Source of the DNA: an uncultured Acidimicrobiia bacterium
Lineage (GTDB): Bacteria; Actinomycetota; Acidimicrobiia; IMCC26256; PALSA-555
Assembly (NCBI GenBank): GCA_963809885.1
Contig: CAWELA010000004.1
Coordinates: 61,019-125,018 of the forward strand
Direction: 5' to 3'
DNA: 64,000 nt
In this document: piece after piece, positions 1 to 64,000 of the stretch
Layout: each line of letters begins with the position of its first letter
Numbering within the stretch: the stretch's first letter is position 1
Made by a program: the position numbers and the translations under genes
The notes under the pieces: generated by a model
What the model saw: only the letters and a program-made list of their open reading frames with translations
Database searches by the model: none
Told to the model about the DNA's origin: nothing

Positions 1-133
1 CCAAGTGCGCACCGTCGTCGAGCTCTCGCTCTCGTTCGATCACCGGGCCATGGATGGTGGCGACGCGGGTGGCTTCCTCCGGTTCGTGGCCGACTGCGTG
101 GAGCAGCCCTCAACGCTCCTGGCCTACACCTGA
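1..133 (+). CDS. 3' end of a 2-oxoacid dehydrogenase E2 (dihydrolipoamide acyltransferase) gene, 5'-truncated by the window edge
   Basis: Reading from position 2 gives ...LSLSFDHRAMDGGDAGGFLRFVADCVEQPSTLLAYT* with TGA at 131-133. DHR-x-x-DG is the catalytic motif of the E2/CAT-like acyltransferase fold. Absent from the ORF track because it is truncated. Confidence 0.8.
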   Translation, partial: QVRTVVELSLSFDHRAMDGGDAGGFLRFVADCVEQPSTLLAYT

Positions 134-3100
134 GCGCCGTCGGCGCCGTGGAGGCGGCGCCGCGCGGCCTCCGTCCGGAACCGCTCGACCCCCAGGAGCT
201 TGACGTTCTCGTAGCCGCGGACAAGGTCCGGAAGCGACGCGACCTCAACCGCGCCGTCGTAGTTCTGGAACGTGAGGGCGCTGAGCGTGGCCTCGACGAG
301 GTCGCGGTACTCCCGGATGAGTGAGCGCTCGGTGCGGCGGATCTTCGTGTACCCGAAGAGGTCCAGCGGGGTGCCACGCACGTGTCGCATCGCACGGAGC
401 GCGACGAAGGCGGGGCGGAACCAACGACCGAGCGCGAGCTTCTGCTTCATCCCGAGCGCTCGGAGCGCCGGCGGATGCAGCCGGTACCGGACCTTTCCGC
501 CATCGGGAAACTGCGCCCGCAACGCAGCCGTGAACTCGGGTCGCAGTGAGAGGCGAGCCACCTCGTACTCGTCCTTGTACGCCATGAGCTTGAACAGGTA
601 GCGGGCCACCGCGGTCGAGAGCTCGCAGCGCGCCGGGAGGACGGCGCGCTCCGCCGCGAGGACGCGCTCGACGAAGCCGAGGTACTCGCGAGCGAGGCGA
701 GGACCCTGGTACTCGACGAGCTCGGGCACGCGGACCTCGAGGAGCCGGCGGACGGGTGTCGGGAAGGTCGTCGGGGAGCGCCGCGAGGATCTCGGCGCCG
801 GACGCGCGCCCTGGTCGCGACGCTCGGCGCGGTGTCCCGATCTCGACCGGAGTCGGCGTCTCGGTGCCGAGACCCGCCGCGCCGAGAGTGCCCGCCGGGT
901 CGAGGACGAACCGCCGGCCCCAGCGGAACGCTTGCTGGTTCCGCTCCACCGCCACGCCGTTGAGCTCGAGGGCCCGCTCGATGGAGCCCGCGCTCAGGGG
1001 GAGTGCGCCCACTTGGAAGGCGATGCCGAGCAGCAGCGGGTTCGCCATCAGGTGATCAGCGAAGAGCCCCGTCCCGAGCGCCTCGGCGTCGGCGTGCGCG
1101 TCGATGGCCCCACCGTGGAAGGCCACGGTCTCGAGCAGCCCGTCGACCGCGGGGAAGCTCACGCTCGTGTCCCGCACCATCGCGCCGGTGGGCACCTTGC
1201 TCGTCGAGACGACCACACGCGTGCCGTTGCGCATCGCGCCGACGTTCCGCGGGTCGGCGGCGACGAGGAGATCGAATCCGAGGTAGGCGTCGGCCTCGCG
1301 GGAGCCGATCGCGTTGGACGAAGCGATCGGCTCGCGACGCGAGCTTCACATGGGAGACGACCGGGCCTCCCTTCTGGCTCAGTCCGGTCTGGTCGAGGCC
1401 GCTGACATGAAGGCCATCGAGGAGCGCGGCCGTCGCGAGCACCTGGCTGATCGTGACGACGCCCGTGCCGCCCACGCCGGTGAGGTAGATCGTGTAGCCA
1501 TCGCCGATCGCCGGGCGCACCGGGTCCTCGATCTCGGTCGCGGTGATGAGCGGGAGGTTGCGAGCTCCCGGACCCGACGATCCGACGACGGCCTGGGCTC
1601 GCCGAGCGTCCGCTCGACGACGTGATCGGCGTGTCTCGTGGACGGTCACGAACGATGGGCAGTCACCCTCGAGGCAGGTGAAGTCGAGGTTGCAGGACGA
1701 TTGATGGATGCGCGTCTTGCGTCCGAGCTCCGTCTCGATCGGCTGCACCGAGAGGCAGTTGCTCTTCGCGCCGCAGTCGCCGCAGCCCTCGCACACCCAT
1801 TCGTTGATGAAGACGCGCTGGGTGGGGGTCGGGGATCGACCGCGCTTGCGGAGGCGTCGGCGCTCCGCCGCGCATGCCTGGTCGTAGACCAGGACGGTGA
1901 CGCCCTCGACGTCGCGCAGTTCCCGCTGTGCTTCGTCGAGGCGATCACGCGGCCAGACGGTGACGTTCGGCGCCCATCGCGCCCGGGACGGGTACCCCTT
2001 CGGGTCCTCGGAGCAGACGATCGTCCGGCGCACACCCTCGGCTTCGAGCAGGCGCGTGAGGTCGGGAACCGACATGGCGCCGGGTGCATCCTGGCCGCCG
2101 GTCATCGCGACCGTGCCGTTGTAGAGGAGCTTGAACGTGATGTTCACTCCCGCGCTCACACACGCCCGGATGGCCATGCTCCCCGAGTGGAAGAACGTGC
2201 CGTCGCCCAGGTTCTGGAACATGTGCCGGCGATCGGTGAACGGTGCTCGTCCGATCCACTCGGCGCCCTCGCCGCCCATCTGGGTCATGGCGACCGCGCT
2301 GCGGCCCATCATCGCGGCCATGGTGTGACACCCGATCCCTCCACCGGCGACCGAACCGTCGGGCACGTTCGTCGAGCGATTGTGCGGGCATCCGCTGCAG
2401 AAATAGGGCGCGCGAGTGACGTTCGGGACGGGGGTCGGACGATCGCGGCGTCCGATGGGACGATCGCTGATCTCGGCCCCCGATCCGGGTCGAGCACCTT
2501 CGAAGGCGGGCCCGAGCCACGACGCGAGGGCGGGCAGGATCCGGTCCGGCGTCAGCTCGCCGTCCGCGGGGACGAGGGTGAGACCCTCGGCGTCCTGCTT
2601 GCCGAGCACGCGCGGGCGGGACGCGGCGTCGTAGAGGATGTCGCGCAGCTGGCTCTCCACGAAGGCGCGCTTCTCCTCGACCACGAGGATCTCGTGGAGA
2701 CCATCGGCGAAGCTACGCACGATGGTCGGCTCGACGGGCCAGATCATCCCGAGGTGCAGGATCCGGATCCCCGAGCGCTCGAGGGCTTCGTCGTCGAGCC
2801 CGGAGGCCGCCAAGGCATGACGGACGTCGTAGTAGGTCTTCCCGGCTGCGACGATGCCGCGCCGGGCGGACCGAGCCCGATCGCCCGCGATCTGATCGAT
2901 GCCGTTGACGCGTGCGTACGCGCGCGCGGCCTCGGTGCGCCCGGAGAGCAGCTCGCGTTCGTCGCCGAGGTTGCGGGGCGGCAGCGCGAGCCCGCCCTGG
3001 GCGTACGACCAGGGTCGGCCTTCGATCGCGACCTCGGGCAGCACCGGTGCGTGGCGCTCGGGGGAGACCGTGGCGGTCCCGAAGCCGTCGGCGACGTTGG

Positions 3101-3716
3101 TGACGATCTTCATCCCGATCCACAGCCCCGAGGCGCGCGACATCGCGATCGCGTGTTGCCCGAGGTCGAGGATCTCCTGCACGTTGCCGGGGAACAGCAC
3201 CGGGATGTTCGCGGCGGCGAGCGCGCCTTCGCTCGCGGACGGGATCGTCGACGATTTCGACGATGGGTCGTCGCCTGCGAGCACCACGACCCCGCCGCGT
3301 GGGTGGGTACCCATCAGGTTGCCGTGGCGGAACACGTCCCCGCAGCGATCCACACCCGGTGCCTTGCCGTACCAGATCGACACGATCCCGTCGTGCTCGG
3401 CCAGCTCACCCAGTGCGTCCTGCTGGGCTCCCCAGGCCGCCGTCGCCGCGAGCTCCTCGTTGACACCCGGCGTGAACCGCACGTCGTGCTCGTCCAGGAG
3501 TGGGGCCTCGCGTTGGAGGGCCAGGTCGTAGGTGCCGAGCGGTGATCCCTGGTACCCGGAGATGAAGGTCCCGGTGCGGTGGCCGGCGCGCCGATCGATT
3601 CGATGTCGATCGATCGGGAGGCGGACGAGCGCCTGGATCCCCGAGAGGAGGATCGTCCCGCGCTGGTTGCGGTAGCGATCGCCGAGCGTGAACTCGGTGG
3701 TGCGCGTCGTGGTCAC
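124..3716 (-). pseudogene. indolepyruvate/arylpyruvate:ferredoxin oxidoreductase family protein (fused IorA-IorB type), frame broken twice as assembled
   Basis: Three minus-strand ORF pieces read as one protein. ORF 1056..3716 is the N-terminal TPP/PFOR-like part (MTTTRTTEFTLGDRYRNQRGTILLSGIQALVRLP..., Cys cluster CEGCGDCGAKSNC, ...GLDQTGLSQKGGPVVSHVKLA). ORF 245..1234 is the middle (SNAIGSREADAYLGFDLLVAADPRNVGAMRNGTRVVVSTSKVPTGAMV...). ORF 124..729 is the C-terminus (RRLLEVRVPELVEYQGPRLAREYLGFVERV...). Frame changes lie at about 1340 and about 780. The total is about 1197 codons. Confidence 0.85.
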
Positions 3717-3744
3717 GCCAGGCCGTCGCGCTCGCCGCGTGCGA

Positions 3745-4137
3745 TCAGGCGATCGCCGCCTCGGCGATCGCCTGATCCTGGGAGTAGTGGCCGCCGCTCA
3801 CGCCGATGCCGCCGATGGGCCCCGCAGCTCCCATGATGGGAAGACCTCCCGGCAGTGCTGCCACCTGCGCCTCGCCGCTGAACGCGAACGCCAGCACCTG
3901 GTCGCCCTGGGCCATCTCCACGATCATGTGGGTCGGCGCGCCCATCGCCGCGGAGAACGTCGCCTTCTTCTTGGCCACGTCGATCATCAGGAAGCTCGCG
4001 CCGTCCATGCGAGCCGATGCCACCACGTGTCCGCCGCCGTCGACGACGACCACGGCGATGGGAAGGTCCTGGGCTTGCGCCGCCTCGACGGCCTTGCGAA
4101 CGAGCCCCTGGGCGGTGGTGAGGTCGACGTTGCTCAC
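3745..4137 (-). CDS. GlcG/HbpS-like (DUF336) putative heme-binding protein
   Basis: ORF-track 130 aa: MSNVDLTTAQGLVRKAVEAAQAQDLPIAVVVVDGGGHVVASARMDGA...LPGGLPIMGAAGPIGGIGVSGGHYSQDQAIAEAAIA, the typical GlcG pattern. It ends 28 nt upstream of the IOR start on the same strand. Confidence 0.8.
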   Translation of the reverse strand: MSNVDLTTAQGLVRKAVEAAQAQDLPIAVVVVDGGGHVVASARMDGASFLMIDVAKKKATFSAAMGAPTHMIVEMAQGDQVLAFAFSGEAQVAALPGGLPIMGAAGPIGGIGVSGGHYSQDQAIAEAAIA

Positions 4138-4192
4138 GTGATGTGCCTCCGCGATGATCGGACGCCCGGTGGCTCACCGGGCGATGACGTCC

Positions 4193-4204
4193 TACAATAT
4201 CGTC
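4193..4204 (+). promoter_or_regulatory. AT-rich 12-mer TACAATATCGTC (candidate -10 TACAAT plus conserved downstream box) upstream of the Rieske oxygenase gene
   Basis: An identical 12-mer recurs at 7088..7099 in the next divergent intergenic region. It lies 63 nt upstream of ATG 4267. TACAAT fits the TAnnnT -10 pattern. Confidence 0.35.
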
Positions 4205-4266
4205 TGGCAAAGCCGCCGCCAGTCGCTCGGACCGATCGGTGGCCAGGACCGTACGAGGGAGCCGCG

Positions 4267-5271
4267 ATGACCGCCACCGAGAACCCGACGCAGCGCCGCG
4301 GTCGTGAGTTCGAGCCGCAAGGCCCCGAGGGGTACTACGAGGGCTGGTACCCCGTGTGCCTCGCCGAGGAGCTCGACGGCGAGCGGCTCGTCGGAGCCGA
4401 CTTCCTCAATGGCCGGATCGTCGCCCTCCGGTCCGCGGACAACACGCCCATCGTGATGAGCGCGTACTGCCGCCACCTCGGGGCTGACCTCTCGATCGGC
4501 GATGTCGTCGACGGCTGCATCCGGTGCGCGTTCCACCACTGGAAGTACGCGACCAACGGTCGCGTCGTCGAAGTGCCGGTCGACGAGCCCATCCCCGACG
4601 AGGCGCAGCTGTACGTGTTCCCCTCGGCGGAGGAGTTCGGGATCGTCTGGGCGTACAACGGTTCGGGGGAGCCCACCGAGTTCCCGCGGTTCCACGGGTT
4701 CGAGACCGAAGACCTCTACTTCAAGGCGGCGCCGCGCGAGGCGTTCCGCGAGTACCCCGTCGAGCCGTGGGTCCTGCTCACGAACTCGTGCGACATCCAG
4801 CACCTCCGCGCGCTGCACGGGCTCGAGATCGACGTCGATCCCGACGCGATCGAGATCACCGAGCACACCATCGACTACGACGCCCACATCGTCGACCCGA
4901 ATCTCGGCGAGATGGATCAGCACATCACGACCTTCGGGACGAACACCATCATGCTCACCGGCCAGATGGGTGGGATGGATGTGCTCATGGGGTCGTCGGC
5001 CGTCCCCCTTCCCAAGGGTTGGGCACGAAACTTCCAGTTCGCTGCCACCCCGAGGCGCACCGGCAGCGACGAGGAGCGCGAGCAGGCCGAGATCGCGATG
5101 TCGATGGCGCTCGCCTTCGGCGAGCAGCTGCTGAAGGACGACGATCGTGTGATGGCGAACATCCACTTCCGGGAGGACCTGCTGCTCCCGGCCGACCGCG
5201 CGCTCACCCGCTTCCTGCGCTACGTCCGGGGCTTCCCGCGGGCGAACCCGGCGCGCGACTTCCTGGTCTAG
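4267..5271 (+). CDS. Rieske [2Fe-2S] non-heme-iron oxygenase, alpha-subunit-like (KshA/phthalate-family size)
   Basis: ATG 4267 lies inside ORF 3688..5271; the upstream part is an Arg-rich shadow of the opposite-strand gene. Rieske ligands are CRHLGADLS...CAFHHWKY. The mononuclear-iron motif D-x2-H-x4-H is DIQHLRALH. 334 aa. Confidence 0.85.
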   Translation: MTATENPTQRRGREFEPQGPEGYYEGWYPVCLAEELDGERLVGADFLNGRIVALRSADNTPIVMSAYCRHLGADLSIGDVVDGCIRCAFHHWKYATNGRVVEVPVDEPIPDEAQLYVFPSAEEFGIVWAYNGSGEPTEFPRFHGFETEDLYFKAAPREAFREYPVEPWVLLTNSCDIQHLRALHGLEIDVDPDAIEITEHTIDYDAHIVDPNLGEMDQHITTFGTNTIMLTGQMGGMDVLMGSSAVPLPKGWARNFQFAATPRRTGSDEEREQAEIAMSMALAFGEQLLKDDDRVMANIHFREDLLLPADRALTRFLRYVRGFPRANPARDFLV

Positions 5272-5283
5272 GCGAGCTCGGTC

Positions 5284-6142
5284 TCAGGTGAGGTCAGGCA
5301 GACCGATCGCGAAGACGACCGTCGGCTCGACCGCTTCGAGGATCTCATCGTCGCCGGGATCGAACTTGAACGCGCTGCGGCTCCCGTAGAGCCCGGCCGA
5401 GGCCCGGAGCGTCCCGTCGACCACGAAGTGGAGCTCGGGCGCGCGGAGACCGAGGCACGCGGTGGGTGGCTCCTGCGTCATAGCGCGTGAAGCCGATGCT
5501 CGTCCGGCGCTCGCTGAACGTCCCCAGGTGCCGGTGACTGATGCCGGGCTCCGGGTTCCCGGAGCCGTCTCGGGCGCTCACCCACGCGAACGAGTCCGGG
5601 CGCATGGTGATCGGGGTCTCGTAGCGCGGCGCCGGGTACTCGACCGGCCGACCGTTGATCTCCTCCCAGATGGCCTCGTAGCCGTCCTTGTTGCGCTGCT
5701 TGCCGTCGTCGTCGACGTAGCGCCAGGTCCCGTCGTCGAACGAACCGTGCGAGCTCTCGGCGAGCCGCTTGCTGCCCTCGGCGAGCCGGTCGTAGCTCAT
5801 GAAGCCGGACGTGCTGGCCTCTCCGTACTGGAGGGTCAGCACGAGCGAACCGTGCCCCTGTTGCGGACCGTAGAACGTTCCTTCCGGCGAGTACGTCACC
5901 GTCCCTTCCGGCATCGACACCGACGGTGACCACTCGTGCAGGCCTTCGAGCACGTAGTGGATCTGGGAGAAGTTGTGATGGTGGCGCGGTGTCGTGTACT
6001 CCTCGCCGAAGTGCACGATGCTCCACTCGAAGTTCCCGGCCGAGTCCGGATCACCTCGCAACAGCCGTTGGAACTTGATGCCGCTCCCGCGATGGTCGGA
6101 GAAGCAGTGCGGATCGGCGTCGATGGCTCGGATGGTCTGCAT
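5284..6142 (-). pseudogene. cupin-domain (bicupin-like) protein, paralog B, one frame break as assembled
   Basis: MQTIRAIDADPHCFSDHRGSGIKFQRLL...TPRHHHNFSQIHYVLEG...IGFTRYDAGATH is read in the frame of ORF 5345..7645. The protein then continues in ORF 5284..5481 (ACLGLRAPELHFVVDGTLRASAGLYGSRSAFKFDPGDDEILEAVEPTVVFAIGLPDLT*). The break is at about 5461, an extra C in CACCCACC. Confidence 0.7.
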
Positions 6143-6162
6143 GTCGGAGCGCTCCTGGGTCT

Positions 6163-7006
6163 TCAGTCGAAGCTCGGAAGCCCGATGACGTATGTCGTCG
6201 TCGCTTCCACTGCTTCGAGCATCTCGTCGTCGCCGGGATCGAACTCGAATGCGGTCCACCTCCCGTAGAGGCCGCTCCGACACCGCAGTGCCCCCTCGAG
6301 CACGAAGTGGAGCTCGGGCGCGCGCAGGTCGCGCACCGCGTGCGTCGCGCCCGCGTCGTACGCGCGTGAACCCGACGCTCGTGCGGAGCTCGCTGAACGT
6401 GCCGCAGTGCTTGTGCGCGATGCCGGCCTGGTCGGCTGCCGGTACCCACGCGAACGCGTCGGGAAGCATCGTGATCGGCGTCTCGTAGCGCGGCGCCGGG
6501 TATTCGACTGCTCGCCCGTTGATCTCCTGCCAGATGGCCTCGTAGCCGTCCTGGTTGCGCTGCTTGCCGTCCTCGTCGACGGAGCGATAGGTGCCCCCCT
6601 CGAACCGCCCGTTCGGGTTCTCCGCCAGGCGCTTGTTCCCCTCGGCGAGCCGGTCGTAGCTCATGAACCCCGCGCGGCTCGCCTCGCCGTACTGGAGCCC
6701 GAGCAACAACGCCCCGTGTCCGTGCTGGGGCCCGTAGAAGGTTCCCTCGGGGAAGTAGGTGACCGACCCGGTCGGGAGGAGCCGATCGGGCGCCCACTCG
6801 TGCGTGCCCTCGAGCACGTAGTGGATCTGGGAGAAGTTGTGGTGGTGGCGCGGGGTCTCGTAGTCCTCGCCGGCGCGCACGATGCTCCACTCGAAGTTGT
6901 TCGGCGCGGCGGGATCACCCTGGAGCAGTCGCTGGAACTTGATGTCCCCCTCGCGATGGCTCGCGAACTGGTACGCCTCGATCTCCGCGCTCTTCACTGC
7001 CTGCAT
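6163..7006 (-). pseudogene. cupin-domain (bicupin-like) protein, paralog A, one frame break as assembled
   Basis: MQAVKSAEIEAYQFASHREGDIKFQRLL...TPRHHHNFSQIHYVLEG...SVGFTR is followed in another frame by AYDAGATHAVRDLRAPELHFV...IGLPSFD* (stop 6163-6165). The break is at about 6362. It is clearly paralogous to the gene 20 nt downstream. Confidence 0.7.
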
Positions 7007-7081
7007 CGCTCGAACCTCTTCATCGCCCCGGAGTCGCCGTCGTCGGCACGGCACCGGATCCCGTTGGGCACCCGGGTGGCT

Positions 7082-7099
7082 TTGTAGTACAATATCGTC
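7082..7099 (+). promoter_or_regulatory. palindrome TTGTAgTACAA overlapping the shared 12-mer TACAATATCGTC; candidate operator/-10 upstream of the M24 peptidase gene
   Basis: TTGTA/TACAA arms occupy 7082..7092 and fit the GntR-type GT-N-AC operator shape. The 12-mer at 7088..7099 is identical to 4193..4204. It lies 69 nt upstream of GTG 7168. Confidence 0.35.
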
Positions 7100-7167
7100 C
7101 GACGTGTCGCCCGGCAAGGCAGCCGGGGGCAACACCGGGGCGGGGGCATCACCGGGGAGGGGGGTCC

Positions 7168-8376
7168 GTGCTGCTGAACCGCGACCGCGCGGATCGCGTG
7201 ATGGACGAGCACGGTCTCGGCGCGCTGGTCGCGTCGACCCCGTTGAACGTCTACTACCTGACCGACTGGCAGACCGAAGCCGGTTGGTCGTTCCCCGGGG
7301 TGTCCGCGGCGCTCGTGCCCCGCGAGCACGAGCGCCCGGCCGCGGTGCTGACCGTCGACGTCGACACCGAGTTCCCCCAGGCGCGCGACGACGCGTGGGT
7401 CGAGGAGGTCCGGCCGTACCACGGGATGTCGACGCTGGTGCTCCGGCACGAGCGCGCCCTGGTCGACGGCACCCTCGTCGACGATCCCCCCGAGCTCGCG
7501 GGCGAACCGTGCGATCCGACCGCAGCGGTGGCGGCGTTCCTCGAAGAGGTCGGTCTCGCCGATGCGCGCGTCGGGTTCGAGGACCCGTGGTTCGGCGAGC
7601 GGGTGCGCGATGCGGGAGCGACCGGTGTCGAGGTCGTTCCCGCACTCGACCTCCTGAGGTCCATCCGGATGGTGAAGACCCCCCACGAGGTCGCCCTCAT
7701 CCGGAGCGCCGCGCGCAAGACCGAGGTCGCGCAGCTCGCGAGCATGGAGGCGGTCGCCGCCGGTGCCTCCTGGGCCGAGGCACAGCGGGTGTTCTTCGCC
7801 GTCATGACCCAGATCGGCGGACAGCCGCTCTACCTGGCGGGCACGGTGGCCCGTCCGGACGTCGGTCCACTCGTCGGTGCAGCGATGCACGAGCACCGTC
7901 CCGGCGACACCGTGTTCTTCGACGGTTTCGGCGGGTACCACCACTACTTCGGGGACATCGGGCGTACGGTGGTGTTCGGCGAGCCGACCGAGGCGCAGCG
8001 CACGGTGTTCGCCGCGCTCCGGGCCGGTTGGCACGACACCTGGCCGAAGATCCGCCCGGGTCTCGACTCGCGTGAGCTCGCAGCGATGGTGATGCGCCAC
8101 GTCCGGGCCGCGGGCGCGGCGGACTACCAGATCTGCTCGCCCCACTCGGTCGGGCTCGAGCACTTCGACAACCCGCATCCTCGTTCGGTCTACGCGCCGT
8201 TCACCGTCGAGTCCGGGATGGTGCTGAGCGTCGACGTCCCGTACATGGCGCCGGACACCGGGATGCTGCACACCGAGGACCTCGTGCTCGTCGCTGACGA
8301 CGGCGTCGAGTTCCTGACCTCGAACGACGACCGGCTGTGCGTGGCCGTCGACGGCAGTGTGCACCGAGTCGCATGA
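7168..8376 (+). CDS. M24-family metallopeptidase (Xaa-Pro aminopeptidase/creatinase-like)
   Basis: ORF-track 402 aa. It has a creatinase/prolidase-type N-domain followed by a pita-bread fold (...RMVKTPHEVALIRSAARK..., ...FFDGFGGYHHYFGDIGRT..., ...HSVGLEHFD..., ...LHTEDLVLV...). GTG start. Confidence 0.8.
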   Translation: MLLNRDRADRVMDEHGLGALVASTPLNVYYLTDWQTEAGWSFPGVSAALVPREHERPAAVLTVDVDTEFPQARDDAWVEEVRPYHGMSTLVLRHERALVDGTLVDDPPELAGEPCDPTAAVAAFLEEVGLADARVGFEDPWFGERVRDAGATGVEVVPALDLLRSIRMVKTPHEVALIRSAARKTEVAQLASMEAVAAGASWAEAQRVFFAVMTQIGGQPLYLAGTVARPDVGPLVGAAMHEHRPGDTVFFDGFGGYHHYFGDIGRTVVFGEPTEAQRTVFAALRAGWHDTWPKIRPGLDSRELAAMVMRHVRAAGAADYQICSPHSVGLEHFDNPHPRSVYAPFTVESGMVLSVDVPYMAPDTGMLHTEDLVLVADDGVEFLTSNDDRLCVAVDGSVHRVA

Positions 8377-8400
8377 CCCAGACCTGAGAGGGGAGACCTG

Positions 8401-9348
8401 ATGACCACCCGCAACCTCGACCCCGAGCTCGTGACCATCCTCGACGCGATCGAGGGTGGTGGCATGTTCGACGACGGCGTGACGTTCGACCAGATGCGCG
8501 AGCGCTTCGAGGCGACGGCACCGTTGATGTGGGACGCGGCGGCGCTCGACGTGCACTCCGTCGAGGACCGGGTACTCGACGGTCCCGGTGGCGACCTACC
8601 AGTGCGCATCTACCGGCCGACCGCCACGTCGGATCCGATGCCGGTGCTCGTCTACTTCCACGGGGGCGGCTTCACCATCGGCAGCATCCAGACGGCGGAC
8701 CCGATGAGCCGATTCCTGGCTCGCGAGGCGTCGTGCATCGTGGTGAGCGTCGGCTTCCGCCTCGCGCCCGAGCACCCGTTCCCCGCCCCGCTCGACGACT
8801 GTTGGGCCGCGCTCCAATGGGTCGCGGCGAACGCGGAGACGTTCGGGGGAGACCCGGCGCGCCTCGCGGTCGGTGGTGACGCGTCCGGCGGCACCTACGC
8901 CGCGGTGTGCGCGCTCCTCGCCGGTGACCGCGGTGGCCCGGCGCTCCGCCTCCAGCTGCTGCTGAGCCCGTCCACCGAGTTTGCGGACAAGTACCCCTCC
9001 CGGGTCGAGTTCGCCGACGACCGTCTCATCCCCGGCGACATGGTGGATCGCCTCATGGATGCCTACGCGCCCGAGGGCGTCGACCGCACGGACTGGCGAC
9101 TGTCGCCCGTTCGCCATCCCGACCCTTCGGGGGTGGCTCCGGCATACGTCCTCGCCAGCGAGTACGACTTCCTGCGCGACGAGGAGCGGGCGTACGCCGA
9201 GCGGCTGGAAGCGGCCGGCGTGGCGGTCACCTTCGAGTGCTGGTCGGGCACGGTCCACAACTTCTTCTCGATGTACGACCACCTCGCCGTCGCGCGCCGC
9301 GCGATGGGTGAGGCCGCGAAAGCGCTGCGCACCGCTTTGCACGGGTGA
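8401..9348 (+). CDS. alpha/beta hydrolase, hormone-sensitive-lipase (HSL) type esterase, copy 1
   Basis: ORF-track 315 aa. Oxyanion motif VYFHGGGFTIG, DYRLAPEH-like FRLAPEHPFP, nucleophile region LAVGGDASGG, C-terminal ...GTVHNF. SD-like GAGAGGGGAG precedes the ATG. Confidence 0.85.
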   Translation: MTTRNLDPELVTILDAIEGGGMFDDGVTFDQMRERFEATAPLMWDAAALDVHSVEDRVLDGPGGDLPVRIYRPTATSDPMPVLVYFHGGGFTIGSIQTADPMSRFLAREASCIVVSVGFRLAPEHPFPAPLDDCWAALQWVAANAETFGGDPARLAVGGDASGGTYAAVCALLAGDRGGPALRLQLLLSPSTEFADKYPSRVEFADDRLIPGDMVDRLMDAYAPEGVDRTDWRLSPVRHPDPSGVAPAYVLASEYDFLRDEERAYAERLEAAGVAVTFECWSGTVHNFFSMYDHLAVARRAMGEAAKALRTALHG

Positions 9349-9351
9349 GCG

Positions 9352-10032
9352 TCAGGGCAAGGCGGACTGCTCCGCGGTTCGCATGCTGAGCTCGCCGCTG
9401 CGCTTGACGTGCACGCGCATCGCACGCTCGGCGGCCTTGGCATTGCCTGCGAGGATCGCCGCGGCGACCGCCGCGTGATCCTCGATCGAGTTCGGCATCG
9501 CCGAATCCTCGACGATCATGCGGCGGAACAGCAGGCGGAACGCGTGCACCTGGAGCTGAGGGATCAACCGGGCGAGGAGTCGGCTCCCGCTGAGCTCGAC
9601 GACGAGCTCGTGGAAGCGCTCGTTCTCGTCCATGTACGCCATCGTGTCGCTGCGCCCACGGAACTCGTCGATGATGCCGATCTCGCGTTCGAGTCGGGCC
9701 CGGTTGTCGTCCTCGTCGATGCGCAGGGCGGCCAGGCGCGCCGCCTCACCCTCGAGCAGCTCTCGGATGTTGAACAGGTCCCGGACGTCCTCACGCCCCA
9801 GTCGCCGCACGACCGCACCGCGGTAGGGCTCCAGCTCGAGCACGCCCTCGGCAGCGAGCCGACCCATCGCCTCCCGCAGCGGTCCGCGGCTGATCCCGAG
9901 CTCGGCCGTGAGGTCCGCTTCGACCAGCCGCTGACCGGGTGCGTAGCGACCATCCTTCACGCCCTCGATGATCGCTTCGATCACCGACTCGACCGCCGTC
10001 TGTCGGGGTCCCTGGGCTGCCGCAGTCGTCAT
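9352..10032 (-). CDS. GntR-family transcriptional regulator (FadR/FCD C-terminal domain type)
   Basis: ORF-track 226 aa. The winged-HTH is ...GRYAPGQRLVEADLTAELGISRGPLREAMGRLAAEGVLELEPYRGAVVRRL, followed by a helical FCD-like domain. Confidence 0.9.
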   Translation of the reverse strand: MTTAAAQGPRQTAVESVIEAIIEGVKDGRYAPGQRLVEADLTAELGISRGPLREAMGRLAAEGVLELEPYRGAVVRRLGREDVRDLFNIRELLEGEAARLAALRIDEDDNRARLEREIGIIDEFRGRSDTMAYMDENERFHELVVELSGSRLLARLIPQLQVHAFRLLFRRMIVEDSAMPNSIEDHAAVAAAILAGNAKAAERAMRVHVKRSGELSMRTAEQSALP

Positions 10033-10071
10033 CGTGGCCCACCAATGTCCGACGGCTCGATCGCTGGAACC

Positions 10072-11571
10072 CTAGCGGCGGTCGACGACACGCTTGGCCT
10101 TGAACTCCGTGGGAGGGAGCGACCCTGGCGCCACCACCTCGACGACGGGTCGGAGCTCGCATCGCGAAACGATCTCCATCTCGACGAGACCGGCCAGCTC
10201 GGCATGCTCGTCCGGGCTCACGTCCGGTCGCGGCTCGACCTGAATGGTGAGGACGTCGAGGTTCCGCTCGGTGCTGATGTCGATCTGGAACTCCGAGCCG
10301 ACCTGGGCCACCCGGCGGACCGCGTCCTCGATGGCGCTGGGGAACAGGGTCACGCCGCGCACGTTCAACATGTCGTCGGCGCGCCCCACGAAGCCGCCGT
10401 CGGCACGCTGGTGCGTTCGCCCACACGCGCACGGCTCGGTGGTGAGCGTCGTGTAGTCACCGACGAGGAAGCGCAGCTGGGGTGAGGACTCCGAACAGAG
10501 GTTGGTGACGACCGACAGTCCCCGCTGGCCGGCCGGGACCGCTGCGAGGGTCTCGGCATCGACCGTCTCCCAGACCTGGAGGTCCTCCATGAGGTGCGTG
10601 CTGACGGGGCCGTCCTTGTCGGCCGCGACCGCGGCGCACGTGTACCCGCCGGCCGCCGGGGCTGCCTCGGTGCACCCGTAGAACTCATGGAGCTCCGCGT
10701 TCCATGCCGCCTCCAGCCGGGACCGGGTCGCCGGCACCGCGAAGCCCGGTTCACCGGCGCAGAAGAGGTACCGCACCGACGAAGCCGCGGGGTCGATGCC
10801 CAGCTCGGTCATCACGCCGGCCAGGAACATGGCGTACGACGGCGTGCACGCGAGGATCGTCGGCCGGTACTGGTCGATGAAGCGTGCCCGCATCCTCGTG
10901 TCGAGCCCACCCCCGGTGAGGATGGGGATCCCCATCAGGTTCAGCGCGTAGTGGACGCCCCAGAGCCAGACGTGCGGCCCGTACCCGAACGCCACCAGCG
11001 CGACGTCTCGATCGGGCCGGAAGCCCATCGCGTACATCGCACGCGCGTCGGCCCAGGCCCAGATCTCGCGGTCGAAGGCCGTGTAGCGGAAAGCCCGCGG
11101 GGTACCGGTCGTGCCCGAGGTGAGGAAGATCTGCCATCCACGCTCGCGCCAGACCTCATCGTCGACCGCGGTGTACGTGCCCCACGGCGGACGCGACTCC
11201 AGGTCCGTCGCCATCTCGTGCTTGGTGGTGACGGGCAGCGCGGCCAGGTCGTCGACGGTGCGGATCGCCTCCGGCGCGATGCCGAGCGCGTCGAGCTTGC
11301 GCCGGTAGAGGCCGATGGTGTCGTAGGCGTACCGGACCGCAGGTCCGACCTTCGCGTCCTGGATCGCCCGCAGCTCGTCACGGGAGGCCGTGTCGAGCGA
11401 GCGGCACCAGTACTGGTCGTCGTCGGGAATGCCCGGCGAACGACGGTGCTCGTCGATCACCGACACCCACGCCGCGCGTCGCTCGTCCACTCGGGCGACC
11501 CCCTGCTCTCCCCGGACCCTCGCACCGACGGCCCACCCTGCGGTGACGGTCCATCCTGCTGTGACGGCCAT
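10072..11571 (-). CDS. phenylacetate-CoA ligase (PaaK)/coenzyme F390 synthetase-like adenylate-forming enzyme
   Basis: ORF-track 499 aa: ...IFLTSGTTGTPRAFRYT..., ...CTPSYAMFLAG..., ...EFYGCTEAA..., ...GRADDMLNVRGVTLFPSAIE.... The true start may be internal, because the first ~45 codons are low-complexity (TAGWTVTAGW). Confidence 0.75.
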   Translation of the reverse strand: MAVTAGWTVTAGWAVGARVRGEQGVARVDERRAAWVSVIDEHRRSPGIPDDDQYWCRSLDTASRDELRAIQDAKVGPAVRYAYDTIGLYRRKLDALGIAPEAIRTVDDLAALPVTTKHEMATDLESRPPWGTYTAVDDEVWRERGWQIFLTSGTTGTPRAFRYTAFDREIWAWADARAMYAMGFRPDRDVALVAFGYGPHVWLWGVHYALNLMGIPILTGGGLDTRMRARFIDQYRPTILACTPSYAMFLAGVMTELGIDPAASSVRYLFCAGEPGFAVPATRSRLEAAWNAELHEFYGCTEAAPAAGGYTCAAVAADKDGPVSTHLMEDLQVWETVDAETLAAVPAGQRGLSVVTNLCSESSPQLRFLVGDYTTLTTEPCACGRTHQRADGGFVGRADDMLNVRGVTLFPSAIEDAVRRVAQVGSEFQIDISTERNLDVLTIQVEPRPDVSPDEHAELAGLVEMEIVSRCELRPVVEVVAPGSLPPTEFKAKRVVDRR

Positions 11572-11649
11572 CTTGATTGTTCGACAACATCATCCTACGC
11601 TTCCGCGCCGTGAGCGACCCTTCCACCGACCCGCTCGACGCGGTGATCG

Positions 11650-12585
11650 GTGACCCCGAGGTCGCCGCCGCGCTCGGCCGACCCCGACGCGGCGGCCCCG
11701 GCGGTCCTCGACCGGGTGCACCGCCTCGAACATCGGATCCCGGTCGGTGACGGGAACGTCGTGGCCGTCACCGAGAGCGTCTCGGCCCGGGCATTGCTGC
11801 GGGCGCCCCGGCGAGCGGTCGTGCACCTCTCGGGTCCGGTCACGGTCCGATCGAGCTGGAACATCCCCGTCGAGGGGTATGACGCCGGCGCGCAGGACGC
11901 CGCGCGGGGCCTCCACTCCTTCACGATCGACTACCTCGGATTCGGCGACAGCAGCCGACCTGTCGACGGCGCGCTCCTCACGCCACTCGACCAGGTCGAG
12001 CCGGTGCGCGTCGCGCTCGCGCATCTCCAGCAGCTGCGCGAGATCTCGGTCGGTCTCGACCTCGTCGTCGAGTCCGTCGGCGGCGGGATCGGCACCCAGC
12101 TCGCGGCCGACGACCGCCTCGTGCGGTCGGTCGTGCTCACGACCATCCTCTACACCGGGATGTCGGAGCTCGCGCGGTCGATCCTGCTCTCCGACGACTT
12201 CCGCTCCTACCTCGAGGGCTTCGCGGACGGCTATTTGGTCACCGACGGCCCGTACTACGGCCAGTTCACCGCACCGTCGCCGCCCGCGCTCGCCGAGTGG
12301 CTGGCGGCGACCCAGCCGGACCGCTATCCGACGGGCTTCTTCCTGCGCATGTACAACGGTCTCCCGTACTTCGACCCTTCAGTCGCGCGGGTCCGCGGGC
12401 TCGTCCTGCCGGGCCCGGGTGACTTCGTGCCGGTCGAAGGTGACGCCGAGGCGCTGGCGCGCGACTACGGGAAGAGCGGAGCCGACCTGATACTGCTCCA
12501 CGGCGGTGGCCACAACCCGCGTTTCGAGACGGGCGACGTCGTCGAGGACTACTGGCGCCACGTCTACGAGTTCATCGAGGCCTGA
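11650..12585 (+). CDS. alpha/beta-hydrolase-fold protein
   Basis: ORF-track 311 aa: ...FTIDYLGFGDSSRP..., nucleophile-elbow-like LVVESVGGGIG, C-terminal LLHGGGHNPRFE. The N-terminal limit is uncertain (GTG 11650 is only the longest option). Confidence 0.55.
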   Translation: MTPRSPPRSADPDAAAPAVLDRVHRLEHRIPVGDGNVVAVTESVSARALLRAPRRAVVHLSGPVTVRSSWNIPVEGYDAGAQDAARGLHSFTIDYLGFGDSSRPVDGALLTPLDQVEPVRVALAHLQQLREISVGLDLVVESVGGGIGTQLAADDRLVRSVVLTTILYTGMSELARSILLSDDFRSYLEGFADGYLVTDGPYYGQFTAPSPPALAEWLAATQPDRYPTGFFLRMYNGLPYFDPSVARVRGLVLPGPGDFVPVEGDAEALARDYGKSGADLILLHGGGHNPRFETGDVVEDYWRHVYEFIEA

Positions 12586-12614
12586 CCAGCAACGTCACCG
12601 AGGGGGAGAGATCG

Positions 12615-14219
12615 ATGACCGCGACCGTGACTCCGCACCGCGGAGACGTCCAAGAGGCGATCGAACAGCTCCGAGGTGTGCTCGGCGACGAGGGTCTCGT
12701 GACCGACGAGGCCGAGCGCCGGTGGCACGCGGCGGACTTCACCGACGCCGAGGTCCCGCTGCCCGTCGCCGTCGTGCGCCCATCGTCGACGATCGAGGTC
12801 ACCGAGACCGTGAAGATCGCGCAGGCCGCGGGGCTCGCGGTCGTCGCACGCGGTGGCGGCATGTCCTACACGCTGTCGCACACACCGTCGCGCCCCGACA
12901 CGATCATCTTCGATCTCCGGCGCTTGGACCGGATCGTGGAGGTCAACCTCGACGACCGATACGTCACCGTCGAACCCGGTGTCACCTGGGCACAGCTGAT
13001 CGACGAGCTCGACGGCACCGGCATGACGATCGTCTTCGGTGGGACGCTCTCCGGCTTGCACGCCACGGTCGGCGGGACGCTCTCGCAGAACTCGGTGGGC
13101 GTCGGACGCGGGTTCCTCAGCGACCGACTCCTCGGGCTCGAGGTCGTCCTCGGTGACGGCCGCGTGCTCCGGACTGGCTCGGGGGCCGCGGCGGGCACGG
13201 CGCCCTTCACCCGGCACTTCGGGCCGGACCTCGGAGCCCTCTTCGTGGCGGACTCCGGAGCCTTCGGGATCAAGACCCGGATCACCCTGCTGCTCGATCC
13301 CGCGCCGGGCGGCAGCGCGTTCGGTTGTTTCTCGTTCGACGACGGGAAGGCGATGGCGCGCGCGCAGGTCGAGATCTGCCGGAGCGTGCCGGTGTCCGAC
13401 TGCATCGGCGCGGATGCGTTCATGAACTCGGTCATGGCCGAGATGCCGCCCCCACCCAAGGAGGAGACGCGAGCGCTCGTTCGCCGAGCGCTCGCGGCGA
13501 CCGACAGCAAGCCGCGCGTGCTTCGCCACCTCTTGCGGGCCGCGCGGCCGGGCGGGATGAAGTACCTCGCCAAGGTGAAGTGGTCACTGAACGTGGCGTG
13601 TGACGCCTCGGATCAGGCCGCGGCGGATCGCAACCTCGCAAAGGTGCGCCGGATCGCGCGTCGCCACGGCGGGAAGTCGATCTCGCCCGCGATGATGCTC
13701 GGCATGCGCTACGCCACCTTCCAGCCGATCCATCCGCTGATGGTCGGCAAGCAGGGCGAGGCCGGGTTCCCCTCGAACGCCATGTTCCCCTTGTCGGCCG
13801 CCGAATCCGCGATCGACGCCCTCGACCGTTTCGAGGCCGACAACCGCGACCTGATGCGGGAGCACGGCATCTCCCTCGTCCGCAACTACCTGCTGGGTGG
13901 GCACAGCTTCGGGATCGAGCCGATCCTCTTCTGGCCCGATCGGCTCAGTGAGTACCGGGCGTCGTGGGCGTCGGACGAGCAGCGGGCCGAGTTCGGTGAC
14001 GTGCCGAGCAACGACGCCGGACGGGCAGCCGTGCTCGATCTGCGGCAGCGGATGATCGCGATGTTCCGTGAGATCGGCGCGGTGCACATCCAGATCGGGA
14101 AGGTGTACCCGTACCGCGAGGCCCTGTCCGGCACGGTCGCCTGGGACGTGCTCGAGCGCGTGAAGTCGATCGTCGATCCCGATCGCCTCGTCAACCCCGG
14201 CGTCCTCGGATTCGATTGA
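12615..14219 (+). CDS. FAD-binding oxidoreductase (PCMH/FAD_binding_4 type, GlcD/vanillyl-alcohol-oxidase-like)
   Basis: ORF-track 534 aa. The N-terminal FAD domain reads ...VVRPSSTIEVTETVKIAQAAGLAVVARGGGMSYT.... GAGGGGGAGAG SD precedes ATG 12615. Confidence 0.8.
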   Translation: MTATVTPHRGDVQEAIEQLRGVLGDEGLVTDEAERRWHAADFTDAEVPLPVAVVRPSSTIEVTETVKIAQAAGLAVVARGGGMSYTLSHTPSRPDTIIFDLRRLDRIVEVNLDDRYVTVEPGVTWAQLIDELDGTGMTIVFGGTLSGLHATVGGTLSQNSVGVGRGFLSDRLLGLEVVLGDGRVLRTGSGAAAGTAPFTRHFGPDLGALFVADSGAFGIKTRITLLLDPAPGGSAFGCFSFDDGKAMARAQVEICRSVPVSDCIGADAFMNSVMAEMPPPPKEETRALVRRALAATDSKPRVLRHLLRAARPGGMKYLAKVKWSLNVACDASDQAAADRNLAKVRRIARRHGGKSISPAMMLGMRYATFQPIHPLMVGKQGEAGFPSNAMFPLSAAESAIDALDRFEADNRDLMREHGISLVRNYLLGGHSFGIEPILFWPDRLSEYRASWASDEQRAEFGDVPSNDAGRAAVLDLRQRMIAMFREIGAVHIQIGKVYPYREALSGTVAWDVLERVKSIVDPDRLVNPGVLGFD

Positions 14220-14229
14220 AGGAGGCGAA

Positions 14230-14704
14230 GTGACTGATCTCGAGTCCCTGGCCGCGCGTGTCCGTACCCTCGAGGACACGCTCGCGATCCAGGACATCAT
14301 GGCCGAAGTACGGCCGGATGCTCGACACCGGCGTCGTGGGACGAGTACCGCACGCTCTTCACCGACGACATCCACGCGGTCGCACGACGTGGTGATCGCG
14401 CCGATCGAGGGCCTCGACACGTTCATGGCCGTCGCCGAACAGCTGTCGACGCTCATGGAGGACGCCCAGCACTACGTCACGAACGTGGAGGTCGACCTGG
14501 ACGGGGACGAGGCGGTAGCGCGCGCGTTCGTGTTCGCGATGCACGATGTCGTTCTCGACGGCGAACGGCAGCTCGTCCCCGCCGGCGGCCGGTACGAGAA
14601 CAAGCTGCGGCGCACGTCCGACGGGTGGCGGATCTCGCAGCCTCACCGTGCACGAGACCTGGCTCGACGACCGTGTCGGCAAGATCTACGCGGACGCTGG
14701 TTGA
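14230..14704 (+). pseudogene. SnoaL-like/NTF2-fold protein, four frame breaks as assembled
   Basis: The protein is followed through successive frames: MTDLESLAARVRTLEDTLAIQDIMA | KYGRMLDTG | WDEYRTLFTDDIHAV | HDVVIAPIEGLDTFMAVAEQL...GRYENKLRRTSDGWRISQ | LTVHETWLDDRVGKIYADAG* (TGA 14702-14704). Breaks lie at about 14305, 14335, 14382 and 14641, each a +1 step. Confidence 0.6.
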
Positions 14705-14707
14705 CGG

Positions 14708-15197
14708 CTAGGACTCGCCCGGGAACATCCGGGCGGCGGCGCCCCCGGGATCGTGGGTGAACAGCACGTTGGGCTGGACGCGGCAGAGCTTCCAGCCCTC
14801 GGGTGTGCGTCGGAGCAGGTTGTCGAAGCGGGCCGCACCGATCAAGAGCTGATGCTCGACCGGCTGGTCCGGCCAGAAGTGCATCGCCTGCGCGTGGAAG
14901 CGCGCGCGGGCCCGATCGCCCTCGACCTCGACCACGAAGTTGGCGTACATGTGATGGCACAGACCGCCACGTGCCGCGAGACCCGCGCGCGAACGCGATC
15001 CATTCGTCGCGAGGTGCAAAGCACCCGAGCAGCCCGTAGTCGACGACGCAGTCATCCGTCATCGTCGTGGCGTAGTGGTCGAAGGACTCGTCCGAGAGCT
15101 CCCGTGCCGTGCGGTCGACTGCGGCCGCATAGCGCGTGCAGGCGTCGATCACCGCCTGGCGGTCGAGGAGCTCCTCGAGAGTGGTGGCATCGTTCAT
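14708..15197 (-). pseudogene. SnoaL-like/NTF2-fold protein, one frame break as assembled
   Basis: ORF 14643..15197 supplies the N-terminus (MNDATTLEELLDRQAVIDACTRYAAAVD...DEWIAFARG). The protein continues in ORF 14708..15055 (LAARGGLCHHMYANFVVEVEGDRARARFHAQAMHFW...GWKLCRVQPNVLFTHDPGGAAARMFPGES*). The break is at about 14981. Confidence 0.6.
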
Positions 15198-16128
15198 GGG
15201 TTCGGTTCTCCCGGTGTGGTTGCCAGTCTCTCTTGAGGTGCTTCGGTGTCGGCGACGGCGAGCGGTGAGATCACTCGCAGCAGCGCGTCGAGGGTGCGGA
15301 CGGTCGGAACGGCGATGTCGTGGGCTGCGGCCTTGCGCACGACCACGCCGGTGATGCCGTCGGTCTCGAACGGGCGCCCTGCTTCCAGGTCCTGCAGCGT
15401 CGAAGTGGTCTTGTCAGGCGGCATGCCGAGGATCATCTGCACCATCGCTTCGACATCGTGGTCGTCGAGCACGACGCCATCAGCACGCGCAACCGCGGCC
15501 GTCTCCGTCACGGCGGCGCGCGCGACCGCGTGGATCTCGGGGACCGCGAGCAGTGCGCCGAACCTCGACCCGGTGATCGCGGTGAGGCTGTTGCCGGCAA
15601 CGTTCCCGAGGAGCTTGCGCCAAGAAGCGACCCGGATGTCCGGATCGGTCTCGGTCGGGATGCCGTGTCGCCCGAGCCAGCCCGCGAGGTCGGCGTCCTC
15701 GACCACCAGGTGCGCGCCGGCGAGCTCGGTCCGGACGTGCGTCGGACCGAGGCGCTCGGCGCCGCAGTAGACGACTGCCGCGTCGACTGCTGCGTGGGTC
15801 CGGCGCAGGATGTCGGTGTTCTCCACGCCGTTCTGCGCGCTCAGCAGGCGCGCCGGCGGGAGCGCGGCACCTACCGCCGCCGTGTGCTGGGACTTCACCG
15901 CGACGACGATCAGGTCCCAGGCCCCGGCGGGGACGCGGTCACGCTGACGGGGCCCGACCAGTCGCCGTCGGGACCCTCCAACGTGAACGGCTCACCCGCG
16001 CCGAGCCGCTCGGTCGCAGCTCCCCGGATCCACCCGGTGACATCCGCTCCGTGCTGGGTCAGGCGGGCGAGCAGCCACCCGCCGATCGCTCCGACGCCCG
16101 CGACCAGCACCCGAGCGTCGTCGTGCAC
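15194..16128 (-). pseudogene. 2-dehydropantoate 2-reductase (ketopantoate reductase, PanE/ApbA) family protein, one frame break as assembled
   Basis: ORF 15910..16128 holds the N-terminal Rossmann motif (MHDDARVLVAGVGAIGGWLLARL...). The protein continues as ...PAGAWDLIVVAVKSQHTAAV...ASWRKLLGNVAGNSLTAI... in ORF 15194..15898. The break is at about 15930 and behaves as -1. An ATGA overlap joins it to the downstream SnoaL gene. Confidence 0.75.
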
Positions 16129-16138
16129 GTCCGGTGCC

Positions 16139-17068
16139 TCAGGCCCCGAGCGCCTGGCGCAGTGCCGCCCCGAGCTCGTCGAGCGCTCGCTCGCCGTCGT
16201 CGATCTGGCCCTTGAAGTTCACCCATCCGTGGATCATGCCGGGATAGTCCGTGTGCTCGACGTCGATGCCCTCGGCCCGGAGGCGACGGACGAGCTCGAA
16301 GCCCTGGTCCCGGACGGGATCGTGCTCCGCGGTCAGGACGATCGCCGGTGGCAACCCGCCGAGGTCGTCGACGTGGTTCAGTTGGGCGAGTGGCAGCGCG
16401 GCGTCGGCGGGATCGGAGAAGTACTGGCCCTCGATCCAGCGGCACAGCTCGAGGGTCAAGAAGCACCCCTCGGCGTTCTCGACGAACGAGCCACGGTCGT
16501 AGTCGAAGTCGAGCCCGCCGGGGTTGATGAGGTACTGGAAGGCGATCGGTGGTCCTCCTCGGTCGCGCGCCATCAGAGCGACGGTCGACGCGAACGTCGC
16601 GCCTCCACTGTCGCCGCCCACCGCCAGTCGGGCGGAGTCGAGAGCGAGCTCGTCGGCGTGCTCGGAGATCCAGGTGGTGGCGGCGTACGAGTCCTCGATG
16701 CCGGCCGGGAACCTGTGCTCGGGCGCGAGGCGATAGTCGACGGCGATCACGGCGCAGCCGCTCCGCCGGGCGAGCGCGCGGCACAGCCGGTCGTGGCTGG
16801 TCAGGCTGCCGGCCGTGAACCCGCCGCCGTGGAGGTAGACCGCAACCGGGAGCACGGGGTCGGTCGTCGGCCGGTACATCCGGATCGGGATCGGCCCGTT
16901 CGGTCCCGGGATCTCGCGATCGACGACCGCGGCGAGGTTCTCGAGCTCGCCGGCGAGCACGTCACCGGCGTCGAGGCCGGCGCGTGCGACCTCGATGGGG
17001 GCTTCGTGCGGGGCAGGGCCATTGCTCAGGAGATCGACGACGGCCTGGGCCTGGGGGTGCAGCGTCAT
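16139..17068 (-). CDS. alpha/beta hydrolase, HSL-type esterase, copy 2
   Basis: ATG 17068 lies inside ORF 16139..17323: MTLHPQAQAVVDLL...VYLHGGGFTAGS...DYRLAPEHRFP...LAVGGDSGGATFA...GMIHGW. 309 aa. An ATGA overlap joins it to the upstream esterase. Confidence 0.85.
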   Translation of the reverse strand: MTLHPQAQAVVDLLSNGPAPHEAPIEVARAGLDAGDVLAGELENLAAVVDREIPGPNGPIPIRMYRPTTDPVLPVAVYLHGGGFTAGSLTSHDRLCRALARRSGCAVIAVDYRLAPEHRFPAGIEDSYAATTWISEHADELALDSARLAVGGDSGGATFASTVALMARDRGGPPIAFQYLINPGGLDFDYDRGSFVENAEGCFLTLELCRWIEGQYFSDPADAALPLAQLNHVDDLGGLPPAIVLTAEHDPVRDQGFELVRRLRAEGIDVEHTDYPGMIHGWVNFKGQIDDGERALDELGAALRQALGA

Positions 17069-18025
17069 GGTGCGCTCGCGGCGGGTGCTCCGGTCCCGAG
17101 CGCGTTGCGGAGCGCGCCGCTCACCTCGGCGATCGCGTCGTGGGCTGCGTCGATGATGCCGCCCATGGCCCACCAACCCATCAGCATGCCCTCGTACATG
17201 GTGATCGTGGTGGGGACGCCGGCCTCCTGGAGACGCCGGCCGTAGGCCTCCATGTCGCTGCGCGCGACGTTGTACTCCGGATAGATGAGCAAGGCGGGCG
17301 GGAGGCCGGTCAGATCGGGGCACCGCAGCGGCGAGGCCCGCCAGTCACCCCACTCTTCGGGGTTCGTGAAGTACATCTCACGAAACCACCGACCAACATC
17401 GGCCGTCACGAAGTAGTCGTGGTCGTACTCCGTCCACGACGGCGACTCGAAGCGCCAGTCGACGTCCGGGTACACCATCACCTGGAGGCGCACCGCCGGA
17501 GCACCCACGTCTCGCGCCAGGATCGAGACGACGGTCGAGAGCCCACCACCCACGCTGTCGCCGACCACCGCGAGCCGGCTGCCGTCCACGGCGATCTCGT
17601 CGCCGTGCTCCGAGACCCATCGAAGCGCGGCGAACGCGTCGTCGACGGCCGCAGGGAACTTGTGCTCGGGCGCCCGGCGATAGTCGACGGCGACGACCGC
17701 GCCGCGCGCACCGTTGGCCAGGGACCGGCACAACGTGTCGTGGCTGTCGAGGCTGCCCATGACGAAGCCGCCGGCATGGAAGTAGACGGTCACCGGCGGT
17801 CGGTCCCCGGTGCTCGCGCCCTGCGGGCGATACACGCGGATCCGTAGTGGTCCCGCGGGGCCCGGGATGTCGTGATCCTCGACGGTCGCGACGTCGGGGG
17901 GCTCGCCCGCGAGCAGCGTTGAATCCGTCCATCATCGCTCGCGCGTCGGCGAGCTCCATCTCGTTCGGCCCCGGCTGGCCGGCGGCCTGGTCGAGGAACT
18001 GCTGCGCCTGCGGGTGCACGGGCAT
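17065..18025 (-). pseudogene. alpha/beta hydrolase, HSL-type esterase, copy 3, one frame break as assembled
   Basis: The N-terminus MPVHPQAQQFLDQAAGQPGPNEMELADARAMMDGFNAA lies in the frame of ORF 17378..18100. It is followed by LAGEPPDVATVEDHDIPGPAGPLRIRVYRPQ...VYFHAGGFVMGS...DYRRAPEHKFP...LAVVGDSVGGGLS in ORF 17065..17835. The break is at about 17912. Confidence 0.8.
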
Positions 18026-18026
18026 C

Positions 18027-19592
18027 TCAACCGACCTCCAACGGTCGGTCACGAAGCAGGTAGCGCTTGACCTTGCCGGTGGCGGTCGTCGGCAGCTCAT
18101 CGACGATCTCGACCCATCGTGGGTACTTGTACGGCGCGAGGCGTGCTCGGACGTGCGCCTGGACTCGCTCGGCCAGCGTCGTCCGATCGGCCTCGGCCGT
18201 CGGCACGACGAAGGCGCGCGGCTTGACGAGCCCGTCGCCGGCCTCGGCGCCCACGATCGCGGCCTGGACGACGTCGTCGAGCTCGACGATGCATGCCTCC
18301 ACCTCGGCGGGGGACACCCAGATGCCGCCGACCTTGAGCATGTCGTCGGTCCGGCCGAGGTACACGAGATGGCCGTGTTCGGGGTCCTTCAGGTACTCGT
18401 CGCCGGTTGCCATGAACCGCCCGTGCAGGACGCGCCGGTTCTGGTCGGTCCGGTTCCAGTACCCGACGGTGACGCTCTCGCCCGCGACCCAGAGGTTGCC
18501 CGGCTCGCCGTCGGGCACGCGGTTGCCCTCGGTGTCGCGAAGCTCGACGTCGTAACCGGGCACCGGGACGCCGGAGGTGCCGGGGGCCGACCGGCCGGGG
18601 CGGTTCGACACGAAGATGTGCAGGATCTCGGTGGTGCCGATGCCGTCGAGGATCTCGACACCGAAGCGGTCGGCGAAGCGCCGGTGGAGGTCGGCGGGGA
18701 GGGCCTCGCCGGCCGACACTCCGAACCGTACGGAACGGAACGTCTCGGCGGGCAGGTCGGCGTTGAGCAGCGCGGCATAGAACGTCGGCACGCCGAAGAA
18801 CAACGTCGGCTCGTACCTGCGAACGTGCTCGGCAACATCGTGGGGATCCGGTCGTGCCGGGTTGAGGATCGCGGAGGCCCCGGTCGCCGGTGGGAAGTAG
18901 CCCGCGTTGCCGAGACCGTAGGCGAAGAAGAGCTTCGCCACCGAGTACACCCGATCCCCTTCGTTCATCCCGAGCACACCGATCGCGTACCGGTCGACGC
19001 AGCAGTCGAGGTCGGCGTGGCGATGGCGAGCGCCCTTCGGGAATCCCGTCGTTCCCGACGTGTAGAGCCAGAACGCGACATCGTCGACGGCCGCAGCGAA
19101 CACGTCGGGTGGGTCGTCGGCGCGGGCGAGCGCGTCGGCGACCCGATCCGCGGCGGCGATGTCGGCACCGCCGTCGACCAACGCGAACCGGAGGTGAGGC
19201 GCGTCCGAGAGCGCGGCGGGTGCAGCGGCTCTGATCTCGGCGGAGACGACGAGGCCGACCGCGCGCGAGTCATCGAGCAGGAACCGATAGTCGGCCTCGG
19301 TGAGCATCGTCGACACCGGGACGGGTACCGCGCCGATCCAGATCGCGCCCCAGAAGAACGCGAGGAACATCGGGGTGTCCGTGAGCACGAGGAGGACCCG
19401 TTGCTCGGGCTGCACCCCCCGCTCGAGCAGCACCTCGGCGGCCCGGCGGACCTCGTCCGCGACCTCGCCCCGCGACCACGTCCGGCCGGTCGGCGCGTCG
19501 ATGAACTGCGTGGCGTCAGGAGCGAGCCGTTCGGGCTCGACGACGAAGCGGAACACCGAGTTCGTGTGCTCGACATCGACCGTTGCGGCCAC
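18027..19592 (-). CDS. benzoate-CoA ligase family aryl-CoA ligase (benzoate/4-hydroxybenzoate/2-aminobenzoate-CoA ligase-like)
   Basis: ORF-track 521 aa: ...FWLYTSGTTGFPKGARHRH..., ...GYWNRTDQN..., ...GRTDDMLKVGGIWVSPAEVEACI..., ...LPTTATGKVKRYLLRD. The stop lies 1 nt before the start of esterase copy 3. Confidence 0.85.
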   Translation of the reverse strand: MAATVDVEHTNSVFRFVVEPERLAPDATQFIDAPTGRTWSRGEVADEVRRAAEVLLERGVQPEQRVLLVLTDTPMFLAFFWGAIWIGAVPVPVSTMLTEADYRFLLDDSRAVGLVVSAEIRAAAPAALSDAPHLRFALVDGGADIAAADRVADALARADDPPDVFAAAVDDVAFWLYTSGTTGFPKGARHRHADLDCCVDRYAIGVLGMNEGDRVYSVAKLFFAYGLGNAGYFPPATGASAILNPARPDPHDVAEHVRRYEPTLFFGVPTFYAALLNADLPAETFRSVRFGVSAGEALPADLHRRFADRFGVEILDGIGTTEILHIFVSNRPGRSAPGTSGVPVPGYDVELRDTEGNRVPDGEPGNLWVAGESVTVGYWNRTDQNRRVLHGRFMATGDEYLKDPEHGHLVYLGRTDDMLKVGGIWVSPAEVEACIVELDDVVQAAIVGAEAGDGLVKPRAFVVPTAEADRTTLAERVQAHVRARLAPYKYPRWVEIVDELPTTATGKVKRYLLRDRPLEVG

Positions 19593-19712
19593 GGTCCCCC
19601 CGTTCGACTGCCGACGCTCGGCGAACGGTCTACAACAACTTGGCGTCGGGCGAAAGCGGTGTAGACAAATTCCCGGGAGCGTGGCGGCGGGGGCGGTGGG
19701 GAAGCGGTGATG

Positions 19713-19741
19713 TTGACAGAAATTGAGACTAAGCCTAAGTT
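19713..19741 (+). promoter_or_regulatory. candidate sigma-70-type promoter TTGACA-17 nt-TAAGTT for the cupin/di-iron/beta-oxidation operon
   Basis: TTGACA is at 19713..19718 and TAAGTT at 19736..19741, inside the only strongly AT-rich stretch of the 182-nt divergent intergenic region. The inverted repeat ACAGAAA(19716)...TTTCTGT(19740) overlaps it. AGGGGGG SD and ATG 19775 follow. Confidence 0.4.
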
Positions 19742-19774
19742 TCTGTAGAACATTTCGAGCAGGGGGGAACCGCG

Positions 19775-20233
19775 ATGTCGAGCACGACCACCCAACGCCC
19801 GCCGGAGTACCTGATCGGGTCCACGAGCGGGATCATTCACTCCCAGGACATGCCGTGGGTGCCGCAGCCGGGGATCGAGGGCTCGTGGATCAAGCTGTTG
19901 CGCACGATCCCCGAGACCGGCGGGATGGTCTTCCTCCTGAGGATCGCCGAGGGCGTGAAGGGACCCATGCACAAGCACTTCGCGTCGGCGGAGTACTTCG
20001 TCCTCGAGGGGGAGCTCACCTTCGGCACCGAGCACCTCGGCCCGGGCAGCTACGCGTACGAGATGGGCGGCTTCCGCCACACCGAGGACCCGCCCGACAC
20101 CGAGACCGTCATGCTCTTCATCACCCACGGTCCGCTCCAGGTCATCAACGAGGACGGCAGCCGGGGTGTGGTGGTCGACACCGACTCGGTCGTGAAGGCC
20201 GTGGAGCGCTACAAGGCCGAGCTCGCTTCCTGA
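19775..20233 (+). CDS. small cupin-domain protein (ChrR-C-terminal-like cupin)
   Basis: ORF-track 152 aa: ...MPWVPQPGIEGSWIKLLRTIPETGGMVFLLRIAEGVKGPMHKHFASAEYFVLEGELTFG... It has a good SD and ATG. Confidence 0.7.
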   Translation: MSSTTTQRPPEYLIGSTSGIIHSQDMPWVPQPGIEGSWIKLLRTIPETGGMVFLLRIAEGVKGPMHKHFASAEYFVLEGELTFGTEHLGPGSYAYEMGGFRHTEDPPDTETVMLFITHGPLQVINEDGSRGVVVDTDSVVKAVERYKAELAS

Positions 20234-20353
20234 TCCACTCCGGCCGGCAGGCCCGCGGCCGCGGTGGTTGCCCACGGCGACGCGCCGCGGTACGGTCTCC
20301 CGACCGACCGTTCGGTCTGTACCCGCTCGGTCCGGAGAGGCACAGGAGGAGAC

Positions 20354-21376
20354 ATGGCCGCGCTCGTCGTCCCGGACGGTGGCTTCGTCACGCCCCCCAC
20401 CGTTCCCCAGCCCAACATCTTCCCGATCGAGTGGCGGGTGGAGACGCCCAAGCTCGCGGAGATCTACGAGCGGGCGAAGGAGCAGGTGTGGAACCCGAGC
20501 GACATCGACTGGGTCTCCATCGACCCGGCGTCGTTCTCGCGGGAGGAGCAGCTCGGCATCGCGTACTGGTTCGCGGTGCTCGCCAACTTCGACGCGTCCG
20601 GGCCCCCGGTGTTCGCCCACGCGATGGTGCAGTCGTTCGAGCACCACGAGGAGGACCCGCTCCGCAAGTGCTTCTTCTCGATCACCCGCGACGAGGTGAA
20701 CCACGAAGAAGCCTGCCAGCGCGCGATCCAGCGGTTCATCCCCGGAGGTCCGCTCGACTGGGAGCCGCGCACCGATCTCGAGCGCGCGTTCCACAACAAC
20801 ATCGGCTGGCTGTACCACAACGGCGGCCGCTACTGGAACGGCTTCGTCGGCTCCTTCGGCAAGTACCCGCTCGCCGTCGTCTTCACCTCGTTCATGATGG
20901 GCGAGGTCGCGTCATCGACGCTGTTCCGGGGGATGGCCACCGGCACACGCCACGAAGCGTTTCGCGAGCTGTTCAAGCGGGTCGGCCGGGACGAGTCGCG
21001 CCACCTCCAGATCTGCCTGACGATCCTCGACTCGCAATGGCCGGGACTCACCGACGACCTGCGCGAGATGGTGACCAAGCAGCTCCGCGCCGGCTTCGTG
21101 TTCCTGTCGATGGTGCTCTGGGAACCGCCGAACCAGTTCTGGGAGCTGACGCCCTACTTCATGGAGAACCATCGCGTGCTCATGAACTACGCACGCGAGG
21201 CGGGACTCGGCGTCTTGTCCTACGACGAGCAGGCCGCGAACTGGCAGCTCGCGATGGCGCGTGTCCGCACGGTCGTCGAGCGATGGGGGATCGAGTTCCC
21301 CGCGATCCCCGAGCTCGACATCGAAGGAGTCGACGTCGGTGACATCACCGCCGAGGACATCATCCCGATCTTCTGA
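20354..21376 (+). CDS. ferritin-like di-metal carboxylate protein, R2-like ligand-binding oxidase (R2lox)/AurF-like oxygenase
   Basis: ATG 20354, preceded by AGGAGGA, lies inside ORF 20264..21376. A full six-ligand set is present: ...VLANFDASG..., RDEVNHEEA (ExxH), ...MMGEVASS..., GRDESRHLQ (ExxH). The N-terminal W-N-P-S-D-I-D-W matches the R2 pattern W-x-P-x-D-I-D. 340 aa. Confidence 0.7.
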   Translation: MAALVVPDGGFVTPPTVPQPNIFPIEWRVETPKLAEIYERAKEQVWNPSDIDWVSIDPASFSREEQLGIAYWFAVLANFDASGPPVFAHAMVQSFEHHEEDPLRKCFFSITRDEVNHEEACQRAIQRFIPGGPLDWEPRTDLERAFHNNIGWLYHNGGRYWNGFVGSFGKYPLAVVFTSFMMGEVASSTLFRGMATGTRHEAFRELFKRVGRDESRHLQICLTILDSQWPGLTDDLREMVTKQLRAGFVFLSMVLWEPPNQFWELTPYFMENHRVLMNYAREAGLGVLSYDEQAANWQLAMARVRTVVERWGIEFPAIPELDIEGVDVGDITAEDIIPIF

Positions 21377-21433
21377 GTCCTTCGTCCGTCCACGTTCGTC
21401 TCCCTGGCCCCTCCCGTCTACGGTCAACGGCTC

Positions 21434-22324
21434 GTGGGATCGTTGAGCACCGAGCCGCCGGTCGTCGAGCGACTGGGGATCCTCGGCGGGGGCACGATGG
21501 GTGGCGGGATCGCACACGCGTTCATCGCGGTCGGGATGCCCGTCGTCGTCGTCGAATCCGATCCGGCGCGGGCCGACGTGACCCGATCGGCGATCACCGA
21601 ATCGGTGCGTCGTGCCGGTGACCGAGGTCATGTGGCCGACGTCGACGACGCGCTCGGGTGTCTCGACGTGACCGCCGATCGGTGGGCCTTGCGCGAGGCC
21701 GATCTGGTGGTCGAGGCGGTGCCGGAGGTTCCAGAGCTCAAGCGCGACGTGCTGACCGGGCTCGAGCAGGTGATCGGTCGTGACGCGGTGCTCGCGAGCA
21801 ACACGAGCTCGATTTCCATCGATCTGCTCGCTGCTTCTCTCGAACGACCTGACCGCTTCCTCGGGATGCACTTCTTCAACCCGGTGCCCGCCTCGCAGCT
21901 CGTCGAGCTCGTTCGCGGGGCCGCAACCGCCGCGAGCGCGCTCGACGTCGCGCGCTCGGCCGCGAGCAGGATCGACAAGGAGGCCATCGAGGTCGCCGAT
22001 GCGCCGGGGTTCGCGAGCAGTCGGCTCGGTGTGGCGATCGGACTCGAGGCGATCCGCATGCTCGAAGAAGGTGTCGCCTCCGCTGAGGACATCGACCGAG
22101 CGATGGTGCTCGGGTATCGCTTTCCGATGGGTCCGCTGCGTCTCACGGATGTCGTCGGCCTCGATGTCCGCCTCGCGATCGCGGAGTACCTGCACGCCAC
22201 GCTCGGAGCACGGTTCGCACCGCCTGATCTGCTCCGCGACAAGGTCACTCGTGGGGACCTGGGTAAGAAGTCGGGCCGCGGCTTCTTCGACTGGCAGCGC
22301 GAAGGCTCCGGAGGGCGATCGTGA
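21434..22324 (+). CDS. 3-hydroxyacyl-CoA (3-hydroxybutyryl-CoA) dehydrogenase family protein
   Basis: ORF-track 296 aa. Rossmann motif LGILGGGTMGGGIAHAF, then ...NTSSISI..., ...MHFFNPVP..., and the C-terminal 3HCDH domain. Confidence 0.9.
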   Translation: MGSLSTEPPVVERLGILGGGTMGGGIAHAFIAVGMPVVVVESDPARADVTRSAITESVRRAGDRGHVADVDDALGCLDVTADRWALREADLVVEAVPEVPELKRDVLTGLEQVIGRDAVLASNTSSISIDLLAASLERPDRFLGMHFFNPVPASQLVELVRGAATAASALDVARSAASRIDKEAIEVADAPGFASSRLGVAIGLEAIRMLEEGVASAEDIDRAMVLGYRFPMGPLRLTDVVGLDVRLAIAEYLHATLGARFAPPDLLRDKVTRGDLGKKSGRGFFDWQREGSGGRS

Positions 22325-23514
22325 CCGCAGGCGCGGTGTTCGTCGTCGACGCGTGCCGGACGCCGGTCGGCCGGTTCCGCGGCGCGTTGTCGCGCGTCCG
22401 GCCCGACGACCTCGCGGCGCTGGTGGTCGGCGATCTCCTTCGTCGCAACCCGGCGGTCCCGGCGGAGGAGCTCGAAGAGGTCTGGCTCGGAGCCGCCAAC
22501 CAGGCGGGAGAGGACAACCGCAACGTTGCGCGCATGGCCGTGCTGCTCGCCGGGCTGCCCCTCGCGATCGGTGGCGCGACGGTGAACCGGCTGTGCGGCT
22601 CCGGCCTCGAAGCGGTGAACACGGCGGCCGCGGCGCTGCTCGCAGGACGGGGCGAGGTGATGATCGCCGGGGGCGTGGAATCCATGAGTCGAGCCCCCTT
22701 CGTCATGGCCAAGGCCGAGGAGCCCCTGCCCCGGCGCGCCGAGCTCGTCGACACCGCGCTCGGCTGGCGGCTGGTCAACCCGGCGCTCTCCGGCGAGTAC
22801 ACGGTCTCGATGGGGGAGACGGCCGAGGTGCTCGCCCGGGAGTACCGGATCGTCCGCGCGGCGCAGGACGAGTTCGCGCTCGAGAGTCATCGCCGGGCGG
22901 TTGCGGCCCAAGACGACGGAGCGTTCGACGCCGAGCTCGTCCCGGTACCCATCGGTGACGGCACCGAGGTCACTTGCGACGAGGGCCCGCGGCCCGACAC
23001 CACGATCGAGCAGCTGGCGTCACTGCGCCCCGCGTTCGCAGCCGACGGGACCGTCACGCCGGGGAACTCGAGCCCACTGAACGACGGAGCGGCCGCCCTG
23101 CTGCTGGCGACCGGTGCCGCGGCCGATCGGTTGGGACTCGATCCGATCGCGCGGGTCGTCGGTGCCGCGACCGCGGGGGTGGAGCCCCAGCGCATGGGCA
23201 TCGGGCCGGTGCCCGCGACTCGCAAGGCGCTGGATCGAGCGGGATGGACGGTCGACGACCTCGCCCTCGTGGAGCTCAACGAGGCGTTCGCGGCCCAGAG
23301 CCTCGCCGTACTCGGCGAGCTGGCGCTGGACCGAGAGCGCTGCAACGTCCTGGGCGGCGCCATCGCGCTCGGCCATCCCCTCGGGTGCTCGGGCGCCCGG
23401 ATCCTCACGACCCTGAGCCATCGCCTCCGAGCCGAGCCGTCGGGGACACGCGCAGCCGCCACGATGTGCATCGGCGTCGGCCAGGGCATCACGACGCTGT
23501 TGGAGCGGGCATGA
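22321..23514 (+). CDS. acetyl-CoA C-acyltransferase (thiolase)
   Basis: ORF-track 397 aa: [10 protein letters not shown] (active-site Cys), ...[12 protein letters not shown]..., ...NEAFAAQ..., ...[17 protein letters not shown].... A GTGA overlap joins it to the upstream gene. Confidence 0.95.
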
Positions 23515-24291
23515 GTCCCGCGGCGCGCTCGGAGGGCGGGGGTCCTCGCAACCTCCGGATCGAGGACCGCGGCTCGTTCGTGCTGGTGGGACTCGACCGC
23601 GCCGAGAAGAAGAACGCACTGGACGAGGCGACGATCGACGAGCTGCATGCAGTACTCGACGCGCACTCGCGGGAGCCGGTGATCCTCGTCGTGCACTCCA
23701 CGACCCGCGGAGTCTTCGCTGCCGGCGCGGACATCGCCGAGCTTCTCGAGCGCGATGCCGATGCCGCGCTGCGCGCGATCAACGCCGGGCTCTGCGAGCA
23801 CCTCGAGGCGCATCGCTGGCCGACCATTGCCGCGGTCGACGGGTGGGCGTTGGGCGGCGGCTGCGAGCTGGCCCTCGCGTGCGACCTGCGGGTCGCCAGT
23901 ACCGATGCCCGCTTCGGGCAGCCCGAGCTCTCGCTCGGGATCATGGCCGGGGCGGGTGGGAACTGGCGCCTCACCCAGCTCGTCGGGCTGGGGATGGCGC
24001 GGCGGATGCTGTACGCGGGCGAGGTGCTGGATGCCGATGCCGCGCGAATCTGCCGGTCTCGTCGACGGTGTCCATCCTCCCGAGGAGCTGCTCGATGCGG
24101 CGATCGCGCTGGCGGAGAAGATCGCGAGGCGCTCGTGGCGTGCACTCGAGCTGACCAAGCTCGCCTTGCGGCTCCACCGCCCGGCGACGACCACCTTCGA
24201 CATCGTGGGCCAAGCCCTGCTGTTCGACGGCGACGACAAGCGGAGCCGAATGACCGACTTCCTCGACCGCCGACGAAAGGACGACCGGTGA
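23511..24291 (+). pseudogene. enoyl-CoA hydratase/isomerase (crotonase) family protein 1, one frame break as assembled
   Basis: [37 protein letters not shown]...[10 protein letters not shown]...[22 protein letters not shown]...[11 protein letters not shown] is followed, in ORF 23755..24291, by [27 protein letters not shown]...[10 protein letters not shown]. The break is at about 24045. An ATGA overlap joins it to the thiolase gene. Confidence 0.85.
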
Positions 24292-25113
24292 GCACCGAGA
24301 CCACGACCCGCGATCCGTACGGGCACTTCCAGACGCTGAAGTTCGAGTGGCCGGCCCCCGGCGTGCTGCGCATCGTCATGGACGCGCCCGGTCTGAACGC
24401 GGCCGGGCACGACATGCACCGGGAGCTCGCGGATGTCTGGCTCGCCGTCGATCGCGACCCCGCGACGCGGGTCGCCATCGTGGCCGGCGCGGGCAAGAAC
24501 TTCTCCTCGGGTGGCTCGTTCGATCTCATCGAGGACATGGCGTCCGACTTCGCCGTCCGCACCCGCGTGCTGCGCGAGGCCCGTGACCTGGTCTACAACG
24601 TCATCAACTGCTCGAAGCCCGTCGTCTCGGCGATGAACGGCGCGGCAGTGGGTGCCGGACTGGTGGTCGGGCTGCTCGCCGACATCTCGATCGCGTCGCG
24701 CTCGGCGCGGATCATCGACGGCCACACGCGTCTCGGGGTCGCAGCGGGCGACCATGCGGCGATCTGCTGGCCGCTGCTCTGCGGGATGGCGAAGGCCAAG
24801 TACCACCTCCTGACGTGTCGGCCGGTGACCGGTGAGGAGGCCGAACGCATCGGCCTGGTGTCGCTCTGCGTCGACGACGACGCCCTCGAGGAGACAGCGA
24901 TCGAGGTTGCGACCGAGCTCGCGACGGGCGCCCAGTTCGCGGTCCGCGCGACGAAGCTCGCGCTCAACAACTGGTACCGGACGCTCGGTCCGGTGTTCGA
25001 CGCGTCGCTCGCCTACGAGTTCTACGGCTTCGGTGGACCCGACGTCCGCGAAGGCGTCGCCGCCCGACGCGAGAAGCGCGAAGCACGACTTCACCGGGCC
25101 CACCTTCGAGTAG
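24288..25113 (+). pseudogene. enoyl-CoA hydratase/isomerase (crotonase) family protein 2, frame break near the 3' end as assembled
   Basis: The GTG start overlaps the upstream stop (GTGA). The protein reads [32 protein letters not shown]...[11 protein letters not shown]...[22 protein letters not shown]...[10 protein letters not shown], then shifts at about 25080 into [10 protein letters not shown] (TAG 25111-25113). Confidence 0.85.
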
Positions 25114-25133
25114 GGCCTTGCGCGCGAAACCGG

Positions 25134-26742
25134 CTACTTCGGGACTTCGACACCGGCGACCTCGCGATCCCACGTCCGCTCGTTGAGTGGGTCCTCGCGG
25201 AGCTTGACCTTCTGGACGCGCATCGTGGCCTCGGTCTTGGGCAGCCCGTCGACCACCTCGATGAACCTGGGGACCATGAACCGCGGCATCAGGGGGATCA
25301 AGAACTCGACGAGCTCCGCGGGATCGAGCTCGGCGCCGTCCGCCACCACGACGCAGACCTTCACCTCCTGCTCGCCGGAGTCCGTCGAGACCCCGATCGC
25401 CGCGCACTCGCCGACGGCCACGTGCTGGAGCACGATCTTCTCCACCTCGAACGACGAGATGTTCTCGCCCCGTCGTCGGATGGCGTCCTTCTGGCGGTCG
25501 ACGAAGTAGTAGCTGCCCGCCTCGTCCCGGCGGAACCCGTCGCCGGTGTGGAGCCAGCCGTTGCGCCAGAGCTCATTCGTCTTCTCCGCCATGTTCCAGT
25601 ACGCCGTCGCCATCCACCAGGGCTGGTCGGTCCGGACCACGAGCTCGCCCACCTCGCCGATCGGGACCTCGAAGTCGTGCTCGTCGACGATGCGGACCTG
25701 GTACCCCGGACGGGGTGTGCCGCATGTCGGGGAGTCGTCGGTGACGTCGCGGCGGCTGGTGACGTTGCCGGCCTCGGTCATGCCGTAATGCGTCCGCATC
25801 GTGACGCCGAACCGCTCCCGGAACGCGTGGATGATCGGCGAGGAGATGACGTGCTTGAGGCTGTGCTTGCGGTCATCGTCGGTGCGGGGCTGCGAGAGGA
25901 GCCAGTGCGCCATGGCCGGGACCACGAGCGTGAACGTGCAGCCGTGCTCGTCGATGTCCTTCCAGAAGGCACCGGTGTCGAAGCTCTCGCGCGACACGCT
26001 GCACCCGCCCATGTATGCGGCCTGGGCGATCATCCCTTTGCCGGACATGTGGAACATCGGGAAGGCGCCGTAGATCGCGTCGTCCGCGGTCAGGTCGTCG
26101 AGCAGCCCGACGCCGAGGATCATCGTGCCCCAGGGCGTCACCACCCCCTTCGACGGGCCCGTGGTCCCCGAGGTGTACGCGATGGTCATCACGTCCCACG
26201 GCGCGGGAGCGACCAGATCCGTCGCCGGAGTGGCGCCGTCGAGGAGCGCTTCGGATCCGACCACGCGCACGCGCCCGCCGGCCATCGGTCCGAACGGTCG
26301 GGCCGCGTCGGGGACCACGATCGTCTCGAGGTGGCGTGACGGCGTCCACGACCTCGGCGAAACGATCGAGGTACCGCTCGGCAACGATCGCCGTCGCCGC
26401 CCCGGAGTCCTGGAGCAGGTACTCGAGCATGTAGCCGCGGTACGCGGTGTTGAGCGGGACCTCCAGCCCGCGGATCCACGCGGTGCCCAACCAGGCGGCG
26501 ACCGTCTCCATGCAGTTCGGCATCATCACTGCGACGCGATCGCCCGGTGTGACGCCGAGGCGACGGAGCGCGTCCGCCCAGGTCAGGAACAGCGTGTGTG
26601 CCTCGCCGTAGGTGAGCGTCCGGTCGTTCGTGATGTCGACGAGGAACCGGCGATCGGGTGTCGTCGCGGATCGACGGGCGATGACCTCGGGCAGGGTGAC
26701 CCGTTCGTCGAACTCCTCGTAGCCGTGGGGGACCGCGCGCAT
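25134..26742 (-). pseudogene. AMP-dependent acyl-CoA synthetase/ligase (FadD/CaiC-like), one frame break as assembled
   Basis: The N-terminus lies in the frame of ORF 25873..27735 (MRAVPHGYEEFDERVTLPEVIARRSATTPDRRFLVD...[15 protein letters not shown]). It continues in ORF 25134..26384 ([10 protein letters not shown]...[14 protein letters not shown]...[39 protein letters not shown]...). The break is at about 26332, an extra C in CCACC. Confidence 0.85.
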
Positions 26743-27716
26743 CAGAACGTCGCGATCGGATTCGCGGGGCTCCCCGTCCCACCCTCGAGACGAAGTGGTG
26801 CGAGCGTGAACAGGAACTCGTGGCGCGCGAGCCGCGCGCACGTCGCGGCCAGCTCCTCCAGGTCGCAGTTGTCGATGAGGCACAGACCCATCGCAACCAT
26901 GCCGATGGCATGCACCGGCAGACCGATCGTGCGGTACCCCGACGGGACCACGTCCTGGGCGGTGTCGCACCCGATGGCCGCGACCCCTCGCTCGTGCAGC
27001 CAAGGAAGCGCAGCGGCGTGCCAACCCGCCTGACCTTCGTGAGGCGGCACCGGACCGCGGTCGCGCTTGCATCGCGCGTAGCCCGTGCGCAGCAGCACAG
27101 CGTCCCCGGCCTCGACGCGCACGCCCTGCGCCGCCTCGGCGGCCTCGAGATCCTCGGGGAACACGCCCGTGCCGGGCTCGAGCCAGTCGACGCCGCGCGC
27201 GGCCGGGATGTCGAGGAGGACGCCTCGAGTCACGACCCCGGAGTGCATCGCGGTCACCGCGAGGTTCGTGGCGCCGAACATCGAGTTCACCAGCTCGGCC
27301 GGACCGCCGTTGTAGGCGCGACGGTCCCAGAACATGTGTGAGAGGGCGTCGACATGGGTGATGTTCACCCCGTGGAACACACACCCGAAGTACTCGGCAG
27401 CACCCGCCTGACGCGACATGTCCATGCCCGGCACCGGGTGTGGCGGCACCACACGGTGCTCGTCGGCCAGCCCCTCGCCCGTCATCAGCATGTGCCGCTG
27501 GACCGGGCCGAACATGTCGCCCGTCTGCGGCATCGTGCTGAGGTCCCAGGCACAGGACACGGTGATGCCCTCGGCCACGAGGGCCGCGGCGCGGCGTCGA
27601 ACCTCGGGGGTGATCAGGTTCAGCGTGCCGAGCTGGTCGTCGGGGCCCCAGCGACCCCAGTTCGAGAGCGTCTCGTGGTACTCGAGGATCTGGTCCTCCG
27701 TCGGCGCGTCGGCCAT
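26742..27716 (-). CDS. cyclase-family protein (kynurenine-formamidase-like putative cyclase)
   Basis: ORF-track 324 aa: ...WGRWGPDDQLGTLNLI..., metal-site-like FHGVNITHVDALSH, ...DAVLLRTGY.... Its stop shares 1 nt with the downstream ACS start. Confidence 0.7.
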   Translation of the reverse strand: MADAPTEDQILEYHETLSNWGRWGPDDQLGTLNLITPEVRRRAAALVAEGITVSCAWDLSTMPQTGDMFGPVQRHMLMTGEGLADEHRVVPPHPVPGMDMSRQAGAAEYFGCVFHGVNITHVDALSHMFWDRRAYNGGPAELVNSMFGATNLAVTAMHSGVVTRGVLLDIPAARGVDWLEPGTGVFPEDLEAAEAAQGVRVEAGDAVLLRTGYARCKRDRGPVPPHEGQAGWHAAALPWLHERGVAAIGCDTAQDVVPSGYRTIGLPVHAIGMVAMGLCLIDNCDLEELAATCARLARHEFLFTLAPLRLEGGTGSPANPIATF

Positions 27717-27839
27717 GGTCCCCCCCGGCGGTCATCGGACGATGTCGTCGGACGCGAGCGTCTCTGCGACGCTAGGGCGGAGCGCCCGAGGAGTCAATAC
27801 ACTTGCCGTATCAGCAGTACCAAATCTGTAGAGTCTCCC

Positions 27840-27873
27840 GGGAGTCCACCGGGTGAGGGGAGTCCACCGGGTG
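27840..27873 (+). repeat. two tandem copies of GGGAGTCCACCGGGTG (18-nt period) just upstream of paaX-like gene 1
   Basis: The copies sit at 27840..27855 and 27858..27873. Related GGAGTC/AGAGTC hexamers occur at 27790 and 27830. The palindrome CTCCCGGGAG is at 27834..27843. A possible -10 (TAGAGT, 27829..27834) lies immediately upstream. Confidence 0.6.
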
Positions 27874-27887
27874 GGGAAGGGCCGCTG

Positions 27888-28772
27888 ATGTCAGCACGCT
27901 CCTCGTCGCGCTCGGGTGGCGGTCCGCGCGTCGCACCGCCCTCCGCGCCGCACGCGCGTCCGCGCTCGGGCGAGAGCGCGAAGTCGCTGCTGAACACGCT
28001 GCTCGGTGAGTTCGTGTACCCCGCCGGGGGCATGGCCTGGACCAGCACGCTCGTCGACGCGCTGGCCCTGCTCGAGGTCGAGGAGAAGGCTGCTCGTCAG
28101 GCCCTGGCCCGCAGCGCGGCCGAAGGTTGGCTCCAGCGCGAGCGGGACGGCCGCCGCGTGCGGTGGCGCCTCACGCCGCCGGGCATGCAGCGCTGCGTCG
28201 ACGGCACCGTTCGCATCAGCACGTTCGGGAGCGCTCGCGCGGACTGGGACGGCCAATGGCTCGTCCTGATCGTGAGCGTCCCGGAGGAGCAGCGGCCGCT
28301 CGGGCACCGCCTCCGGCGACGGCTCACCTGGGCGGGCTTCGGGTCGCTCGGCCAGGGGACCTGGATCACGCCCCACGCCGACCTCGAGGCCGAGGCCGCG
28401 CGCATCCTCGCGGAGCTCGACCCGTCCCCGCGCGCGATGTCGTTCCTCTCCCGCTTCGGCGCCCTCGGCGAGGAGCGCGAGCTGGTCGCCGAGGCGTGGG
28501 ACCTCGACGAGCTCCAGGAGCGCTATCGGTCGTTCATGGAGCAGTTCCGGTCGGTGAAGCCGCGTGACGACGCGTCGGCGTTCGCGGCGGTGACGCGCCT
28601 GGTGCACGAGTGGCGTCGCTTCGCGTTCGGAGATCCCGTGCTCCCGGTTGCCCTGCTCCCCGCGCCGTGGTCCGGCACCCGGGCGAAGCAGCTCTACGAC
28701 GACCGTCTCGCCGACTGGCTCCCCGCTGCGGCGCGTTGGTACCGGGAGGCAGAGGAGCGCGCCCAGGGGTGA
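27888..28772 (+). CDS. PaaX-family transcriptional regulator, copy 1
   Basis: ATG 27888 lies inside ORF 27354..28772: ...SAKSLLNTLLGEFVYPAGGMAWTSTLVDALALLEVEEKAARQALARSAAEGWLQRERDGRRVRWRLT...WDGQWLVLIVSVPEEQRPLGHRLRRRLTWAGFGSLGQGTWITPH... Confidence 0.85.
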   Translation: MSARSSSRSGGGPRVAPPSAPHARPRSGESAKSLLNTLLGEFVYPAGGMAWTSTLVDALALLEVEEKAARQALARSAAEGWLQRERDGRRVRWRLTPPGMQRCVDGTVRISTFGSARADWDGQWLVLIVSVPEEQRPLGHRLRRRLTWAGFGSLGQGTWITPHADLEAEAARILAELDPSPRAMSFLSRFGALGEERELVAEAWDLDELQERYRSFMEQFRSVKPRDDASAFAAVTRLVHEWRRFAFGDPVLPVALLPAPWSGTRAKQLYDDRLADWLPAAARWYREAEERAQG

Positions 28773-28797
28773 CGGACGGCTCCCGGCGCGGGACGCG

Positions 28798-30030
28798 TCA
28801 GCCGGTCGGAACCTTGATGGCGGCGGGGGGGCGACGAGCCAGGGCCCGGTCGATCGCCGGGGCCAGCCGGTCGAGCTTGCGCTCGCGCTGGGCCGTGTCC
28901 CGCTCCGCGAACTCGGGGAGCACCTCGCTCGCGAAGAGCTCGAGCGACTCGCAGATGTGCTCATGGCGGTTGTGCCCGACCTGGCTGAAGAGCAGCACCT
29001 GGTCGCACCCGGCCTCCTCGTAGCGGCGCAGGAACTCACGGATCTGGGCGGGCGTCCCGATGGCTCCGCGTTGCGCGTAGCTGTTGGTGCGGTCGTAGGT
29101 GGCCGCGAGTCGACCCTGGGCGTCATCGAGGATCGTGCGATCGAAGCCCGCGTCGGCGCGATCGCGCTGGAAGTCGGTCCAGAGCCGGGAGTTCCCGTGC
29201 GTGTGGGTGTCGCCGTGGGCGTAGTAGTGGAGGAGGCTGTAGGAGAGGAAGTGCGCGCCTTCGAGTCCGCGGTCGAGCGCGGTCTGCTCGTCGCGGTGGC
29301 ACATCAGGCCGGTCACCACCGCGAGCTCGGGGTTCACGGTGAAGCCCGCTGGGACGCACTCGTCGGATTCCAGGGTGGCCTGGTAGCCGTCGACCCACTC
29401 ACGAGCCTGCTCGGGCTCGATGAGCATCGAGAAGCAGAGCGCGCCGAGTCCGTTCCGCGCCGCGATCGGGATGACGTCGGGACGAGGTGCGGCCATCCAG
29501 AGCGGCGGGTGTGGTCGCTGGTACGGCTTCGGGACGACGTTGCGCGCCGGCATCTGCAGGAACCGACCGTCGTAGCCCGCGAACGGCTCCTCGACGAACA
29601 TGCGCGTGATCGCGTCGAGTGACTCGCGCCACTGCTCGCGCTTGGTCTCGTAGTCGACGCCGAACCCCGCGGGTTCCACCGCCCCGGTGCCTTCGCCGGT
29701 CCCGAACTCCACCCGGCCGTTCGAGACCAGGTCGAGCGTCGCGATTCGCTCTGCGACCCGCGCCGGGTGGTTCACCTTCGACGGGAGCTGCACGATGCCG
29801 TGCCCGAGCCGGATCCGTGAGGTGCGCTGCGATGCGGCCGCGAGGAAGACCTCCGGCGCACTCGAGTGGCTGTACTCCTCGAGGAAGTGGTGCTCGACCT
29901 CCCACACGTAGTCGATGCCCAGGCGGTCCGCGAGCTCGACCTGCTCGAGCGCTTCCTGGAAGATCCGATGCTCGGTGTCGGGGTCCCACGGCCGCGGCAT
30001 CTGCATCTCGACGAAGATTCCGAATCGCAC
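28798..30030 (-). CDS. luciferase-like (LLM-class) flavin-dependent monooxygenase/oxidoreductase
   Basis: ORF 28798..30066. I prefer GTG 30030 as the start, because VRFGIFVEMQMPRPW matches the usual MRFGIF... LLM N-terminus and the AT-rich palindrome lies just upstream. Further motifs: ...GIDYVWEVEHHF..., ...IGTPAQIREFLRRYEEAGCDQVLL... Confidence 0.85.
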   Translation of the reverse strand: MRFGIFVEMQMPRPWDPDTEHRIFQEALEQVELADRLGIDYVWEVEHHFLEEYSHSSAPEVFLAAASQRTSRIRLGHGIVQLPSKVNHPARVAERIATLDLVSNGRVEFGTGEGTGAVEPAGFGVDYETKREQWRESLDAITRMFVEEPFAGYDGRFLQMPARNVVPKPYQRPHPPLWMAAPRPDVIPIAARNGLGALCFSMLIEPEQAREWVDGYQATLESDECVPAGFTVNPELAVVTGLMCHRDEQTALDRGLEGAHFLSYSLLHYYAHGDTHTHGNSRLWTDFQRDRADAGFDRTILDDAQGRLAATYDRTNSYAQRGAIGTPAQIREFLRRYEEAGCDQVLLFSQVGHNRHEHICESLELFASEVLPEFAERDTAQRERKLDRLAPAIDRALARRPPAAIKVPTG

Positions 30031-30038
30031 GGTCCGCA

Positions 30039-30046
30039 GAATATTC
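30039..30046. promoter_or_regulatory. palindrome GAATATTC (context cAGAATATTCGAc), shared with 34444..34453; candidate operator and/or -10 (TATTCT on the minus strand) of the LLM gene
   Basis: The 9-mer GAATATTCG recurs upstream of the permease gene. On the minus strand TATTCT ends 7 nt before GTG 30030, which suggests a leaderless transcript. Confidence 0.35.
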
Positions 30047-30178
30047 GACAGACAGCGAGAGGTCAAGACGAAGAGTGTCGACTAATCGAACGACCCGGCG
30101 TCCCTCGTCACGGTCGAGCTCGTCGTGACCGATGCCCGTCCGCGACCGGGGGAGATGGCACGTTCGTGGGGGGCGGCC

Positions 30179-30206
30179 TTGACCTGTCGAAGTCGGTCGG
30201 TATGAT
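30179..30206 (+). promoter_or_regulatory. candidate sigma-70-type promoter TTGACC-16 nt-TATGAT for the solute-binding-protein operon
   Basis: TTGACC is at 30179..30184 and TATGAT at 30201..30206. CGGACAA direct repeats at 30211 and 30224 enclose the inverted repeat GACA-aaac-TGTC at the predicted +1 region. It lies 91 nt upstream of ATG 30297. Confidence 0.45.
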
Positions 30207-30296
30207 CCGCCGGACAAAACTGTCGGACAATCTGGCGATACCGAGTCGCAGGAGCGACGAGGCGTCGGCGCGGACGGCACGACCTAGGGGGGATCC

Positions 30297-31529
30297 ATGG
30301 ATCGCAAGGGCGTCCGTGTGGTCGCGCTCGGCGCGGCACTCACGCTGATGACCGGCCTGTTGGCCGGGACCGCGTCGGCGCGCACGAACCACCAGAGCAG
30401 CGGCGGCGCGAAGACCGAGATCGTCATCGCCGCGCTCGGCCCGTTCTTCGACGCGACCACCGGCACCAAGAGCAGCGAGTGGCCGGCGGCCGTCAAGGCG
30501 CGAGTCAAGGCCGCGAACAAGGCCAAGGAGCTCGGGCCCGACGTGACGCTGAAGGTCTTCGAGTGCGACACCGGCCTCGACCCCAACGACACCGAGGCAT
30601 GCGCGCGCGACGCGATCGACCAGGGTGCGGTGGCCTCGGTGGGCTTCAACGGCACCACGGGCACGAACCTCCTCCCGATCCTCGAAGGGGCAGGCATCCC
30701 GGCGATCGGCACGGTGCCGGTGAGCCCGGCCGAGACCAGCTCACCGGTCTCGTTCCCGCTCACCTCGGGAGTTCCCGGCGCGTTCGAGGCGCTCCCCATC
30801 GCCCTGGGCGAGAAGGGTGCGACCAGCCAGGGGCTCGTGGTCACCGACCTCGGTGCCGCGACGGCAACCGCGGAGCTGTTCGTCAAGGACTCGGTCACTC
30901 GGCAGGGCTACACGCTGGGCGAGCCCGTCATCGCCGCGCCGGACCAGACCGACTTCGCCCCGATCGTGGCTGCCGCGACGTCCGGCGACCCGGAGGGCAT
31001 CAGCGTCTTCATCATCGGTGACGCGGCGGCCAACTTCATCCGGCAGCTGCGCCAGGGCGGGTACGAGGGCGTGCTCTCGTCCGGGAGCCCGTTCCTCACC
31101 GGCAGCGTCATCGACGCGCTCGGTAGCGACGCCAACGGGATCCAGGTGCCGTCGCTGGTGCGCTGGCAGAAGAGCGTCGGTGGGAAGCAGTACATCAAGG
31201 AGATGAAGAAGTACGCGAAGGGCGAGGCGATCAGCGACCTCGCCTCCAACTACTGGCTCTCGACCTGGACCACCATCGAGCTGCTCGGGCAGATCATCGA
31301 CGACGGCGGCACGCCGGACGCGGCATCGTTGCTGGCGGCTGCGAGTGCGCTCGACAACTTCGACACCCAGGGCATGACGCCGCCGATCACCACGACGGCG
31401 TCTCCGACCCTGGACTCGCCGTTCCCGCTCGAGCGCTTCTACAACCCGACCGTGTTCATGTTCCAGATCAAGAAGGGCAAGCTGGTCGAGACGGGGAAGG
31501 ACTTCATCAACCCGTTCGAGAAGCAGTAG
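30297..31529 (+). CDS. ABC transporter substrate-binding protein (type-1 periplasmic-binding fold, LivJ/LivK-like), secreted
   Basis: ORF-track 410 aa. The signal peptide is [28 protein letters not shown]. The mature part shows the pattern of branched-chain/aromatic-acid binding proteins. Confidence 0.8.
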
Positions 31530-31664
31530 CCGGCAGGCTCGACGACGTATCGACCGGGGTCGGCGGCATCCGTGCCGCCGACCCTCGTCGCGTGCGGGCC
31601 CGGGCCCTTCCCGACCGTCCGTTCGGTCGGCTAGGTTTCCCGGCGCCCGCGTTCTCTCGACCAA

Positions 31665-33097
31665 GTGAGGTGCAGCCCGGTGCCGGATTTCGAGCAGCAG
31701 TACATCGGCGGCGAGTGGGTCGACCCGGCGAGCCGCGAGACGATCGACGTCGTGGGCTCCTCCACCGAGGCGGTGATCGGACACGTCCCGGCGGGGACGT
31801 CGGTGGACGTCGACCGCGCGGTCGCCGCCGCGCGGGACGCGTTCGGACCGTGGTCGGCCACGAGTGTCGAGGACCGTGCCGCCGCGCTCGAGCGGATCCA
31901 CGCCGAGTTCGAGGAGCGGGCGAAGGAGATCGCCGAGACCATCGCCGCGGAGATGGGCGCACCGCTCAAGGTCGCCCAGCGGATCCAGGTCGGTCTGCCG
32001 CTCATGGTGCTGGGCTCGTACCCCGGCATCCTGCGGGACTACGAGTTCGAGGAGGAGCTCGGGACCTCGCTCGTGGTCCGCGAGCCGGTCGGTGTGGTCG
32101 GCGCGATCACGCCGTGGAACTACCCGCTCCACCAGGTCGTCGCCAAGGTCGCGCCGGCACTCGCCGCCGGCTGCACGATCGTGCTGAAGCCGAGCGAGGT
32201 CGCACCGTTGGCGGCCTTCCAGTTCGCCGAGGTCGTCGACCGGGCCGGGCTGCCGCCGGGCACGTTCAACCTGGTGAGCGGCACCGGCCCCGTGGTCGGC
32301 GAGGCGATCGCCGCGCACCCGGGCGTCGACATGGTGTCGTTCACGGGTTCGACGCGCGCGGGAAGCGCGTTGCCGAGCTCGGGGCGGGCACGGTGAAGCG
32401 CGTCGCGCTCGAGCTCGGCGGGAAGTCCGCGAACGTGATCCTCGACGACGCCGATCTCTCGACTGCGGTGCCCGCGGGCGTGAAGAACTGCTACCTCAAC
32501 TCCGGCCAGACCTGCACGGCGCTCACCCGGATGCTCGTACCGAACGACCGTATGGACGAAGCCGCCGAGCTCGCCAAGCAGACGGCCGAGGCGTTCCGCC
32601 CGGGTGATCCGTTCTCGAGCGACACGAACCTCGGCCCGCTGGTCTCCGACGTCCAGCGCGAACGAGTCCGCTCGTACATCCGCACCGGGGTCGAGGAGGG
32701 GGCCACACTCGTGACCGGAGGAGACGAGCCGCCCGACGGGCTCGAGACCGGCTACTACGTCCGGCCGACCGTCTTCGCACGCGTCCGGCCCGACATGACG
32801 ATCGCCCGCGAGGAGATCTTCGGTCCGGTGCTCTCCATCATCGGCTACGACGACGAGGACGACGCTGTGGAGATCGCCAACGACACCGAGTACGGGTTGG
32901 CGGGGGCGGTGTGGTCGGGAGACCCCGAGCGTGCCATGCGAGTCGCCCGTCGACTGCGAACCGGCCAGGTCGACGTCAACGGTGGCGCGTTCAACCCGAT
33001 CGCCCCGTTCGGTGGCTACAAGCAGTCGGGGACGGGGCGAGAGCTCGGTCCCCACGGCCTCGAGGAGTTCCTCGAGGTGAAGTCGTTGCAGCGCTGA
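31665..33097 (+). pseudogene. NAD(P)-dependent aldehyde dehydrogenase, one frame break as assembled
   Basis: ORF 31665..32396 (...[12 protein letters not shown]...ITPWNYPL...VLKPSE...[10 protein letters not shown]) continues in the frame of ORF 31592..33097 ([32 protein letters not shown]...[14 protein letters not shown]...[10 protein letters not shown]...). The break is at about 32362 and behaves as -1. The start may be GTG 31680. Confidence 0.9.
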
Positions 33098-33138
33098 TCG
33101 AGGTCGCCGACACCCAGGAGCAGCCGTGGACCGTTATC

Positions 33139-33591
33139 TTGCTCTTCCGTACCTTCGACGAGCTCGAGGTGGGCGACTCGCAGACCACCATGGGTCGCAC
33201 GATCACCGAGACCGACATCGTCAACTGGTGCTCGTTGACCGGTGACTGGTTCTATCCGCACATCGACAAGGTCGCGGCCGAGCGGTCGATGTTCAAGCAG
33301 CGCGTCGTGCCCGGGATCCTGGTGTACGCGGTCGGAACCGGGCTCGGTGTGCCTGCCGACTCGACGACGATCGTCGCCAACTACGGGGCCGACGACCTCC
33401 GGTACACGAAGCCCACCTGGATCGCCGACACGATCCATCTCGAGATCGAGGTCCTCGAGAAGGACGATCGCGACACGAAGTCCGGAGTCGTCACCTATCG
33501 CTGGGACATCGTGAACCAGAACGGTGAGACGGTCTGCGCGAGCAAGCTCAAGATCCTGACCGCGAAGCAGCGCCGTCCCTACGGCGAGTAG
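33139..33591 (+). CDS. MaoC-like (R)-specific enoyl-CoA hydratase/dehydratase (hot-dog fold)
   Basis: This is the C-terminal part of ORF 32911..33591: ...FRTFDELEVGDSQTTMGRTITETDIVNWCSLTGDWFYPHIDKVAAERSMFKQRVVPGILV.... The start is uncertain; TTG 33139 is the best in-frame option after the ALDH stop. Confidence 0.7.
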   Translation: MLFRTFDELEVGDSQTTMGRTITETDIVNWCSLTGDWFYPHIDKVAAERSMFKQRVVPGILVYAVGTGLGVPADSTTIVANYGADDLRYTKPTWIADTIHLEIEVLEKDDRDTKSGVVTYRWDIVNQNGETVCASKLKILTAKQRRPYGE

Positions 33592-33612
33592 CCACGAACG
33601 AGAGGCGACACG

Positions 33613-34393
33613 ATGCCAGACACCGTCCTGCTCGAGGTCGACGGTCCCTACGCCGAGCTCGTGCTCAACCGACCCGACAAGATCAACGCGATCGACGACG
33701 ACCATGGTCGACGATCTCCACGATCGGCTCGACGAGGCGGAGCGGGAGAACGTGCGTGCGCTGGTCGTCCGCGGTGAGGGCCGCGGGTTCTGCGCCGGCC
33801 GAGACCTCGCGGCTGCGGAGCCACTCGATGAAGATGGTGAAGCGATCCTCAACGAGCAGCTCAACCCGGTCGTCGAGCGCCTCGCGCGGTTCCCGGCGCC
33901 GTCGTTCTGCGCGTTGCACGGTCCTGCCCTCGGCACCGGCCTCGGACTCGCGCTCGCGTGCGACGTCGTGTTCGCAGCCGACGACGCGCGCATCGGCTCA
34001 CCCTTCGCGCGTATCGGTGCGGTGCTCGACTCCGGTGCACACGACTTCCTCGTCCGGCGCATCGGTGGCCACCGGACACTCGAGCTGGTCTACACCGGCC
34101 GGATGCTGTCGGGGATCGAGGCCGCAGCGTGGGGCATCGTGAACCGCAGCGTCGCGCGGCTCGACCTCCTCGCCCGCGTGCGCGGGATGGCCCGCCAGGT
34201 CTCGACCGGCCCGACCACCGCGTTCCTCGCGTCGAAGGCTCTCGTATGGCGCATGACCGATGAAGGACTGTCCTTCGGTGACGTGCTGCGGGCCGAGGCC
34301 GCGGCGCAAGGAGCGGCCTCGAAGACCCACGACTACCGAGCGGGCATCGGGGCGTTCCAGGAGAAGCGCAGCCCCGAGTTCACGGGGGCGTGA
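33613..34393 (+). pseudogene. enoyl-CoA hydratase/isomerase (crotonase) family protein 3, one frame break as assembled
   Basis: ATG 33613: MPDTVLLEVDGPYAELVLNRPDKINAIDDD. The protein then continues in ORF 33704..34393: MVDDLHDRLDEAERENVRALVVRGEGRGFCAGRDL...ALHGPALGTGLGLALACDVVFAA...FQEKRSPEFTGA*. The break is at about 33702, an extra C. Confidence 0.85.
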
Positions 34394-34443
34394 CGTGCAT
34401 CCCGGCGTGGCCCGTTCCAATCAGCCCTCTGGTCATCAGATAC

Positions 34444-34453
34444 CGAATATTCG
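34444..34453. promoter_or_regulatory. perfect 10-bp palindrome CGAATATTCG upstream of the permease gene; candidate operator (TetR?)
   Basis: It shares the 9-mer GAATATTCG with 30039..30047. It lies in the AT-rich 97-nt gap between ECH3 and the permease gene. Confidence 0.35.
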
Positions 34454-34490
34454 TCATGTGGTTGACGTTCAATGCAGTGACATGTAGAAG

Positions 34491-36487
34491 ATGGGTTTCG
34501 GTCCCGATGGGTCGGGACCTGGTGTGGGGAGAACGCTCCTGACCGTGTTCCTGCAGTTCGGCTTGCTCGGCCTCGGACTGGGCGGGATCTACGCGCTGTC
34601 GGCGCAGGGCATCGTCCTGGTCTACCGCGGCTCCGGTGTCCTGAACTTCGCGCACGGCGCCATGGCTGCGGTCGGCGCGTTCGCGTACGTCGAGGCGCTC
34701 GACGCGGGCTGGGGGACGGCGGGTGCGGTCGCGGTCGGTGTCACGGTCGCGGCGATCTCCGGCGCGCTCGTCCACCTGCTGGTGATGCACTGGCTCTGGA
34801 AGGCCTCGCCGCTCACCCGGCTCGTCGCCACCCTGGGCGTGCTCACCGCGCTCCAGGCGGCGCTCATCGGGTGGCCGTTCAACTTCGGCGACGCACAACG
34901 CTTCGTCACCGGCTTCCTGCCGGCGAGCTCGATCTCCTTCGGCGACGACATCACCGTGAGCGAGGATCGCCTGTGGATCCTGGGTGTCGCCGCGATCCTC
35001 AGCGTCATCCTCTGGCTCGTCTATCGCTACACGCGATTCGGGTTGATCACGCGCGCGGTCGCCGAGAACGAAGAGGCGGCCGCGACCCTCGGGCGCTCGC
35101 CGGACGTGATCGCGACGATCAACTGGTCGGCCGGCGCCGGACTGGCCGGCTTGGCGGGAATCCTCGTGGTCCCGATCATCGGGTTGTCGGTCAACCAGAT
35201 CCTGCTGCTCCTCGTCCCCTCGCTCGCGGCCGCGCTGGTCGGGAACTTCACGTCGTTCCCGCTGACGTTCCTCGGCGGCGTCCTGATCGGCGTCATCGAG
35301 GCCGAGCTCACGAGCGGCGCCGATTGGATCCCGGAGTTCCTGAAGGCGCCCGGGTGGTCGAAGTCGGTCCCGTTCCTCGTCATCATCGTGGTGCTGATCG
35401 TGCGTGGCCGCGCATTGCCGCTGCGGAGCCACATCAACGAGCGCATGCCCGGGCTCGGCAGCGGACGCATCCGCTGGGTGCCGCTCGCGCTCTCGGTCGC
35501 GCTCGTCATGGTGCTCGTCAACGGCGCCGGGATCGTGGGCTTCGACGGCGTGCACCTGAACTGGGTGAGCGCGACGACCACGACGGTGATCGGTGCGACC
35601 ATCTGCCTCTCGCTCGTCGTCGTCACCGGCTACACGGGCCAGCTGTCGCTCGCCCAGTACGCCCTCGCCGGGATCGGCGCGTACATCGCCTCGCGAGCCG
35701 CCTCCGGTGGTGAGCTGGTCGAGCTGATCAACCTCGGCAAGGTCGACTTCGAGGTGGCGTTGCTCATCGGAGTTCTCGGCGCCGTGCCCATCGGTCTGCT
35801 CGTCGGCCTGCCGGCCCTCCGAACTCGCGGGGTCAACCTCGCGATCGCCACCCTCGGGCTCGCGCTGCTGATCGAGCGCGTGGTGCTCGGGAACGCCGAC
35901 TACACGGGTGGCTTCGAAGGCACGGTCGTACCTTCGCCTGATTTCCTCGGCATCAACCTCGATCCGGTCGAGTACCCGCGTCGCTACGCCCTCTTCTGCA
36001 TCGTCTTGTTCTCGATCGCGGGGCTCATGGTCGCGAACCTCCGTCGGGGTCGCAGCGGTCGACGTCTCGTGGCGGTTCGCGCCAATGAGCGCGCGGCCGC
36101 ATCCTTGGGCATCTCGGTCGTCGGGGCGAAGCTCTACGCCTTCGGGCTCGCGGCGGGGATCGCGGGGCTCGGCGGGATCCTGTTGGCGTTCCGAAGTCGC
36201 ACGGTGCTGTTCACGCCGTACAACGTCTTCAACTCGATCCAGGTCGTGGTCCAGACGGTTCTCGGCGGGATCGGGTTCATCGGCGGTGCGATCTTCGGTG
36301 GAGCGATCGCGATCGGCGGCGCGCTCTCGTACGCGATGACCGAGCTGCTCGGCATCGACGGCCTCACGATCATCTTCCTCTCGGGCGTTCTGCTGATCAT
36401 CAGCCTCATCCAGTTCCCCGACGGCGTCGTGGCGGGGATGGCGCGCCAGCTCCGGTGGGCGTTCGCGATCGCTTCGGCGCGCGATGA
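34491..36487 (+). pseudogene. fused LivH-LivM type branched-chain-amino-acid-family ABC permease; the stop codon is reached only after an inferred frame break
   Basis: ORF 34491..37187 has a LivH-like half (...GGIYALSAQGIVLVYRGSGVLNFAHGAM...) and a LivM-like half (...VTGYTGQLSLAQYALAGIGAY...RANERAAASLGISV...). After ...FPDGVVAGMARQL the frame runs on as Arg/Pro-rich read-through across livG. The -1 frame instead ends ...VGVRDRFGAR* with TGA 36485-36487, overlapping the livG ATG (ATGA). The inferred break is at about 36445. The true start is probably internal (about 34520). Confidence 0.7.
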
Positions 36488-37344
36488 GGCTGCCCACACG
36501 AGCGGTCGCACCGCTCCCCGTGGTCGAGCGCGAACCCGTGGCACCGAAGGTCCTGGCGGTCCAGCACGTAGGCGTGCACTTCGGCGGCGTCGTCGCCGTC
36601 GACGACGTCTCGCTCGAGGTGCATCCCGGCGAGGTGCTCGGCCTGATCGGGCCGAACGGCGCCGGCAAGACGACACTCATCGACGTGATCACCGGTTTCA
36701 CGCCCCCGGACACCGGGAGTGTCATGCTCGACGCCACGTCCACCAACCGGTGGTCGCCGCGCCGACGGGCCCGGGAGGGCATCGGGCGTTCGTTCCAGTC
36801 ACTCGAGCTCTTCGAGGACCTGGACGTACTCGACAACCTCCGGGCCGCGTCGGATCGTCGCGATCCGCTCGCGTACCTCACCGACCTCGTCTGGCCCCGC
36901 TCCCCGCCCCTGTCCGGGACTGCGGTGGCTGCGGTCCGCGAGTTCGGGCTCGAGCGCGACCTCGACCGCAGGCCCTCCGAGCTCCCGTACGGTCAACGCC
37001 GCCTCGTCGGGATCGCGCGAGCCGTCGCGACCCGCCCGTCGGTGCTCCTGCTCGACGAGCCGGCCGCGGGTCTCGACGAAGCCGAGACCCGGGAGCTGAG
37101 CGAGCTCGTGGTGCGGCTCGCCAAGGAGTGGGGACTCGGCATCCTGCTCGTCGAACACGACGTGTCGTTGGTCATGGCGGTGTGTGACCGCATCGTCGCC
37201 CTGGACTTCGGGAAGGTGATCGCCACCGGGACCCCCGACGAGATCCGCGGCAACGCCGCCGTCATCGCGGCGTACCTCGGCGATCCCGACGACGTGGGCT
37301 CGGCGGCGTCCGAGACCGGTTCCCAGCCGGAGCCGGTGGCATGA
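36484..37344 (+). CDS. livG: ABC transporter ATP-binding protein, LivG-like
   Basis: ORF-track 286 aa. Walker A GPNGAGKTT, signature-like LPYGQRRLVGIARA, Walker B LLLDEPAAGL, and a C-terminal ...AAYLG tail typical of LivG. Confidence 0.9.
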   Translation: MRLPTRAVAPLPVVEREPVAPKVLAVQHVGVHFGGVVAVDDVSLEVHPGEVLGLIGPNGAGKTTLIDVITGFTPPDTGSVMLDATSTNRWSPRRRAREGIGRSFQSLELFEDLDVLDNLRAASDRRDPLAYLTDLVWPRSPPLSGTAVAAVREFGLERDLDRRPSELPYGQRRLVGIARAVATRPSVLLLDEPAAGLDEAETRELSELVVRLAKEWGLGILLVEHDVSLVMAVCDRIVALDFGKVIATGTPDEIRGNAAVIAAYLGDPDDVGSAASETGSQPEPVA

Positions 37345-38135
37345 GCGTCGAGACTCCTCCAGAGACGCCCGGCGCGGACCCGGCCCCGCTCCTCGCGGCG
37401 AGTGGGCTCTCGGCCGGGTACGGCAGCCTCGCCGCCGTGCGCGAGCTCGACATCTCGGTCTCCGCCGGCGAGGTGGTCGCGCTGCTCGGGCCGAACGGCG
37501 CGGGGAAGACGACCACGATCAAGACGCTCGCCGGGGCGATCACGCCACTCGCCGGCGAGGTGCTCTGGAAGGGCCGCCCCACCCGTGCGCGCATGCACCG
37601 CCGGGCGCGGGAGGGGCTCGCCTACGTCCCCGAGGAGCGATCGGTGTTCATGGGCCTCACCGCCGCGGAGAACTTGCGGGTGGGTGACGGGTCCCTGGAG
37701 AAGGCGCTGGAGCTCTTCCCCGAGCTGGAGCCCCACCTCAAACGCAAGGCGGGCCTCCTCTCCGGTGGCCAGCAACAGATCCTGACCCTGGCGCGTGCAC
37801 TCGCGACCGAACCGCAGGTCCTGCTGGCCGACGAGCTCTCGCTCGGGCTCGCGCCGATGATCGTGAACCGGCTCCTCCAGGCAGTCCGCGAAGCTGCTGA
37901 TCGGGGAGTCGGCGTCCTGCTCGTCGAGCAGCATGCCCGCCAGGCGCTCGCCACGGCAGATCGCGTCTACGTCCTCCAACGCGGGCGTGTGGCACTCCTG
38001 GGGACGTCGGAGGAGATCCTCGACCGACTCGACGAGGTGGAGCAGACCTACCTCGAAGGTCCCGCGATCGATACGCCGGCGGGCTCACCGACCGGCTCAT
38101 CGACCGGCACATCGACCGGCACGGAACCCGCATGA
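37341..38135 (+). CDS. livF: ABC transporter ATP-binding protein, LivF-like
   Basis: ORF-track 264 aa. Walker A GPNGAGKTT, LSGGQQQ signature, Walker B LLADELSLGL. An ATGA overlap joins it to livG. Confidence 0.9.
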   Translation: MSVETPPETPGADPAPLLAASGLSAGYGSLAAVRELDISVSAGEVVALLGPNGAGKTTTIKTLAGAITPLAGEVLWKGRPTRARMHRRAREGLAYVPEERSVFMGLTAAENLRVGDGSLEKALELFPELEPHLKRKAGLLSGGQQQILTLARALATEPQVLLADELSLGLAPMIVNRLLQAVREAADRGVGVLLVEQHARQALATADRVYVLQRGRVALLGTSEEILDRLDEVEQTYLEGPAIDTPAGSPTGSSTGTSTGTEPA

Positions 38136-38734
38136 CGCGTGAGCAGGCGTACGACGCCGATCGCGTCGTCGACGTCGCGGTCGAAGTCTTCCTCGAACAC
38201 GGGTACGACCACGCGTCCATGGGCGACATCGCGAAGGCCGCCGGCCTCGGCAAGTCGAGCATCTACCACCACGTCTCCGGCAAGGAAGAGCTCCTCGAGC
38301 GCGGCCTCGACCGAGCCCTCGACGCCCTCTTCGCGGCCCTGAACGAGCCGGAGGCGTCGACCGGTCCCGCGATCGACCGGCTCCGGACGATGATTCGCCG
38401 GACGATCGAGATCATGTGTGACCAGCTCGCCGAGGTGGCGCTGCTGCTGCGGATCCGAGGGAACACCGAGGCCGAGCGCACCGTGCTGAAGCGCCGTCGC
38501 GAGCTGGACCGGACCATGGGCCGCCTCGTCGAGCAGGCGATCGCCGAGGGCGACCTGCGCGACGACCTCGATCCGGCGCTGGTGAGCCGGCTGGTGTTCG
38601 GCATGTCGAACTCGGTCGTCGAGTGGTACCGGCCGGGTGGATCGGTCCGGCCACAGCACATCGTCGACTCGATCACCACGATCGTCTTCGAAGGGCTCGA
38701 GCACGCCCGCCCCGAACCAGGAGGAAGCCCATGA
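38132..38734 (+). CDS. TetR/AcrR-family transcriptional regulator
   Basis: ORF-track 200 aa. The HTH is ...VVDVAVEVFLEHGYDHASMGDIAKAAGLGKSSIYHHVSGKEELL.... ATGA overlaps join it to both neighbours. Confidence 0.9.
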   Translation: MTREQAYDADRVVDVAVEVFLEHGYDHASMGDIAKAAGLGKSSIYHHVSGKEELLERGLDRALDALFAALNEPEASTGPAIDRLRTMIRRTIEIMCDQLAEVALLLRIRGNTEAERTVLKRRRELDRTMGRLVEQAIAEGDLRDDLDPALVSRLVFGMSNSVVEWYRPGGSVRPQHIVDSITTIVFEGLEHARPEPGGSP

Positions 38735-39565
38735 GACTCGACGGTCGCATCGCGCTCGTCACCGGTGCCGCCTCGGGCATCGGACGTGCCACGGCCGAGG
38801 TGTTCGCCGAAGAAGGAGCGGTCGTGGTCGTCAACGACCTCGACGGCGACCGGGCGGCACAGGTTGCGGGCGAGCTCGGCGGGCCGAACGCGGGGACGCA
38901 TCGGGGCATGGCCACCGACGTCGCCGACGCCGCCTCGGTGAGGGCGCTCTTCGACGGGGTGGGCGAGCGCTTCGGGCGCCTGGACGTCCTGGTGAACAAC
39001 GCGGGCATGTCCGAGGGTGCGCCGGGTGAGCAGGAGCGGATCAACGTCGCAGGCCGAGGCGGTGCTGGCGGACTCCCTCCAGGCGATGGCCGGCGGCACG
39101 CGATCGGCGCACTGGGACATCACGGCCAACATCTCCGACGAGTCGTGGCGCCGGATGATCGCGGTGCACCTCGACGGCACCTTCTTCTGTTGCCGCGCTG
39201 CCATCCCGTTGATGGCCGGCGGCGGCTCGATCATCAACACCTCGAGCATCGGCGCACTCACCAATCACCCCGGAGTGCCGCACTACTCGGCGGCGAAGTC
39301 CGGCATCCTCGGCTTCACGCGCTCACTGGCTGCCGAGCTCGGGTCGCGCAACATCCGAGTGAACGCGGTGTGCCCGGGGACGATCGACACGCCCATGACC
39401 GCGCCGATCTCACCGTCGTTCCGAGCGATGGTGATGGCGACGCAACCGATCGGGCGACTCGCCGATCCCCGCGAGGTCGCGCACACGTCCTTGTTCCTGG
39501 CATCGGACGAGAGCTCGTTCTACACGGGCCAGTGGCTGAGTCCCAACGGCGGCGCGTACATGTAG
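38731..39565 (+). pseudogene. short-chain dehydrogenase/reductase (SDR), one frame break as assembled
   Basis: MRLDGRIALVTGAASGIGRATAEVFAEEGAVVVVND...LVNNAGMSEGAPGEQERI continues in ORF 39017..39565 (...QAEAVLADSLQAMAGG...SWRRMIAVHLDGTFF...NTSSIGAL...YSAAKSGILGFTRSLA...). The break lies at about 39035-39050. Confidence 0.85.
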
Positions 39566-39591
39566 GTTCCGCCCAACCCTGGGGAGATGAC

Positions 39592-40518
39592 ATGACGTAT
39601 TCGATCGTGGCTCGTGATCCTGAGACCGGCGCGCTCGGCATCGGCGTGCAGTCGGCGTACTTCGGCGCGGGCGGCGTCGTGCCGTGGGCCGAGGCCGGGG
39701 TCGGCGCGGTGGCGACGCAGTCCGTCGTCGAGGTCGGCTACGGACCTCGCGGCCTCGCCTTGCTCCGTGACGGGAGGAGCGCGTCCGAAGCGCTCGCCAC
39801 CCTCGTGGCGCAGGACCCGATGGAGGCCCTCCGCCAGGTGGCGGTCGTCGATGCGACCGGTGGCTTCGCCGTGCACACCGGCGCGGGCTGCGTCGCTCAG
39901 GCCGCGCACCGGAGTCGGCGACAACGTGTCGGTGCAGAGCAACATGATGCTCCGCGACACGGTTCCGGACGCGATGCTCAGCCGCCTACGACGGAACGAG
40001 CGGCGACCTCGCCGAGCGCATCCTCGCCGCGCTGGACGCGGCCCAGGGCGAAGGTGGCGACGCACGCGGTCAGCAGGCGGCGGGCCTCCTCGTCGTCGAC
40101 GGCGAACGCAGCGATGAGCCGTGGAACCACGTCGTCTTCGATCTCCGGGTCGACGACAGTCGCGCGCCGCTCACGGAGCTGCGCCGACTCGTCGGGGTCG
40201 GCGGGCGCCGCGGCCGAGATGGGCGGCACGTTCCCGCTCCTGTTCGCACCGGGCTTCGACGACGAGTCGCGCGGCGCGCTCGAAGCGGCGCTCGCCGCGC
40301 TGGAGCGAACGCAGAACACCTATGGCGACTCGAATCTCCAGCCGACGTTCTGGCGAGCGGTGCTGCTGGCGAAGGACGGTCGCGTCGACGAGGCCCGCGC
40401 CGGGTTCGCGGCGTGCGTCGCCGCGAACCCGGGCTTCGGGCCGTTCCTGGCCTCGGTGCGCGACGCAGGGATCCTGCCGGGCGAGCCGACCGACCTCGTG
40501 GACCGGCTCCTTGCGTAG
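39592..40518 (+). pseudogene. DUF1028-family (Ntn-hydrolase-like) protein with C-terminal extension, three frame breaks as assembled
   Basis: The protein is followed through successive frames: MTYSIVARDPETGALGIGVQSAYFGAGGVVPWAEAGVGAVATQS...HTGAGCVAQAAH | [25 protein letters not shown] | [41 protein letters not shown]...[18 protein letters not shown] | ...[23 protein letters not shown]...DLVDRLLA*. Breaks lie at about 39907, 39983 and 40200, each a +1 step, so the net change is zero. Confidence 0.7.
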
Positions 40519-41622
40519 CCCGGGCGCCGGCCCACCGTTCCGCGCGGACCAGGTCGGCAGCCTGCTGCGTCCCCGCGAGCTCAAGGCCGCGTTCCGTGCG
40601 CACCGGGAGGGCGGGCTCGACGACGCCGGTCTCCGGGACGCGCAGGACCGGGCGATCCGCGACGTCGTGAAGATGCAGGAGGACGTCGGCCTGCACGCGG
40701 TCACCGACGGCGAGTTCCGCCGAGCCTCGTACTGGGCCCACTTCCTGGGCGCGGTCGACGGGCTGCGCCCCGAGCCCGCCAGCTTCGAGTTCCGGGACGC
40801 GAGCGGTGACGTCATCCCCTTCACGGGCACGCAGAACGAAGGACGCCTTCATCGGCATCGATCGATCTCCGGCGACGAGCTCGACTTCCTCCGATCGGTC
40901 ACAAGCGAGACACCCAAGATCACGATGCCGGCCCCCTCGACCATGCACTTCTGGCGGGGTCCGGAGTCGATCGATCGGGCGGAGTATCCGACGCTCAGCC
41001 GACTTCTTCGCGGACCTCTCGGCGATCTATCGCGCCGAGATCGCCGACCTGGCGGCTCGCGGCGCCACGTACGTCCAGCTCGACGAGGTGGCTGCGGCGA
41101 TGCTGTGCGATCCCGAGGTTCGCGAGGCGGTCACCGCACGGGGCGAGCGCTCGGAGTCCCTGCTCGCGACCTACGTCGAGACCACGAACGCGGCGTTGCG
41201 GGAACGCCCCGAGGAGGTGACCGCAGCGCTCCACTGCTGCCGGGGGAACTACAAGGGGCATTGGCTCGCTACGGGAGGCTACGAACCCGTCGCCGAAGCC
41301 CTGTTCGGGGGCGTCGAGGTGGACGCGTTCTTCCTCGAGTTCGACTCCGATCGGTGCCGGCGGGTTCGAACCACTTCGCTTCGTCCCCGATGACGCGGTG
41401 GTCGTGCTCGGGCTCGTCAGCTCCAAGTCGCCCGAGCTCGAGGACGTCGACGTGCTGCTCCGCAGGATCGACGAGGCATCGAAGATCGTGCCGATCGATC
41501 GGCTGGCGATCTCGCCGCAGTGCGGCTTCGCGAGCACGGTCGGCGGCAACCCGCTCACCGAGGCCGACGAGCGCGCCAAGCTGGCGCTCGTCGTCGAGGT
41601 CGCCGAACGGGTGTGGGGGTAG
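40511..41622 (+). pseudogene. cobalamin-independent methionine synthase (MetE C-terminal domain)-like protein, two frame breaks as assembled
   Basis: TTG 40511 overlaps the DUF1028 stop. The protein is followed through successive frames: ...[28 protein letters not shown]...KITMPAPSTMHFWRG...RAEYPTLS | DFFADLSAIYRAEIADLAARGATYVQLDEVAAAML...HCCRGNYKGHW...FFLEFDSDR | AGGFEPLRFVPDDAVVVLGLVSSKSPELE...AISPQCGFAST...VAERVWG*. Breaks lie at about 40999 and 41353. Confidence 0.75.
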
Positions 41623-41639
41623 CGCTGCGCCGCGGCTCG

Positions 41640-42474
41640 TCAGGCTCCCTCGGGCCGGCACCGGTTTCGGCACTCGCCCACTCCCTCGATCCGCGTGACG
41701 ACGACCGAGCCGTCCTGGAGGTAGCGAGGCGGCGTACGGGCGTGGCCGACCCCGCCGGGCGTGCCGGTCGCGATCACGTCACCCGGCATCAGCGTGAAGA
41801 TGTCGGAGATGTAGGAGACGAGCTGCGCCGGCCCGAAGACGAGATCCGACGGTCGTCGCGTGCTGCATCTGCTCGCCGTCGACCTCGCAGACGATCTCCA
41901 GACCCGCTCCGGGGTCGAGCTCGTCCGAGGTCACCAGCGTGGGGCCCAACGGGGTGCTGGACTCGAACGTCTTGCCCTGGAGCCACTGGAGCGTTCGGTT
42001 CTGGAAGTCGCGCATGCTGACGTCGTTCAGCACCGAGTAGCCGGCGATGTGCTCCGGCGCCTGCTCGACCGATACGTGGCGTGCCGGCCGAACCGATCAC
42101 GACCGCGAGCTCCGCTTCCCAGTCGACCGCGGACGACACCCGGGGCAGCACGATCGCGTCGTGGGCGCCGACGAGCGAGGACGAGTACTTCGCGAACAGC
42201 GTCGGATGCTCGGGGAGCTCGCGACCCATCTCGAGGATGTGGTTCCGGTAGTTCAGCCCGACGCAGATGATCTTGTCCGGGCGAGGCACGAGGGGAGCGA
42301 AGTCGAGCGACGCAACGTCGTGGCTCGGCCCGGACACGCGCGATCGGCCCGGGTCTGCCAGTCGTCGTGGCCGAGGAGCGTGCCGAGATCGGAATCGGCG
42401 ATCTCGATCGCCGCCGTTCCCTCGAGTCGGACCGTGGCGTGACCCGCGTCCGTACGGATCGTGGCGAGCCTCAT
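41640..42474 (-). pseudogene. fumarylacetoacetate hydrolase (FAH) family protein, likely fumarylpyruvate hydrolase; three frame breaks as assembled
   Basis: The protein is followed through successive frames: MRLATIRTDAGHATVRLEGTAAIEI...WQTRADR | VSGPSHDVASLDFAPLVPRPDKIICVGLNYRNHILEMGRE...DWEAELAVVIGSAG | RHVSVEQAPEHIAGYSVLNDVSMRDFQNRTLQWLQGKTFESSTPLGP...VDGEQMQHATT | DLVFGPAQLVSYISDIFTLMPGDVIATGTPGGVG...*. Breaks lie at about 42338 (-1), 42078 (+1) and 41848 (+1). An ATGA overlap joins it to the GDO gene. Confidence 0.8.
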
Positions 42475-43571
42475 GTCGGCTCCTCTCGTTCGGTGCGGTC
42501 GAGACGAAGCGCTTCGTACACGGGCGCATCGCCGAACGTGAACAGGTCGAGGTCGCTTCCGCCGAGATCCGCAGCCGGCACCAGGACGGGACCGCGAACA
42601 GGTCGCCGTGACCGACCTCGAAGTGCTCGTCCCCGAGCTCGACGGCGCCGCGGCCGGTGAACACCTGCCAGACCGACGATCCGACGGTGCGAAGTGCCGC
42701 GGTTGCGGCCCCGGCGCGCAGTCGGTGCATCTCGGTCCGCAAGGTCGGCAGCGCATCGCCACCGGTGGCCGGGTTCATGAAGCGGACCGCGGCGTGACCC
42801 TCGCTCCATGACGCCGGGATGCCCGTCGTCCTCGAGCGCGAGCTGGGCTGCGAGCGCCGCGTCGGTGTGCGCCCATCGGTACGCCGAGAGGGGAGAGGCG
42901 ACGGTGCTCGGGGCCGCGATCGGGCGCAGGCCGGGGTGCGCCCAGAGGCGCTCGTTCCTCGACTCGGACGGCGTCGTGCGGTCCGAGACCTCGTCGGCCC
43001 CGAACTCGAAGAACCCGCCGTCGAGCTGCGCCACGAGCGGGATGTCGAGTCCGTCGAGCCAGACCATGGGCGCATCCGCAGTGTTGTGGTGCTCGTGCCA
43101 GGCCCATCCGGCCGTGAGCAGGAGGTCGCCGCGACGCATGGCGACCGGGTCACCGTCGACGACGGTCCACACGCCCTCGCCCTCGAGCACGAACCGGAAG
43201 GCGTTCTGACTGTGCCGGTGCGCCGGTGCGACCTCGGCGGGACCGAGGAACTGCACCGCGGCCCACAGGGTCGGGGTCGCGAAGGCGGCGCCGCCAAGCC
43301 CAGGGTTCGCGAGGGCGATCGCTCGCCGCTCGCCGCCGCGACCGACGGCGACGACCTCGCCCGCCTGCTCGACGAGCGGGAGCACCTCGCTCCAGCGCCA
43401 GACGTGCGGGCGCGCCGCCGGCGCGGGCACGACCGGCATCAGATCGTCCCGCTGGGTCCACAGCGGGACGAGGTCGGCGCCGGCCAGGTCGGCGTGGAGG
43501 CGGCGGACCCGCAGGTCCTCGTCGAGCGGGTCCTCGTCGATCGGGCTCACCGGAGGGACGATATCCGACAT
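42471..43571 (-). pseudogene. gentisate 1,2-dioxygenase (bicupin), two compensating frame breaks as assembled
   Basis: ORF 42471..43571 reads ...LVPLWTQRDDLMP...PHVWRWSEVLPLVEQAG...AFATPTLWAAVQFLGPAEVAPAHRHSQNAFRFVLEGEGVWTVVDGD...WHEHHN.... The segment WSEGHAAVRFMNPATGGDALPTLRTEMHRLRAG...VGSSVWQVFTGRGAVELGDEHFEVGHGDLFAVPSWCRLRISAEA lies in another frame, between about 42809 and about 42555. The original frame then returns (DLDLFTFGDAPVYEALRLDR...*). Confidence 0.85.
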
Positions 43572-43663
43572 GTGACAGTTTGCTCTCGGTCGTCATCGTT
43601 GTGTTCTATTCTCTCGATGTCAGCAGCGCGGCGCCAGGACCCGCGCGCGAACGGGAGCGCCGG

Positions 43664-44900
43664 ATGAGCGCACGAGCGGCGCCGAGCAACGACACCAGGG
43701 TCGTGGTCGTGGGCGCCGGACCCGTCGGCCTCACCGCCGCGCTCGCGCTGCGGTGCCGAAGGACTCCCGGTCACCGTGCTGGAAGCCGGCACGGCCGGGC
43801 GCACCCGCCCGGGGAGCCGGGCGATCTACTACCACCGTCAGACGCTCGAGCACTGGAACGCCATCGCCGACGGCCTGGGCTGGGAGGTCGCGCGGCGGGG
43901 GATGACCTGGGCGACCAAGCAGACCCACTGGCGCGGCGAGCTCGTCTACGACCGCACGTACCCGCCGGGCGACCCGGGCGTCCTCCCGCCGTTCGCAAGC
44001 CTCGGCTCAGGTGGACCTCGAGGGGTTGCTCCTCGACGCCTGCGGGGACGCGGGCGTCGAGCTCGCCTGGGACCACGAGATCGACGCTCGTCGAGTCGGG
44101 CCCGGACGGGCGTGGAGCTGCGCACCACCACGGGCGCGACCATCGCGGCAGACCACGTCGTCGCCGCCGATGGCGCGCGGTCGACGATTCGCCAGGCGCT
44201 CGGCATCGCGCTCAGCGGTGATCGCTCGGAGAACCACTTCGTGATCGTGGACGTCGCGGAGGATCCGGACCGCCCGCTCCGGCCGGCTCGCGTCTTCCAC
44301 TACCAGCACCCGGCGGTCAACGGACGCAACGTCCTGCTCGTGCCCTTCACCGGCGGCTGGCGCGTCGATCTCATGTGTCGCGTCGGCGACGACCTGCGTG
44401 CGTTCGAAGGTGAGGAGGGTGCGCGGCGTTGGGTCGGCGAGGTCATGCCCGAGCGCTACGTCGATCGGATCCAATGGGCGTCGACGTACCAGTTCCTCCA
44501 GGTGGTCGCGGATCGATTCACCGACGAGCACCGCCGGGTGCTGCTGGTGGGTGAGGCGGCGCATCTCTTCGCGCCGTTCGGTGCGCGCGGTCTGAACTCG
44601 GGTGTGCCCGATGTGCGGGCGGCGGCTCGGGCGATCGCGACCGCGCGGCGTGCGACGGACACGCGGAGCGCGGCCGAGGAGATCGACGCCTTCGCGGAGT
44701 CCCGCCGCGGTGCCGCGGAGTACAACCGCGCGGCGGCCGGGCTCGCTCTCCAGCACATGCGTGCGCACGGACCCCTCACGCGTCTCCGCCAGGCCCGGGC
44801 GGCGCGTCGAGCGAGACGCGGGATCCGAGCCGGCGCGTGGCTCGACAGCGCCCCGTACGGCCCGCGCGCCCGCGATCGCGACGCCGACGCGGTGTACTGA
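43664..44900 (+). pseudogene. FAD-dependent aromatic-ring monooxygenase (FAD_binding_3 type; candidate gentisate-forming hydroxylase), four frame breaks as assembled
   Basis: The protein is followed through successive frames: MSARAAPSNDTRVVVVGAGPVGLTAALALR | AEGLPVTVLEAGTAGRTRPGSRAIYYHRQTLEHW...PPFASL | AQVDLEGLLLDACGDAGVELAWDHEID | LVESGPDG | VELRTTTGATIAADHVVAADGARSTIRQ...LLVGEAAHLFAPFGARGLNSGVPD...*. Breaks lie at about 43754, 44004, 44086 and 44109, each a +1 step. Confidence 0.75.
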
Positions 44901-44914
44901 TCACCTGTGGATGG

Positions 44915-45662
44915 TCAAAGCCAGCGCGGCAGGGTCGGCACCGGACCGGTCGTGCAGGTGAGGGTCGCGCCACGGCTGCGACCGAGGACCCAACCGAGCA
45001 GCTCGTGGGCCGGACCGCGCACGATCGCCCGATGCTGGTTCGGTGCGCCGATGGACCAGAGCCGATCAGTGTCGCTGGCGTTGAGCTCCATCTCGTCGCA
45101 GTCGTCGCGTGCTCCGAAGGTCTGGGTGACCTCGTCGAGCAGGGCCTCGACGAACGCCGGGGGGAGGTCGGCGAATGACGTCCCGGCGTCGAGATCGACC
45201 GCGTGCACCCAGACCTCCCGACAACGCATCCAGGGAACCTCGGCCGCGCTGATGACCCGCCCGGTCTGGGTGCGGACCTCCGACGACCACCGGTCGAGCG
45301 GCAGGGAGGTGACGGCCGATGAGAATCGCCGCTCGGCGTCGTCGAGGTCGGCTCGCAGCGCATCGGCCGACCGCCGCGCGCCGGCGTCGATGTCGGCGGC
45401 GCGCTGTTCGGAGCTCTCGTACATCGGGGTCTCGACACCGGTACGTGCCCAGGTGATCAGGTTGTCGAGGGCGTCGGCGTTGCGTGCGACGTGGGCGACG
45501 ACGTGCGCCCGAGTCCAGGACGCGAGGGCCGACGGCTCGCGGGAGCTCGTCATCGCGAAGGCGACGGACCTCGGCATCGAATCGACGGGTTCCCTCGTCC
45601 ATCCACTGCCGTCGGAGGTCGAGGAGGGCCGGCTCGGGAGCCTGGGTCTCCGGCGAGTCCAC
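44915..45662 (-). pseudogene. mycothiol-dependent maleylpyruvate isomerase family (DinB-like N-domain) protein, one frame break as assembled
   Basis: GTG 45662: VDSPETQAPEPALLDLRRQWMDEGTRRFDAEVRRLRDDEL. The protein continues in ORF 44915..45697: REPSALASWTRAHVVAHVARNADALDNLITWARTGVETPMYESSEQRAADIDAGA...WMRCREVWVHAVDL.... The break is at about 45543, an extra C in CTCCC. Confidence 0.8.
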
Positions 45663-45785
45663 GATGACGACGACGATAGGCAGCGTCGGGGCACCACAGC
45701 AACAGCACGTCATACGTCGCGGTCGCGGCGCGAGGACGGTTCGGGCCCGGCCACGTCGGTTGGGGTGTGAGCAGCGAGCTGACGC

Positions 45786-46649
45786 GTGAGCGAGCGCGTG
45801 ACCTCGTCGCAGCCGATGCCCCGCAATGCCCTGCGCCCACGATCGGGCACCAGCGCCAAGGCCGTGCTCGTCACGATCCTCGGTCGTTGCGTCGAGCCGC
45901 GCGGTGGCGAGGCCTGGACCAAGACACTCATCGCGGCCCTGGAGGCCGTCGGCGTGGAGGAGCGCAACGCGCGTCAAGCGCTCAGCCGCCTGGGCGAGCA
46001 GGGACTGGTTGTCGGCCGTCGCGAAGGCCGGCGAGTGCGGCGTTGCCTCACGCCAGAGGCGGTGGAGATGCTCAGGGTCGGCGGAGAGCGGATCTTCGGC
46101 TTCGGTGTGGGGGCGCCCGACTGGGACAATCGATGGCTGATCGTGCTCTGCTCGGTGCCCGAGGAGCATCGATCGAAGCGACACCTCCTCCGGAGCCGGC
46201 TCGCATTCGCCGGCTTCGGGTTCCTCAGCGCGGGGGTCGCGATCACCCCCCACGTGGCACGCGAGCAGCTCGCCAACGAAGTCCTGGGTGAGCTCGAGCT
46301 CGCGGAGAACGCGACCGTCTTCATCGGTGAGGTCGGCTCGCTCGTCACCGCGTCGACCCTGCTCGATCGGGCCTGGGACCTGGCAACGCTGTCCCACGAG
46401 TACCGGGAGTTCGTGCAGGTGTTCGAGCGACGCTCGCCCAAGACGCCGCGGGCGCGCTTCGCCGCGACGATCGACCTCGTGCATCGGTGGAGGAAGTTCG
46501 TGTACATCGATCCGGAGCTCCCCGACGAGCTGCTCCCATCGGGCTGGCCGGGCCATCGAGCCCGTCAGGTGTTCGACGACTGTCACTCGACCTGGCAGGC
46601 CGACGCGGTCAGCTATTTCGAGCAGCTCGAGGCCGAGGCCGAGCCGTAG
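45786..46649 (+). CDS. PaaX-family transcriptional regulator, copy 2
   Basis: ORF-track 287 aa: ...SAKAVLVTILGRCVEPRGGEAWTKTLIAALEAVGVEERNARQALSRLGEQGLVVGRREGRRVRRCLT...WDNRWLIVLCSVPEEHRSKRHLLRSRLAFAGFGFLSAGVAITPH... Confidence 0.85.
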   Translation: MSERVTSSQPMPRNALRPRSGTSAKAVLVTILGRCVEPRGGEAWTKTLIAALEAVGVEERNARQALSRLGEQGLVVGRREGRRVRRCLTPEAVEMLRVGGERIFGFGVGAPDWDNRWLIVLCSVPEEHRSKRHLLRSRLAFAGFGFLSAGVAITPHVAREQLANEVLGELELAENATVFIGEVGSLVTASTLLDRAWDLATLSHEYREFVQVFERRSPKTPRARFAATIDLVHRWRKFVYIDPELPDELLPSGWPGHRARQVFDDCHSTWQADAVSYFEQLEAEAEP

Positions 46650-46841
46650 GAGTGCGAACCCGCCGGGGGTCCTCGGCTACTCGACGCGGAGCACGAGCGC
46701 TGCGCCCGACTCGCCGGCGGCGCAACCGGTGAAGAGACGGCGTGGAAGCACGCCACATCGGCGGTACGCCATGCGGGGATCTACCACGAAGCAAGATCGG
46801 GACGTCGGTGAAGTGTCGAATGCCGCCGTAGACTGCCGCGC

Positions 46842-48892
46842 GTGCCCGCTCGCGCACCGCTCGACCGCATGTTCAGCCCACGGTCCATCGCGGTCGTCGG
46901 GGCTTCCGACGACGAGGCGAAGGTCGGGAGCGCGCTCATGAGATCGCTCGCCGGGTTCTCCGGTTCGATCCATCCGGTCAATCGTCGGTCCCCCAAGATC
47001 ATGGACCGAGTGGCGTCGCCCACGGTTTCGGCGGTCCCGGAGGTGATCGATCTCGCGCTTCTCGCCGTCCCTCCCGAGGCGGTGCCTGACGTGCTCGACG
47101 ATTGTGGTGCTGCCGCGGTTCCTGCCGCAGTCGTCTATGCGGGTGGATTCGCTGAGACCGGCGATGTCGCGAGGTGCGACCTCCAGGCGCGCACGCTCGA
47201 GGTCGCACGCGCGCACGGCATCCGCGTGCTGGGGCCCAACACCTCCGGGTTCATCAACTGCGTCGACGCGGTCAACGCGACGTTTCTCCCCGAGGTCGGC
47301 GCGCTCACTCCGGGACGACTGTCGATCGTCGCGCAGAGCGGCGGAGTGAACTTCGTCCTGTCGTACCTGGCGGCGAACGAGGCTCTCGGGTTGCGGTTGG
47401 GAGTCGGCCTCGGCAACGCGATCGACGTGGGCTTCACCGACATCCTCGAGTACCTGGCGCTCGACGAGCACACCGGCGTCATCGCGGTCCACATCGAGGG
47501 CTGCACCGACGGACGAGCCGTCATCGACGCGGTGCGCCGGGCCGCAGCCCTGAAGCCGGTCGTCGCGATGACGATCGGACGCGCCGACGTCGGCAAGTTC
47601 GGGGCCTCGCACACGGGTGCGATGATCGGCAGCCACGCCTTGACGTGTGCGGCGCTGGTGCAGGCGGGCGCGGTGGTGGTCGAGGGGCCGTCCGAGCTCA
47701 TCGATGCGGCCCGTGCCCTCGCCGCCGTGCCGACCTTGTCGTCGGCACACCCCGGTGTCGGGCTGGTGACCGGGCAGGCAGGCCCGGGTCTGATCGTGGC
47801 CGACATGCTGCGGCACCGGGGCGTGTCGCTGCCGCAGCTCACCACGACCACCCGGGAGCGTCTTGGGCAGCTGCTCGAGCCGATCACGTTCCAGGAGAAC
47901 CCCGTCGATACGGCGCGGCCGGGCCAGTCGTTCTCGGATGTTCTGGCGGCGGTGGGATCCGACCCGGCCATCGACGTGGTCGCGTGCTTCGCACTCGAGG
48001 AGCCGCATGCGGTCGACCCGGTCGCGGCCGTACGAGACCTGGCGTCGTCCGGGATCCCTGTGCTCGTGGGAGCGACCGGACCGGCCGATGTGGGAGCCGT
48101 GCGCCGACAACAGCTCAGCGATCTGGGTGTCGCGCTCTTCGACGCGCCCGATCGCCTGGCGCACGGTGTCCGCGCCGTCGTGGACAGAGCGCGTGCGTGG
48201 CACCGATGTGCGAGTGCGCTCGAGTGGGATCCTCCGAGTCAGGAGATGCCGATCGTGGCGCCACTCGACGAGGACGGCGCGAAGCGCCTCCTCGCGTCGC
48301 TGGGTGTGCGGACGCCCCGGCGCCGCGTGTGCGCCGGGCGCGAGGAGTGTCTTGGCTGCGATGGCGGATCTGGGTGCCCCGATCGTGGCGAAGGTGCTCG
48401 ATCCTGCGATCACCCACAAGACCGACGTCGGAGGCGTGCAGGTCGGGTTGTTCGACGCGGGGATGCTCGTCGCCGCGCTCGACGGGTTCGTCACGGCAGG
48501 GCTCGACACCGGATCACGTGCTGATCGAGGAGCAGGTCGGTCCGGGTCCCGAGCTCATCGTGGGCGCGATCCGCGACCCGGTCTTCGGTCCGACGGTGAT
48601 GCTCGGACTGGGTGGCACGCTGGCCGAGCTCGCACCACCGGTCGCGATGCGCCTCGCGCCGCTGAGCATCGAGGACCTGGCTGAGATGGTCCGGGCACTT
48701 CCGGATCAGGTTCGGCAGGGTCGTCACGGTCCACCGTTGGACGATGCTTCCCTGGTGCACGTGATCGCGGCAGTGGGCGCCCTGGTCGTGGAGCACGACA
48801 CGATCGAGAGCGTGGAGATCAACCCGTTGCGCGTGACCGCCGACGGGCTGGTCGCCCTCGACGCGGTGGTCAGTGTCCGCGGCCTTCCCTGA
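46842..48892 (+). pseudogene. ADP-forming acyl-CoA synthetase (ACD/NDP-forming, CoA-binding + succinyl-CoA-synthetase-like + ATP-grasp domains), two frame breaks as assembled
   Basis: ORF 46842..48524 reads ...PRSIAVVGASDDEAKVGSAL...VLGPNTSGFIN...IVAQSGGV...FGASHTGAM.... It continues in ORF 47863..48684 (VLAAMADLGAPIVAKVLDPAITHKTDVGGVQVGL...) and then in ORF 47174..48892 (...HVLIEEQVGPGPELIVGAIRDPVFGPTVMLGLGGTLAEL...EINPLRVTADGLVALDAVVSVRGLP*). Breaks lie at about 48347 and 48500. Confidence 0.8.
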
Positions 48893-48970
48893 TCGACGGC
48901 TCGCGGGGATGAGGAAACGGTGGCACAAGTGCCAGTGCCCTTTGGGTCTTGGAGCAGGAACCCGGGTCCG

Positions 48971-50139
48971 CTACCTGACGTACGCGGCGGCCTGTCGCTC
49001 GGCGATGCTCACGAGGTCGCCCAGTGCCAGGTTCACGTCCGAGAGGTGCAGACCCCATGCCTCGTTCGGCAGCGCCTGCACCGTCGGCTGGGCAACCGTC
49101 CCTTGCTCGGTCGCGACGTTCAGCCACTGCGCACCTTGCTGATCGTCGCACTCGGCTGAGTACAGACCGGGGAACGTCACCCAGGGCGTCTGCTGCGGGA
49201 ATGGTGGCCACCAGTCCAGGGCCGTCTCGGGCGGCGACGAGGCCGTCGGGAAGTAGCCCGTGAGTGCCTTGTGGTGCCCGCTGAGCGCAGCCGGGTCGAC
49301 GCAAGCAACGTCGAGCGACACGTTCGTCGGCATCGTGGCGATCGTCGGCGTGCCTTGTCCGACCCGTCCGAACTTGCTGTCGGGCGGTGGCACTCCTTCG
49401 TACGACGAATATGCGATCACGCACCTGGTCTCGTTGCGCTTCGCGGACGTCGGTACGTGCTCGAAGCTCCCGCCGGCGCGGCGGCCGGACTGCACCACGA
49501 CGTTCGCGCCGACGATGAATGCCGAGACCAAGCGGCGACGGAGCTGCCTGGTCGTGGTCGATCTCGTCCTGGATGAGCTTGGTGAGCAGCACCGCGCCTT
49601 GCGAATGGCCGATGAGCACGAATCCCCGGCCGTGGTTGTACTGCTCCAGGTAGTCGTGCCAGGCAGGGAGCAGGCCCTCGTAGGCGGTCATCACTTGCTG
49701 CTCCCGCTCCGGCGATGACGTCGTGCCGAGATCGCCGAGCGTCGCCTGGGGATACATCGGCGCGTACACCTTGCACACCTCGGAGAAGCGCGACGCCTGC
49801 GCGATCGCGGCGCCGATCTCCTGCGGATCGATCTCGAGATCGGCGTTCGGCGTCGGCTGTTCGCTGACCGTCGGGTACACGTAGAAGCAGTCGACCGGCG
49901 TCTTCTTCGCAGCCCCGGTTGACGAGACCTTCGTGGATCCGTCGGCCGACACGATGGTTGCTTCGCGCGGAGCGAGGCATGGATTGGGTTCCGCTCCGGG
50001 TCGGCACAGCCAGACCGTCTGGCCCGGGGACCCCGCCGCGCCATCGTCGACCGGTTGCGCCGTCGCGTTCGGTGCGACTCCGATCGACAGCGATCGCGAG
50101 GGACAGCGCTGTCACTGCCCGCAGGGTGAAACCCGACAT
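48971..50139 (-). pseudogene. secreted DUF3089-family lipase-like alpha/beta hydrolase, two frame breaks as assembled
   Basis: The protein is followed through successive frames: signal peptide MSGFTLRAVTALSLAIA | SIGVAPNATAQPVDDG...TPVDCFYVYPTVSEQ...CKVYAPMYPQATL...GFVLIGHSQGAVLLTKLIQDEIDHDQ | LRRRLVSAFIVGANVVV...WGLHLSDVNLALGDLVSIAERQAAAYVR*. Breaks lie at about 50088 and 49547. Confidence 0.65.
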
Positions 50140-50196
50140 CGCTGTGCATCCTATGGGTCGGCCCGCGTCGTCCGGCGCGGCCTGGGACGACGCGCG

Positions 50197-51627
50197 TCAG
50201 AACGTCGCGATGCGGTAGACGAGCCGCAGCTCCTCGTCGTAGATCCAGATCGCGTCGAAGCCCGGTGGGGCCGCCTTGACGGTTCCGGTGTCGACCTCGA
50301 TGACCGAGGCGGCGTCGGTCAAGGTGCGATCCAACCCGACGATCTTCCCGGTGGGACCGTCATCTCCCCAGATGCCGGGGGGCGCCGCGGCCAGGAGGCC
50401 CGGGTGGGTGCCGTCGCGGGCCAGGACGACGGCGAGCGTGCTCGGATCGAGCTGCACGATCCGGGAGCTGTCGGGGTCCTGGTTGGCGGCGACGACCTGC
50501 GTCTCGTCGGCCACGACCGTGTCGAGGCTCGTGAACCCGTCCGCCGTCGCGGCTACGGACATGGTCGCGGGATCGACGCGAACGACCGCGCCGTCGTTCT
50601 TGAAGTTCTCGGTCTCGCCGAAGGTGGCGGCGTACACGCCCGCCGGGCCGGCGGCGAGCTCGGTCGGAGTTCGTTCGAGCGGGATGCGTCCGGCGACCTT
50701 GCCTGCGGTCGGATCGAACCGGACGATCTCGCGGTCCTGCGATGCGGAGAGCCACAGCGCGCCGTCGGCCCCGACGGCGGACGGCCAGAGCGGCGCATGG
50801 TCCCTGACGAGCTGGCCACCGTCGGTGCCACGCGCGATGTTGACCGGAGCCCCGGCGCGGAGCGTGCCGGCGTCGATGGGCACGACGTTGCCGCCGTTCG
50901 CGTCGATCCCGAAGAGCTCGTCGCCGACGGTGGCGAGAGCCCAGAGATCGTGATCGACGGTGCGTCGCTTCTCGATCCTGTTGTTCGTCGGGTCGATGCG
51001 CACGAGCACGGTCGTGAGGCGATCGAGGTCGAACTCGCTCTTGCGGATCGCGACGAAGACGTGCGACGACGACGTGGCGGTGGCACCCTGGTAGTGCGGA
51101 TCGGACTCCTTGACCACCGGGATCGCGGCGGTGACCAGCGCGACTCCGGGATCGACGGGACCGGCGGCGACGTCGAGCGGGATCGGGCCGCGCGAGCACT
51201 CGTCGATGACCTCGTCCCGGTCGTCGGTCTCGGTGAGGTCGTAGTTGATCTTCGCGGTCGCGCCCGCGTCGGTGAACGCGCCGCGCAGCCGGACGGTGCC
51301 CCGCGTCTGGATGCCCTCCGCCGGGCCGACCAGCGTCGCGTCGATGTCGTAGGTGCCGTCCCGGGCGACGCGACCGCTCACGGCTTCCTCGAGGCCCGCC
51401 GCGAGCCGTCTGCGGCCGCACGCCACGGCCACCGTCCCCCGCAGCTGGATCCCGCCCTTGGCGTCTGGTGCCAGCGCCGTGAGCTTCACGGTGACGAGCT
51501 CAGCCGTGGCGCGGAAGGTGCTGCCCGCTGCTGGCGGTGCGCCGGTCTCGCCCGCACTCGCGACTCCCGGCGTGCCGAGCGTGAGCGCGCAGCAGGTCAA
51601 ACCGACGAACCCCCGGCCCCAGCCCAT
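50197..51627 (-). CDS. secreted hypothetical protein with beta-propeller-like repeats
   Basis: ATG 51627 lies inside ORF 50197..52362, and the signal peptide is MGWGRGFVGLTCCALTLGTPGVASA. The N-domain has a duplicated I-Q-x-RGTV motif. Blade-like repeats of the form V-x-(I/F/V)-DP-x-T then follow (LVRIDPTNNRI, IVRFDPTAGKV, VVRVDPATMSV, IVQLDPSTLAV). 476 aa, intact. Confidence 0.5.
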   Translation of the reverse strand: MGWGRGFVGLTCCALTLGTPGVASAGETGAPPAAGSTFRATAELVTVKLTALAPDAKGGIQLRGTVAVACGRRRLAAGLEEAVSGRVARDGTYDIDATLVGPAEGIQTRGTVRLRGAFTDAGATAKINYDLTETDDRDEVIDECSRGPIPLDVAAGPVDPGVALVTAAIPVVKESDPHYQGATATSSSHVFVAIRKSEFDLDRLTTVLVRIDPTNNRIEKRRTVDHDLWALATVGDELFGIDANGGNVVPIDAGTLRAGAPVNIARGTDGGQLVRDHAPLWPSAVGADGALWLSASQDREIVRFDPTAGKVAGRIPLERTPTELAAGPAGVYAATFGETENFKNDGAVVRVDPATMSVAATADGFTSLDTVVADETQVVAANQDPDSSRIVQLDPSTLAVVLARDGTHPGLLAAAPPGIWGDDGPTGKIVGLDRTLTDAASVIEVDTGTVKAAPPGFDAIWIYDEELRLVYRIATF

Positions 51628-51656
51628 CGGGCGGATCGTACCGGACCGTGTCGTCG

Positions 51657-52427
51657 CTATGTCTTCGTGAAGAAGAGCTGCATCTCCATCTGGCCCCGGT
51701 CCTCGACCGACAGCACCCGCGCAGCTTGCGGCTTGTCGATGTCGTAGTCGGCGAAGGGGATGTCGAACAGCCCGGTCACGATGATCGTGTCGTTCACGAG
51801 CTTCGCGTCGAGCGGGATGGTGACGTCGTTCGTGACGCCGTGGAGCGTGAGCTCGCCGGTGGCGTCCACGCTCACGGTCGTGCCCTCCTTCGGGATCGTC
51901 CCGAAGTCGATGGGCTCGGTGAGCTCGAACGTCGCGGTGGGGAATCGGTTGGTCTCGAGGGCCTGGTTGCGGATCGCACCGTCCCGGAACGACTCGTCGC
52001 TCTCGAGCGTCGTGGCGTCGACCTCGATGTCGACCGAGGTCGCGGTCGTTCCGTCGATCACGATCGTTCCGGTCACGCTGGGGGTCCGGCCGACTGCAGT
52101 CTTCGCGCCGATCCCGGCCAGCTCCTCCTTGACGCGGTAGCCGACGAACGAGCTCGAGAAGTCGTCGAACGACCCGATGCTCGCGTCCACCTTCCAGCTG
52201 CCGTCGAGGGGCGCCGAACCCGAGGCGGGCCGGGACTCGACCGACTCGGACGCCCGTTCGATGTTCACCGCGTCGGGCGCGTCGTCGCGGAACACGAAGT
52301 ACCAGATCGCGACGCCGGCGACGACGAAGAGCGTGGCGACGACGCCGCCGATGATCCACCACCTCTTACGGCTGCGCTTCGCGCCAGGCGCGGGTGCCGG
52401 GCTCGGCGTCGTGCGGGCGTCGGTCAC
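51657..52427 (-). CDS. YceI-family (lipid/polyisoprenoid-binding-like) protein with N-terminal membrane anchor
   Basis: GTG 52427, preceded by AGGAG, lies inside ORF 51657..52598. The TM helix is WWIIGGVVATLFVVAGVAIWYFVF. The YceI-like domain reads ...GSWKVDAS...VGYRVKEELAGIG...VTGTIVIDG...LTLHGVTNDVTIPL.... Confidence 0.75.
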   Translation of the reverse strand: MTDARTTPSPAPAPGAKRSRKRWWIIGGVVATLFVVAGVAIWYFVFRDDAPDAVNIERASESVESRPASGSAPLDGSWKVDASIGSFDDFSSSFVGYRVKEELAGIGAKTAVGRTPSVTGTIVIDGTTATSVDIEVDATTLESDESFRDGAIRNQALETNRFPTATFELTEPIDFGTIPKEGTTVSVDATGELTLHGVTNDVTIPLDAKLVNDTIIVTGLFDIPFADYDIDKPQAARVLSVEDRGQMEMQLFFTKT

Positions 52428-52522
52428 AGCGAGGGCTCCTGTGGGGTCGCAGACGATCCTCGCGCGGAACCATGGGTGTTCTCTGTGCGCCCCGGCGACG
52501 GAGTGTCGCGAAGCCGGAAGGT

Positions 52523-53578
52523 TCAGCCGCCGGCGAAGCCTGCTGCCGTGACGAGCGGCAGATCGCGGTGCGTCACGACGCCGGGCGGCGCGGCGCATAC
52601 GGCGGGAATCGCGTTGACGGCGGGCATCGCCGTCATGATCATGCCGAGTCCCATGAAGTCGTTCTCGGACCAGTCCTTCGGCGGCAGGATCTGCAGCTGG
52701 CTGCGGACGCGGGGCTCGCCGTCGATGTCGACGAAGTACCCGTGGCGGAGGTGCCAGTCGGGCTCCATGTGCTCACCCATCTTCCATTGCACCCGGCACT
52801 CGACGAGGCGCCGTTCCTCGACAGTGCCGAACCAGCAGGCCGATATTCCCGCCACGGTGCCCTCGGGGATCTCAATGAACCCGAGGTCCATCGTCTGCGT
52901 CGCGCGTGCGTACTCGACCTCGAACGCGATCGACTCGAGCTCGACACCCAGCGCGTCGCCCATCATCGCGACGGCGTCGCCGAAGACCGCGCTCCCGGCC
53001 TCGGTCATCGTCGCGGTCGCGGGCGCGTCGGGGTCGTGCGCGAAGCCGACCGAGAGCTGCGTGTCGGCCGACGCGTACCCGGTCGCGTCGGCCGACTCGA
53101 GCACCGTGATGCGCTCGACTCGGTCACAGATCCCTGCCGACACCAATGCGAAGAGGTTCGCGAAGCCGGGGTTGATACCGGTCCCGAAGACGGTCGACGA
53201 GCCGGTGCGGGCCGCAGCCTCGAGGCGGGCGAGGGCGTCGGCGCCGAGGGCGCGGCCGGTGACGAACCCCGCGGTCGAGCAGATGTTGGAGCCGGACCCG
53301 AGGATGCGGCACATCTCGTCGACGTCGGGCCAGATCGGGTTGTAGCTGACGCAGTCGGGAGCGAGCCCGAGCAGCGCGTCGACGTCGTTGGTCGCCGTGA
53401 CGCCGGTCGGCTCGACGGCGGCCAGTTCACCCAGGTCGCGGCCGACCTTGGCCTCACTCCACGCGAAGCAGCCGATGACGTCGAGGTGCGGGTTGCGGAG
53501 CATCGCCCGGAGCGCCCGTCTCCCGACGTTCCCCGTCGTCCACTGGACCACCCGGAGCGGTTCGACCTCGGACGGCAC
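52523..53578 (-). CDS. NAD(P)-binding dihydrodipicolinate-reductase-N-domain-like oxidoreductase (amine-dehydrogenase-like family)
   Basis: GTG 53578 lies inside ORF 52523..53818: VPSEVEPLRVVQWTTGNVGRRALRAMLRNPHLDVIGCFAWSEAKVGRDLGEL.... 351 aa. Confidence 0.55.
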   Translation of the reverse strand: MPSEVEPLRVVQWTTGNVGRRALRAMLRNPHLDVIGCFAWSEAKVGRDLGELAAVEPTGVTATNDVDALLGLAPDCVSYNPIWPDVDEMCRILGSGSNICSTAGFVTGRALGADALARLEAAARTGSSTVFGTGINPGFANLFALVSAGICDRVERITVLESADATGYASADTQLSVGFAHDPDAPATATMTEAGSAVFGDAVAMMGDALGVELESIAFEVEYARATQTMDLGFIEIPEGTVAGISACWFGTVEERRLVECRVQWKMGEHMEPDWHLRHGYFVDIDGEPRVRSQLQILPPKDWSENDFMGLGMIMTAMPAVNAIPAVCAAPPGVVTHRDLPLVTAAGFAGG

Positions 53579-53642
53579 GGCGCCTCCCCCTCGATGCAGA
53601 GGAGGACGGTACCGTCTGCGCGCACCCCGACATGGAGGCCGG

Positions 53643-54464
53643 ATGGACGTCGTGACCCTGGGCACCGGTTCGCCGATCCCGGACCCGAACCGCGCCGGAG
53701 CCGCGACCCTCGTCCGCGCCGGCGGCACCACGCTGCTCTTCGACTGTGGTCGGGGCACGGTCATCCGCCTCGCTGCGGCCGGTGTGTTCCCGCCCATGCT
53801 CGACCACCTCTTCCTCACTCACCTGCACAGCGACCACATCACCGACTTCAACGACGTCCTCACGACGCGCTGGGTCATGTCGCCGGTCGAGAACTCCCTG
53901 CCAGTCACCGGTCCGCCGGGCACCGAGCGCTTCGTGGCGCGCACCCTCGCGATGCTCGAGGACGACATCGGCTATCGGCTCGATCACCACGCCGATCTCA
54001 ACTGGAACCCATCGTGCACGACCACGGAGGTGGCCGACGGGCTCGCGTGGGAGACCGACGCCGTGCGCGTGACCGCGGCACCGACGGATCACCGGCCCGT
54101 CCATCCGACCGTCGGCTACCGGGTCGAGGCCGAGGGGAAGGTCGCCGCGATCGCGGGGGACACCGTGCCCTGCGCCGGGCTCGACGTGCTCTGCGCCGGC
54201 GCCGACGTGTACGTGCAGACCGTGCTCCGACCCGACCTGGTGCGGCACGTGCCGAGTCCGCGGTTCCAGGACATCCTCGACTACCACTCGTCGTGCGAGG
54301 ATGCCGGCAAGACAGCGGCGCGCGCGGGGGTGCGCACCCTGGTGCTCACCCACCAGGTCCCACCGCCCGCGCCAGGCAGCGACGACGAGTGGATCGCGCA
54401 GGCCGCCGAGCACTTCGACGGCGAGATCGTGTTCGCCCACGACCTGCGCTCGGTCACGTCGTAG
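53643..54464 (+). CDS. MBL-fold metallo-hydrolase (RNase Z/ElaC-like)
   Basis: ATG 53643 lies inside ORF 53388..54464: MDVVTLGTGSPIPDPNRAGAATLV...LFLTHLHSDHITDF (HxHxDH)...VLVLTHQVPPP.... Confidence 0.8.
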   Translation: MDVVTLGTGSPIPDPNRAGAATLVRAGGTTLLFDCGRGTVIRLAAAGVFPPMLDHLFLTHLHSDHITDFNDVLTTRWVMSPVENSLPVTGPPGTERFVARTLAMLEDDIGYRLDHHADLNWNPSCTTTEVADGLAWETDAVRVTAAPTDHRPVHPTVGYRVEAEGKVAAIAGDTVPCAGLDVLCAGADVYVQTVLRPDLVRHVPSPRFQDILDYHSSCEDAGKTAARAGVRTLVLTHQVPPPAPGSDDEWIAQAAEHFDGEIVFAHDLRSVTS

Positions 54465-55155
54465 CGGAGCCACTCCCCGCCGGCGCCTGCACCTCGAGCA
54501 GCTTCCGTTCGGGGAGCAGCAGGACGGCGGCGATCAGGAAGCCGAGCGCGCCGACGAACGTCCCGAGGTTCATCAACGTGACGCTGCGCACCTGATCGGA
54601 CTCGGGCACGACCTTCGACGCCACCGCAGAAACCCCGAACGCGATCGACCCGACCAGGTTGAGGCCTGCGATCCGCCAGGCCAACGCCCGGGGCTGCCAC
54701 GTCCACCACCGGCGGGCGACGCAGTACCAGGCGATCGAGCTCGCAACGAGGAAGCAGATCGACCCGTACACGTCGGGCCGCCACACCAGGTCGTTGACCG
54801 CGTCGGCGGACAGGCTCTGCTCCAGCGCGTGGAACGTGCTCGCGTTGAAGAACAGCGTGCCGGCGAGCTGCACGGTCGCGGCGACCCACTCCGGACGGCG
54901 CGGATGCCACGAGACCGCGCGGCCGTCACCGCTCTCCCGGTACTGCAGGTAGCCGGCGGTGGTGAAGAAGAGGGAACCGACGAAGAAGGTGACGCCATCG
55001 GCGTGGTCGCCGACCGCTTCGACGTAGCCCGGAAGGGCGCCGATCGCGAAGCAGGTCGCACCGATCGCGAACAGGACCCCCATCCACCAGTCGAGCGCGC
55101 GCGGCGCCCACCAGGTGGAGTCGCTCGAGTGCCGCCAGTGCGGGTGCGGGCTCAC
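54454..55155 (-). CDS. hypothetical integral membrane protein (about 6 TM segments)
   Basis: ORF-track 233 aa. It has alternating hydrophobic helices (WWMGVLFAIGATCFAIGAL, VTFFVGSLFFTTAGYL, WVAATVQLAGTLFF, YGSICFLVASSIAWYCV, IAGLNLVGSIAFGVSAV, LGTFVGALGFLIAAVLLL). It is the last gene of the sigma-factor operon. Confidence 0.5.
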   Translation of the reverse strand: MSPHPHWRHSSDSTWWAPRALDWWMGVLFAIGATCFAIGALPGYVEAVGDHADGVTFFVGSLFFTTAGYLQYRESGDGRAVSWHPRRPEWVAATVQLAGTLFFNASTFHALEQSLSADAVNDLVWRPDVYGSICFLVASSIAWYCVARRWWTWQPRALAWRIAGLNLVGSIAFGVSAVASKVVPESDQVRSVTLMNLGTFVGALGFLIAAVLLLPERKLLEVQAPAGSGSATT

Positions 55156-55176
55156 CGGGTGCTCGTCACGAACGCG

Positions 55177-57616
55177 CTAGAGGTAGCCGTCGTCGAGCAG
55201 GTTCTTCGTCGCCCACCACCCGGGGACCGCCGGGATGAAGTTCGCGACGAGCTGGTCCGTCAGGACGGCCGCGACGGCGACGTCGGTCGGGACGCCGGCG
55301 GCGGTCAGCGCACCCGAGAGACCGACGGCCGACACCGCGGTGTTGCCGCCGGGGATCGGCACGAGCGACGCGATCGTCGACACGAAGATGTTGATCGCGA
55401 GCAGCGTCCAGAAGTTGATGGACCCCCCGAAGGCTTCGATGCACGCGAGGAGCACGAACGCGTACATCGAGCGCGTTGATCGCGTTGCCGATCAGGAGCA
55501 GGAACAGCTGGCGCGGGGATCGGATCGCGGTCCAGATCGTCGTCCACGCGCTCTTCAACGGGCCGACGACCATGGTGCGGATCTTCGGCACCAGCAGGAT
55601 CACCGCGACCACGAGGACGATCACGAGCGTGGCGATGAGGACGATCGACTCGATGCTGCTCACCGGGATCTTGCCGGTCTTGATCGAGGTGGGCGACAGC
55701 GCGATCGCAATGATGAACATCACGATCTGCACGAAGATGTTGCCGGCGTTCATGAGGATGCCACCGGACGCGACCGCGGACGCGAGGTCGGCACCCTGCT
55801 TCTGCAGGTAGCGGATCTGGGCCGCGAGCCCACCGATCGCCGGAACCGCGAGGTTCGAGAACGACATGGAGAGCTGCAGCTCCGACGTCCGCCAGAGGGG
55901 GAGGCGCACCGGCACCGTCCCCATGAGCGCGATGGCCGTGGCGATGTTCGTGGCGAACGACACCAGCATGGCGACGATCAGCCAACCGAGGTCCGCGCTC
56001 GTGACGGTGTCCCACAGCTCCTGCGGATCCCCGACCTGGCTGAGCAGCGCACTGATGGCGATCAGGGTGCCGACCGCCATCATCAGGTTCGTGCCGCTGA
56101 CCCGGTACAGCTGCTGGAGCTGCGGGGTCTCGGTGCCGGTCGCCGCCGCCGTCGCGTCGCGGAGGTCCGCGAGCGCCTGGTTCGCTTCCTTGCGGTCGTG
56201 GCGCTTCGCCGCGTGGAGGTCGGAGCTCAGTGCTGCCGGCTGCAGGTAGCCGATCGCGTGGACGACCGCGTCCGTGCCGACGCCCGCGATCGCCGCCTTG
56301 ATGGCCCTGTCGGCACCCACGATGGTCGCCGTGCTCGCGAGCAGCTCGGCGACGTCGTTGCTCAATCGACCGGCCGGTGCCGCGCCCGCGGCAGTGTCGA
56401 AGTCGACGATCGCCGGTCCCTTGCTCGTCAGCAGGATGTGATGCGCGTTGAGCCGACCGTGCACGACGTGGGCCGTCTGCATCGCCTTGACCTGGGTCCA
56501 GAGCTGCTTGAGCAGCGTGGCGGTGACTGCCTTCGGTTCGGCGTCGGCGAGCAGGACACCGTCGAGAGGTCGTTCGACGAGGAGCGCGGCGCCCGGGCCC
56601 GCGGTGCCCGCGACGACGACGTCGGGCACGCGCACACCGGCGCGCTCCGCGAGCAGCGTCGTGTAGGCCTGATGCTCGACATCCTCGAGCCGCGTGAGGT
56701 GCAGCGCTTCTCCCGCGTCCTTGTACGCGACGTACCGCCAGGTCTTCGCCATCAGCTGCGTGTCGGCCTCGTCACGACCCAGGACGGAGACCTTGAGCGG
56801 CCCCTTGGCGTCCGCCGCGGTCATGAGCGTGCCGAACGCGGGCTGGGGGTCGGCGAGCTGCACGTCGGTCGCGTCTACCCCGAGCTCGTGGAGCGAGGCG
56901 GCGACCTGGTTGCGCGTCGGACGCCCGCCGGGCGAGCCGAACGCCAGGTGCACGGCCGCGGCGATACCCCAGCCGAGGAAGAGCGCCGCGAGGATGCCGT
57001 CGGGGAAGCCGGTCCCGAGGTACATCGCGGAGAGTGCGAGCGTGAGGAGCAGGAGGCGGCCGAGGCGGCGCATCGGGCGCGCGAGGTACGGCGACGCGGT
57101 GGAGATGACCGCCGCGATGACCGCGAGGCGCACGAGTGGGAAGCTCGCGGTGCTGTCGCCGAACCGGGTCACGACGTCGAGGCTCTTCGCGAGGCTTGCC
57201 TCGCCGACGACGAGCTCGCCGATGAGCCGACCGATGAACCACGAGAGCGCGCCGGCGATCGCGAGGTCGCGTGCGAGACGCCAACGGCGCGCCACCAGCG
57301 CAGCGATGACGATGACCGCGACGGCCCACAGTGCACCGAGCCGATAGAGCAGGGTGAAGAGCGAGTTCAGGTCGTTCGGCAGGGTGTTGAAGAAGGTGAA
57401 GAGATTCTGCTCGGCGGTGCTGAGGTCGCCTTCGTGGGCGATGAGCAGGGCGAGGGCGACGACCGCGATCGTGAGCCGGACCCAGTCGACCGTCCGTCGG
57501 CGGTAGGGCTCCTCGGACGCCGGGCCGAACGTGCCGTGGCGCCAGTGCTCGATGCGCCCGTGGAGGTCCGTGCGGCGGTGCTCGTGCTGCGTCGTCTCCT
57601 CGGTGCTCACCCGCAT
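55177..57616 (-). pseudogene. large multi-domain membrane protein: N-terminal TM region + kinase-like (probably inactive) domain + C-terminal LPG-synthase-TM/flippase-like domain; one frame break as assembled
   Basis: ATG 57616 (or GTG 57610) lies inside ORF 55166..57832. The central domain reads ...VLGRDEADTQLMAKTWRYVAYKD...HVVHGRLNAHHILL...IVDFDTAA. The C-terminal TM bundle reads ...LLLIGNAINAL and then continues in ORF 55177..55467 (MYAFVLLACIEAFGGSINFWTLLAINIFVSTIASLVPIPGGNTAVSAVGLSG...*). The break is at about 55470. Confidence 0.55.
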
Positions 57617-57704
57617 CCCTCGCCGTCGCTGCTGGGCGACACCGTACGCGACTTCGCCTCGCACGTGTCCCACGGCGAGCGGGGGAGGTAGTGCCCGACG
57701 GCCG

Positions 57705-58451
57705 CTACGCGTCGGCGAGGTCGCCGCGGGCGACGACCGGACCGGTCGGCTTCGCGCTCCCGCCGACGGGCTCGTCGGTGACGGCCATGCCCGACATCGG
57801 ACCATCGGCGTGGAAGACGCGGGCGCGGGCACCGGGGCCGAACGTGCCGAGCGGGACGGAACCGTCGTCGGAGAGGGCCCACAGCTCGTAGGTGTGGCGG
57901 TCCGAGAGCGTCGGCAGGTCGGCGGTCAGGATGCCGGTCCCACCGGGCAGCACGACGGCGGTCGCTGCGACCCTGCCATCGTCGTCGCGCAGCGGCAGCT
58001 TGGTGGCGCCGGGCGTGGTGCGGGCCGCGCGCGCCGCCGCCGCCAGCGCAGTGTCGCTCACGTTGGTGTCGTCGACAACCGCACTGCGCACCCCGCCGAC
58101 GAGTACCACGACCGCGAGCACTGCCGCGGCGATGGCCGATACGCGTGCCGTCGTGCGGGTGATCGACCGGCGCGTCGAGAGCTCGACCATGTTGCTCGAC
58201 ACGGTCTCGACTGCGGTCAGATCCTCGACGTCGAGCCGGGAGGCGATCCTGTCCCACGCCTCCTCCGGCGGCCGCTCGCTCGACTGGGCGAGCCACGACG
58301 CGCCGAGCTGCAGCGCGTGCAGCTCGGCGCGCGCGTCGGCGTCGGTGAGTACGTGCGCCTCGACCTGGCTGCGCTCGTCGGCGTCGAGCGCGTCGAGTGC
58401 GTAGGCGCCGAGGAGCTCGCGCACCTCTTCGGGGATCAGCTCATGCGCCAT
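57705..58451 (-). CDS. rskA: anti-sigma-K factor RskA-like membrane protein
   Basis: ORF-track 248 aa. The N-terminus is ...ELLGAYALDALDADERSQVEAHV..., followed by a single TM helix (VSAIAAAVLAVVVLVGGV). The C-terminal RskA-like domain reads ...TYELWALSDDGSVPLGTF...MAVTDEPVGGSAKPTGPVVARGDL. Confidence 0.75.
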   Translation of the reverse strand: MAHELIPEEVRELLGAYALDALDADERSQVEAHVLTDADARAELHALQLGASWLAQSSERPPEEAWDRIASRLDVEDLTAVETVSSNMVELSTRRSITRTTARVSAIAAAVLAVVVLVGGVRSAVVDDTNVSDTALAAAARAARTTPGATKLPLRDDDGRVAATAVVLPGGTGILTADLPTLSDRHTYELWALSDDGSVPLGTFGPGARARVFHADGPMSGMAVTDEPVGGSAKPTGPVVARGDLADA

Positions 58452-59041
58452 GACTCACCTCCGGGATCGGCCGCGCCGATGTCGACCGCGAGGAGCCGGT
58501 CGCGGAGGCGCATGAGGCCGGTGCGGATGCGCGTCTTGATCGTGCCCTCCGGTTGATCGAGGATCAGCGCGACCTCGCGATAGCTGTGCTCGCCGAAGTA
58601 CGCGAGCTCGATCGCGTCGCGCTCGCCGTCAGAGAGGGAATCGAGAGCTTCGCGGAGGTGATCGGCGAGCGCAGCGTCCCACACGGCGCGCTCGACGTCC
58701 TCGGGGTTCGGCCGGGCGAGCTTCGTGGTGCGGTCCTCGCGCCCGCGCCGCGCCGTGTCGCTGCGTACGACCTCGATCGCACGGGCGTTCGCGTCGATGA
58801 GGAGGTACGAGCGGAGCGTGCCCCGCTGGGCGTCGAACCGCTCGGGGCTGCGCCAGAGCCGGAGGAACACCTCCTGCATGATCTCCTCGGCGAGGGCACG
58901 GTCACGGAGCACCCGGCGGGCGACGCCGAAGACGGACGCGGAGTGGCGCTTGTAGGCCTCTTCGAGCGCGTCCGGCCGTCGGGCCACGATCTCCTCGGCG
59001 AGGCGGGCGTCCCCGAGCGCTCCGACCGCTTCGAGATCCAC
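58436..59041 (-). CDS. sigK: ECF (group 4) sigma-70-family RNA polymerase sigma factor, SigK-like
   Basis: GTG 59041 lies inside ORF 58436..59527. Region 2 is ...FGVARRVLRDRALAEEIMQEVFLRLWRSPERFD.... Region 4 is ...LSDGERDAIELAYFGEHSYREVALILDQPEGTIKTRIRTGLMRLR.... It overlaps the anti-sigma gene start by 16 nt. Confidence 0.85.
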   Translation of the reverse strand: MDLEAVGALGDARLAEEIVARRPDALEEAYKRHSASVFGVARRVLRDRALAEEIMQEVFLRLWRSPERFDAQRGTLRSYLLIDANARAIEVVRSDTARRGREDRTTKLARPNPEDVERAVWDAALADHLREALDSLSDGERDAIELAYFGEHSYREVALILDQPEGTIKTRIRTGLMRLRDRLLAVDIGAADPGGESWRMS

Positions 59042-59048
59042 ACCCCAT

Positions 59049-59076
59049 CTTCGCGGCGGAGGGCTTCGGTGGATGG
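59049..59076 (-). promoter_or_regulatory. candidate ECF/SigK-type autoregulatory promoter CCATCC-16 nt-GCGAAG
   Basis: The minus strand reads ...gcgCCATCCaccgaagccctccgccGCGAAGatggggGTG. The -35 is at 59071..59076 and the -10 at 59049..59054. As I recall it, the mycobacterial SigK consensus is CCATCC-N16-CCGAAT. The -10 ends 7 nt before the GTG start, so the transcript may be leaderless. Confidence 0.4.
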
Positions 59077-59105
59077 CGCTTGTCCTCGGGCCGGGCCGGC
59101 GGCCC

Positions 59106-60077
59106 TCAGGTGGTGCGGACGGCTGAGGCGACCACGTCCCAGATCTTCGCCCGGTCGACGGGCGACTCCGTGGTCCCCGGGAGGCGGTGGGTGCCGCGAG
59201 GACGGCGGTCGAGCCAGAAGCGGCCGGTGGTGCGAACCGCATCGGCCGCGACCGCGAGCCACACGATGGTGTCCGCCCCCTCGTCCGGCGAGCGGAGCCG
59301 AGGTCCGAGCACACGCTCGAACTTCGGCAGCGAGTCGTGCACACCGGGGGTCGCGGCCCAGCCCGGGTGCATCGCATGGAAGACGATCCGGCGGGCGGGG
59401 TCGCGCTGGGCCCAGAGCTCGTTGAGCACGACCTGCGCGCGCTTGGCGCGGGCGTACGCGACGCTGCCCCGGTACTCGTGCTCCGACTCGAGGTCGTCGA
59501 CGGCGAGCCGTTGGGTGTACATGCCACCAGAGGACACGGTGATCACCCGTGCGTCGCCAGTGCGCTCGAGCAATGGTCGGAGCCCTTCGGTCAGCGCGAA
59601 GGGGCCGAGCACCATGGTTGCGTACGTCATCTCGTGGCCGTCGACCGAGAGGGTGCGCTCCGCGAGCAACGCGCCCGCGTTGTGGACGAGCACGTCGAGG
59701 CGGGGTTCGCGCTCCAGCACCTCGGAGACGAGACGGCGGACGTCCGCCAGGCTCGAGAGGTCGGCGAGGTAGGTCGCGACGTCGGCGCCGGGCGCATCGG
59801 TCTCGACGGTGGCGCGAGCAACCTCGGTCTTCGCGGGATCACGGCCGACGAGCCGCACCGATGCACCCATGCGGGCGAGCTGTCGGACCGCGGCGAGGCC
59901 GAGGCCGGATGTGGCACCGGTGACGAGGATCACGCGACCGGTCGCGTCGATGGTCTCGAGGTCGTCCCAGTCGCCGAGGTGGCGCCGGACGTCGATTCCG
60001 ATGTCGGTGAAGCTCCCGACGATGGTCGCCTCGAGGGCTGCATCGGCCAGGCGTCGGAGCGGGCGGGCAAGGTCCAT
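59106..60077 (-). CDS. short-chain dehydrogenase/reductase (SDR; retinol-dehydrogenase/DHRS12-like)
   Basis: ATG 60077 lies inside ORF 59106..61274: ...RVILVTGATSGLGLAAVRQLA...LVHNAGAL...VSSGGM...YARAKRAQV.... 323 aa. Confidence 0.85.
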   Translation of the reverse strand: MDLARPLRRLADAALEATIVGSFTDIGIDVRRHLGDWDDLETIDATGRVILVTGATSGLGLAAVRQLARMGASVRLVGRDPAKTEVARATVETDAPGADVATYLADLSSLADVRRLVSEVLEREPRLDVLVHNAGALLAERTLSVDGHEMTYATMVLGPFALTEGLRPLLERTGDARVITVSSGGMYTQRLAVDDLESEHEYRGSVAYARAKRAQVVLNELWAQRDPARRIVFHAMHPGWAATPGVHDSLPKFERVLGPRLRSPDEGADTIVWLAVAADAVRTTGRFWLDRRPRGTHRLPGTTESPVDRAKIWDVVASAVRTT

Positions 60078-60128
60078 GGTGATGCGAACACCTCGGGTCG
60101 CCGTGGCACTCCCGCCTAGCCTTGGCCC

Positions 60129-61428
60129 GTGCCGGAGCGCCTGAACCCGACCGAAGCCGCCGCGAGGGTCGGCGCCCGGGACGTGCTGGCGATCCCGCTC
60201 GGGCCGGGCCAGCCGAGCAAGTTCCTGCAGGCGCTGGGAGAGCGGGACGACTTCGAGGACCTGGTGGTCCACGGCGCGCTGCTCGTCGACCTCTACGCGG
60301 TGTTCACCCGGAAGGGCGTCCGGTTGCGCAGCGGGTTCTTCGGTCCCGCGGAACGGTTCCTGCGCGACGCCGGTCACGACGTGCAGTTCGTCCCCGCCGA
60401 CTTCCGGCGCTTCTCGCTGGTCGCGCGGCGCGTCCGGCCGCGGGTCGTGGCGACTGCGGCGAGCACGCCCGATGCCGACGGGTACCTCAGCCTCTCGCTC
60501 CACGCGGGTGCGACCGTCGACCTGATCCGCGAGGTGGGCCACGATCCCGACCGTGTGCTGATCGTGGAGGCGAACGCCCGCTTGCCGCGGACGATGGGCA
60601 TCCCGCCCGAGTACCCGAACGCGATCCACGTCGACGAGATCGACGTGCTGGTCGAGGTCGAGTCCGATCCGTTCGTGATCCCCGATGGCGACCCGACGGA
60701 TGCAGAGCGGGCGATCGCCGAACATGCGATCCAGTACGTGCACGACGGCTGCACGATCCAGACCGGCATCGGCGGGATCCCGAGCACGATCGCCAGGCTG
60801 CTGTCCGAAGGTGGCGGCGGCGACTACGGCGTCCATTCGGAGATGTTCACGACCGGGCTCATGCACCTGCACGAAGCGGGCAAGGTCACGAACCGCAAGG
60901 GCAGTCGGTTCGACGGATTCTCGGTCACCACGTTCGCGGCAGGGACGGCTGAGCTCTACGAGTGGCTCGACGGCAACGCTGACGTCCGGTTCCTCCCCGT
61001 CGACGCGGTGAACACACCCATGCTCATCGCGGAGAACCGCGACATGGTGACGATCAACGGCGCGCTGCTCGTCGACCTCGAGGGACAGGTCGCGGCCGAC
61101 TCGCTGGGCTCGCGGCAGTACTCGGGGATCGGCGGCCACGAGGACTTCGTGTCGGTCTCGGGGTTCCAGCTCGAGGACCGCGCGCTCATCTGCGTCCCGT
61201 CCGCGTCGAACGTGCAGGGACAAGCTGGTGCCGCGCATCGTCGACCGGTTCCCCGCCGGGACCGCAGTCACCACGCCGCGGCATCACGCCGACGTCGTGA
61301 TCACCGAGTTCGGCTCGGTCGAGCTCGCAGGGATGACGGTGCGCGAGCGGGCCGCCGCGCTTGTCGAGATCGCGCACCCGCAGTTCCGAGACGCCCTGCG
61401 CGAGTCCGCCGACCGCGACTTCACCTGA
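60129..61428 (+). pseudogene. acetyl-CoA hydrolase/transferase family protein (4-hydroxybutyrate CoA-transferase-like), one frame break as assembled
   Basis: ORF 60129..62453 carries the N-terminal 360 aa (...GCTIQTGIGGIPSTIA...HSEMFTTG...GSRQYSGIGGHEDF...ICVPSASNVQG). The protein continues in ORF 61228..61428 (KLVPRIVDRFPAGTAVTTPRHHADVVITEFGSVELAGMTVRERAAALVEIAHPQFRDAL...*). The break is at about 61219. Confidence 0.8.
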
Positions 61429-61432
61429 TCGT

Positions 61433-61495
61433 CCGCCTCGGGCGGGTTCTTGGCACGTCGACACGCGCGCATGCGTGTACGCAGCGTGCCAAGAA
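61433..61495. terminator. compound stem-loop between convergent genes: small GC hairpin + T-tract, then a nested 11-bp/6-bp inverted repeat (candidate bidirectional terminator)
   Basis: CCGCC-tcg-GGCGG (61433..61445) is followed by gTTCTT. Then TTCTTGGCACG (61447..61457) pairs with CGTGCCAAGAA (61485..61495) and encloses ACACGC (61461..61466)/GCGTGT (61473..61478). Confidence 0.5.
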
Positions 61496-61511
61496 ACCTG
61501 GCGAGTCGGGA

Positions 61512-62390
61512 TCAGGCGAGGTCGGCGAAGCGGGGGAGGCCGGGGCGGGCGCCGGCGAAGAGGTCGGCTTTCGCCTCCGTGAGATCGGCGGGGCGCCAGG
61601 CGGGGTCGAGCTCGACGCGGCCGTTGACCGTCAACGGGCCGATCACCCCGACCTTCCATCCGACGACGAGGAAGATCTGGCCGGTGACGTCGCCGGCGTC
61701 GTCGGTGCAGAGCCAGGTGACGAGCTTCGCCGCGTGGGCCGGGTCGTACGCGTCGGGCCCGGACTCGGGGGCCGTGAACAGCTCGACGCCTTCGGTCATG
61801 CGCGTGCGGGCTCGCATCGCGACCGCGTTCACGGTGACGTCGTACTTCTCGAGCTCGGCGGCGAGCTCGAGCGTCAGTCCGACGATCCCCGCCTTCGTCG
61901 CCGCGTAGTTGGCGTGCCCACGGCCGGGGAAGAGTCCACCTTCGCTCGTCGTGTTGACGACGCGACGCCCTGGCACAGCCCCGTGCTCCCGCCAGTACGC
62001 GCCGGCGAAGCGCATCGGCGCGAAGTGACCCTTGAGGTTGGTGGCGACGACGTCGTCCCATTCGTCCTCGGTCATCTTGAAGCTCATGCGGTCGCGGGCG
62101 ATGCCCGCGTTGTTCACCAGGATGTGGAGGTCGCCGAAGGTGTCGATCGCGCACTGCACCAGCGACTCGGCGACGGACCACTCCGACACGTTGCCGACGT
62201 GCGCGGTCGCCTCGCCGCCGGCAGCACGGATCTCCTCGACGACGGTGTCGGCGGCGTCTCGCGATCGGTTGTTGACCACGACGCAGGCACCGGCAGCGCC
62301 GAGCGCCAGAGCGTGCCCGCGTCCGAGCCCGCGCCCGGCGCCGGTGACGATCGCGACCCGCCCGGCGAGGTCGCGTGTGCGGTCGTTCAT
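61512..62390 (-). CDS. short-chain dehydrogenase/reductase (SDR) with C-terminal extension
   Basis: ATG 62390 lies inside ORF 61512..63608: MNDRTRDLAGRVAIVTGAGRGLGRGHALAL...LVNNAGIARD...NTTSEGG...YAATKAGIVGLT.... An ATGA overlap joins it to the upstream LLM gene. Confidence 0.85.
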   Translation of the reverse strand: MNDRTRDLAGRVAIVTGAGRGLGRGHALALGAAGACVVVNNRSRDAADTVVEEIRAAGGEATAHVGNVSEWSVAESLVQCAIDTFGDLHILVNNAGIARDRMSFKMTEDEWDDVVATNLKGHFAPMRFAGAYWREHGAVPGRRVVNTTSEGGLFPGRGHANYAATKAGIVGLTLELAAELEKYDVTVNAVAMRARTRMTEGVELFTAPESGPDAYDPAHAAKLVTWLCTDDAGDVTGQIFLVVGWKVGVIGPLTVNGRVELDPAWRPADLTEAKADLFAGARPGLPRFADLA

Positions 62391-63436
62391 GCCGTGGCTT
62401 TGGCGACCGCCGCGGTGACGGCGCGCCAGCGATCGAGGGTGCCGTCGCCGTAGGACCAGCCACCCGTCGCGTCGTACATGACGACGCGGTCCGCGACGCC
62501 GTGGTACTTCCCGACCAGCTCGTCGGCGAGCGTGTCCCAGGTGGCGGTGATCGCGTACACGTCGAGCATGTCGTCGGTGATCACCTTCGCCATCCCGGCG
62601 AGGTCGCCCTCGCGCTGGAGCGCGTGCAACCGGTCCGACGTGCCCTCCCAGCCGTGCACGTCGAAGACGCCGGAATAGGTGCGCGTCGAGCCGTAGAACG
62701 CGAGCCGCAATCGCGTCTCGTCGCGCGCCTTCGCGAGCTCCTCGTCGGTCTCGCCGATGATCGCCATGATCGGGCAGACGATCTGCACGTCGCCCGCATC
62801 GCGTCCGGCCTTCGCCGCGCCGTCGCGGACCGCCGGCAGCACGACCTCCTCGAGGTAGCGGGTCGAGTGGAGCGGGTGCACGTGCACGCCGTCGGCGACC
62901 TCGCCCGCCATGCGCGCCGACCACGGGCGGACCGCGGCGACGTAGATCGGCGGCGCCGACACATCGATGGGACCGGGGCTCCACATGCGGGGGAGGAGGT
63001 CCATCGACCAGAAGTCGCCGTGGAAGTCGAGGGGCTCCTCGTCCTGGAACGCCCGGAAGATGGCCCGCAACGCGAGCACGTACTCCCTGAGCCGGGCGCC
63101 GGGGTGGTCGTAGGTGACGCCGTACCGGCGCTCGATGTGCGCCTTCACCTGGGCGCCGAGCCCGAGGACGAATCGGCCACCGGTGGTCTCGGCGAGCTCC
63201 CAGGCGAGCTGCGCGGTGACCATCGGGCTGCGCGGGAACGCGAGCGCGACCGCGGTGCCGACCGTGAGGTCGGTCGGGGTGAGAGCGGCCGCCGTGCAGC
63301 CCGTGTACGCGCTGCGTCCGCTCTCGGTGAACCAGAGCCCGTCGAACCCGCAGTCGGCGACCTCGTTCGTGAGGTCGGTGACCTGGCCGAGCGGGCGTCC
63401 CATCGCGATGGTGTCGATCTTCACGGGCGACATCAT
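62387..63436 (-). CDS. LLM-class (luciferase-like), probably F420-dependent, oxidoreductase
   Basis: ORF-track 349 aa: ...GFDGLWFTESGRSAY...GTAVALAFPRSPMVTAQLAWELAETTGGRFVLGLGAQVKAHIERRYG.... Confidence 0.8.
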   Translation of the reverse strand: MMSPVKIDTIAMGRPLGQVTDLTNEVADCGFDGLWFTESGRSAYTGCTAAALTPTDLTVGTAVALAFPRSPMVTAQLAWELAETTGGRFVLGLGAQVKAHIERRYGVTYDHPGARLREYVLALRAIFRAFQDEEPLDFHGDFWSMDLLPRMWSPGPIDVSAPPIYVAAVRPWSARMAGEVADGVHVHPLHSTRYLEEVVLPAVRDGAAKAGRDAGDVQIVCPIMAIIGETDEELAKARDETRLRLAFYGSTRTYSGVFDVHGWEGTSDRLHALQREGDLAGMAKVITDDMLDVYAITATWDTLADELVGKYHGVADRVVMYDATGGWSYGDGTLDRWRAVTAAVAKATA

Positions 63437-63510
63437 GGCAGCGGATCGCCGCCGGGGCCCGTTGCCGTACGCTTGGGGTGAGCGTGCCGAGCAAGGCCAG
63501 ACGCAGGGGG

Positions 63511-64000
63511 ATGCCGTCCGTGGAGTTCGATCCGCTGTCGCCGGACTTCTTCGACGACCCGTACGACACGTACCGGTGGCTGCGAGACGAAGCGCCCGTG
63601 TACCACAACGAGCAGTACGGGTTCTGGGCCCTGTCCCGCTACTCCGACGTCGTCGCGGCGCACCGCGACTGGAAGACGTTCAGCAACGAGCACGGCCTCA
63701 CGCTCGACCAGCTGACCGATCCCGACGCGGGGGTCAAGGGCACGTCGATCATCATGATGGACCCGCCCGAGCACGACCGGATGCGCAAGCTCGTGAGCCG
63801 GGTGTTCACGCCGCGCGCCATGGCGGCACTCGAGCCGATGGTGCGCGAGGTGATCTCGTCGTACCTCGACCCGCTGGACGACGCCGAGTCGTTCGACGCC
63901 GTGGCCGACTTCGCGGCGCCGTTCCCGGTCGAGGTCATCTCGGCGATGCTCGGCGTGCCGAAGCCGGACCGTCAGCAGATCCGGCACTGGACCGACCTGA
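63511..64000 (+). CDS. cytochrome P450, 3'-truncated by the window edge
   Basis: ATG 63511 follows CAGGGGG: MPSVEFDPLSPDFFDDPYDTYRWLRDEAPVYHNEQYGFWALSRYSDVVAAHRDWKTFSNEHG...IIMMDPPEHDRMRKLVSRVFTPRAM...PFPVEVISAMLGVP.... Absent from the ORF track because no stop is reached. Confidence 0.85.
   Translation, partial: MPSVEFDPLSPDFFDDPYDTYRWLRDEAPVYHNEQYGFWALSRYSDVVAAHRDWKTFSNEHGLTLDQLTDPDAGVKGTSIIMMDPPEHDRMRKLVSRVFTPRAMAALEPMVREVISSYLDPLDDAESFDAVADFAAPFPVEVISAMLGVPKPDRQQIRHWTDL

Follow-up and report, generated by a model that had tools for sequence, protein, structure and literature searches.

Programmed +1/-1 frameshifting, as in prfB, dnaX and the IS3 transposases, and pseudogene-rich genomes under reductive evolution, e.g. 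that of Mycobacterium leprae, are known systems in which frames are shifted. Long-read sequencing errors, for their part, are classically described as occurring in homopolymers of low-GC genomes and as being deletions for the most part. In 2019, Watson and Warr reportedly described in Nat Biotechnol how predicted proteins come out truncated or split when an assembly made from long reads only contains indel errors. In the stretch of DNA analysed here (64 kb in length, hereafter the window), about 40 single-base slips, nearly all of them extra bases, interrupt 26 genes. As with prfB, dnaX and IS3, the coding sequence of one protein is spread over two frames, but the window has neither a conserved shift site nor a slippery sequence, and the orthologues lie in one frame. 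As in M. leprae-type genomes, a large fraction of the genes is frameshifted (26 of about 60), although the window shows no nonsense mutations, multi-base deletions, relaxed selection or sharing with relatives, and is insertion-biased. With long-read-only assembly errors it has in common that single-base indels split genes, that the parts match one family with no other signs of decay, and that the pattern recurs among MAGs from a single long-read catalogue but is not seen in the relatives' short-read contigs. It differs from the classic error description, however, in that the genome has 70% GC, insertions make up more than 90% of the changes, and of those placed exactly, about 78% do not lengthen a homopolymer. 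Based on the comparisons below, we consider it highly likely that the breaks are consensus errors of long-read metagenome assembly and not gene decay.

The initial annotation, a reading of the window by itself, had listed 39 breaks in 24 genes. External evidence, either alignment to relatives or a single Pfam domain across the junction, is available for 36 of these. The two bicupin breaks are based on alignment of both paralogues to each other, while the break at 50088 in the DUF3089 gene is no more than plausible, on the basis that an ATG and a signal peptide are read in one frame, the mature protein is read in the next, and this second frame is closed upstream by a stop. Two further +1 breaks, at 11676 and 33138, had been missed, bringing the number of genes to 26 (Table 1). 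GC-by-codon-position Viterbi segmentation detects a change of frame on the same strand at almost every listed coordinate, and joining the pieces at the junctions results in stop-free restored proteins with near full-length Pfam coverage. Orthologues of the broken genes map onto two to five window frames; by this mapping and by Pfam matches across junctions, the ORF pieces of a gene belong, in collinear order, to one protein family. The frame-aware comparison to orthologues that had been proposed as a check gave tblastn frame switches, the proteins not being continuous in one window frame. On the strength of these alignments, the single-base frame breaks are confirmed as real features of the window's sequence. 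The nearest relative (L019, the "sister") has 89-94% nucleotide identity over window positions 15138-48878.

Table 1. Broken genes in the window, with net frame steps and the changes seen in nucleotide alignments to relatives.
Gene product	Span	Strand	Frame step	Change relative to relatives	Basis
Indolepyruvate:ferredoxin oxidoreductase (IOR), ~1196 aa restored	124..3716	-	+1 at about 1331-1337 and about 755-775		
Bicupin-like paralogue A	5284..6165	-	+1 at about 5462, CCACC[C]ACC		Viterbi frame switch
Bicupin-like paralogue B	6163..6995	-	+1 at about 6361, CGCGC[G]TAC		Viterbi; paralogue alignment
Alpha/beta-hydrolase	11577..12585	+	+1 at 11676 (GCTC[G]GCCG), near N-terminus		
SnoaL_4 protein 1	14230..14703	+	+1 at about 14305, 14336, 14382, 14638-14641		three-frame reading
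SnoaL_4 protein 2	14708..15197	-	+1 at 14981-14985	extra base, about 14983	indel vs L015 and L016; Pfam across junction
Ketopantoate-reductase-like (ApbA; KPR)	15194..16128	-	-1 at 15922	base missing	
Abhydrolase_3 esterase	17065..18100	-	+1 at 17917 (CAG[C]GTT)	extra base, exact	alignment to sister; Viterbi switch
Enoyl-CoA hydratase 1	23511..24291	+	+1 at 24046	extra base, exact	sister alignment; ECH_1 across junction
Enoyl-CoA hydratase 2	24288..25113	+	+1 at 25085 (AGC[A]CGA), 10 codons 5' of stop	extra base, exact	sister alignment
Acyl-CoA synthetase (AMP-binding; ACS)	25134..26742	-	+1 at 26335	extra base, exact	Pfam across junction
Aldehyde dehydrogenase (ALDH)	31680..33097	+	-1 at 32366 (GG -> G)	base missing	sister alignment
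MaoC-like dehydratase	33127..33591	+	+1 at 33138, codon 5		
Enoyl-CoA hydratase 3	33613..34393	+	+1 at 33703	extra base, exact	sister alignment; ECH_1 across junction
Fused LivH/LivM permease + LivG ATPase	34491..37344	+	+1 at 36470, permease-ATPase joint	extra base, exact	
Short-chain dehydrogenase (SDR)	38731..39565	+	+1 at 39049	extra base, exact	sister alignment
DUF1028 protein	39590..40518	+	+1 at 39914, 39980, 40206	extra base, exact (each)	sister alignment
MetE-like (Meth_synt_2)	40530..41622	+	+1 at 40997, 41353	extra base, exact (each)	sister alignment; Pfam across junctions
Fumarylpyruvate/FAA hydrolase (FAH)	41640..42470	-	+1 at 41849, 42088; +2 at 42334-42335	extra base, exact (41849, 42088); two extra bases (42334-42335)	sister alignment; Pfam
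Gentisate 1,2-dioxygenase-like (GDO)	42471..43571	-	-1 at 42555 (GG -> G); +1 at 42797	base missing (42555); extra base, exact (42797)	sister alignment
FAD monooxygenase	43664..44900	+	+1 at 43755, 44007, 44085-44094 (net), 44107	extra base (43755, 44007, 44107); net +1 (44085-44094)	sister alignment
Mycothiol-dependent maleylpyruvate isomerase	44915..45690	-	+1 at 45540	extra base	sister alignment; MDMPI_N across junction
ADP-forming acyl-CoA synthetase (CoA_binding, Succ_CoA_lig, ATP-grasp_5)	46842..48892	+	+1 at 48351, 48509	extra base (each)	positions from sister alignment
DUF3089 secreted protein	48971..50139	-	+1 at about 49547, probably about 50088		DUF3089 across 49547
Kinase-like + LPG_synthase_TM membrane protein ("flippase-like")	55177..57832	-	+1 at about 55467		Viterbi switch
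Acetyl-CoA hydrolase/transferase	60129..61428	+	+1 at about 61218		Viterbi switch

A single Pfam domain crosses the junctions of IOR (POR, first junction; DUF6537 begins right behind the second), SnoaL-1 (3/4 junctions), SnoaL-2, KPR, all three crotonases, ACS, ALDH, DUF1028 (2/3), the MetE-like protein (2), FAH (2/3), the monooxygenase (FAD_binding_3, 4/4), the isomerase, the ATP-grasp acyl-CoA synthetase "ACD" (ATP-grasp_5, both), DUF3089 (1/2), the LPG_synthase_TM "flippase" and the CoA-transferase. The restored matches cover HMM positions 1-124/126 of SnoaL_4 in protein 1 (E=5e-29, with the C-terminus in the next frame), 1-460/461 of Aldedh, 1-193/193 of DUF1028 across two junctions, 5-302/302 of LPG_synthase_TM and 1-154/154 of AcetylCoA_hyd_C. 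For enoyl-CoA hydratase 2, ECH_1 position 250/251 is reached in the restored protein only, and in SDR the adh_short_C2 match is divided into two stretches at the junction. A Pfam search of restored bicupin A gave no support for its break. When A and B are aligned, a 1-nt surplus is seen, the upstream-frame YDAGATH of A equals the downstream-frame DAGATH of B, and B's break lies 21 nt from the position homologous to A's.

Each of six full-length, single-ORF IOR orthologues (P0241-P0247) maps to window frames -3, -1 and -2; the L016 orthologue of SnoaL_4 protein 2 maps to frame -3, then -1; and the sister's intact 535-aa ACS orthologue (P0121) maps to two window frames. The extra base at 11676 is missing in three short-read contigs (L015, L016 and L017), and tblastn gives a frame switch in the window gene. 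At 15922, a base is missing relative to L016 and L019, again with a tblastn frame switch and with ApbA across the junction. The break at 33138 is based on alignment to the sister and on the sister protein VDRYLLFRTF. As for the permease, the counterpart in the sister is one 950-aa ORF with BPD_transp_2 and ABC_tran, and the window's permease frame is stop-free for 700 nt; the break at 36470 is probable, not certain, because the joint falls between domains.

Relatives with 79-94% amino-acid identity have single-frame orthologues of the window's broken genes. In L015 and L016 (85-94% amino-acid identity), the SnoaL-2 and KPR genes are single-frame, and in the Logan contig L020 (79% identity) IOR is a single ORF. 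In the nucleotide alignment to the sister MAG, a comparison that the initial annotation had also called for, none of the window's indels is present over positions 15138-48878. Exact-protein look-ups in sequence collections did not yield any second, independent assembly of this species. The breaks are shown by these alignments to be private to the window sequence, and they carry no evolutionary signature.

The sister (MFD05442.bin.1.1) is part of the Microflora Danica long-read catalogue, which is nanopore-only and was produced with Guppy sup, Flye 2.9.2 --meta and one Medaka 1.8.0 round (PMC12313526); error inspection has been reported for the nanopore-only MFD-LR MAG catalogue (PMC12313526). 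The sister has private frameshifts of its own (8 +1 and 2 -1), at sites other than the window's. With the same detector, 98 candidates (74 +1 and 24 -1, roughly 3:1) were found in 184 kb of coding sequence from ten nanopore MAG loci, versus 2 candidates in 80 kb at other loci, mostly short-read contigs. This amounts to 5.3 versus 0.25 per 10 kb, a ~20-fold difference (P=3e-16). Damage of this type is frequent in the relatives' nanopore-only MAGs and absent from their short-read contigs. Candidate density varies strongly between MAGs, from 1 to 37 per 20 kb, and the frameshift events in L013 and L014 were confirmed by homology. Judging from its nearest relative and the common error pattern, the window itself very probably comes from a long-read-only assembly.

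We therefore propose a scheme in which the window derives from the MAG of an uncultured Acidimicrobiia bacterium, assembled from noisy long reads alone with a workflow such as nanopore sequencing, Flye and a single round of Medaka. Some 40 errors left in the consensus, nearly all of them spurious extra bases, would shift the frames of intact, functional genes, and would accumulate where the consensus is locally weakest. The strong clustering noted initially holds (16 events in 6.6 kb, P=1e-4), and its cause may be shallow read coverage in that stretch or a segment of about one read length (about 6-7 kb) that escaped polishing. An under-polished single-molecule assembly had already been preferred to decay, and the private breaks, the purifying selection and the nanopore sister's own frameshifts bear this out. 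That the feature would be an assembly artefact, and not a real biological one, is strongly supported.

Counted by net phase, there are 37 steps of +1 and 4 of -1 (P=1e-7). The insertion dominance claimed earlier thus stands, while the exact tally of 34 to 5 does not. The permease step, given as -1 at 36445, is actually +1 at 36470 in the alignment to the sister's ORF; the -1 step in FAH is right in phase, but its cause is the two-base insertion at 42334-42335 and not a missing base. Mira, Ochman and Moran are said to have described in 2001 that bacterial mutation is deletion-biased. The insertion excess goes against this bias and was therefore counted for the error reading. The homopolymer context, whose tabulation had been proposed together with that of the indel ratio, turned out differently: only 5/23 exactly placed insertions extend a homopolymer, so that the concentration looked for in long-read artefacts was not found, and the claim that junctions sit in short G/C runs is mostly wrong. 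Of three deletions, two are GG -> G.

The identity of the inserted bases bears on a possible but doubtful sub-mechanism of the artefact, strain chimerism, in which the polisher kept both SNP alleles of co-assembled haplotypes and thereby introduced a spurious base. Consistent with it, 18/23 inserted bases are unlike both neighbours and 12/23 are the synonymous alternative of the adjacent third-codon base, e.g. CTC[A]GCC and GTC[G]CAG, although on a rough, uncomputed estimate chance would give 8-10, which the latter count does not clearly exceed. SnoaL-1 has four breaks within 340 nt and is only 40% identical to the relatives' gene at that place, with flanks at ~90%; nevertheless, event density does not track divergence to the sister (Spearman 0.19, P=0.27).

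Decay would mean that these are true, very recent pseudogenes of a lineage losing an aromatic-acid and fatty-acid catabolic island via real frameshifts, which we consider very unlikely. The breaks do cluster in functionally linked genes at 39-45.5 kb (SDR, DUF1028, MetE-like, FAH, GDO, monooxygenase and isomerase), and dN/dS relative to the sister is slightly higher in the broken genes (pooled 0.19, range 0.07-0.36) than in intact neighbours (0.11), a difference that was counted against the error reading. However, unrelated genes are also hit throughout the whole 64 kb, nucleotide identity to the sister does not drop where the breaks cluster, and the same pattern is seen in unrelated nanopore MAGs. 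As initially stated, the restored genes have no premature stops, and alignments to relatives show no deletion of more than one base in the broken genes; the excess is of insertions instead of deletions. Outgroup-polarised amino-acid changes in the broken genes are 5 window-specific versus 15 sister-specific, with no acceleration on the window side in any broken gene tested with an outgroup. FAH, with its three breaks, has a dN/dS of 0.075 and 0 window-specific changes versus 5 in the sister; dN/dS is 0.07 for SDR and 0.13 for GDO, whose sister ORF is intact. Hence, neither the deletion-biased mixture of frameshifts, nonsense mutations and deletions nor the relaxed selection of pseudogenes was found. 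Both halves of the broken genes are under purifying selection, and it is strongly supported by these substitution patterns that the genes would be functional and not decaying, with no sign of relaxed selection.

Alternatively, the extra bases could be real, if the sampled population, or a clone in it, had very recently undergone a burst in which +1 insertions arose at non-repetitive sites, but this we hold to be highly improbable. Such a burst could be due to an intercalating mutagen or to a defect in a polymerase or in repair; it would be too recent for substitutions or stops to have built up, and would be focused on a 6.6-kb block containing gentisate-pathway genes. Finally, it is barely conceivable that the genes are expressed despite the shifts, through ribosomal frameshifting, transcriptional slippage or other tolerated recoding: selection on both halves of every gene and the proximity of the two bicupin breaks would fit, but the shift-site contexts are heterogeneous, most lack a slippery run or homopolymer, no conserved shift site at a slippery motif was found, relatives' orthologues are single-frame at every compared site, one small gene holds up to four shifts, and the bicupin sites are non-homologous positions.

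Among the points against the consensus-error reading, the context GCTC^GCCG is common to three insertions; together with the neighbouring bicupin breaks, this repetition hints at a context effect.

The reading-frame breaks listed in the initial annotation (39 in 24 genes) are confirmed, with small corrections, as far as sequence comparison reaches. When the window was segmented by a seven-state Viterbi model whose sole input was G+C by codon position, same-strand frame switches were found at nearly every listed coordinate, and few of these can be gene boundaries, since the outgoing frame mostly runs on without a nearby stop. Joining the pieces at the junctions yields proteins without an internal stop, in which a single Pfam domain match, covering nearly the whole HMM, crosses the junctions. 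This is found for indolepyruvate:ferredoxin oxidoreductase (IOR), both SnoaL_4 genes, the ketopantoate-reductase-like gene (KPR), three enoyl-CoA hydratases (crotonases), AMP-binding ligase, ALDH, DUF1028, the MetE-like gene, the FAA-family hydrolase (FAH), FAD monooxygenase, maleylpyruvate isomerase, ATP-grasp acyl-CoA synthetase, DUF3089, the LPG_synthase_TM protein and CoA-transferase. Furthermore, proteins of relatives map to several window frames, and events were resolved base by base in nucleotide alignments to relatives. Thirty-six of the 39 breaks stand on external evidence and two, in the bicupin-like genes, on paralogue alignment, because a Pfam search returned no usable family. The last, at ~50088, is only plausible; DUF3089 orthologues sought in JGI metagenomes to test it returned no relatives.

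With the PaaX-like regulator as query against species-representative genomes, matches came only from Acidimicrobiia/Acidimicrobiales and other Actinomycetota MAGs. The top match (91%) was CAVRGH010000010.1 of MAG MFD05442.bin.1.1, from the Microflora Danica (MFD) nanopore-only catalogue; two adjacent loci of this contig (L001 and L019, hereafter the sister) are collinear with much of the window at 89-94% nucleotide identity. Short-read metagenome contigs cover another part, namely L015 (JGI, 94% amino-acid identity on the ligase) and L016-L018 (Logan, 85%), and an IOR orthologue at 79% is present in L020 (Logan). A close annotated relative sought in a plasmid collection gave distant ALDH matches only, and a second same-species assembly, sought by exact-protein look-up with four intact genes, gave no match. 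The window itself is 70% G+C and densely coding on both strands.

Two steps initially read as -1 (one base short) proved to be insertions: the permease gene carries a surplus base instead, where the sister has a single fused 950-aa LivHM-LivG ORF, and FAH carries a two-base insertion. Two +1 steps (one surplus base), in an alpha/beta-hydrolase and a MaoC dehydratase, were absent from the earlier list. It should be noted that these two would escape an ORF caller, which picks a downstream start. Counted by net phase, 37 steps are +1 and 4 are -1, spread over 26 genes (excess P=1e-7); the reported insertion dominance stands, with these counts in place of 34 versus 5 in 24 genes. The strong clustering is likewise upheld (P=1e-4). 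However, the proposed placement of junctions in short G/C runs fails, as just 5 of the 23 insertions with an exact position lengthen a homopolymer. Two of three deletions are GG to G. Surplus bases are also seen outside coding sequence, between bicupin B and an M24 peptidase gene. A candidate -1 at 19610 in an AMP-binding gene was discarded: the 47 residues by which the sister extends the N-terminus there look non-coding.

Coordinates of features in the window and in the sister
Feature	Window	Sister	Observation
Surplus base, alpha/beta-hydrolase	11676		N-terminal; base missing in three short-read contigs
Surplus base, MaoC dehydratase	33138		Codon 5
Surplus base, permease	36470
Two-base insertion, FAH	42334-42335
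Densest cluster	39.0-45.6 kb		16 events within 6.6 kb
GCTC[N]GCCG insertions	11672-11680, 39976-39984, 40993-41001		Inserted G, A, A
Tandem bicupin-like paralogues	5284-6995		84% identical over aligned 3' ends
Bicupin B / M24 intergenic region	7014-7120		Versus L015 within 110 nt: three +1, two +2 differences
Private sister frameshifts		L001 4216, 12138, 12509, 13593; L019 20900, 19057, 18876, 14007, 4355, 1713
Collinear with sister	15138-48878	L001, L019	Synteny ends at 48878
Covered by L015-L018	6933-17148
SnoaL-1	14230-14703		Four breaks in 340 nt
LivH-LivM-LivG	34491-37344	L019 1-1111	~950 aa (window once restored)
Gentisate-pathway block	38731-45690
Second PaaX-like gene	27888-28769
Sites of sister-only insertions	46738/46753, 30099/30155		~1.1-1.2 kb
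Extra minus-strand gene		L001 10844-12343	One sister-only insertion
Split beta-lactamase-family gene		L019 5484-6681	Within the other sister-only insertion
Direct repeats of differing length	7146, 11535-11571, 27860-27877, 38097-38115		Units 14-20 nt

The MFD MAGs are nanopore-only (Guppy sup, Flye 2.9.2 --meta --nano-hq, one Medaka 1.8.0 round), and their authors checked the catalogue for nanopore-associated errors (PMC12313526). The sister has private frameshifts of its own (8 +1, 2 -1) at sites other than the window's, in KPR, esterase, thiolase, binding-protein, crotonase-3, DUF1028 and acyl-CoA synthetase genes; its public gene calls are accordingly split or over-extended. One reference-free frame-switch detector, run on all fetched loci, returned 98 candidates in 184 kb of coding sequence for ten MFD loci (74 +1, 24 -1), versus 2 candidates in 80 kb for the remaining loci, which comprise the JGI and Logan contigs, three non-MFD MAGs and one complete chromosome (P=3e-16). 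In the two worst loci, L013 and L014, the events were upheld by a homology-based check. The window, scored with the same detector, has 4.1 candidates per 10 kb and falls inside the MFD range. Evidently, damage tracks technology, not lineage. Three loci from GTDB species-representative MAGs, L012, L013 and L014 (MFD02840.bin.2.106, MFD05747.bin.2.16 and MFD09368.bin.2.94), lie far above the window, with 10-37 candidate switches per 20 kb, mostly +1.

The breaks are very probably artefacts, judging from these comparisons, and as a biological feature they are not real. We favour residual consensus error in a long-read-only metagenome assembly, with the genes intact in the organism; the window itself would be such an assembly, and the clusters may be low-depth stretches or unpolished chunks at read-length scale. 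The initial annotation's preference for an under-polished single-molecule assembly over decay is thus borne out by events that are private, technology-associated and without evolutionary age, by the missing trace of decay and by the insertion excess.

As for how the error arises, the same context, GCTC[N]GCCG, surrounds three insertions, each after a Leu CTC codon, which is unlikely to be chance. The 56 uninterrupted GCTCGCCG instances in the window are unaffected, which shows that the motif is no regular target. Bicupins A and B carry one surplus base each, 21 nt apart in homologous coordinates, with YDAGATH in the upstream frame of A matching DAGATH in the downstream frame of B. The shared GCTC^GCCG and the near-coincident bicupin sites suggest that the error process depends to some extent on sequence context. 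A GATC (Dam) context was considered and rejected: 5 of 18 sites have GATC within 8 nt, GATC occurs once per 98 nt, and by our own estimate this is not above chance. A polisher that keeps both alleles at strain SNPs would suit the non-homopolymer character of the insertions; however, the inserted base is a synonymous alternative of an adjacent wobble base in 12 of 23 cases, close to chance by a rough estimate, and this sub-mechanism is not clearly supported.

Recent true pseudogenisation conflicts with the selection tests, with the indel spectrum and with the comparison across technologies. No relative shares the window's indel at any site that it covers. Bacterial mutation is deletion-biased, and the insertion excess runs opposite. 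Had true decay put ~17 indels into 6.6 kb, many substitutions and some stops would be expected as well, yet the restored genes contain no premature stop, as initially claimed. Gene-wise dN/dS against the sister is 0.07-0.36 in broken genes (pooled 0.19) and 0.11 in intact neighbours. Some of the strongest constraint is seen in the most damaged genes (FAH, broken three times, 0.075; SDR, 0.07; gentisate dioxygenase-like gene, GDO, 0.13). Outgroup-polarised amino-acid replacements in broken genes number 5 window-specific versus 15 sister-specific (FAH 0 versus 5, GDO 1 versus 5). Identity to the sister does not drop in break clusters, and break density shows no link with divergence to the sister. 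Programmed recoding is ruled out: at each site the orthologues read in one frame, and there are no slippery motifs.

The damage is of the same kind as in the known problem of long-read indel errors breaking protein predictions. It differs from the textbook case in its dominant insertions, in sites mostly outside homopolymers and in a high-GC genome. The breaks carry no biological weight, and the genes are to be read as intact. Annotation, pathway calls, pseudogene counts and coding-density statistics taken from the contig would be wrong for ~40% of genes, and nanopore-only MAGs of relatives would likewise be affected, with as many as 37 candidate frame switches seen in 20 kb. Assembly polishers should find the error profile useful: insertions make up >90%, most lie outside homopolymers, the genome has 70% GC, and the errors cluster at read-length scale.

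Several loci were noted beside the breaks. SnoaL-1, the most densely damaged gene, has ~40% identity to the same-position SnoaL_4 gene in L015 and L016, and flanking genes have 84-94%, which suggests that the gene was replaced locally or is hypervariable. LivH, LivM and LivG are seemingly fused into one protein in both the sister and the restored window. The gentisate-pathway block holds FAD monooxygenase, gentisate dioxygenase-like, FAA-family hydrolase and mycothiol-type maleylpyruvate isomerase genes together with SDR, DUF1028 and MetE-like genes, and is flanked by TetR and PaaX-like regulators. Finally, direct repeats whose length differs from that in relatives, with units such as GAGTCCACCGGGTGGGGA and TCATCGACCGGCACATCGA, are intergenic or at gene ends.

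Follow-up and report, generated by a model that had tools for sequence, protein, structure and literature searches.

The closest described relative of the regulatory genes examined here is the SigK/RskA pair of Mycobacterium tuberculosis (ECF18/19-type, PDB 4NQW). It has in common with our locus a two-domain ECF sigma factor, for which SigK is the best solved relative, and an anti-sigma factor in which one transmembrane (TM) segment joins an N-terminal anti-sigma domain to an extracytoplasmic RskA_C domain. In both, the sigma and anti-sigma genes overlap and an autoregulation-type promoter footprint lies upstream. A Cys133/Cys183 pair is found in 94% of ECF18 and 56% of ECF19 sigma factors, and the core SigK cassette includes an adjacent mpt83/fasciclin gene (PMC7509140).

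The membrane protein encoded downstream has relatives of several kinds. PAP2 lipid phosphate phosphatases, such as B. subtilis and E. coli PgpB, LpxE and BcrC, share with it a 6-TM fold. The mycobacterial MviN (MurJ)-pseudokinase protein Rv3910, touched on in PMC6180346, likewise fuses a lipid-flippase-type membrane domain to a cytoplasmic pseudokinase. There the pseudokinase serves as a regulatory platform, and FhaA is recruited in a phospho-Thr-dependent manner. A C-terminal LPG_synthase_TM/PplT domain is shared with MprF flippase domains and with kinase-PplT fusions (bioRxiv 10.1101/2022.03.11.483950); the searched portion of that text does not mention PAP2 or loss of catalytic residues.

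The locus and its sigma/anti-sigma pair

The window, a 64,000-nucleotide stretch of DNA from an uncultured Acidimicrobiia bacterium, contains the four minus-strand genes listed in the initial annotation: those for an ECF sigma factor, an RskA-type anti-sigma factor, a membrane protein of about 810 aa (the large protein) and a YrhK-like protein (Table 1). The Pfam scan of the window covered these four genes, and the remaining neighbours were judged by reading their translations. The genes had been described as separated by minimal gaps. This is true of the sigma and anti-sigma genes, which overlap by 16 nt, and of the large gene and yrhK, which starts 21 nt 3' of it, but not of rskA and the large gene, which are separated by 88–94 nt containing a conserved −10-like element. 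The YrhK-like protein has about six hydrophobic segments by hydropathy, in agreement with its earlier description as a 6-TM protein. Its gene directly follows the large gene in four related loci (L002, L003, L081 and L083); in L001 the two are kept apart by a DUF2254 gene.

Table 1. Positions of genes, domains and sequence elements in the window
Feature	Position	Strand	Details
ECF-type promoter-like footprint	59048..59077	-	GCCATCCAC-N11-GCCGCGAAGA; ends 6 nt before the sigma GTG start
ECF sigma factor	58436..59041	-	201 aa; Pfam Sigma70_r2 and r4; GTG start
RskA-type single-pass anti-sigma factor	57705..58451	-	248 aa; RskA_C 60.8 bits (cut-off 29.4)
TACGGT, −10-like element	57641..57646	-	30 nt upstream of the large-gene GTG start
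Large gene, N-terminal part	56912..57610	-	Cytoplasmic FGPASEEPYRRR motif, then 6-TM PAP2-like domain (AF2, Foldseek, motifs)
Large gene, kinase-like cytoplasmic domain	56117..56911	-	Residues 236-500; Pfam Kdo 26.4 bits (cut-off 21.3)
HGRLNAHH motif	56438..56461	-	Residues 386-393
DFD motif	56396..56404	-	Residues 405-407
Large gene, C-terminal 8-TM LPG_synthase_TM (PplT/MprF-flippase-like) domain	55177..56104	-	Split by 1-nt insertion at 55468
Extra G	55468..55468	-	Frameshift relative to all relatives; DNA comparison with L001, L002 and L003
YrhK-like membrane protein	54454..55155	-	233 aa; Pfam YrhK 31 bits (cut-off 26.1)

The sigma factor consists of sigma-2 and sigma-4 domains only, and SigK is its nearest relative. 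Its best PDB match was M. tuberculosis SigK (4nqw_A, E 6.7e-23; next match, 2e-12), and its top NCBIfam match was the SigK subfamily NF007228 (144.1 bits; cut-off 226). The window sigma factor contains no cysteine; in the alignment with 4nqw_A, Cys133 was opposite Ala and no Cys lay near 183. The initial assignment to the SigK type is thus supported by the nearest solved relative and by the RskA-type partner, but the protein falls below the NCBIfam SigK cut-off and differs from SigK in having no Cys133/Cys183 redox pair. The neighbourhood differs as well, since no Pfam match to fasciclin/mpt83 was found among the called genes of the syntenic loci L083 and L081. For the anti-sigma factor, the RskA-like identity proposed earlier was borne out by RskA_C, by zf-HC2 (27.7 bits; cut-off 22.2), by the NCBIfam anti-sigma model NF052375 (131.8 bits; cut-off 100), by a single hydrophobic segment at residues 103–121, and by its position adjoining the sigma gene. 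In itself, the pair is ordinary.

The footprint upstream of the sigma gene was kept in the alignment of the window with L001, L002 and L083, and the strict pattern occurred once in the 64-kb window, where 0.3 occurrences were expected. From this we infer that it is the sigma gene's own ECF-like promoter. A relaxed form of the motif gave 56 matches in 0.96 Mb and was too frequent to be informative. By homology with SigK/RskA, the sigma factor would be kept membrane-bound by the anti-sigma factor and freed in response to an extracytoplasmic signal, after which it would drive transcription of its own operon from this conserved site upstream of its start codon.

Juxtaposition of the sigma cassette and the large gene

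Conservation of the gene order was examined in relatives of the window. The sigma pair was found upstream of the large gene only in L001, L002 and L083 beside the window. Among the 71 informative genome loci, defined as those with enough upstream sequence, two contained the pair and 69 did not; these two and the one metagenome contig with the pair (L083) were all at least 83% identical to the window. In L081, which is 74% identical, the block of AcetylCoA_hyd, SDR, large gene, yrhK, MBL and YceI is present without the sigma cassette. The proposal of a SigK-headed operon as a module is not upheld by these results, because the arrangement is not kept across divergent genomes. Judged from these sequence comparisons, the juxtaposition of sigma cassette and large gene is real, recent, narrow and lineage-specific, and is not a conserved module. 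Six-frame ORF neighbourhood clustering, which was noisy from high-GC shadow ORFs, detected no neighbour conserved throughout the family. In one subclade, an Amidohydro_2 gene lies upstream of the large gene.

The TACGGT element in the spacer was invariant in the alignment of the window, L001, L002 and L083 and also in the cassette-free L081, and it is probably the large gene's own conserved promoter element. In the motif scan, the sigma promoter motif did not recur ahead of the large gene. Between rskA and the large gene, a terminator scan found no terminator-like sites and an RNA-fold scan found no significant structure; sigma-70 promoter and Rfam scans of the region also found nothing. Because no terminator separates the cassette from the large gene, transcription begun at the sigma promoter may read through into the large gene and give it stress-inducible expression in addition to that driven by its own promoter.

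The explanation that we favour, and consider somewhat better than evenly probable, is that two units of different age adjoin here. A SigK-like switch would have been inserted, only in the window's genus-level lineage, before an older unit that consists of a membrane protein with dead PAP2 and kinase-like domains and a PplT domain, together with its YrhK partner; the frameshift described below would most likely be an indel. Such a lineage-specific insertion would amount to a natural experiment, on a small scale, in regulon capture.

The main rival is that the genes form a true functional module, in which the RskA-type ECF system has the large protein, with YrhK, as its dedicated effector or as a partner in signalling; the large protein would be expressed mainly from the sigma promoter and would remodel envelope lipids under stress. 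We regard this as unlikely. The genes are on the same strand with no terminator separating them, and the arrangement is retained in four related genomes or contigs; however, the pair is missing from 69 of the 71 informative loci and from the otherwise syntenic L081, and the large gene retains its own −10-like element and has no copy of the sigma motif ahead of it. An independent second clade (L057, L058, L060, L064, L066 and L072) also has genes for an ECF sigma factor and an RskA_C anti-sigma factor directly beside the orthologous gene, a hint that more than chance may lie behind the association. That pair cannot be co-transcribed with the gene, because the orientation is convergent; in L064 the stop codons of the pair and of the orthologous gene are 34 nt apart.

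The flippase-like domain and the reading frame

In the raw sequence, the Pfam match to LPG_synthase_TM (PF03706) was split over two frames. Removal of the extra G gave a single match of 68.3 bits, above the cut-off and covering profile positions 5–302 of 302, and the C-terminal lysyl-PG-synthase-TM/flippase-like bundle named in the initial annotation was thereby recovered. The PplT domain forms the end of the protein. The large protein is not an MprF, because no aminoacyl-phosphatidylglycerol synthase domain was matched by Pfam.

The single large gene drawn earlier at 57616..55177 changes frame in the sequence. Its length, 2440 nt, is not a multiple of 3, and two frames had been joined without remark at 55468, where the window reads 'GCG CTC G ATG' and L001, L002 and L003 read 'GCG CTC ATG' (NAL-MYAF). 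The uninterrupted ORF (55166..57610) closes with 97 Arg-rich out-of-frame residues, and its 814-aa product is identical to the public protein P0283. Programmed frameshifting was rejected on reading the sequence, as there is no slippery sequence at 'GCGCTCGATG'. A second, unrelated gene about 6 kb away, near 61220, is also frameshifted, and L001, the closest relative, is a long-read MAG with frame breaks of its own. Both observations point to assembly indels, and the extra G therefore most probably arose as an indel in sequencing or assembly.

The insertion costs the last 97 residues, where conservation within the PplT domain is highest, and the site lies outside any homopolymer run. These features would fit a genuine pseudogene in a decaying cluster without functional output, in which case this strain's module would have no effector. 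The rest of the ORF is nonetheless free of stops and 93% identical to P0001, and with the other frame breaks in the window and in L001 we consider real decay improbable and an indel the better explanation.

Two degenerate enzyme folds in the large protein

The large protein comprises a PAP2-like domain (6 TM), a kinase-like domain and the LPG_synthase_TM/PplT domain (8 TM), in that order, and the first two appear to be dead. The N-terminal part had been described only as a TM block. Its membrane segments are there, six by hydropathy and preceded by the conserved FGPASEEPYRRR motif, but its identity had been missed. A profile search of this part against PDB sequences gave spurious matches to designed repeats only, so structure prediction was needed. 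The AF2 model is of moderate confidence (pLDDT 72; Foldseek E 3.6e-3), and its best PDB match was B. subtilis PgpB (5jki; probability 1.0, TM 0.63), with LpxE (6ebu) and G6PC1 as the further top matches. Pfam PAP2 gave weak matches in 10 of 14 orthologs; that of the window (14.7 bits) was below the cut-off of 27.2. As modelled, the N-terminal domain is a degenerate PAP2 phosphatase fold. Compared with PAP2 phosphatases, the window's clade has none of the three motifs: in the window C1 (K-x6-RP) is gone, C2 has changed from PSGH to PLVR, and C3 has changed from SR-x5-H-x3-D to SA-x5-G-x3-G. All three were degenerate in the window and in 80 of 80 genome orthologs. JGI pipelines name orthologs 'undecaprenyl-diphosphatase'.

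The cytoplasmic middle domain was confirmed as kinase-like by a Pfam Kdo match above cut-off and by a bilobal kinase fold in the AF2 model (pLDDT 86), for which Foldseek returned Bud32, PRPK, RIO and PknB (probability 1.0, E ~1e-7). The HGRLNAHH and DFD motifs lie within the ranges where they had been reported. In the profile alignment, HGRLNxxH stands opposite HGDLxxxN of Rio2 and Bud32-type kinases, so that S277, R388 and H393 occupy the places of the beta3 Lys, the catalytic Asp and the Mg-binding Asn of the catalytic loop; the DFG Asp (D405) is retained. As in the window, kinase catalytic residues were lost in each of the 80 genome orthologs. With no catalytic Asp, Mg-binding Asn or beta3 Lys, the domain looks like a pseudokinase, as had been suggested from the catalytic loop. 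The likeness to the mycobacterial MviN/MurJ pseudokinase drawn at the same time stands as an analogy between flippase–pseudokinase fusions, but no MurJ/MVIN (MOP) domain was matched by Pfam in the large protein. Its flippase family is PplT/MprF-type, whereas that of Rv3910 is MurJ/MOP; the domain order is reversed, and the window protein has an extra, dead PAP2 domain.

The membrane protein is the more interesting part of the locus. Its family is very large and highly conserved, with 2430 representatives at 50% clustering and at least 60% identity across Acidimicrobiia, and it extends to other Actinomycetota; literature searches found no characterized member. A minority of the family, for example P0227, retains HRDLRxxN, DFG and VKA together with the canonical PAP2 motifs C1, C2 and C3 (K-x6-RP, PSGH and R-x5-H-x3-D). 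These members had Pfam PAP2 scores of 57–105 bits and Pkinase scores of 30–47 bits; two of the three members scanned exceeded the 31.7-bit Pkinase cut-off. When 129 PAP2-kinase units were cross-tabulated, 110 had both centres dead and six had both intact. Because the minority keeps kinase and PAP2 motifs jointly, both catalytic centres look to have been lost together. In most members found, PplT is thus fused to two enzyme folds that have jointly lost catalytic residues, and in the window's clade the folds and many other residues are under strong constraint despite the catalytic loss.

With its PAP2-like pocket facing outward, its kinase-like domain in the cytoplasm and its PplT/MprF-type domain, the large protein is probably no longer an enzyme. 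It may be a regulated translocator of lipid (phospho-lipid or polyprenyl-phosphate) or a scaffold, in which the dead PAP2 pocket would bind a lipid head group and the pseudokinase would act as a cytoplasmic regulatory or docking module. A bolder version, which we offer only tentatively and hold to be rather improbable, is a widespread double-pseudoenzyme lipid transporter. It would descend from the PAP2 phosphatase–kinase–PplT enzyme that persists in Chloroflexi and in some Acidimicrobiales. At the outer leaflet, the dead PAP2 pocket would trap the head group of a phospholipid or polyprenyl-phosphate, with the pseudokinase as the gate for translocation, and the gene would have been placed repeatedly beside RskA-type ECF modules (two clades, different orientations). 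The large protein would then serve this signalling family as an effector or partner for envelope lipids. Bacterial phospholipid and polyprenyl-phosphate flippases are poorly defined, and a testable candidate family is therefore useful. The motif-keeping relatives provide a natural comparison both for what the dead version retains and for the ancestral lipid cycle, possibly dephosphorylation outside, translocation, and phosphorylation inside.

Residue conservation within the kinase-like domain bears on the least probable alternative. H386, H393 (156 of 276 domains), E314, D421 and a GRD motif were strongly conserved. Position 388 varied freely, being Asp in 17 of the 276 domains and otherwise R, A, S, Q, E and others; position 405 was Gly in about a quarter of members, and position 277 was R or S. 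The conserved residues and the D405 retained in the window could support atypical catalysis, with H393, D405, D282 or R281 used in phosphorylation or nucleotidylation of a lipid or protein, and WNK and SelO are precedents for kinase folds with displaced catalytic residues; however, we consider an active domain very doubtful, given the variation at positions 388, 405 and 277 and the loss of the kinase motifs alongside PAP2 catalysis, a pattern consistent with a general move away from enzymatic function.

Gene layout and a frameshift in the large gene

Four consecutive genes lie on the minus strand within 54454..59077, and the residues quoted from them in the initial annotation were found where it had placed them, with HGRLNAHH at residues 386−393 and DFD at residues 405−407 of the approximately 810-aa membrane protein (the large protein) encoded between rskA, the anti-sigma gene, and the YrhK-like gene (yrhK). 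The four-gene observation is real, with a correction needed for a frameshift. The anti-sigma and sigma genes, which together form the sigma cassette, overlap by 16 nt, and 88−94 nt separate the anti-sigma gene from the large gene.

Genes and putative regulatory elements of the cluster and its surroundings (window positions)
Feature	Position	Strand	Description
Footprint GCCATCCAC-N11-GCCGCGAAGA	59077..59048	−	upstream of sigma gene; conserved in 4/4 cassette-bearing loci
ECF sigma factor	58436..59041	−	201 aa; Sigma70_r2 and r4
Anti-sigma factor	57705..58451	−	248 aa; N-terminal zf-HC2-type anti-sigma domain, 1 hydrophobic segment, C-terminal RskA_C
TACGGT	57646..57641	−	30 nt before GTG at 57610 of large gene
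Large gene, uninterrupted ORF	55166..57610	−	last ~97 residues Arg-rich and out of frame
YrhK-like gene	54454..55155	−	233-aa membrane protein; starts 21 nt past large gene's true stop
Acetyl-CoA hydrolase/transferase gene	60129..61430	+	frame 3 ('...SASNVQG') to frame 1 ('KLVPRIVDRFPAGTAVTTPRHH...DRDFT*') at 61215..61225; listed 774-aa ORF runs on as out-of-frame sequence

The large gene was present as first described, but the interval assigned to it (57616..55177) is 2440 nt long, is not divisible by 3, and does not hold as one reading frame. The frame switches at 55468, where the window has GCG CTC G ATG TAC and the three closest relatives have GCG CTC ATG TAC; all 14 aligned orthologs read NAL-MYAF at this site. 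The 814-aa frameshifted product is identical to a public protein from an NCBI/ENA contig (P0283). A second frameshift, only 6 kb off and near 61220 in the acetyl-CoA hydrolase/transferase gene, suggests assembly indel errors. Because of this second frameshift, and because the nearest relative (locus L001) is a long-read MAG with frame breaks of its own, an assembly indel is a more likely explanation for the large-gene frameshift than a true pseudogene. The yrhK copy of L001 matches in two frames and may be frameshifted too.

Architecture and catalytic residues of the large protein

The architecture was read from the large protein after removal of the extra base. Residues 505−812 gave one full-length match to Pfam LPG_synthase_TM (68 bits, profile positions 5−302) with eight hydrophobic segments, and the C-terminal domain is of the MprF-flippase or PplT type. 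Residues 236−500 matched Pfam Kdo above its cut-off; in a 14-sequence profile, HGRLNxxH aligned with HGDLxxxN of Rio2 and Bud32-type kinases, and an AlphaFold model of this middle domain (pLDDT 86) gave Foldseek matches to Bud32, PRPK, RIO kinases, and PknB, all with probability 1.0. The N-terminal TM block of the initial annotation does contain six helices (residues 26−235), but its PAP2-like (lipid phosphatase) fold had been missed. The best structural matches of the N-terminal model (pLDDT 72) were the PAP2 lipid phosphatases B. subtilis PgpB (5jki), LpxE, G6PC1, and E. coli PgpB; weak Pfam PAP2 matches occurred in 10 of 14 orthologs, and 'undecaprenyl-diphosphatase' is the name that JGI pipelines assign to orthologs. 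The protein has a 6-TM plus 8-TM layout with the middle domain in the cytoplasm.

In the kinase-like domain, S277, R388, and H393 occupy the positions of the beta3 Lys, the catalytic Asp, and the Asn, leaving D405 (the DFG Asp) as the only catalytic kinase residue. At position 388 the family has R, A, S, Q, or E, with Asp in only 17 of 276 domains; position 405 is Gly in 67 of the 276. In the PAP2-like domain, C1 (K-x6-RP) is gone, C2 is changed from PSGH to PLVR, and C3 from SR-x5-H-x3-D to SA-x5-G-x3-G. The same kinase and PAP2 losses were found in all 80 genome orthologs. Judged by these residues, both enzyme folds are predicted to be catalytically dead; the pseudokinase proposed earlier is upheld, and a second dead enzyme domain is added to it.

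A minority of the family with the same architecture retains the kinase motifs HRDLRxxN, DFG, and VKA together with the PAP2 motifs K-x6-RP, FPSGH, and R-x-Y-x-GAH-x-P-x-D, which proves the PAP2 and kinase assignments of the family. Such members (e.g., P0205, P0210, P0227, and P0261; about 780−800 aa) are found in Chloroflexi/Anaerolineae and in some Acidimicrobiales. The database entries for P0227's cluster, P0261, and P0123 supply these taxon names, and those for P0205 and P0210 give none. They scored 57−105 bits against Pfam PAP2 and 30−47 bits against Pkinase, whose 31.7-bit cut-off was passed by two of the three scanned. Among 129 PAP2-kinase units (50%-identity representatives), a sample biased towards dead units by a profile built on dead members, both domains were dead in 110 and intact in 6, and few were mixed. 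The dead clade is strongly conserved (at least 60% identity across Acidimicrobiia), with many invariant columns including FGPASEEPYRRR, GRDEAD, and FGSPGGRPT; the family comprises 2430 representatives (E up to 1e-3).

Four longer proteins (P0123, P0128, P0145, and P0195; 1557−1978 aa) carry two tandem PAP2-kinase units with PAP2 and kinase motifs intact; the upstream unit's kinase has Gly for the DFG Asp in the last three. Locus L050 has a diverged second copy of the large gene (1810..3234, 36% identity) directly 3' of the first, with Asp retained in its catalytic loop ('SHGDID').

A 2022 PplT preprint (bioRxiv 10.1101/2022.03.11.483950) includes a kinase-PplT fusion, uncharacterized, among the Actinobacteria domain architectures it lists. 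No paper on the PAP2-kinase-PplT family, or on its dead state, turned up in the literature search. The likeness to the mycobacterial MviN(MurJ)-pseudokinase, drawn at the outset, is a functional analogy only, since the large protein differs in flippase family, domain order, and an extra domain. The significance, moderate overall, lies mostly in this uncharacterized protein family and not in the operon.

The sigma cassette and its neighborhood

Among solved structures, the sigma factor comes closest to M. tuberculosis SigK (4nqw_A, E 6.7e-23), and its partner is a genuine RskA-type protein, as the designation SigK/RskA-type had implied. However, the sigma factor scored 144 bits against NCBIfam SigK (cut-off 226) and has no cysteines, and no fasciclin/mpt83 gene was found in the syntenic neighborhood (L083, L081). 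According to PMC7509140, 94% of ECF18 sigmas and 56% of ECF19 sigmas have the Cys133/Cys183 pair, which RskA-mediated activation requires. A SigK-like ECF sigma without cysteines, paired with an RskA-type anti-sigma, is the most fitting description.

Eighty ortholog-encoding genome loci were retrieved, and 71 with at least 1.5 kb of upstream sequence were usable for the upstream check. Only L001 (92% identity) and L002 (84%) among the 71 had a same-strand upstream sigma/anti-sigma pair, which was also carried by a metagenome contig, L083 (83%). The neighborhood of L081 (74%) contains acetyl-CoA hydrolase, SDR, large, YrhK-like, MBL hydrolase, and YceI genes without the cassette, the large gene beginning 79 nt after the SDR gene. 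Comparison of L081 1627..5849 with window 54454..60020 placed the insertion site after the SDR gene and ahead of the TACGGT element of the large gene. Because the pair is present in L001, L002, and L083 but not in the otherwise syntenic L081, the cassette was gained at this point within a genus-level lineage, loss being a less simple alternative. The four-gene arrangement is not a conserved module, and what had been proposed as coupling to a SigK-type module amounts to a recent juxtaposition of narrow occurrence.

The pairing of the large gene with yrhK, seen in L002, L003, L081, and L083 and gone at 67% identity or less, is somewhat older than the cassette. In L001 (8607..9734 and 2729..4423) the two are split by a DUF2254 membrane-protein gene, and a divergent SulP-type permease-like gene, read from translation alone, lies upstream of sigma there.

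Most clades have no RskA-type pair neighboring the large gene. In one clade (L057, L058, L060, L064, L066, and L072; orthologs 48−50% identical to the large protein), a different ECF sigma (37−39% identical) and an RskA_C anti-sigma lie directly downstream of the large gene in convergent orientation, which excludes co-transcription there; in L064 (pair at 5383..6637, minus strand) 34 nt separate the two stop codons. This second association of the two gene families seems more than chance alone would give and is a lead in favor of the initial annotation. These six loci appear Microthrixaceae-like.

Putative promoters and a proposed role

The conserved footprint ahead of the sigma gene, whose strict pattern occurs only once in the window, stops 6 nt short of the GTG codon at which the gene starts, suggesting a nearly leaderless, autoregulated ECF promoter. 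The TACGGT element shows no variation among the window, L001, L002, L083, and cassette-less L081. Because it conforms to TAnnnT, the −10 pattern of actinobacteria, and persists in L081, the large gene may have brought its own putative promoter. Scans of the interval between rskA and the large gene turned up neither a terminator-like site nor an Rfam family, and no structure there was unusually stable; because nothing terminator-like intervenes, read-through from the putative sigma promoter into the large gene is possible.

The folds, catalytic losses, TM layout, patchy synteny, and two conserved upstream elements were observed; the roles that follow are inferred. The sigma/anti-sigma pair would operate like SigK/RskA, with membrane sequestration and release upon an extracytoplasmic signal. 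The large protein would have no enzymatic activity and would serve as a regulated translocator of lipids or as a scaffold. Its dead PAP2 pocket, with conserved R151 and R163 on the predicted outer face, may bind a phosphate head group, and the pseudokinase could be a cytoplasmic switch or docking surface. The cassette may add stress-inducible read-through expression in this lineage.

Other sequences were noted upstream of these genes. In L002, a threefold tandem repeat, 'CCAGTACAAGAGA' (~4455..4495), separates the upstream gene from the putative sigma promoter footprint. An Amidohydro_2 gene, a local partner different from that in the window, is directly upstream of the large gene on the same strand in nine loci of one ortholog subclade (L005, L011, L015, L018, L021, L022, L024, L025, and L035) and ends ~100 nt before it (e.g., L005 4720..5898). 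Sequences resembling tRNA 3' ends ('GGTTCGATTCCCACCCGGCCCACGA') occur ~150−200 nt upstream of the large gene in L058 and, twice, in L060.
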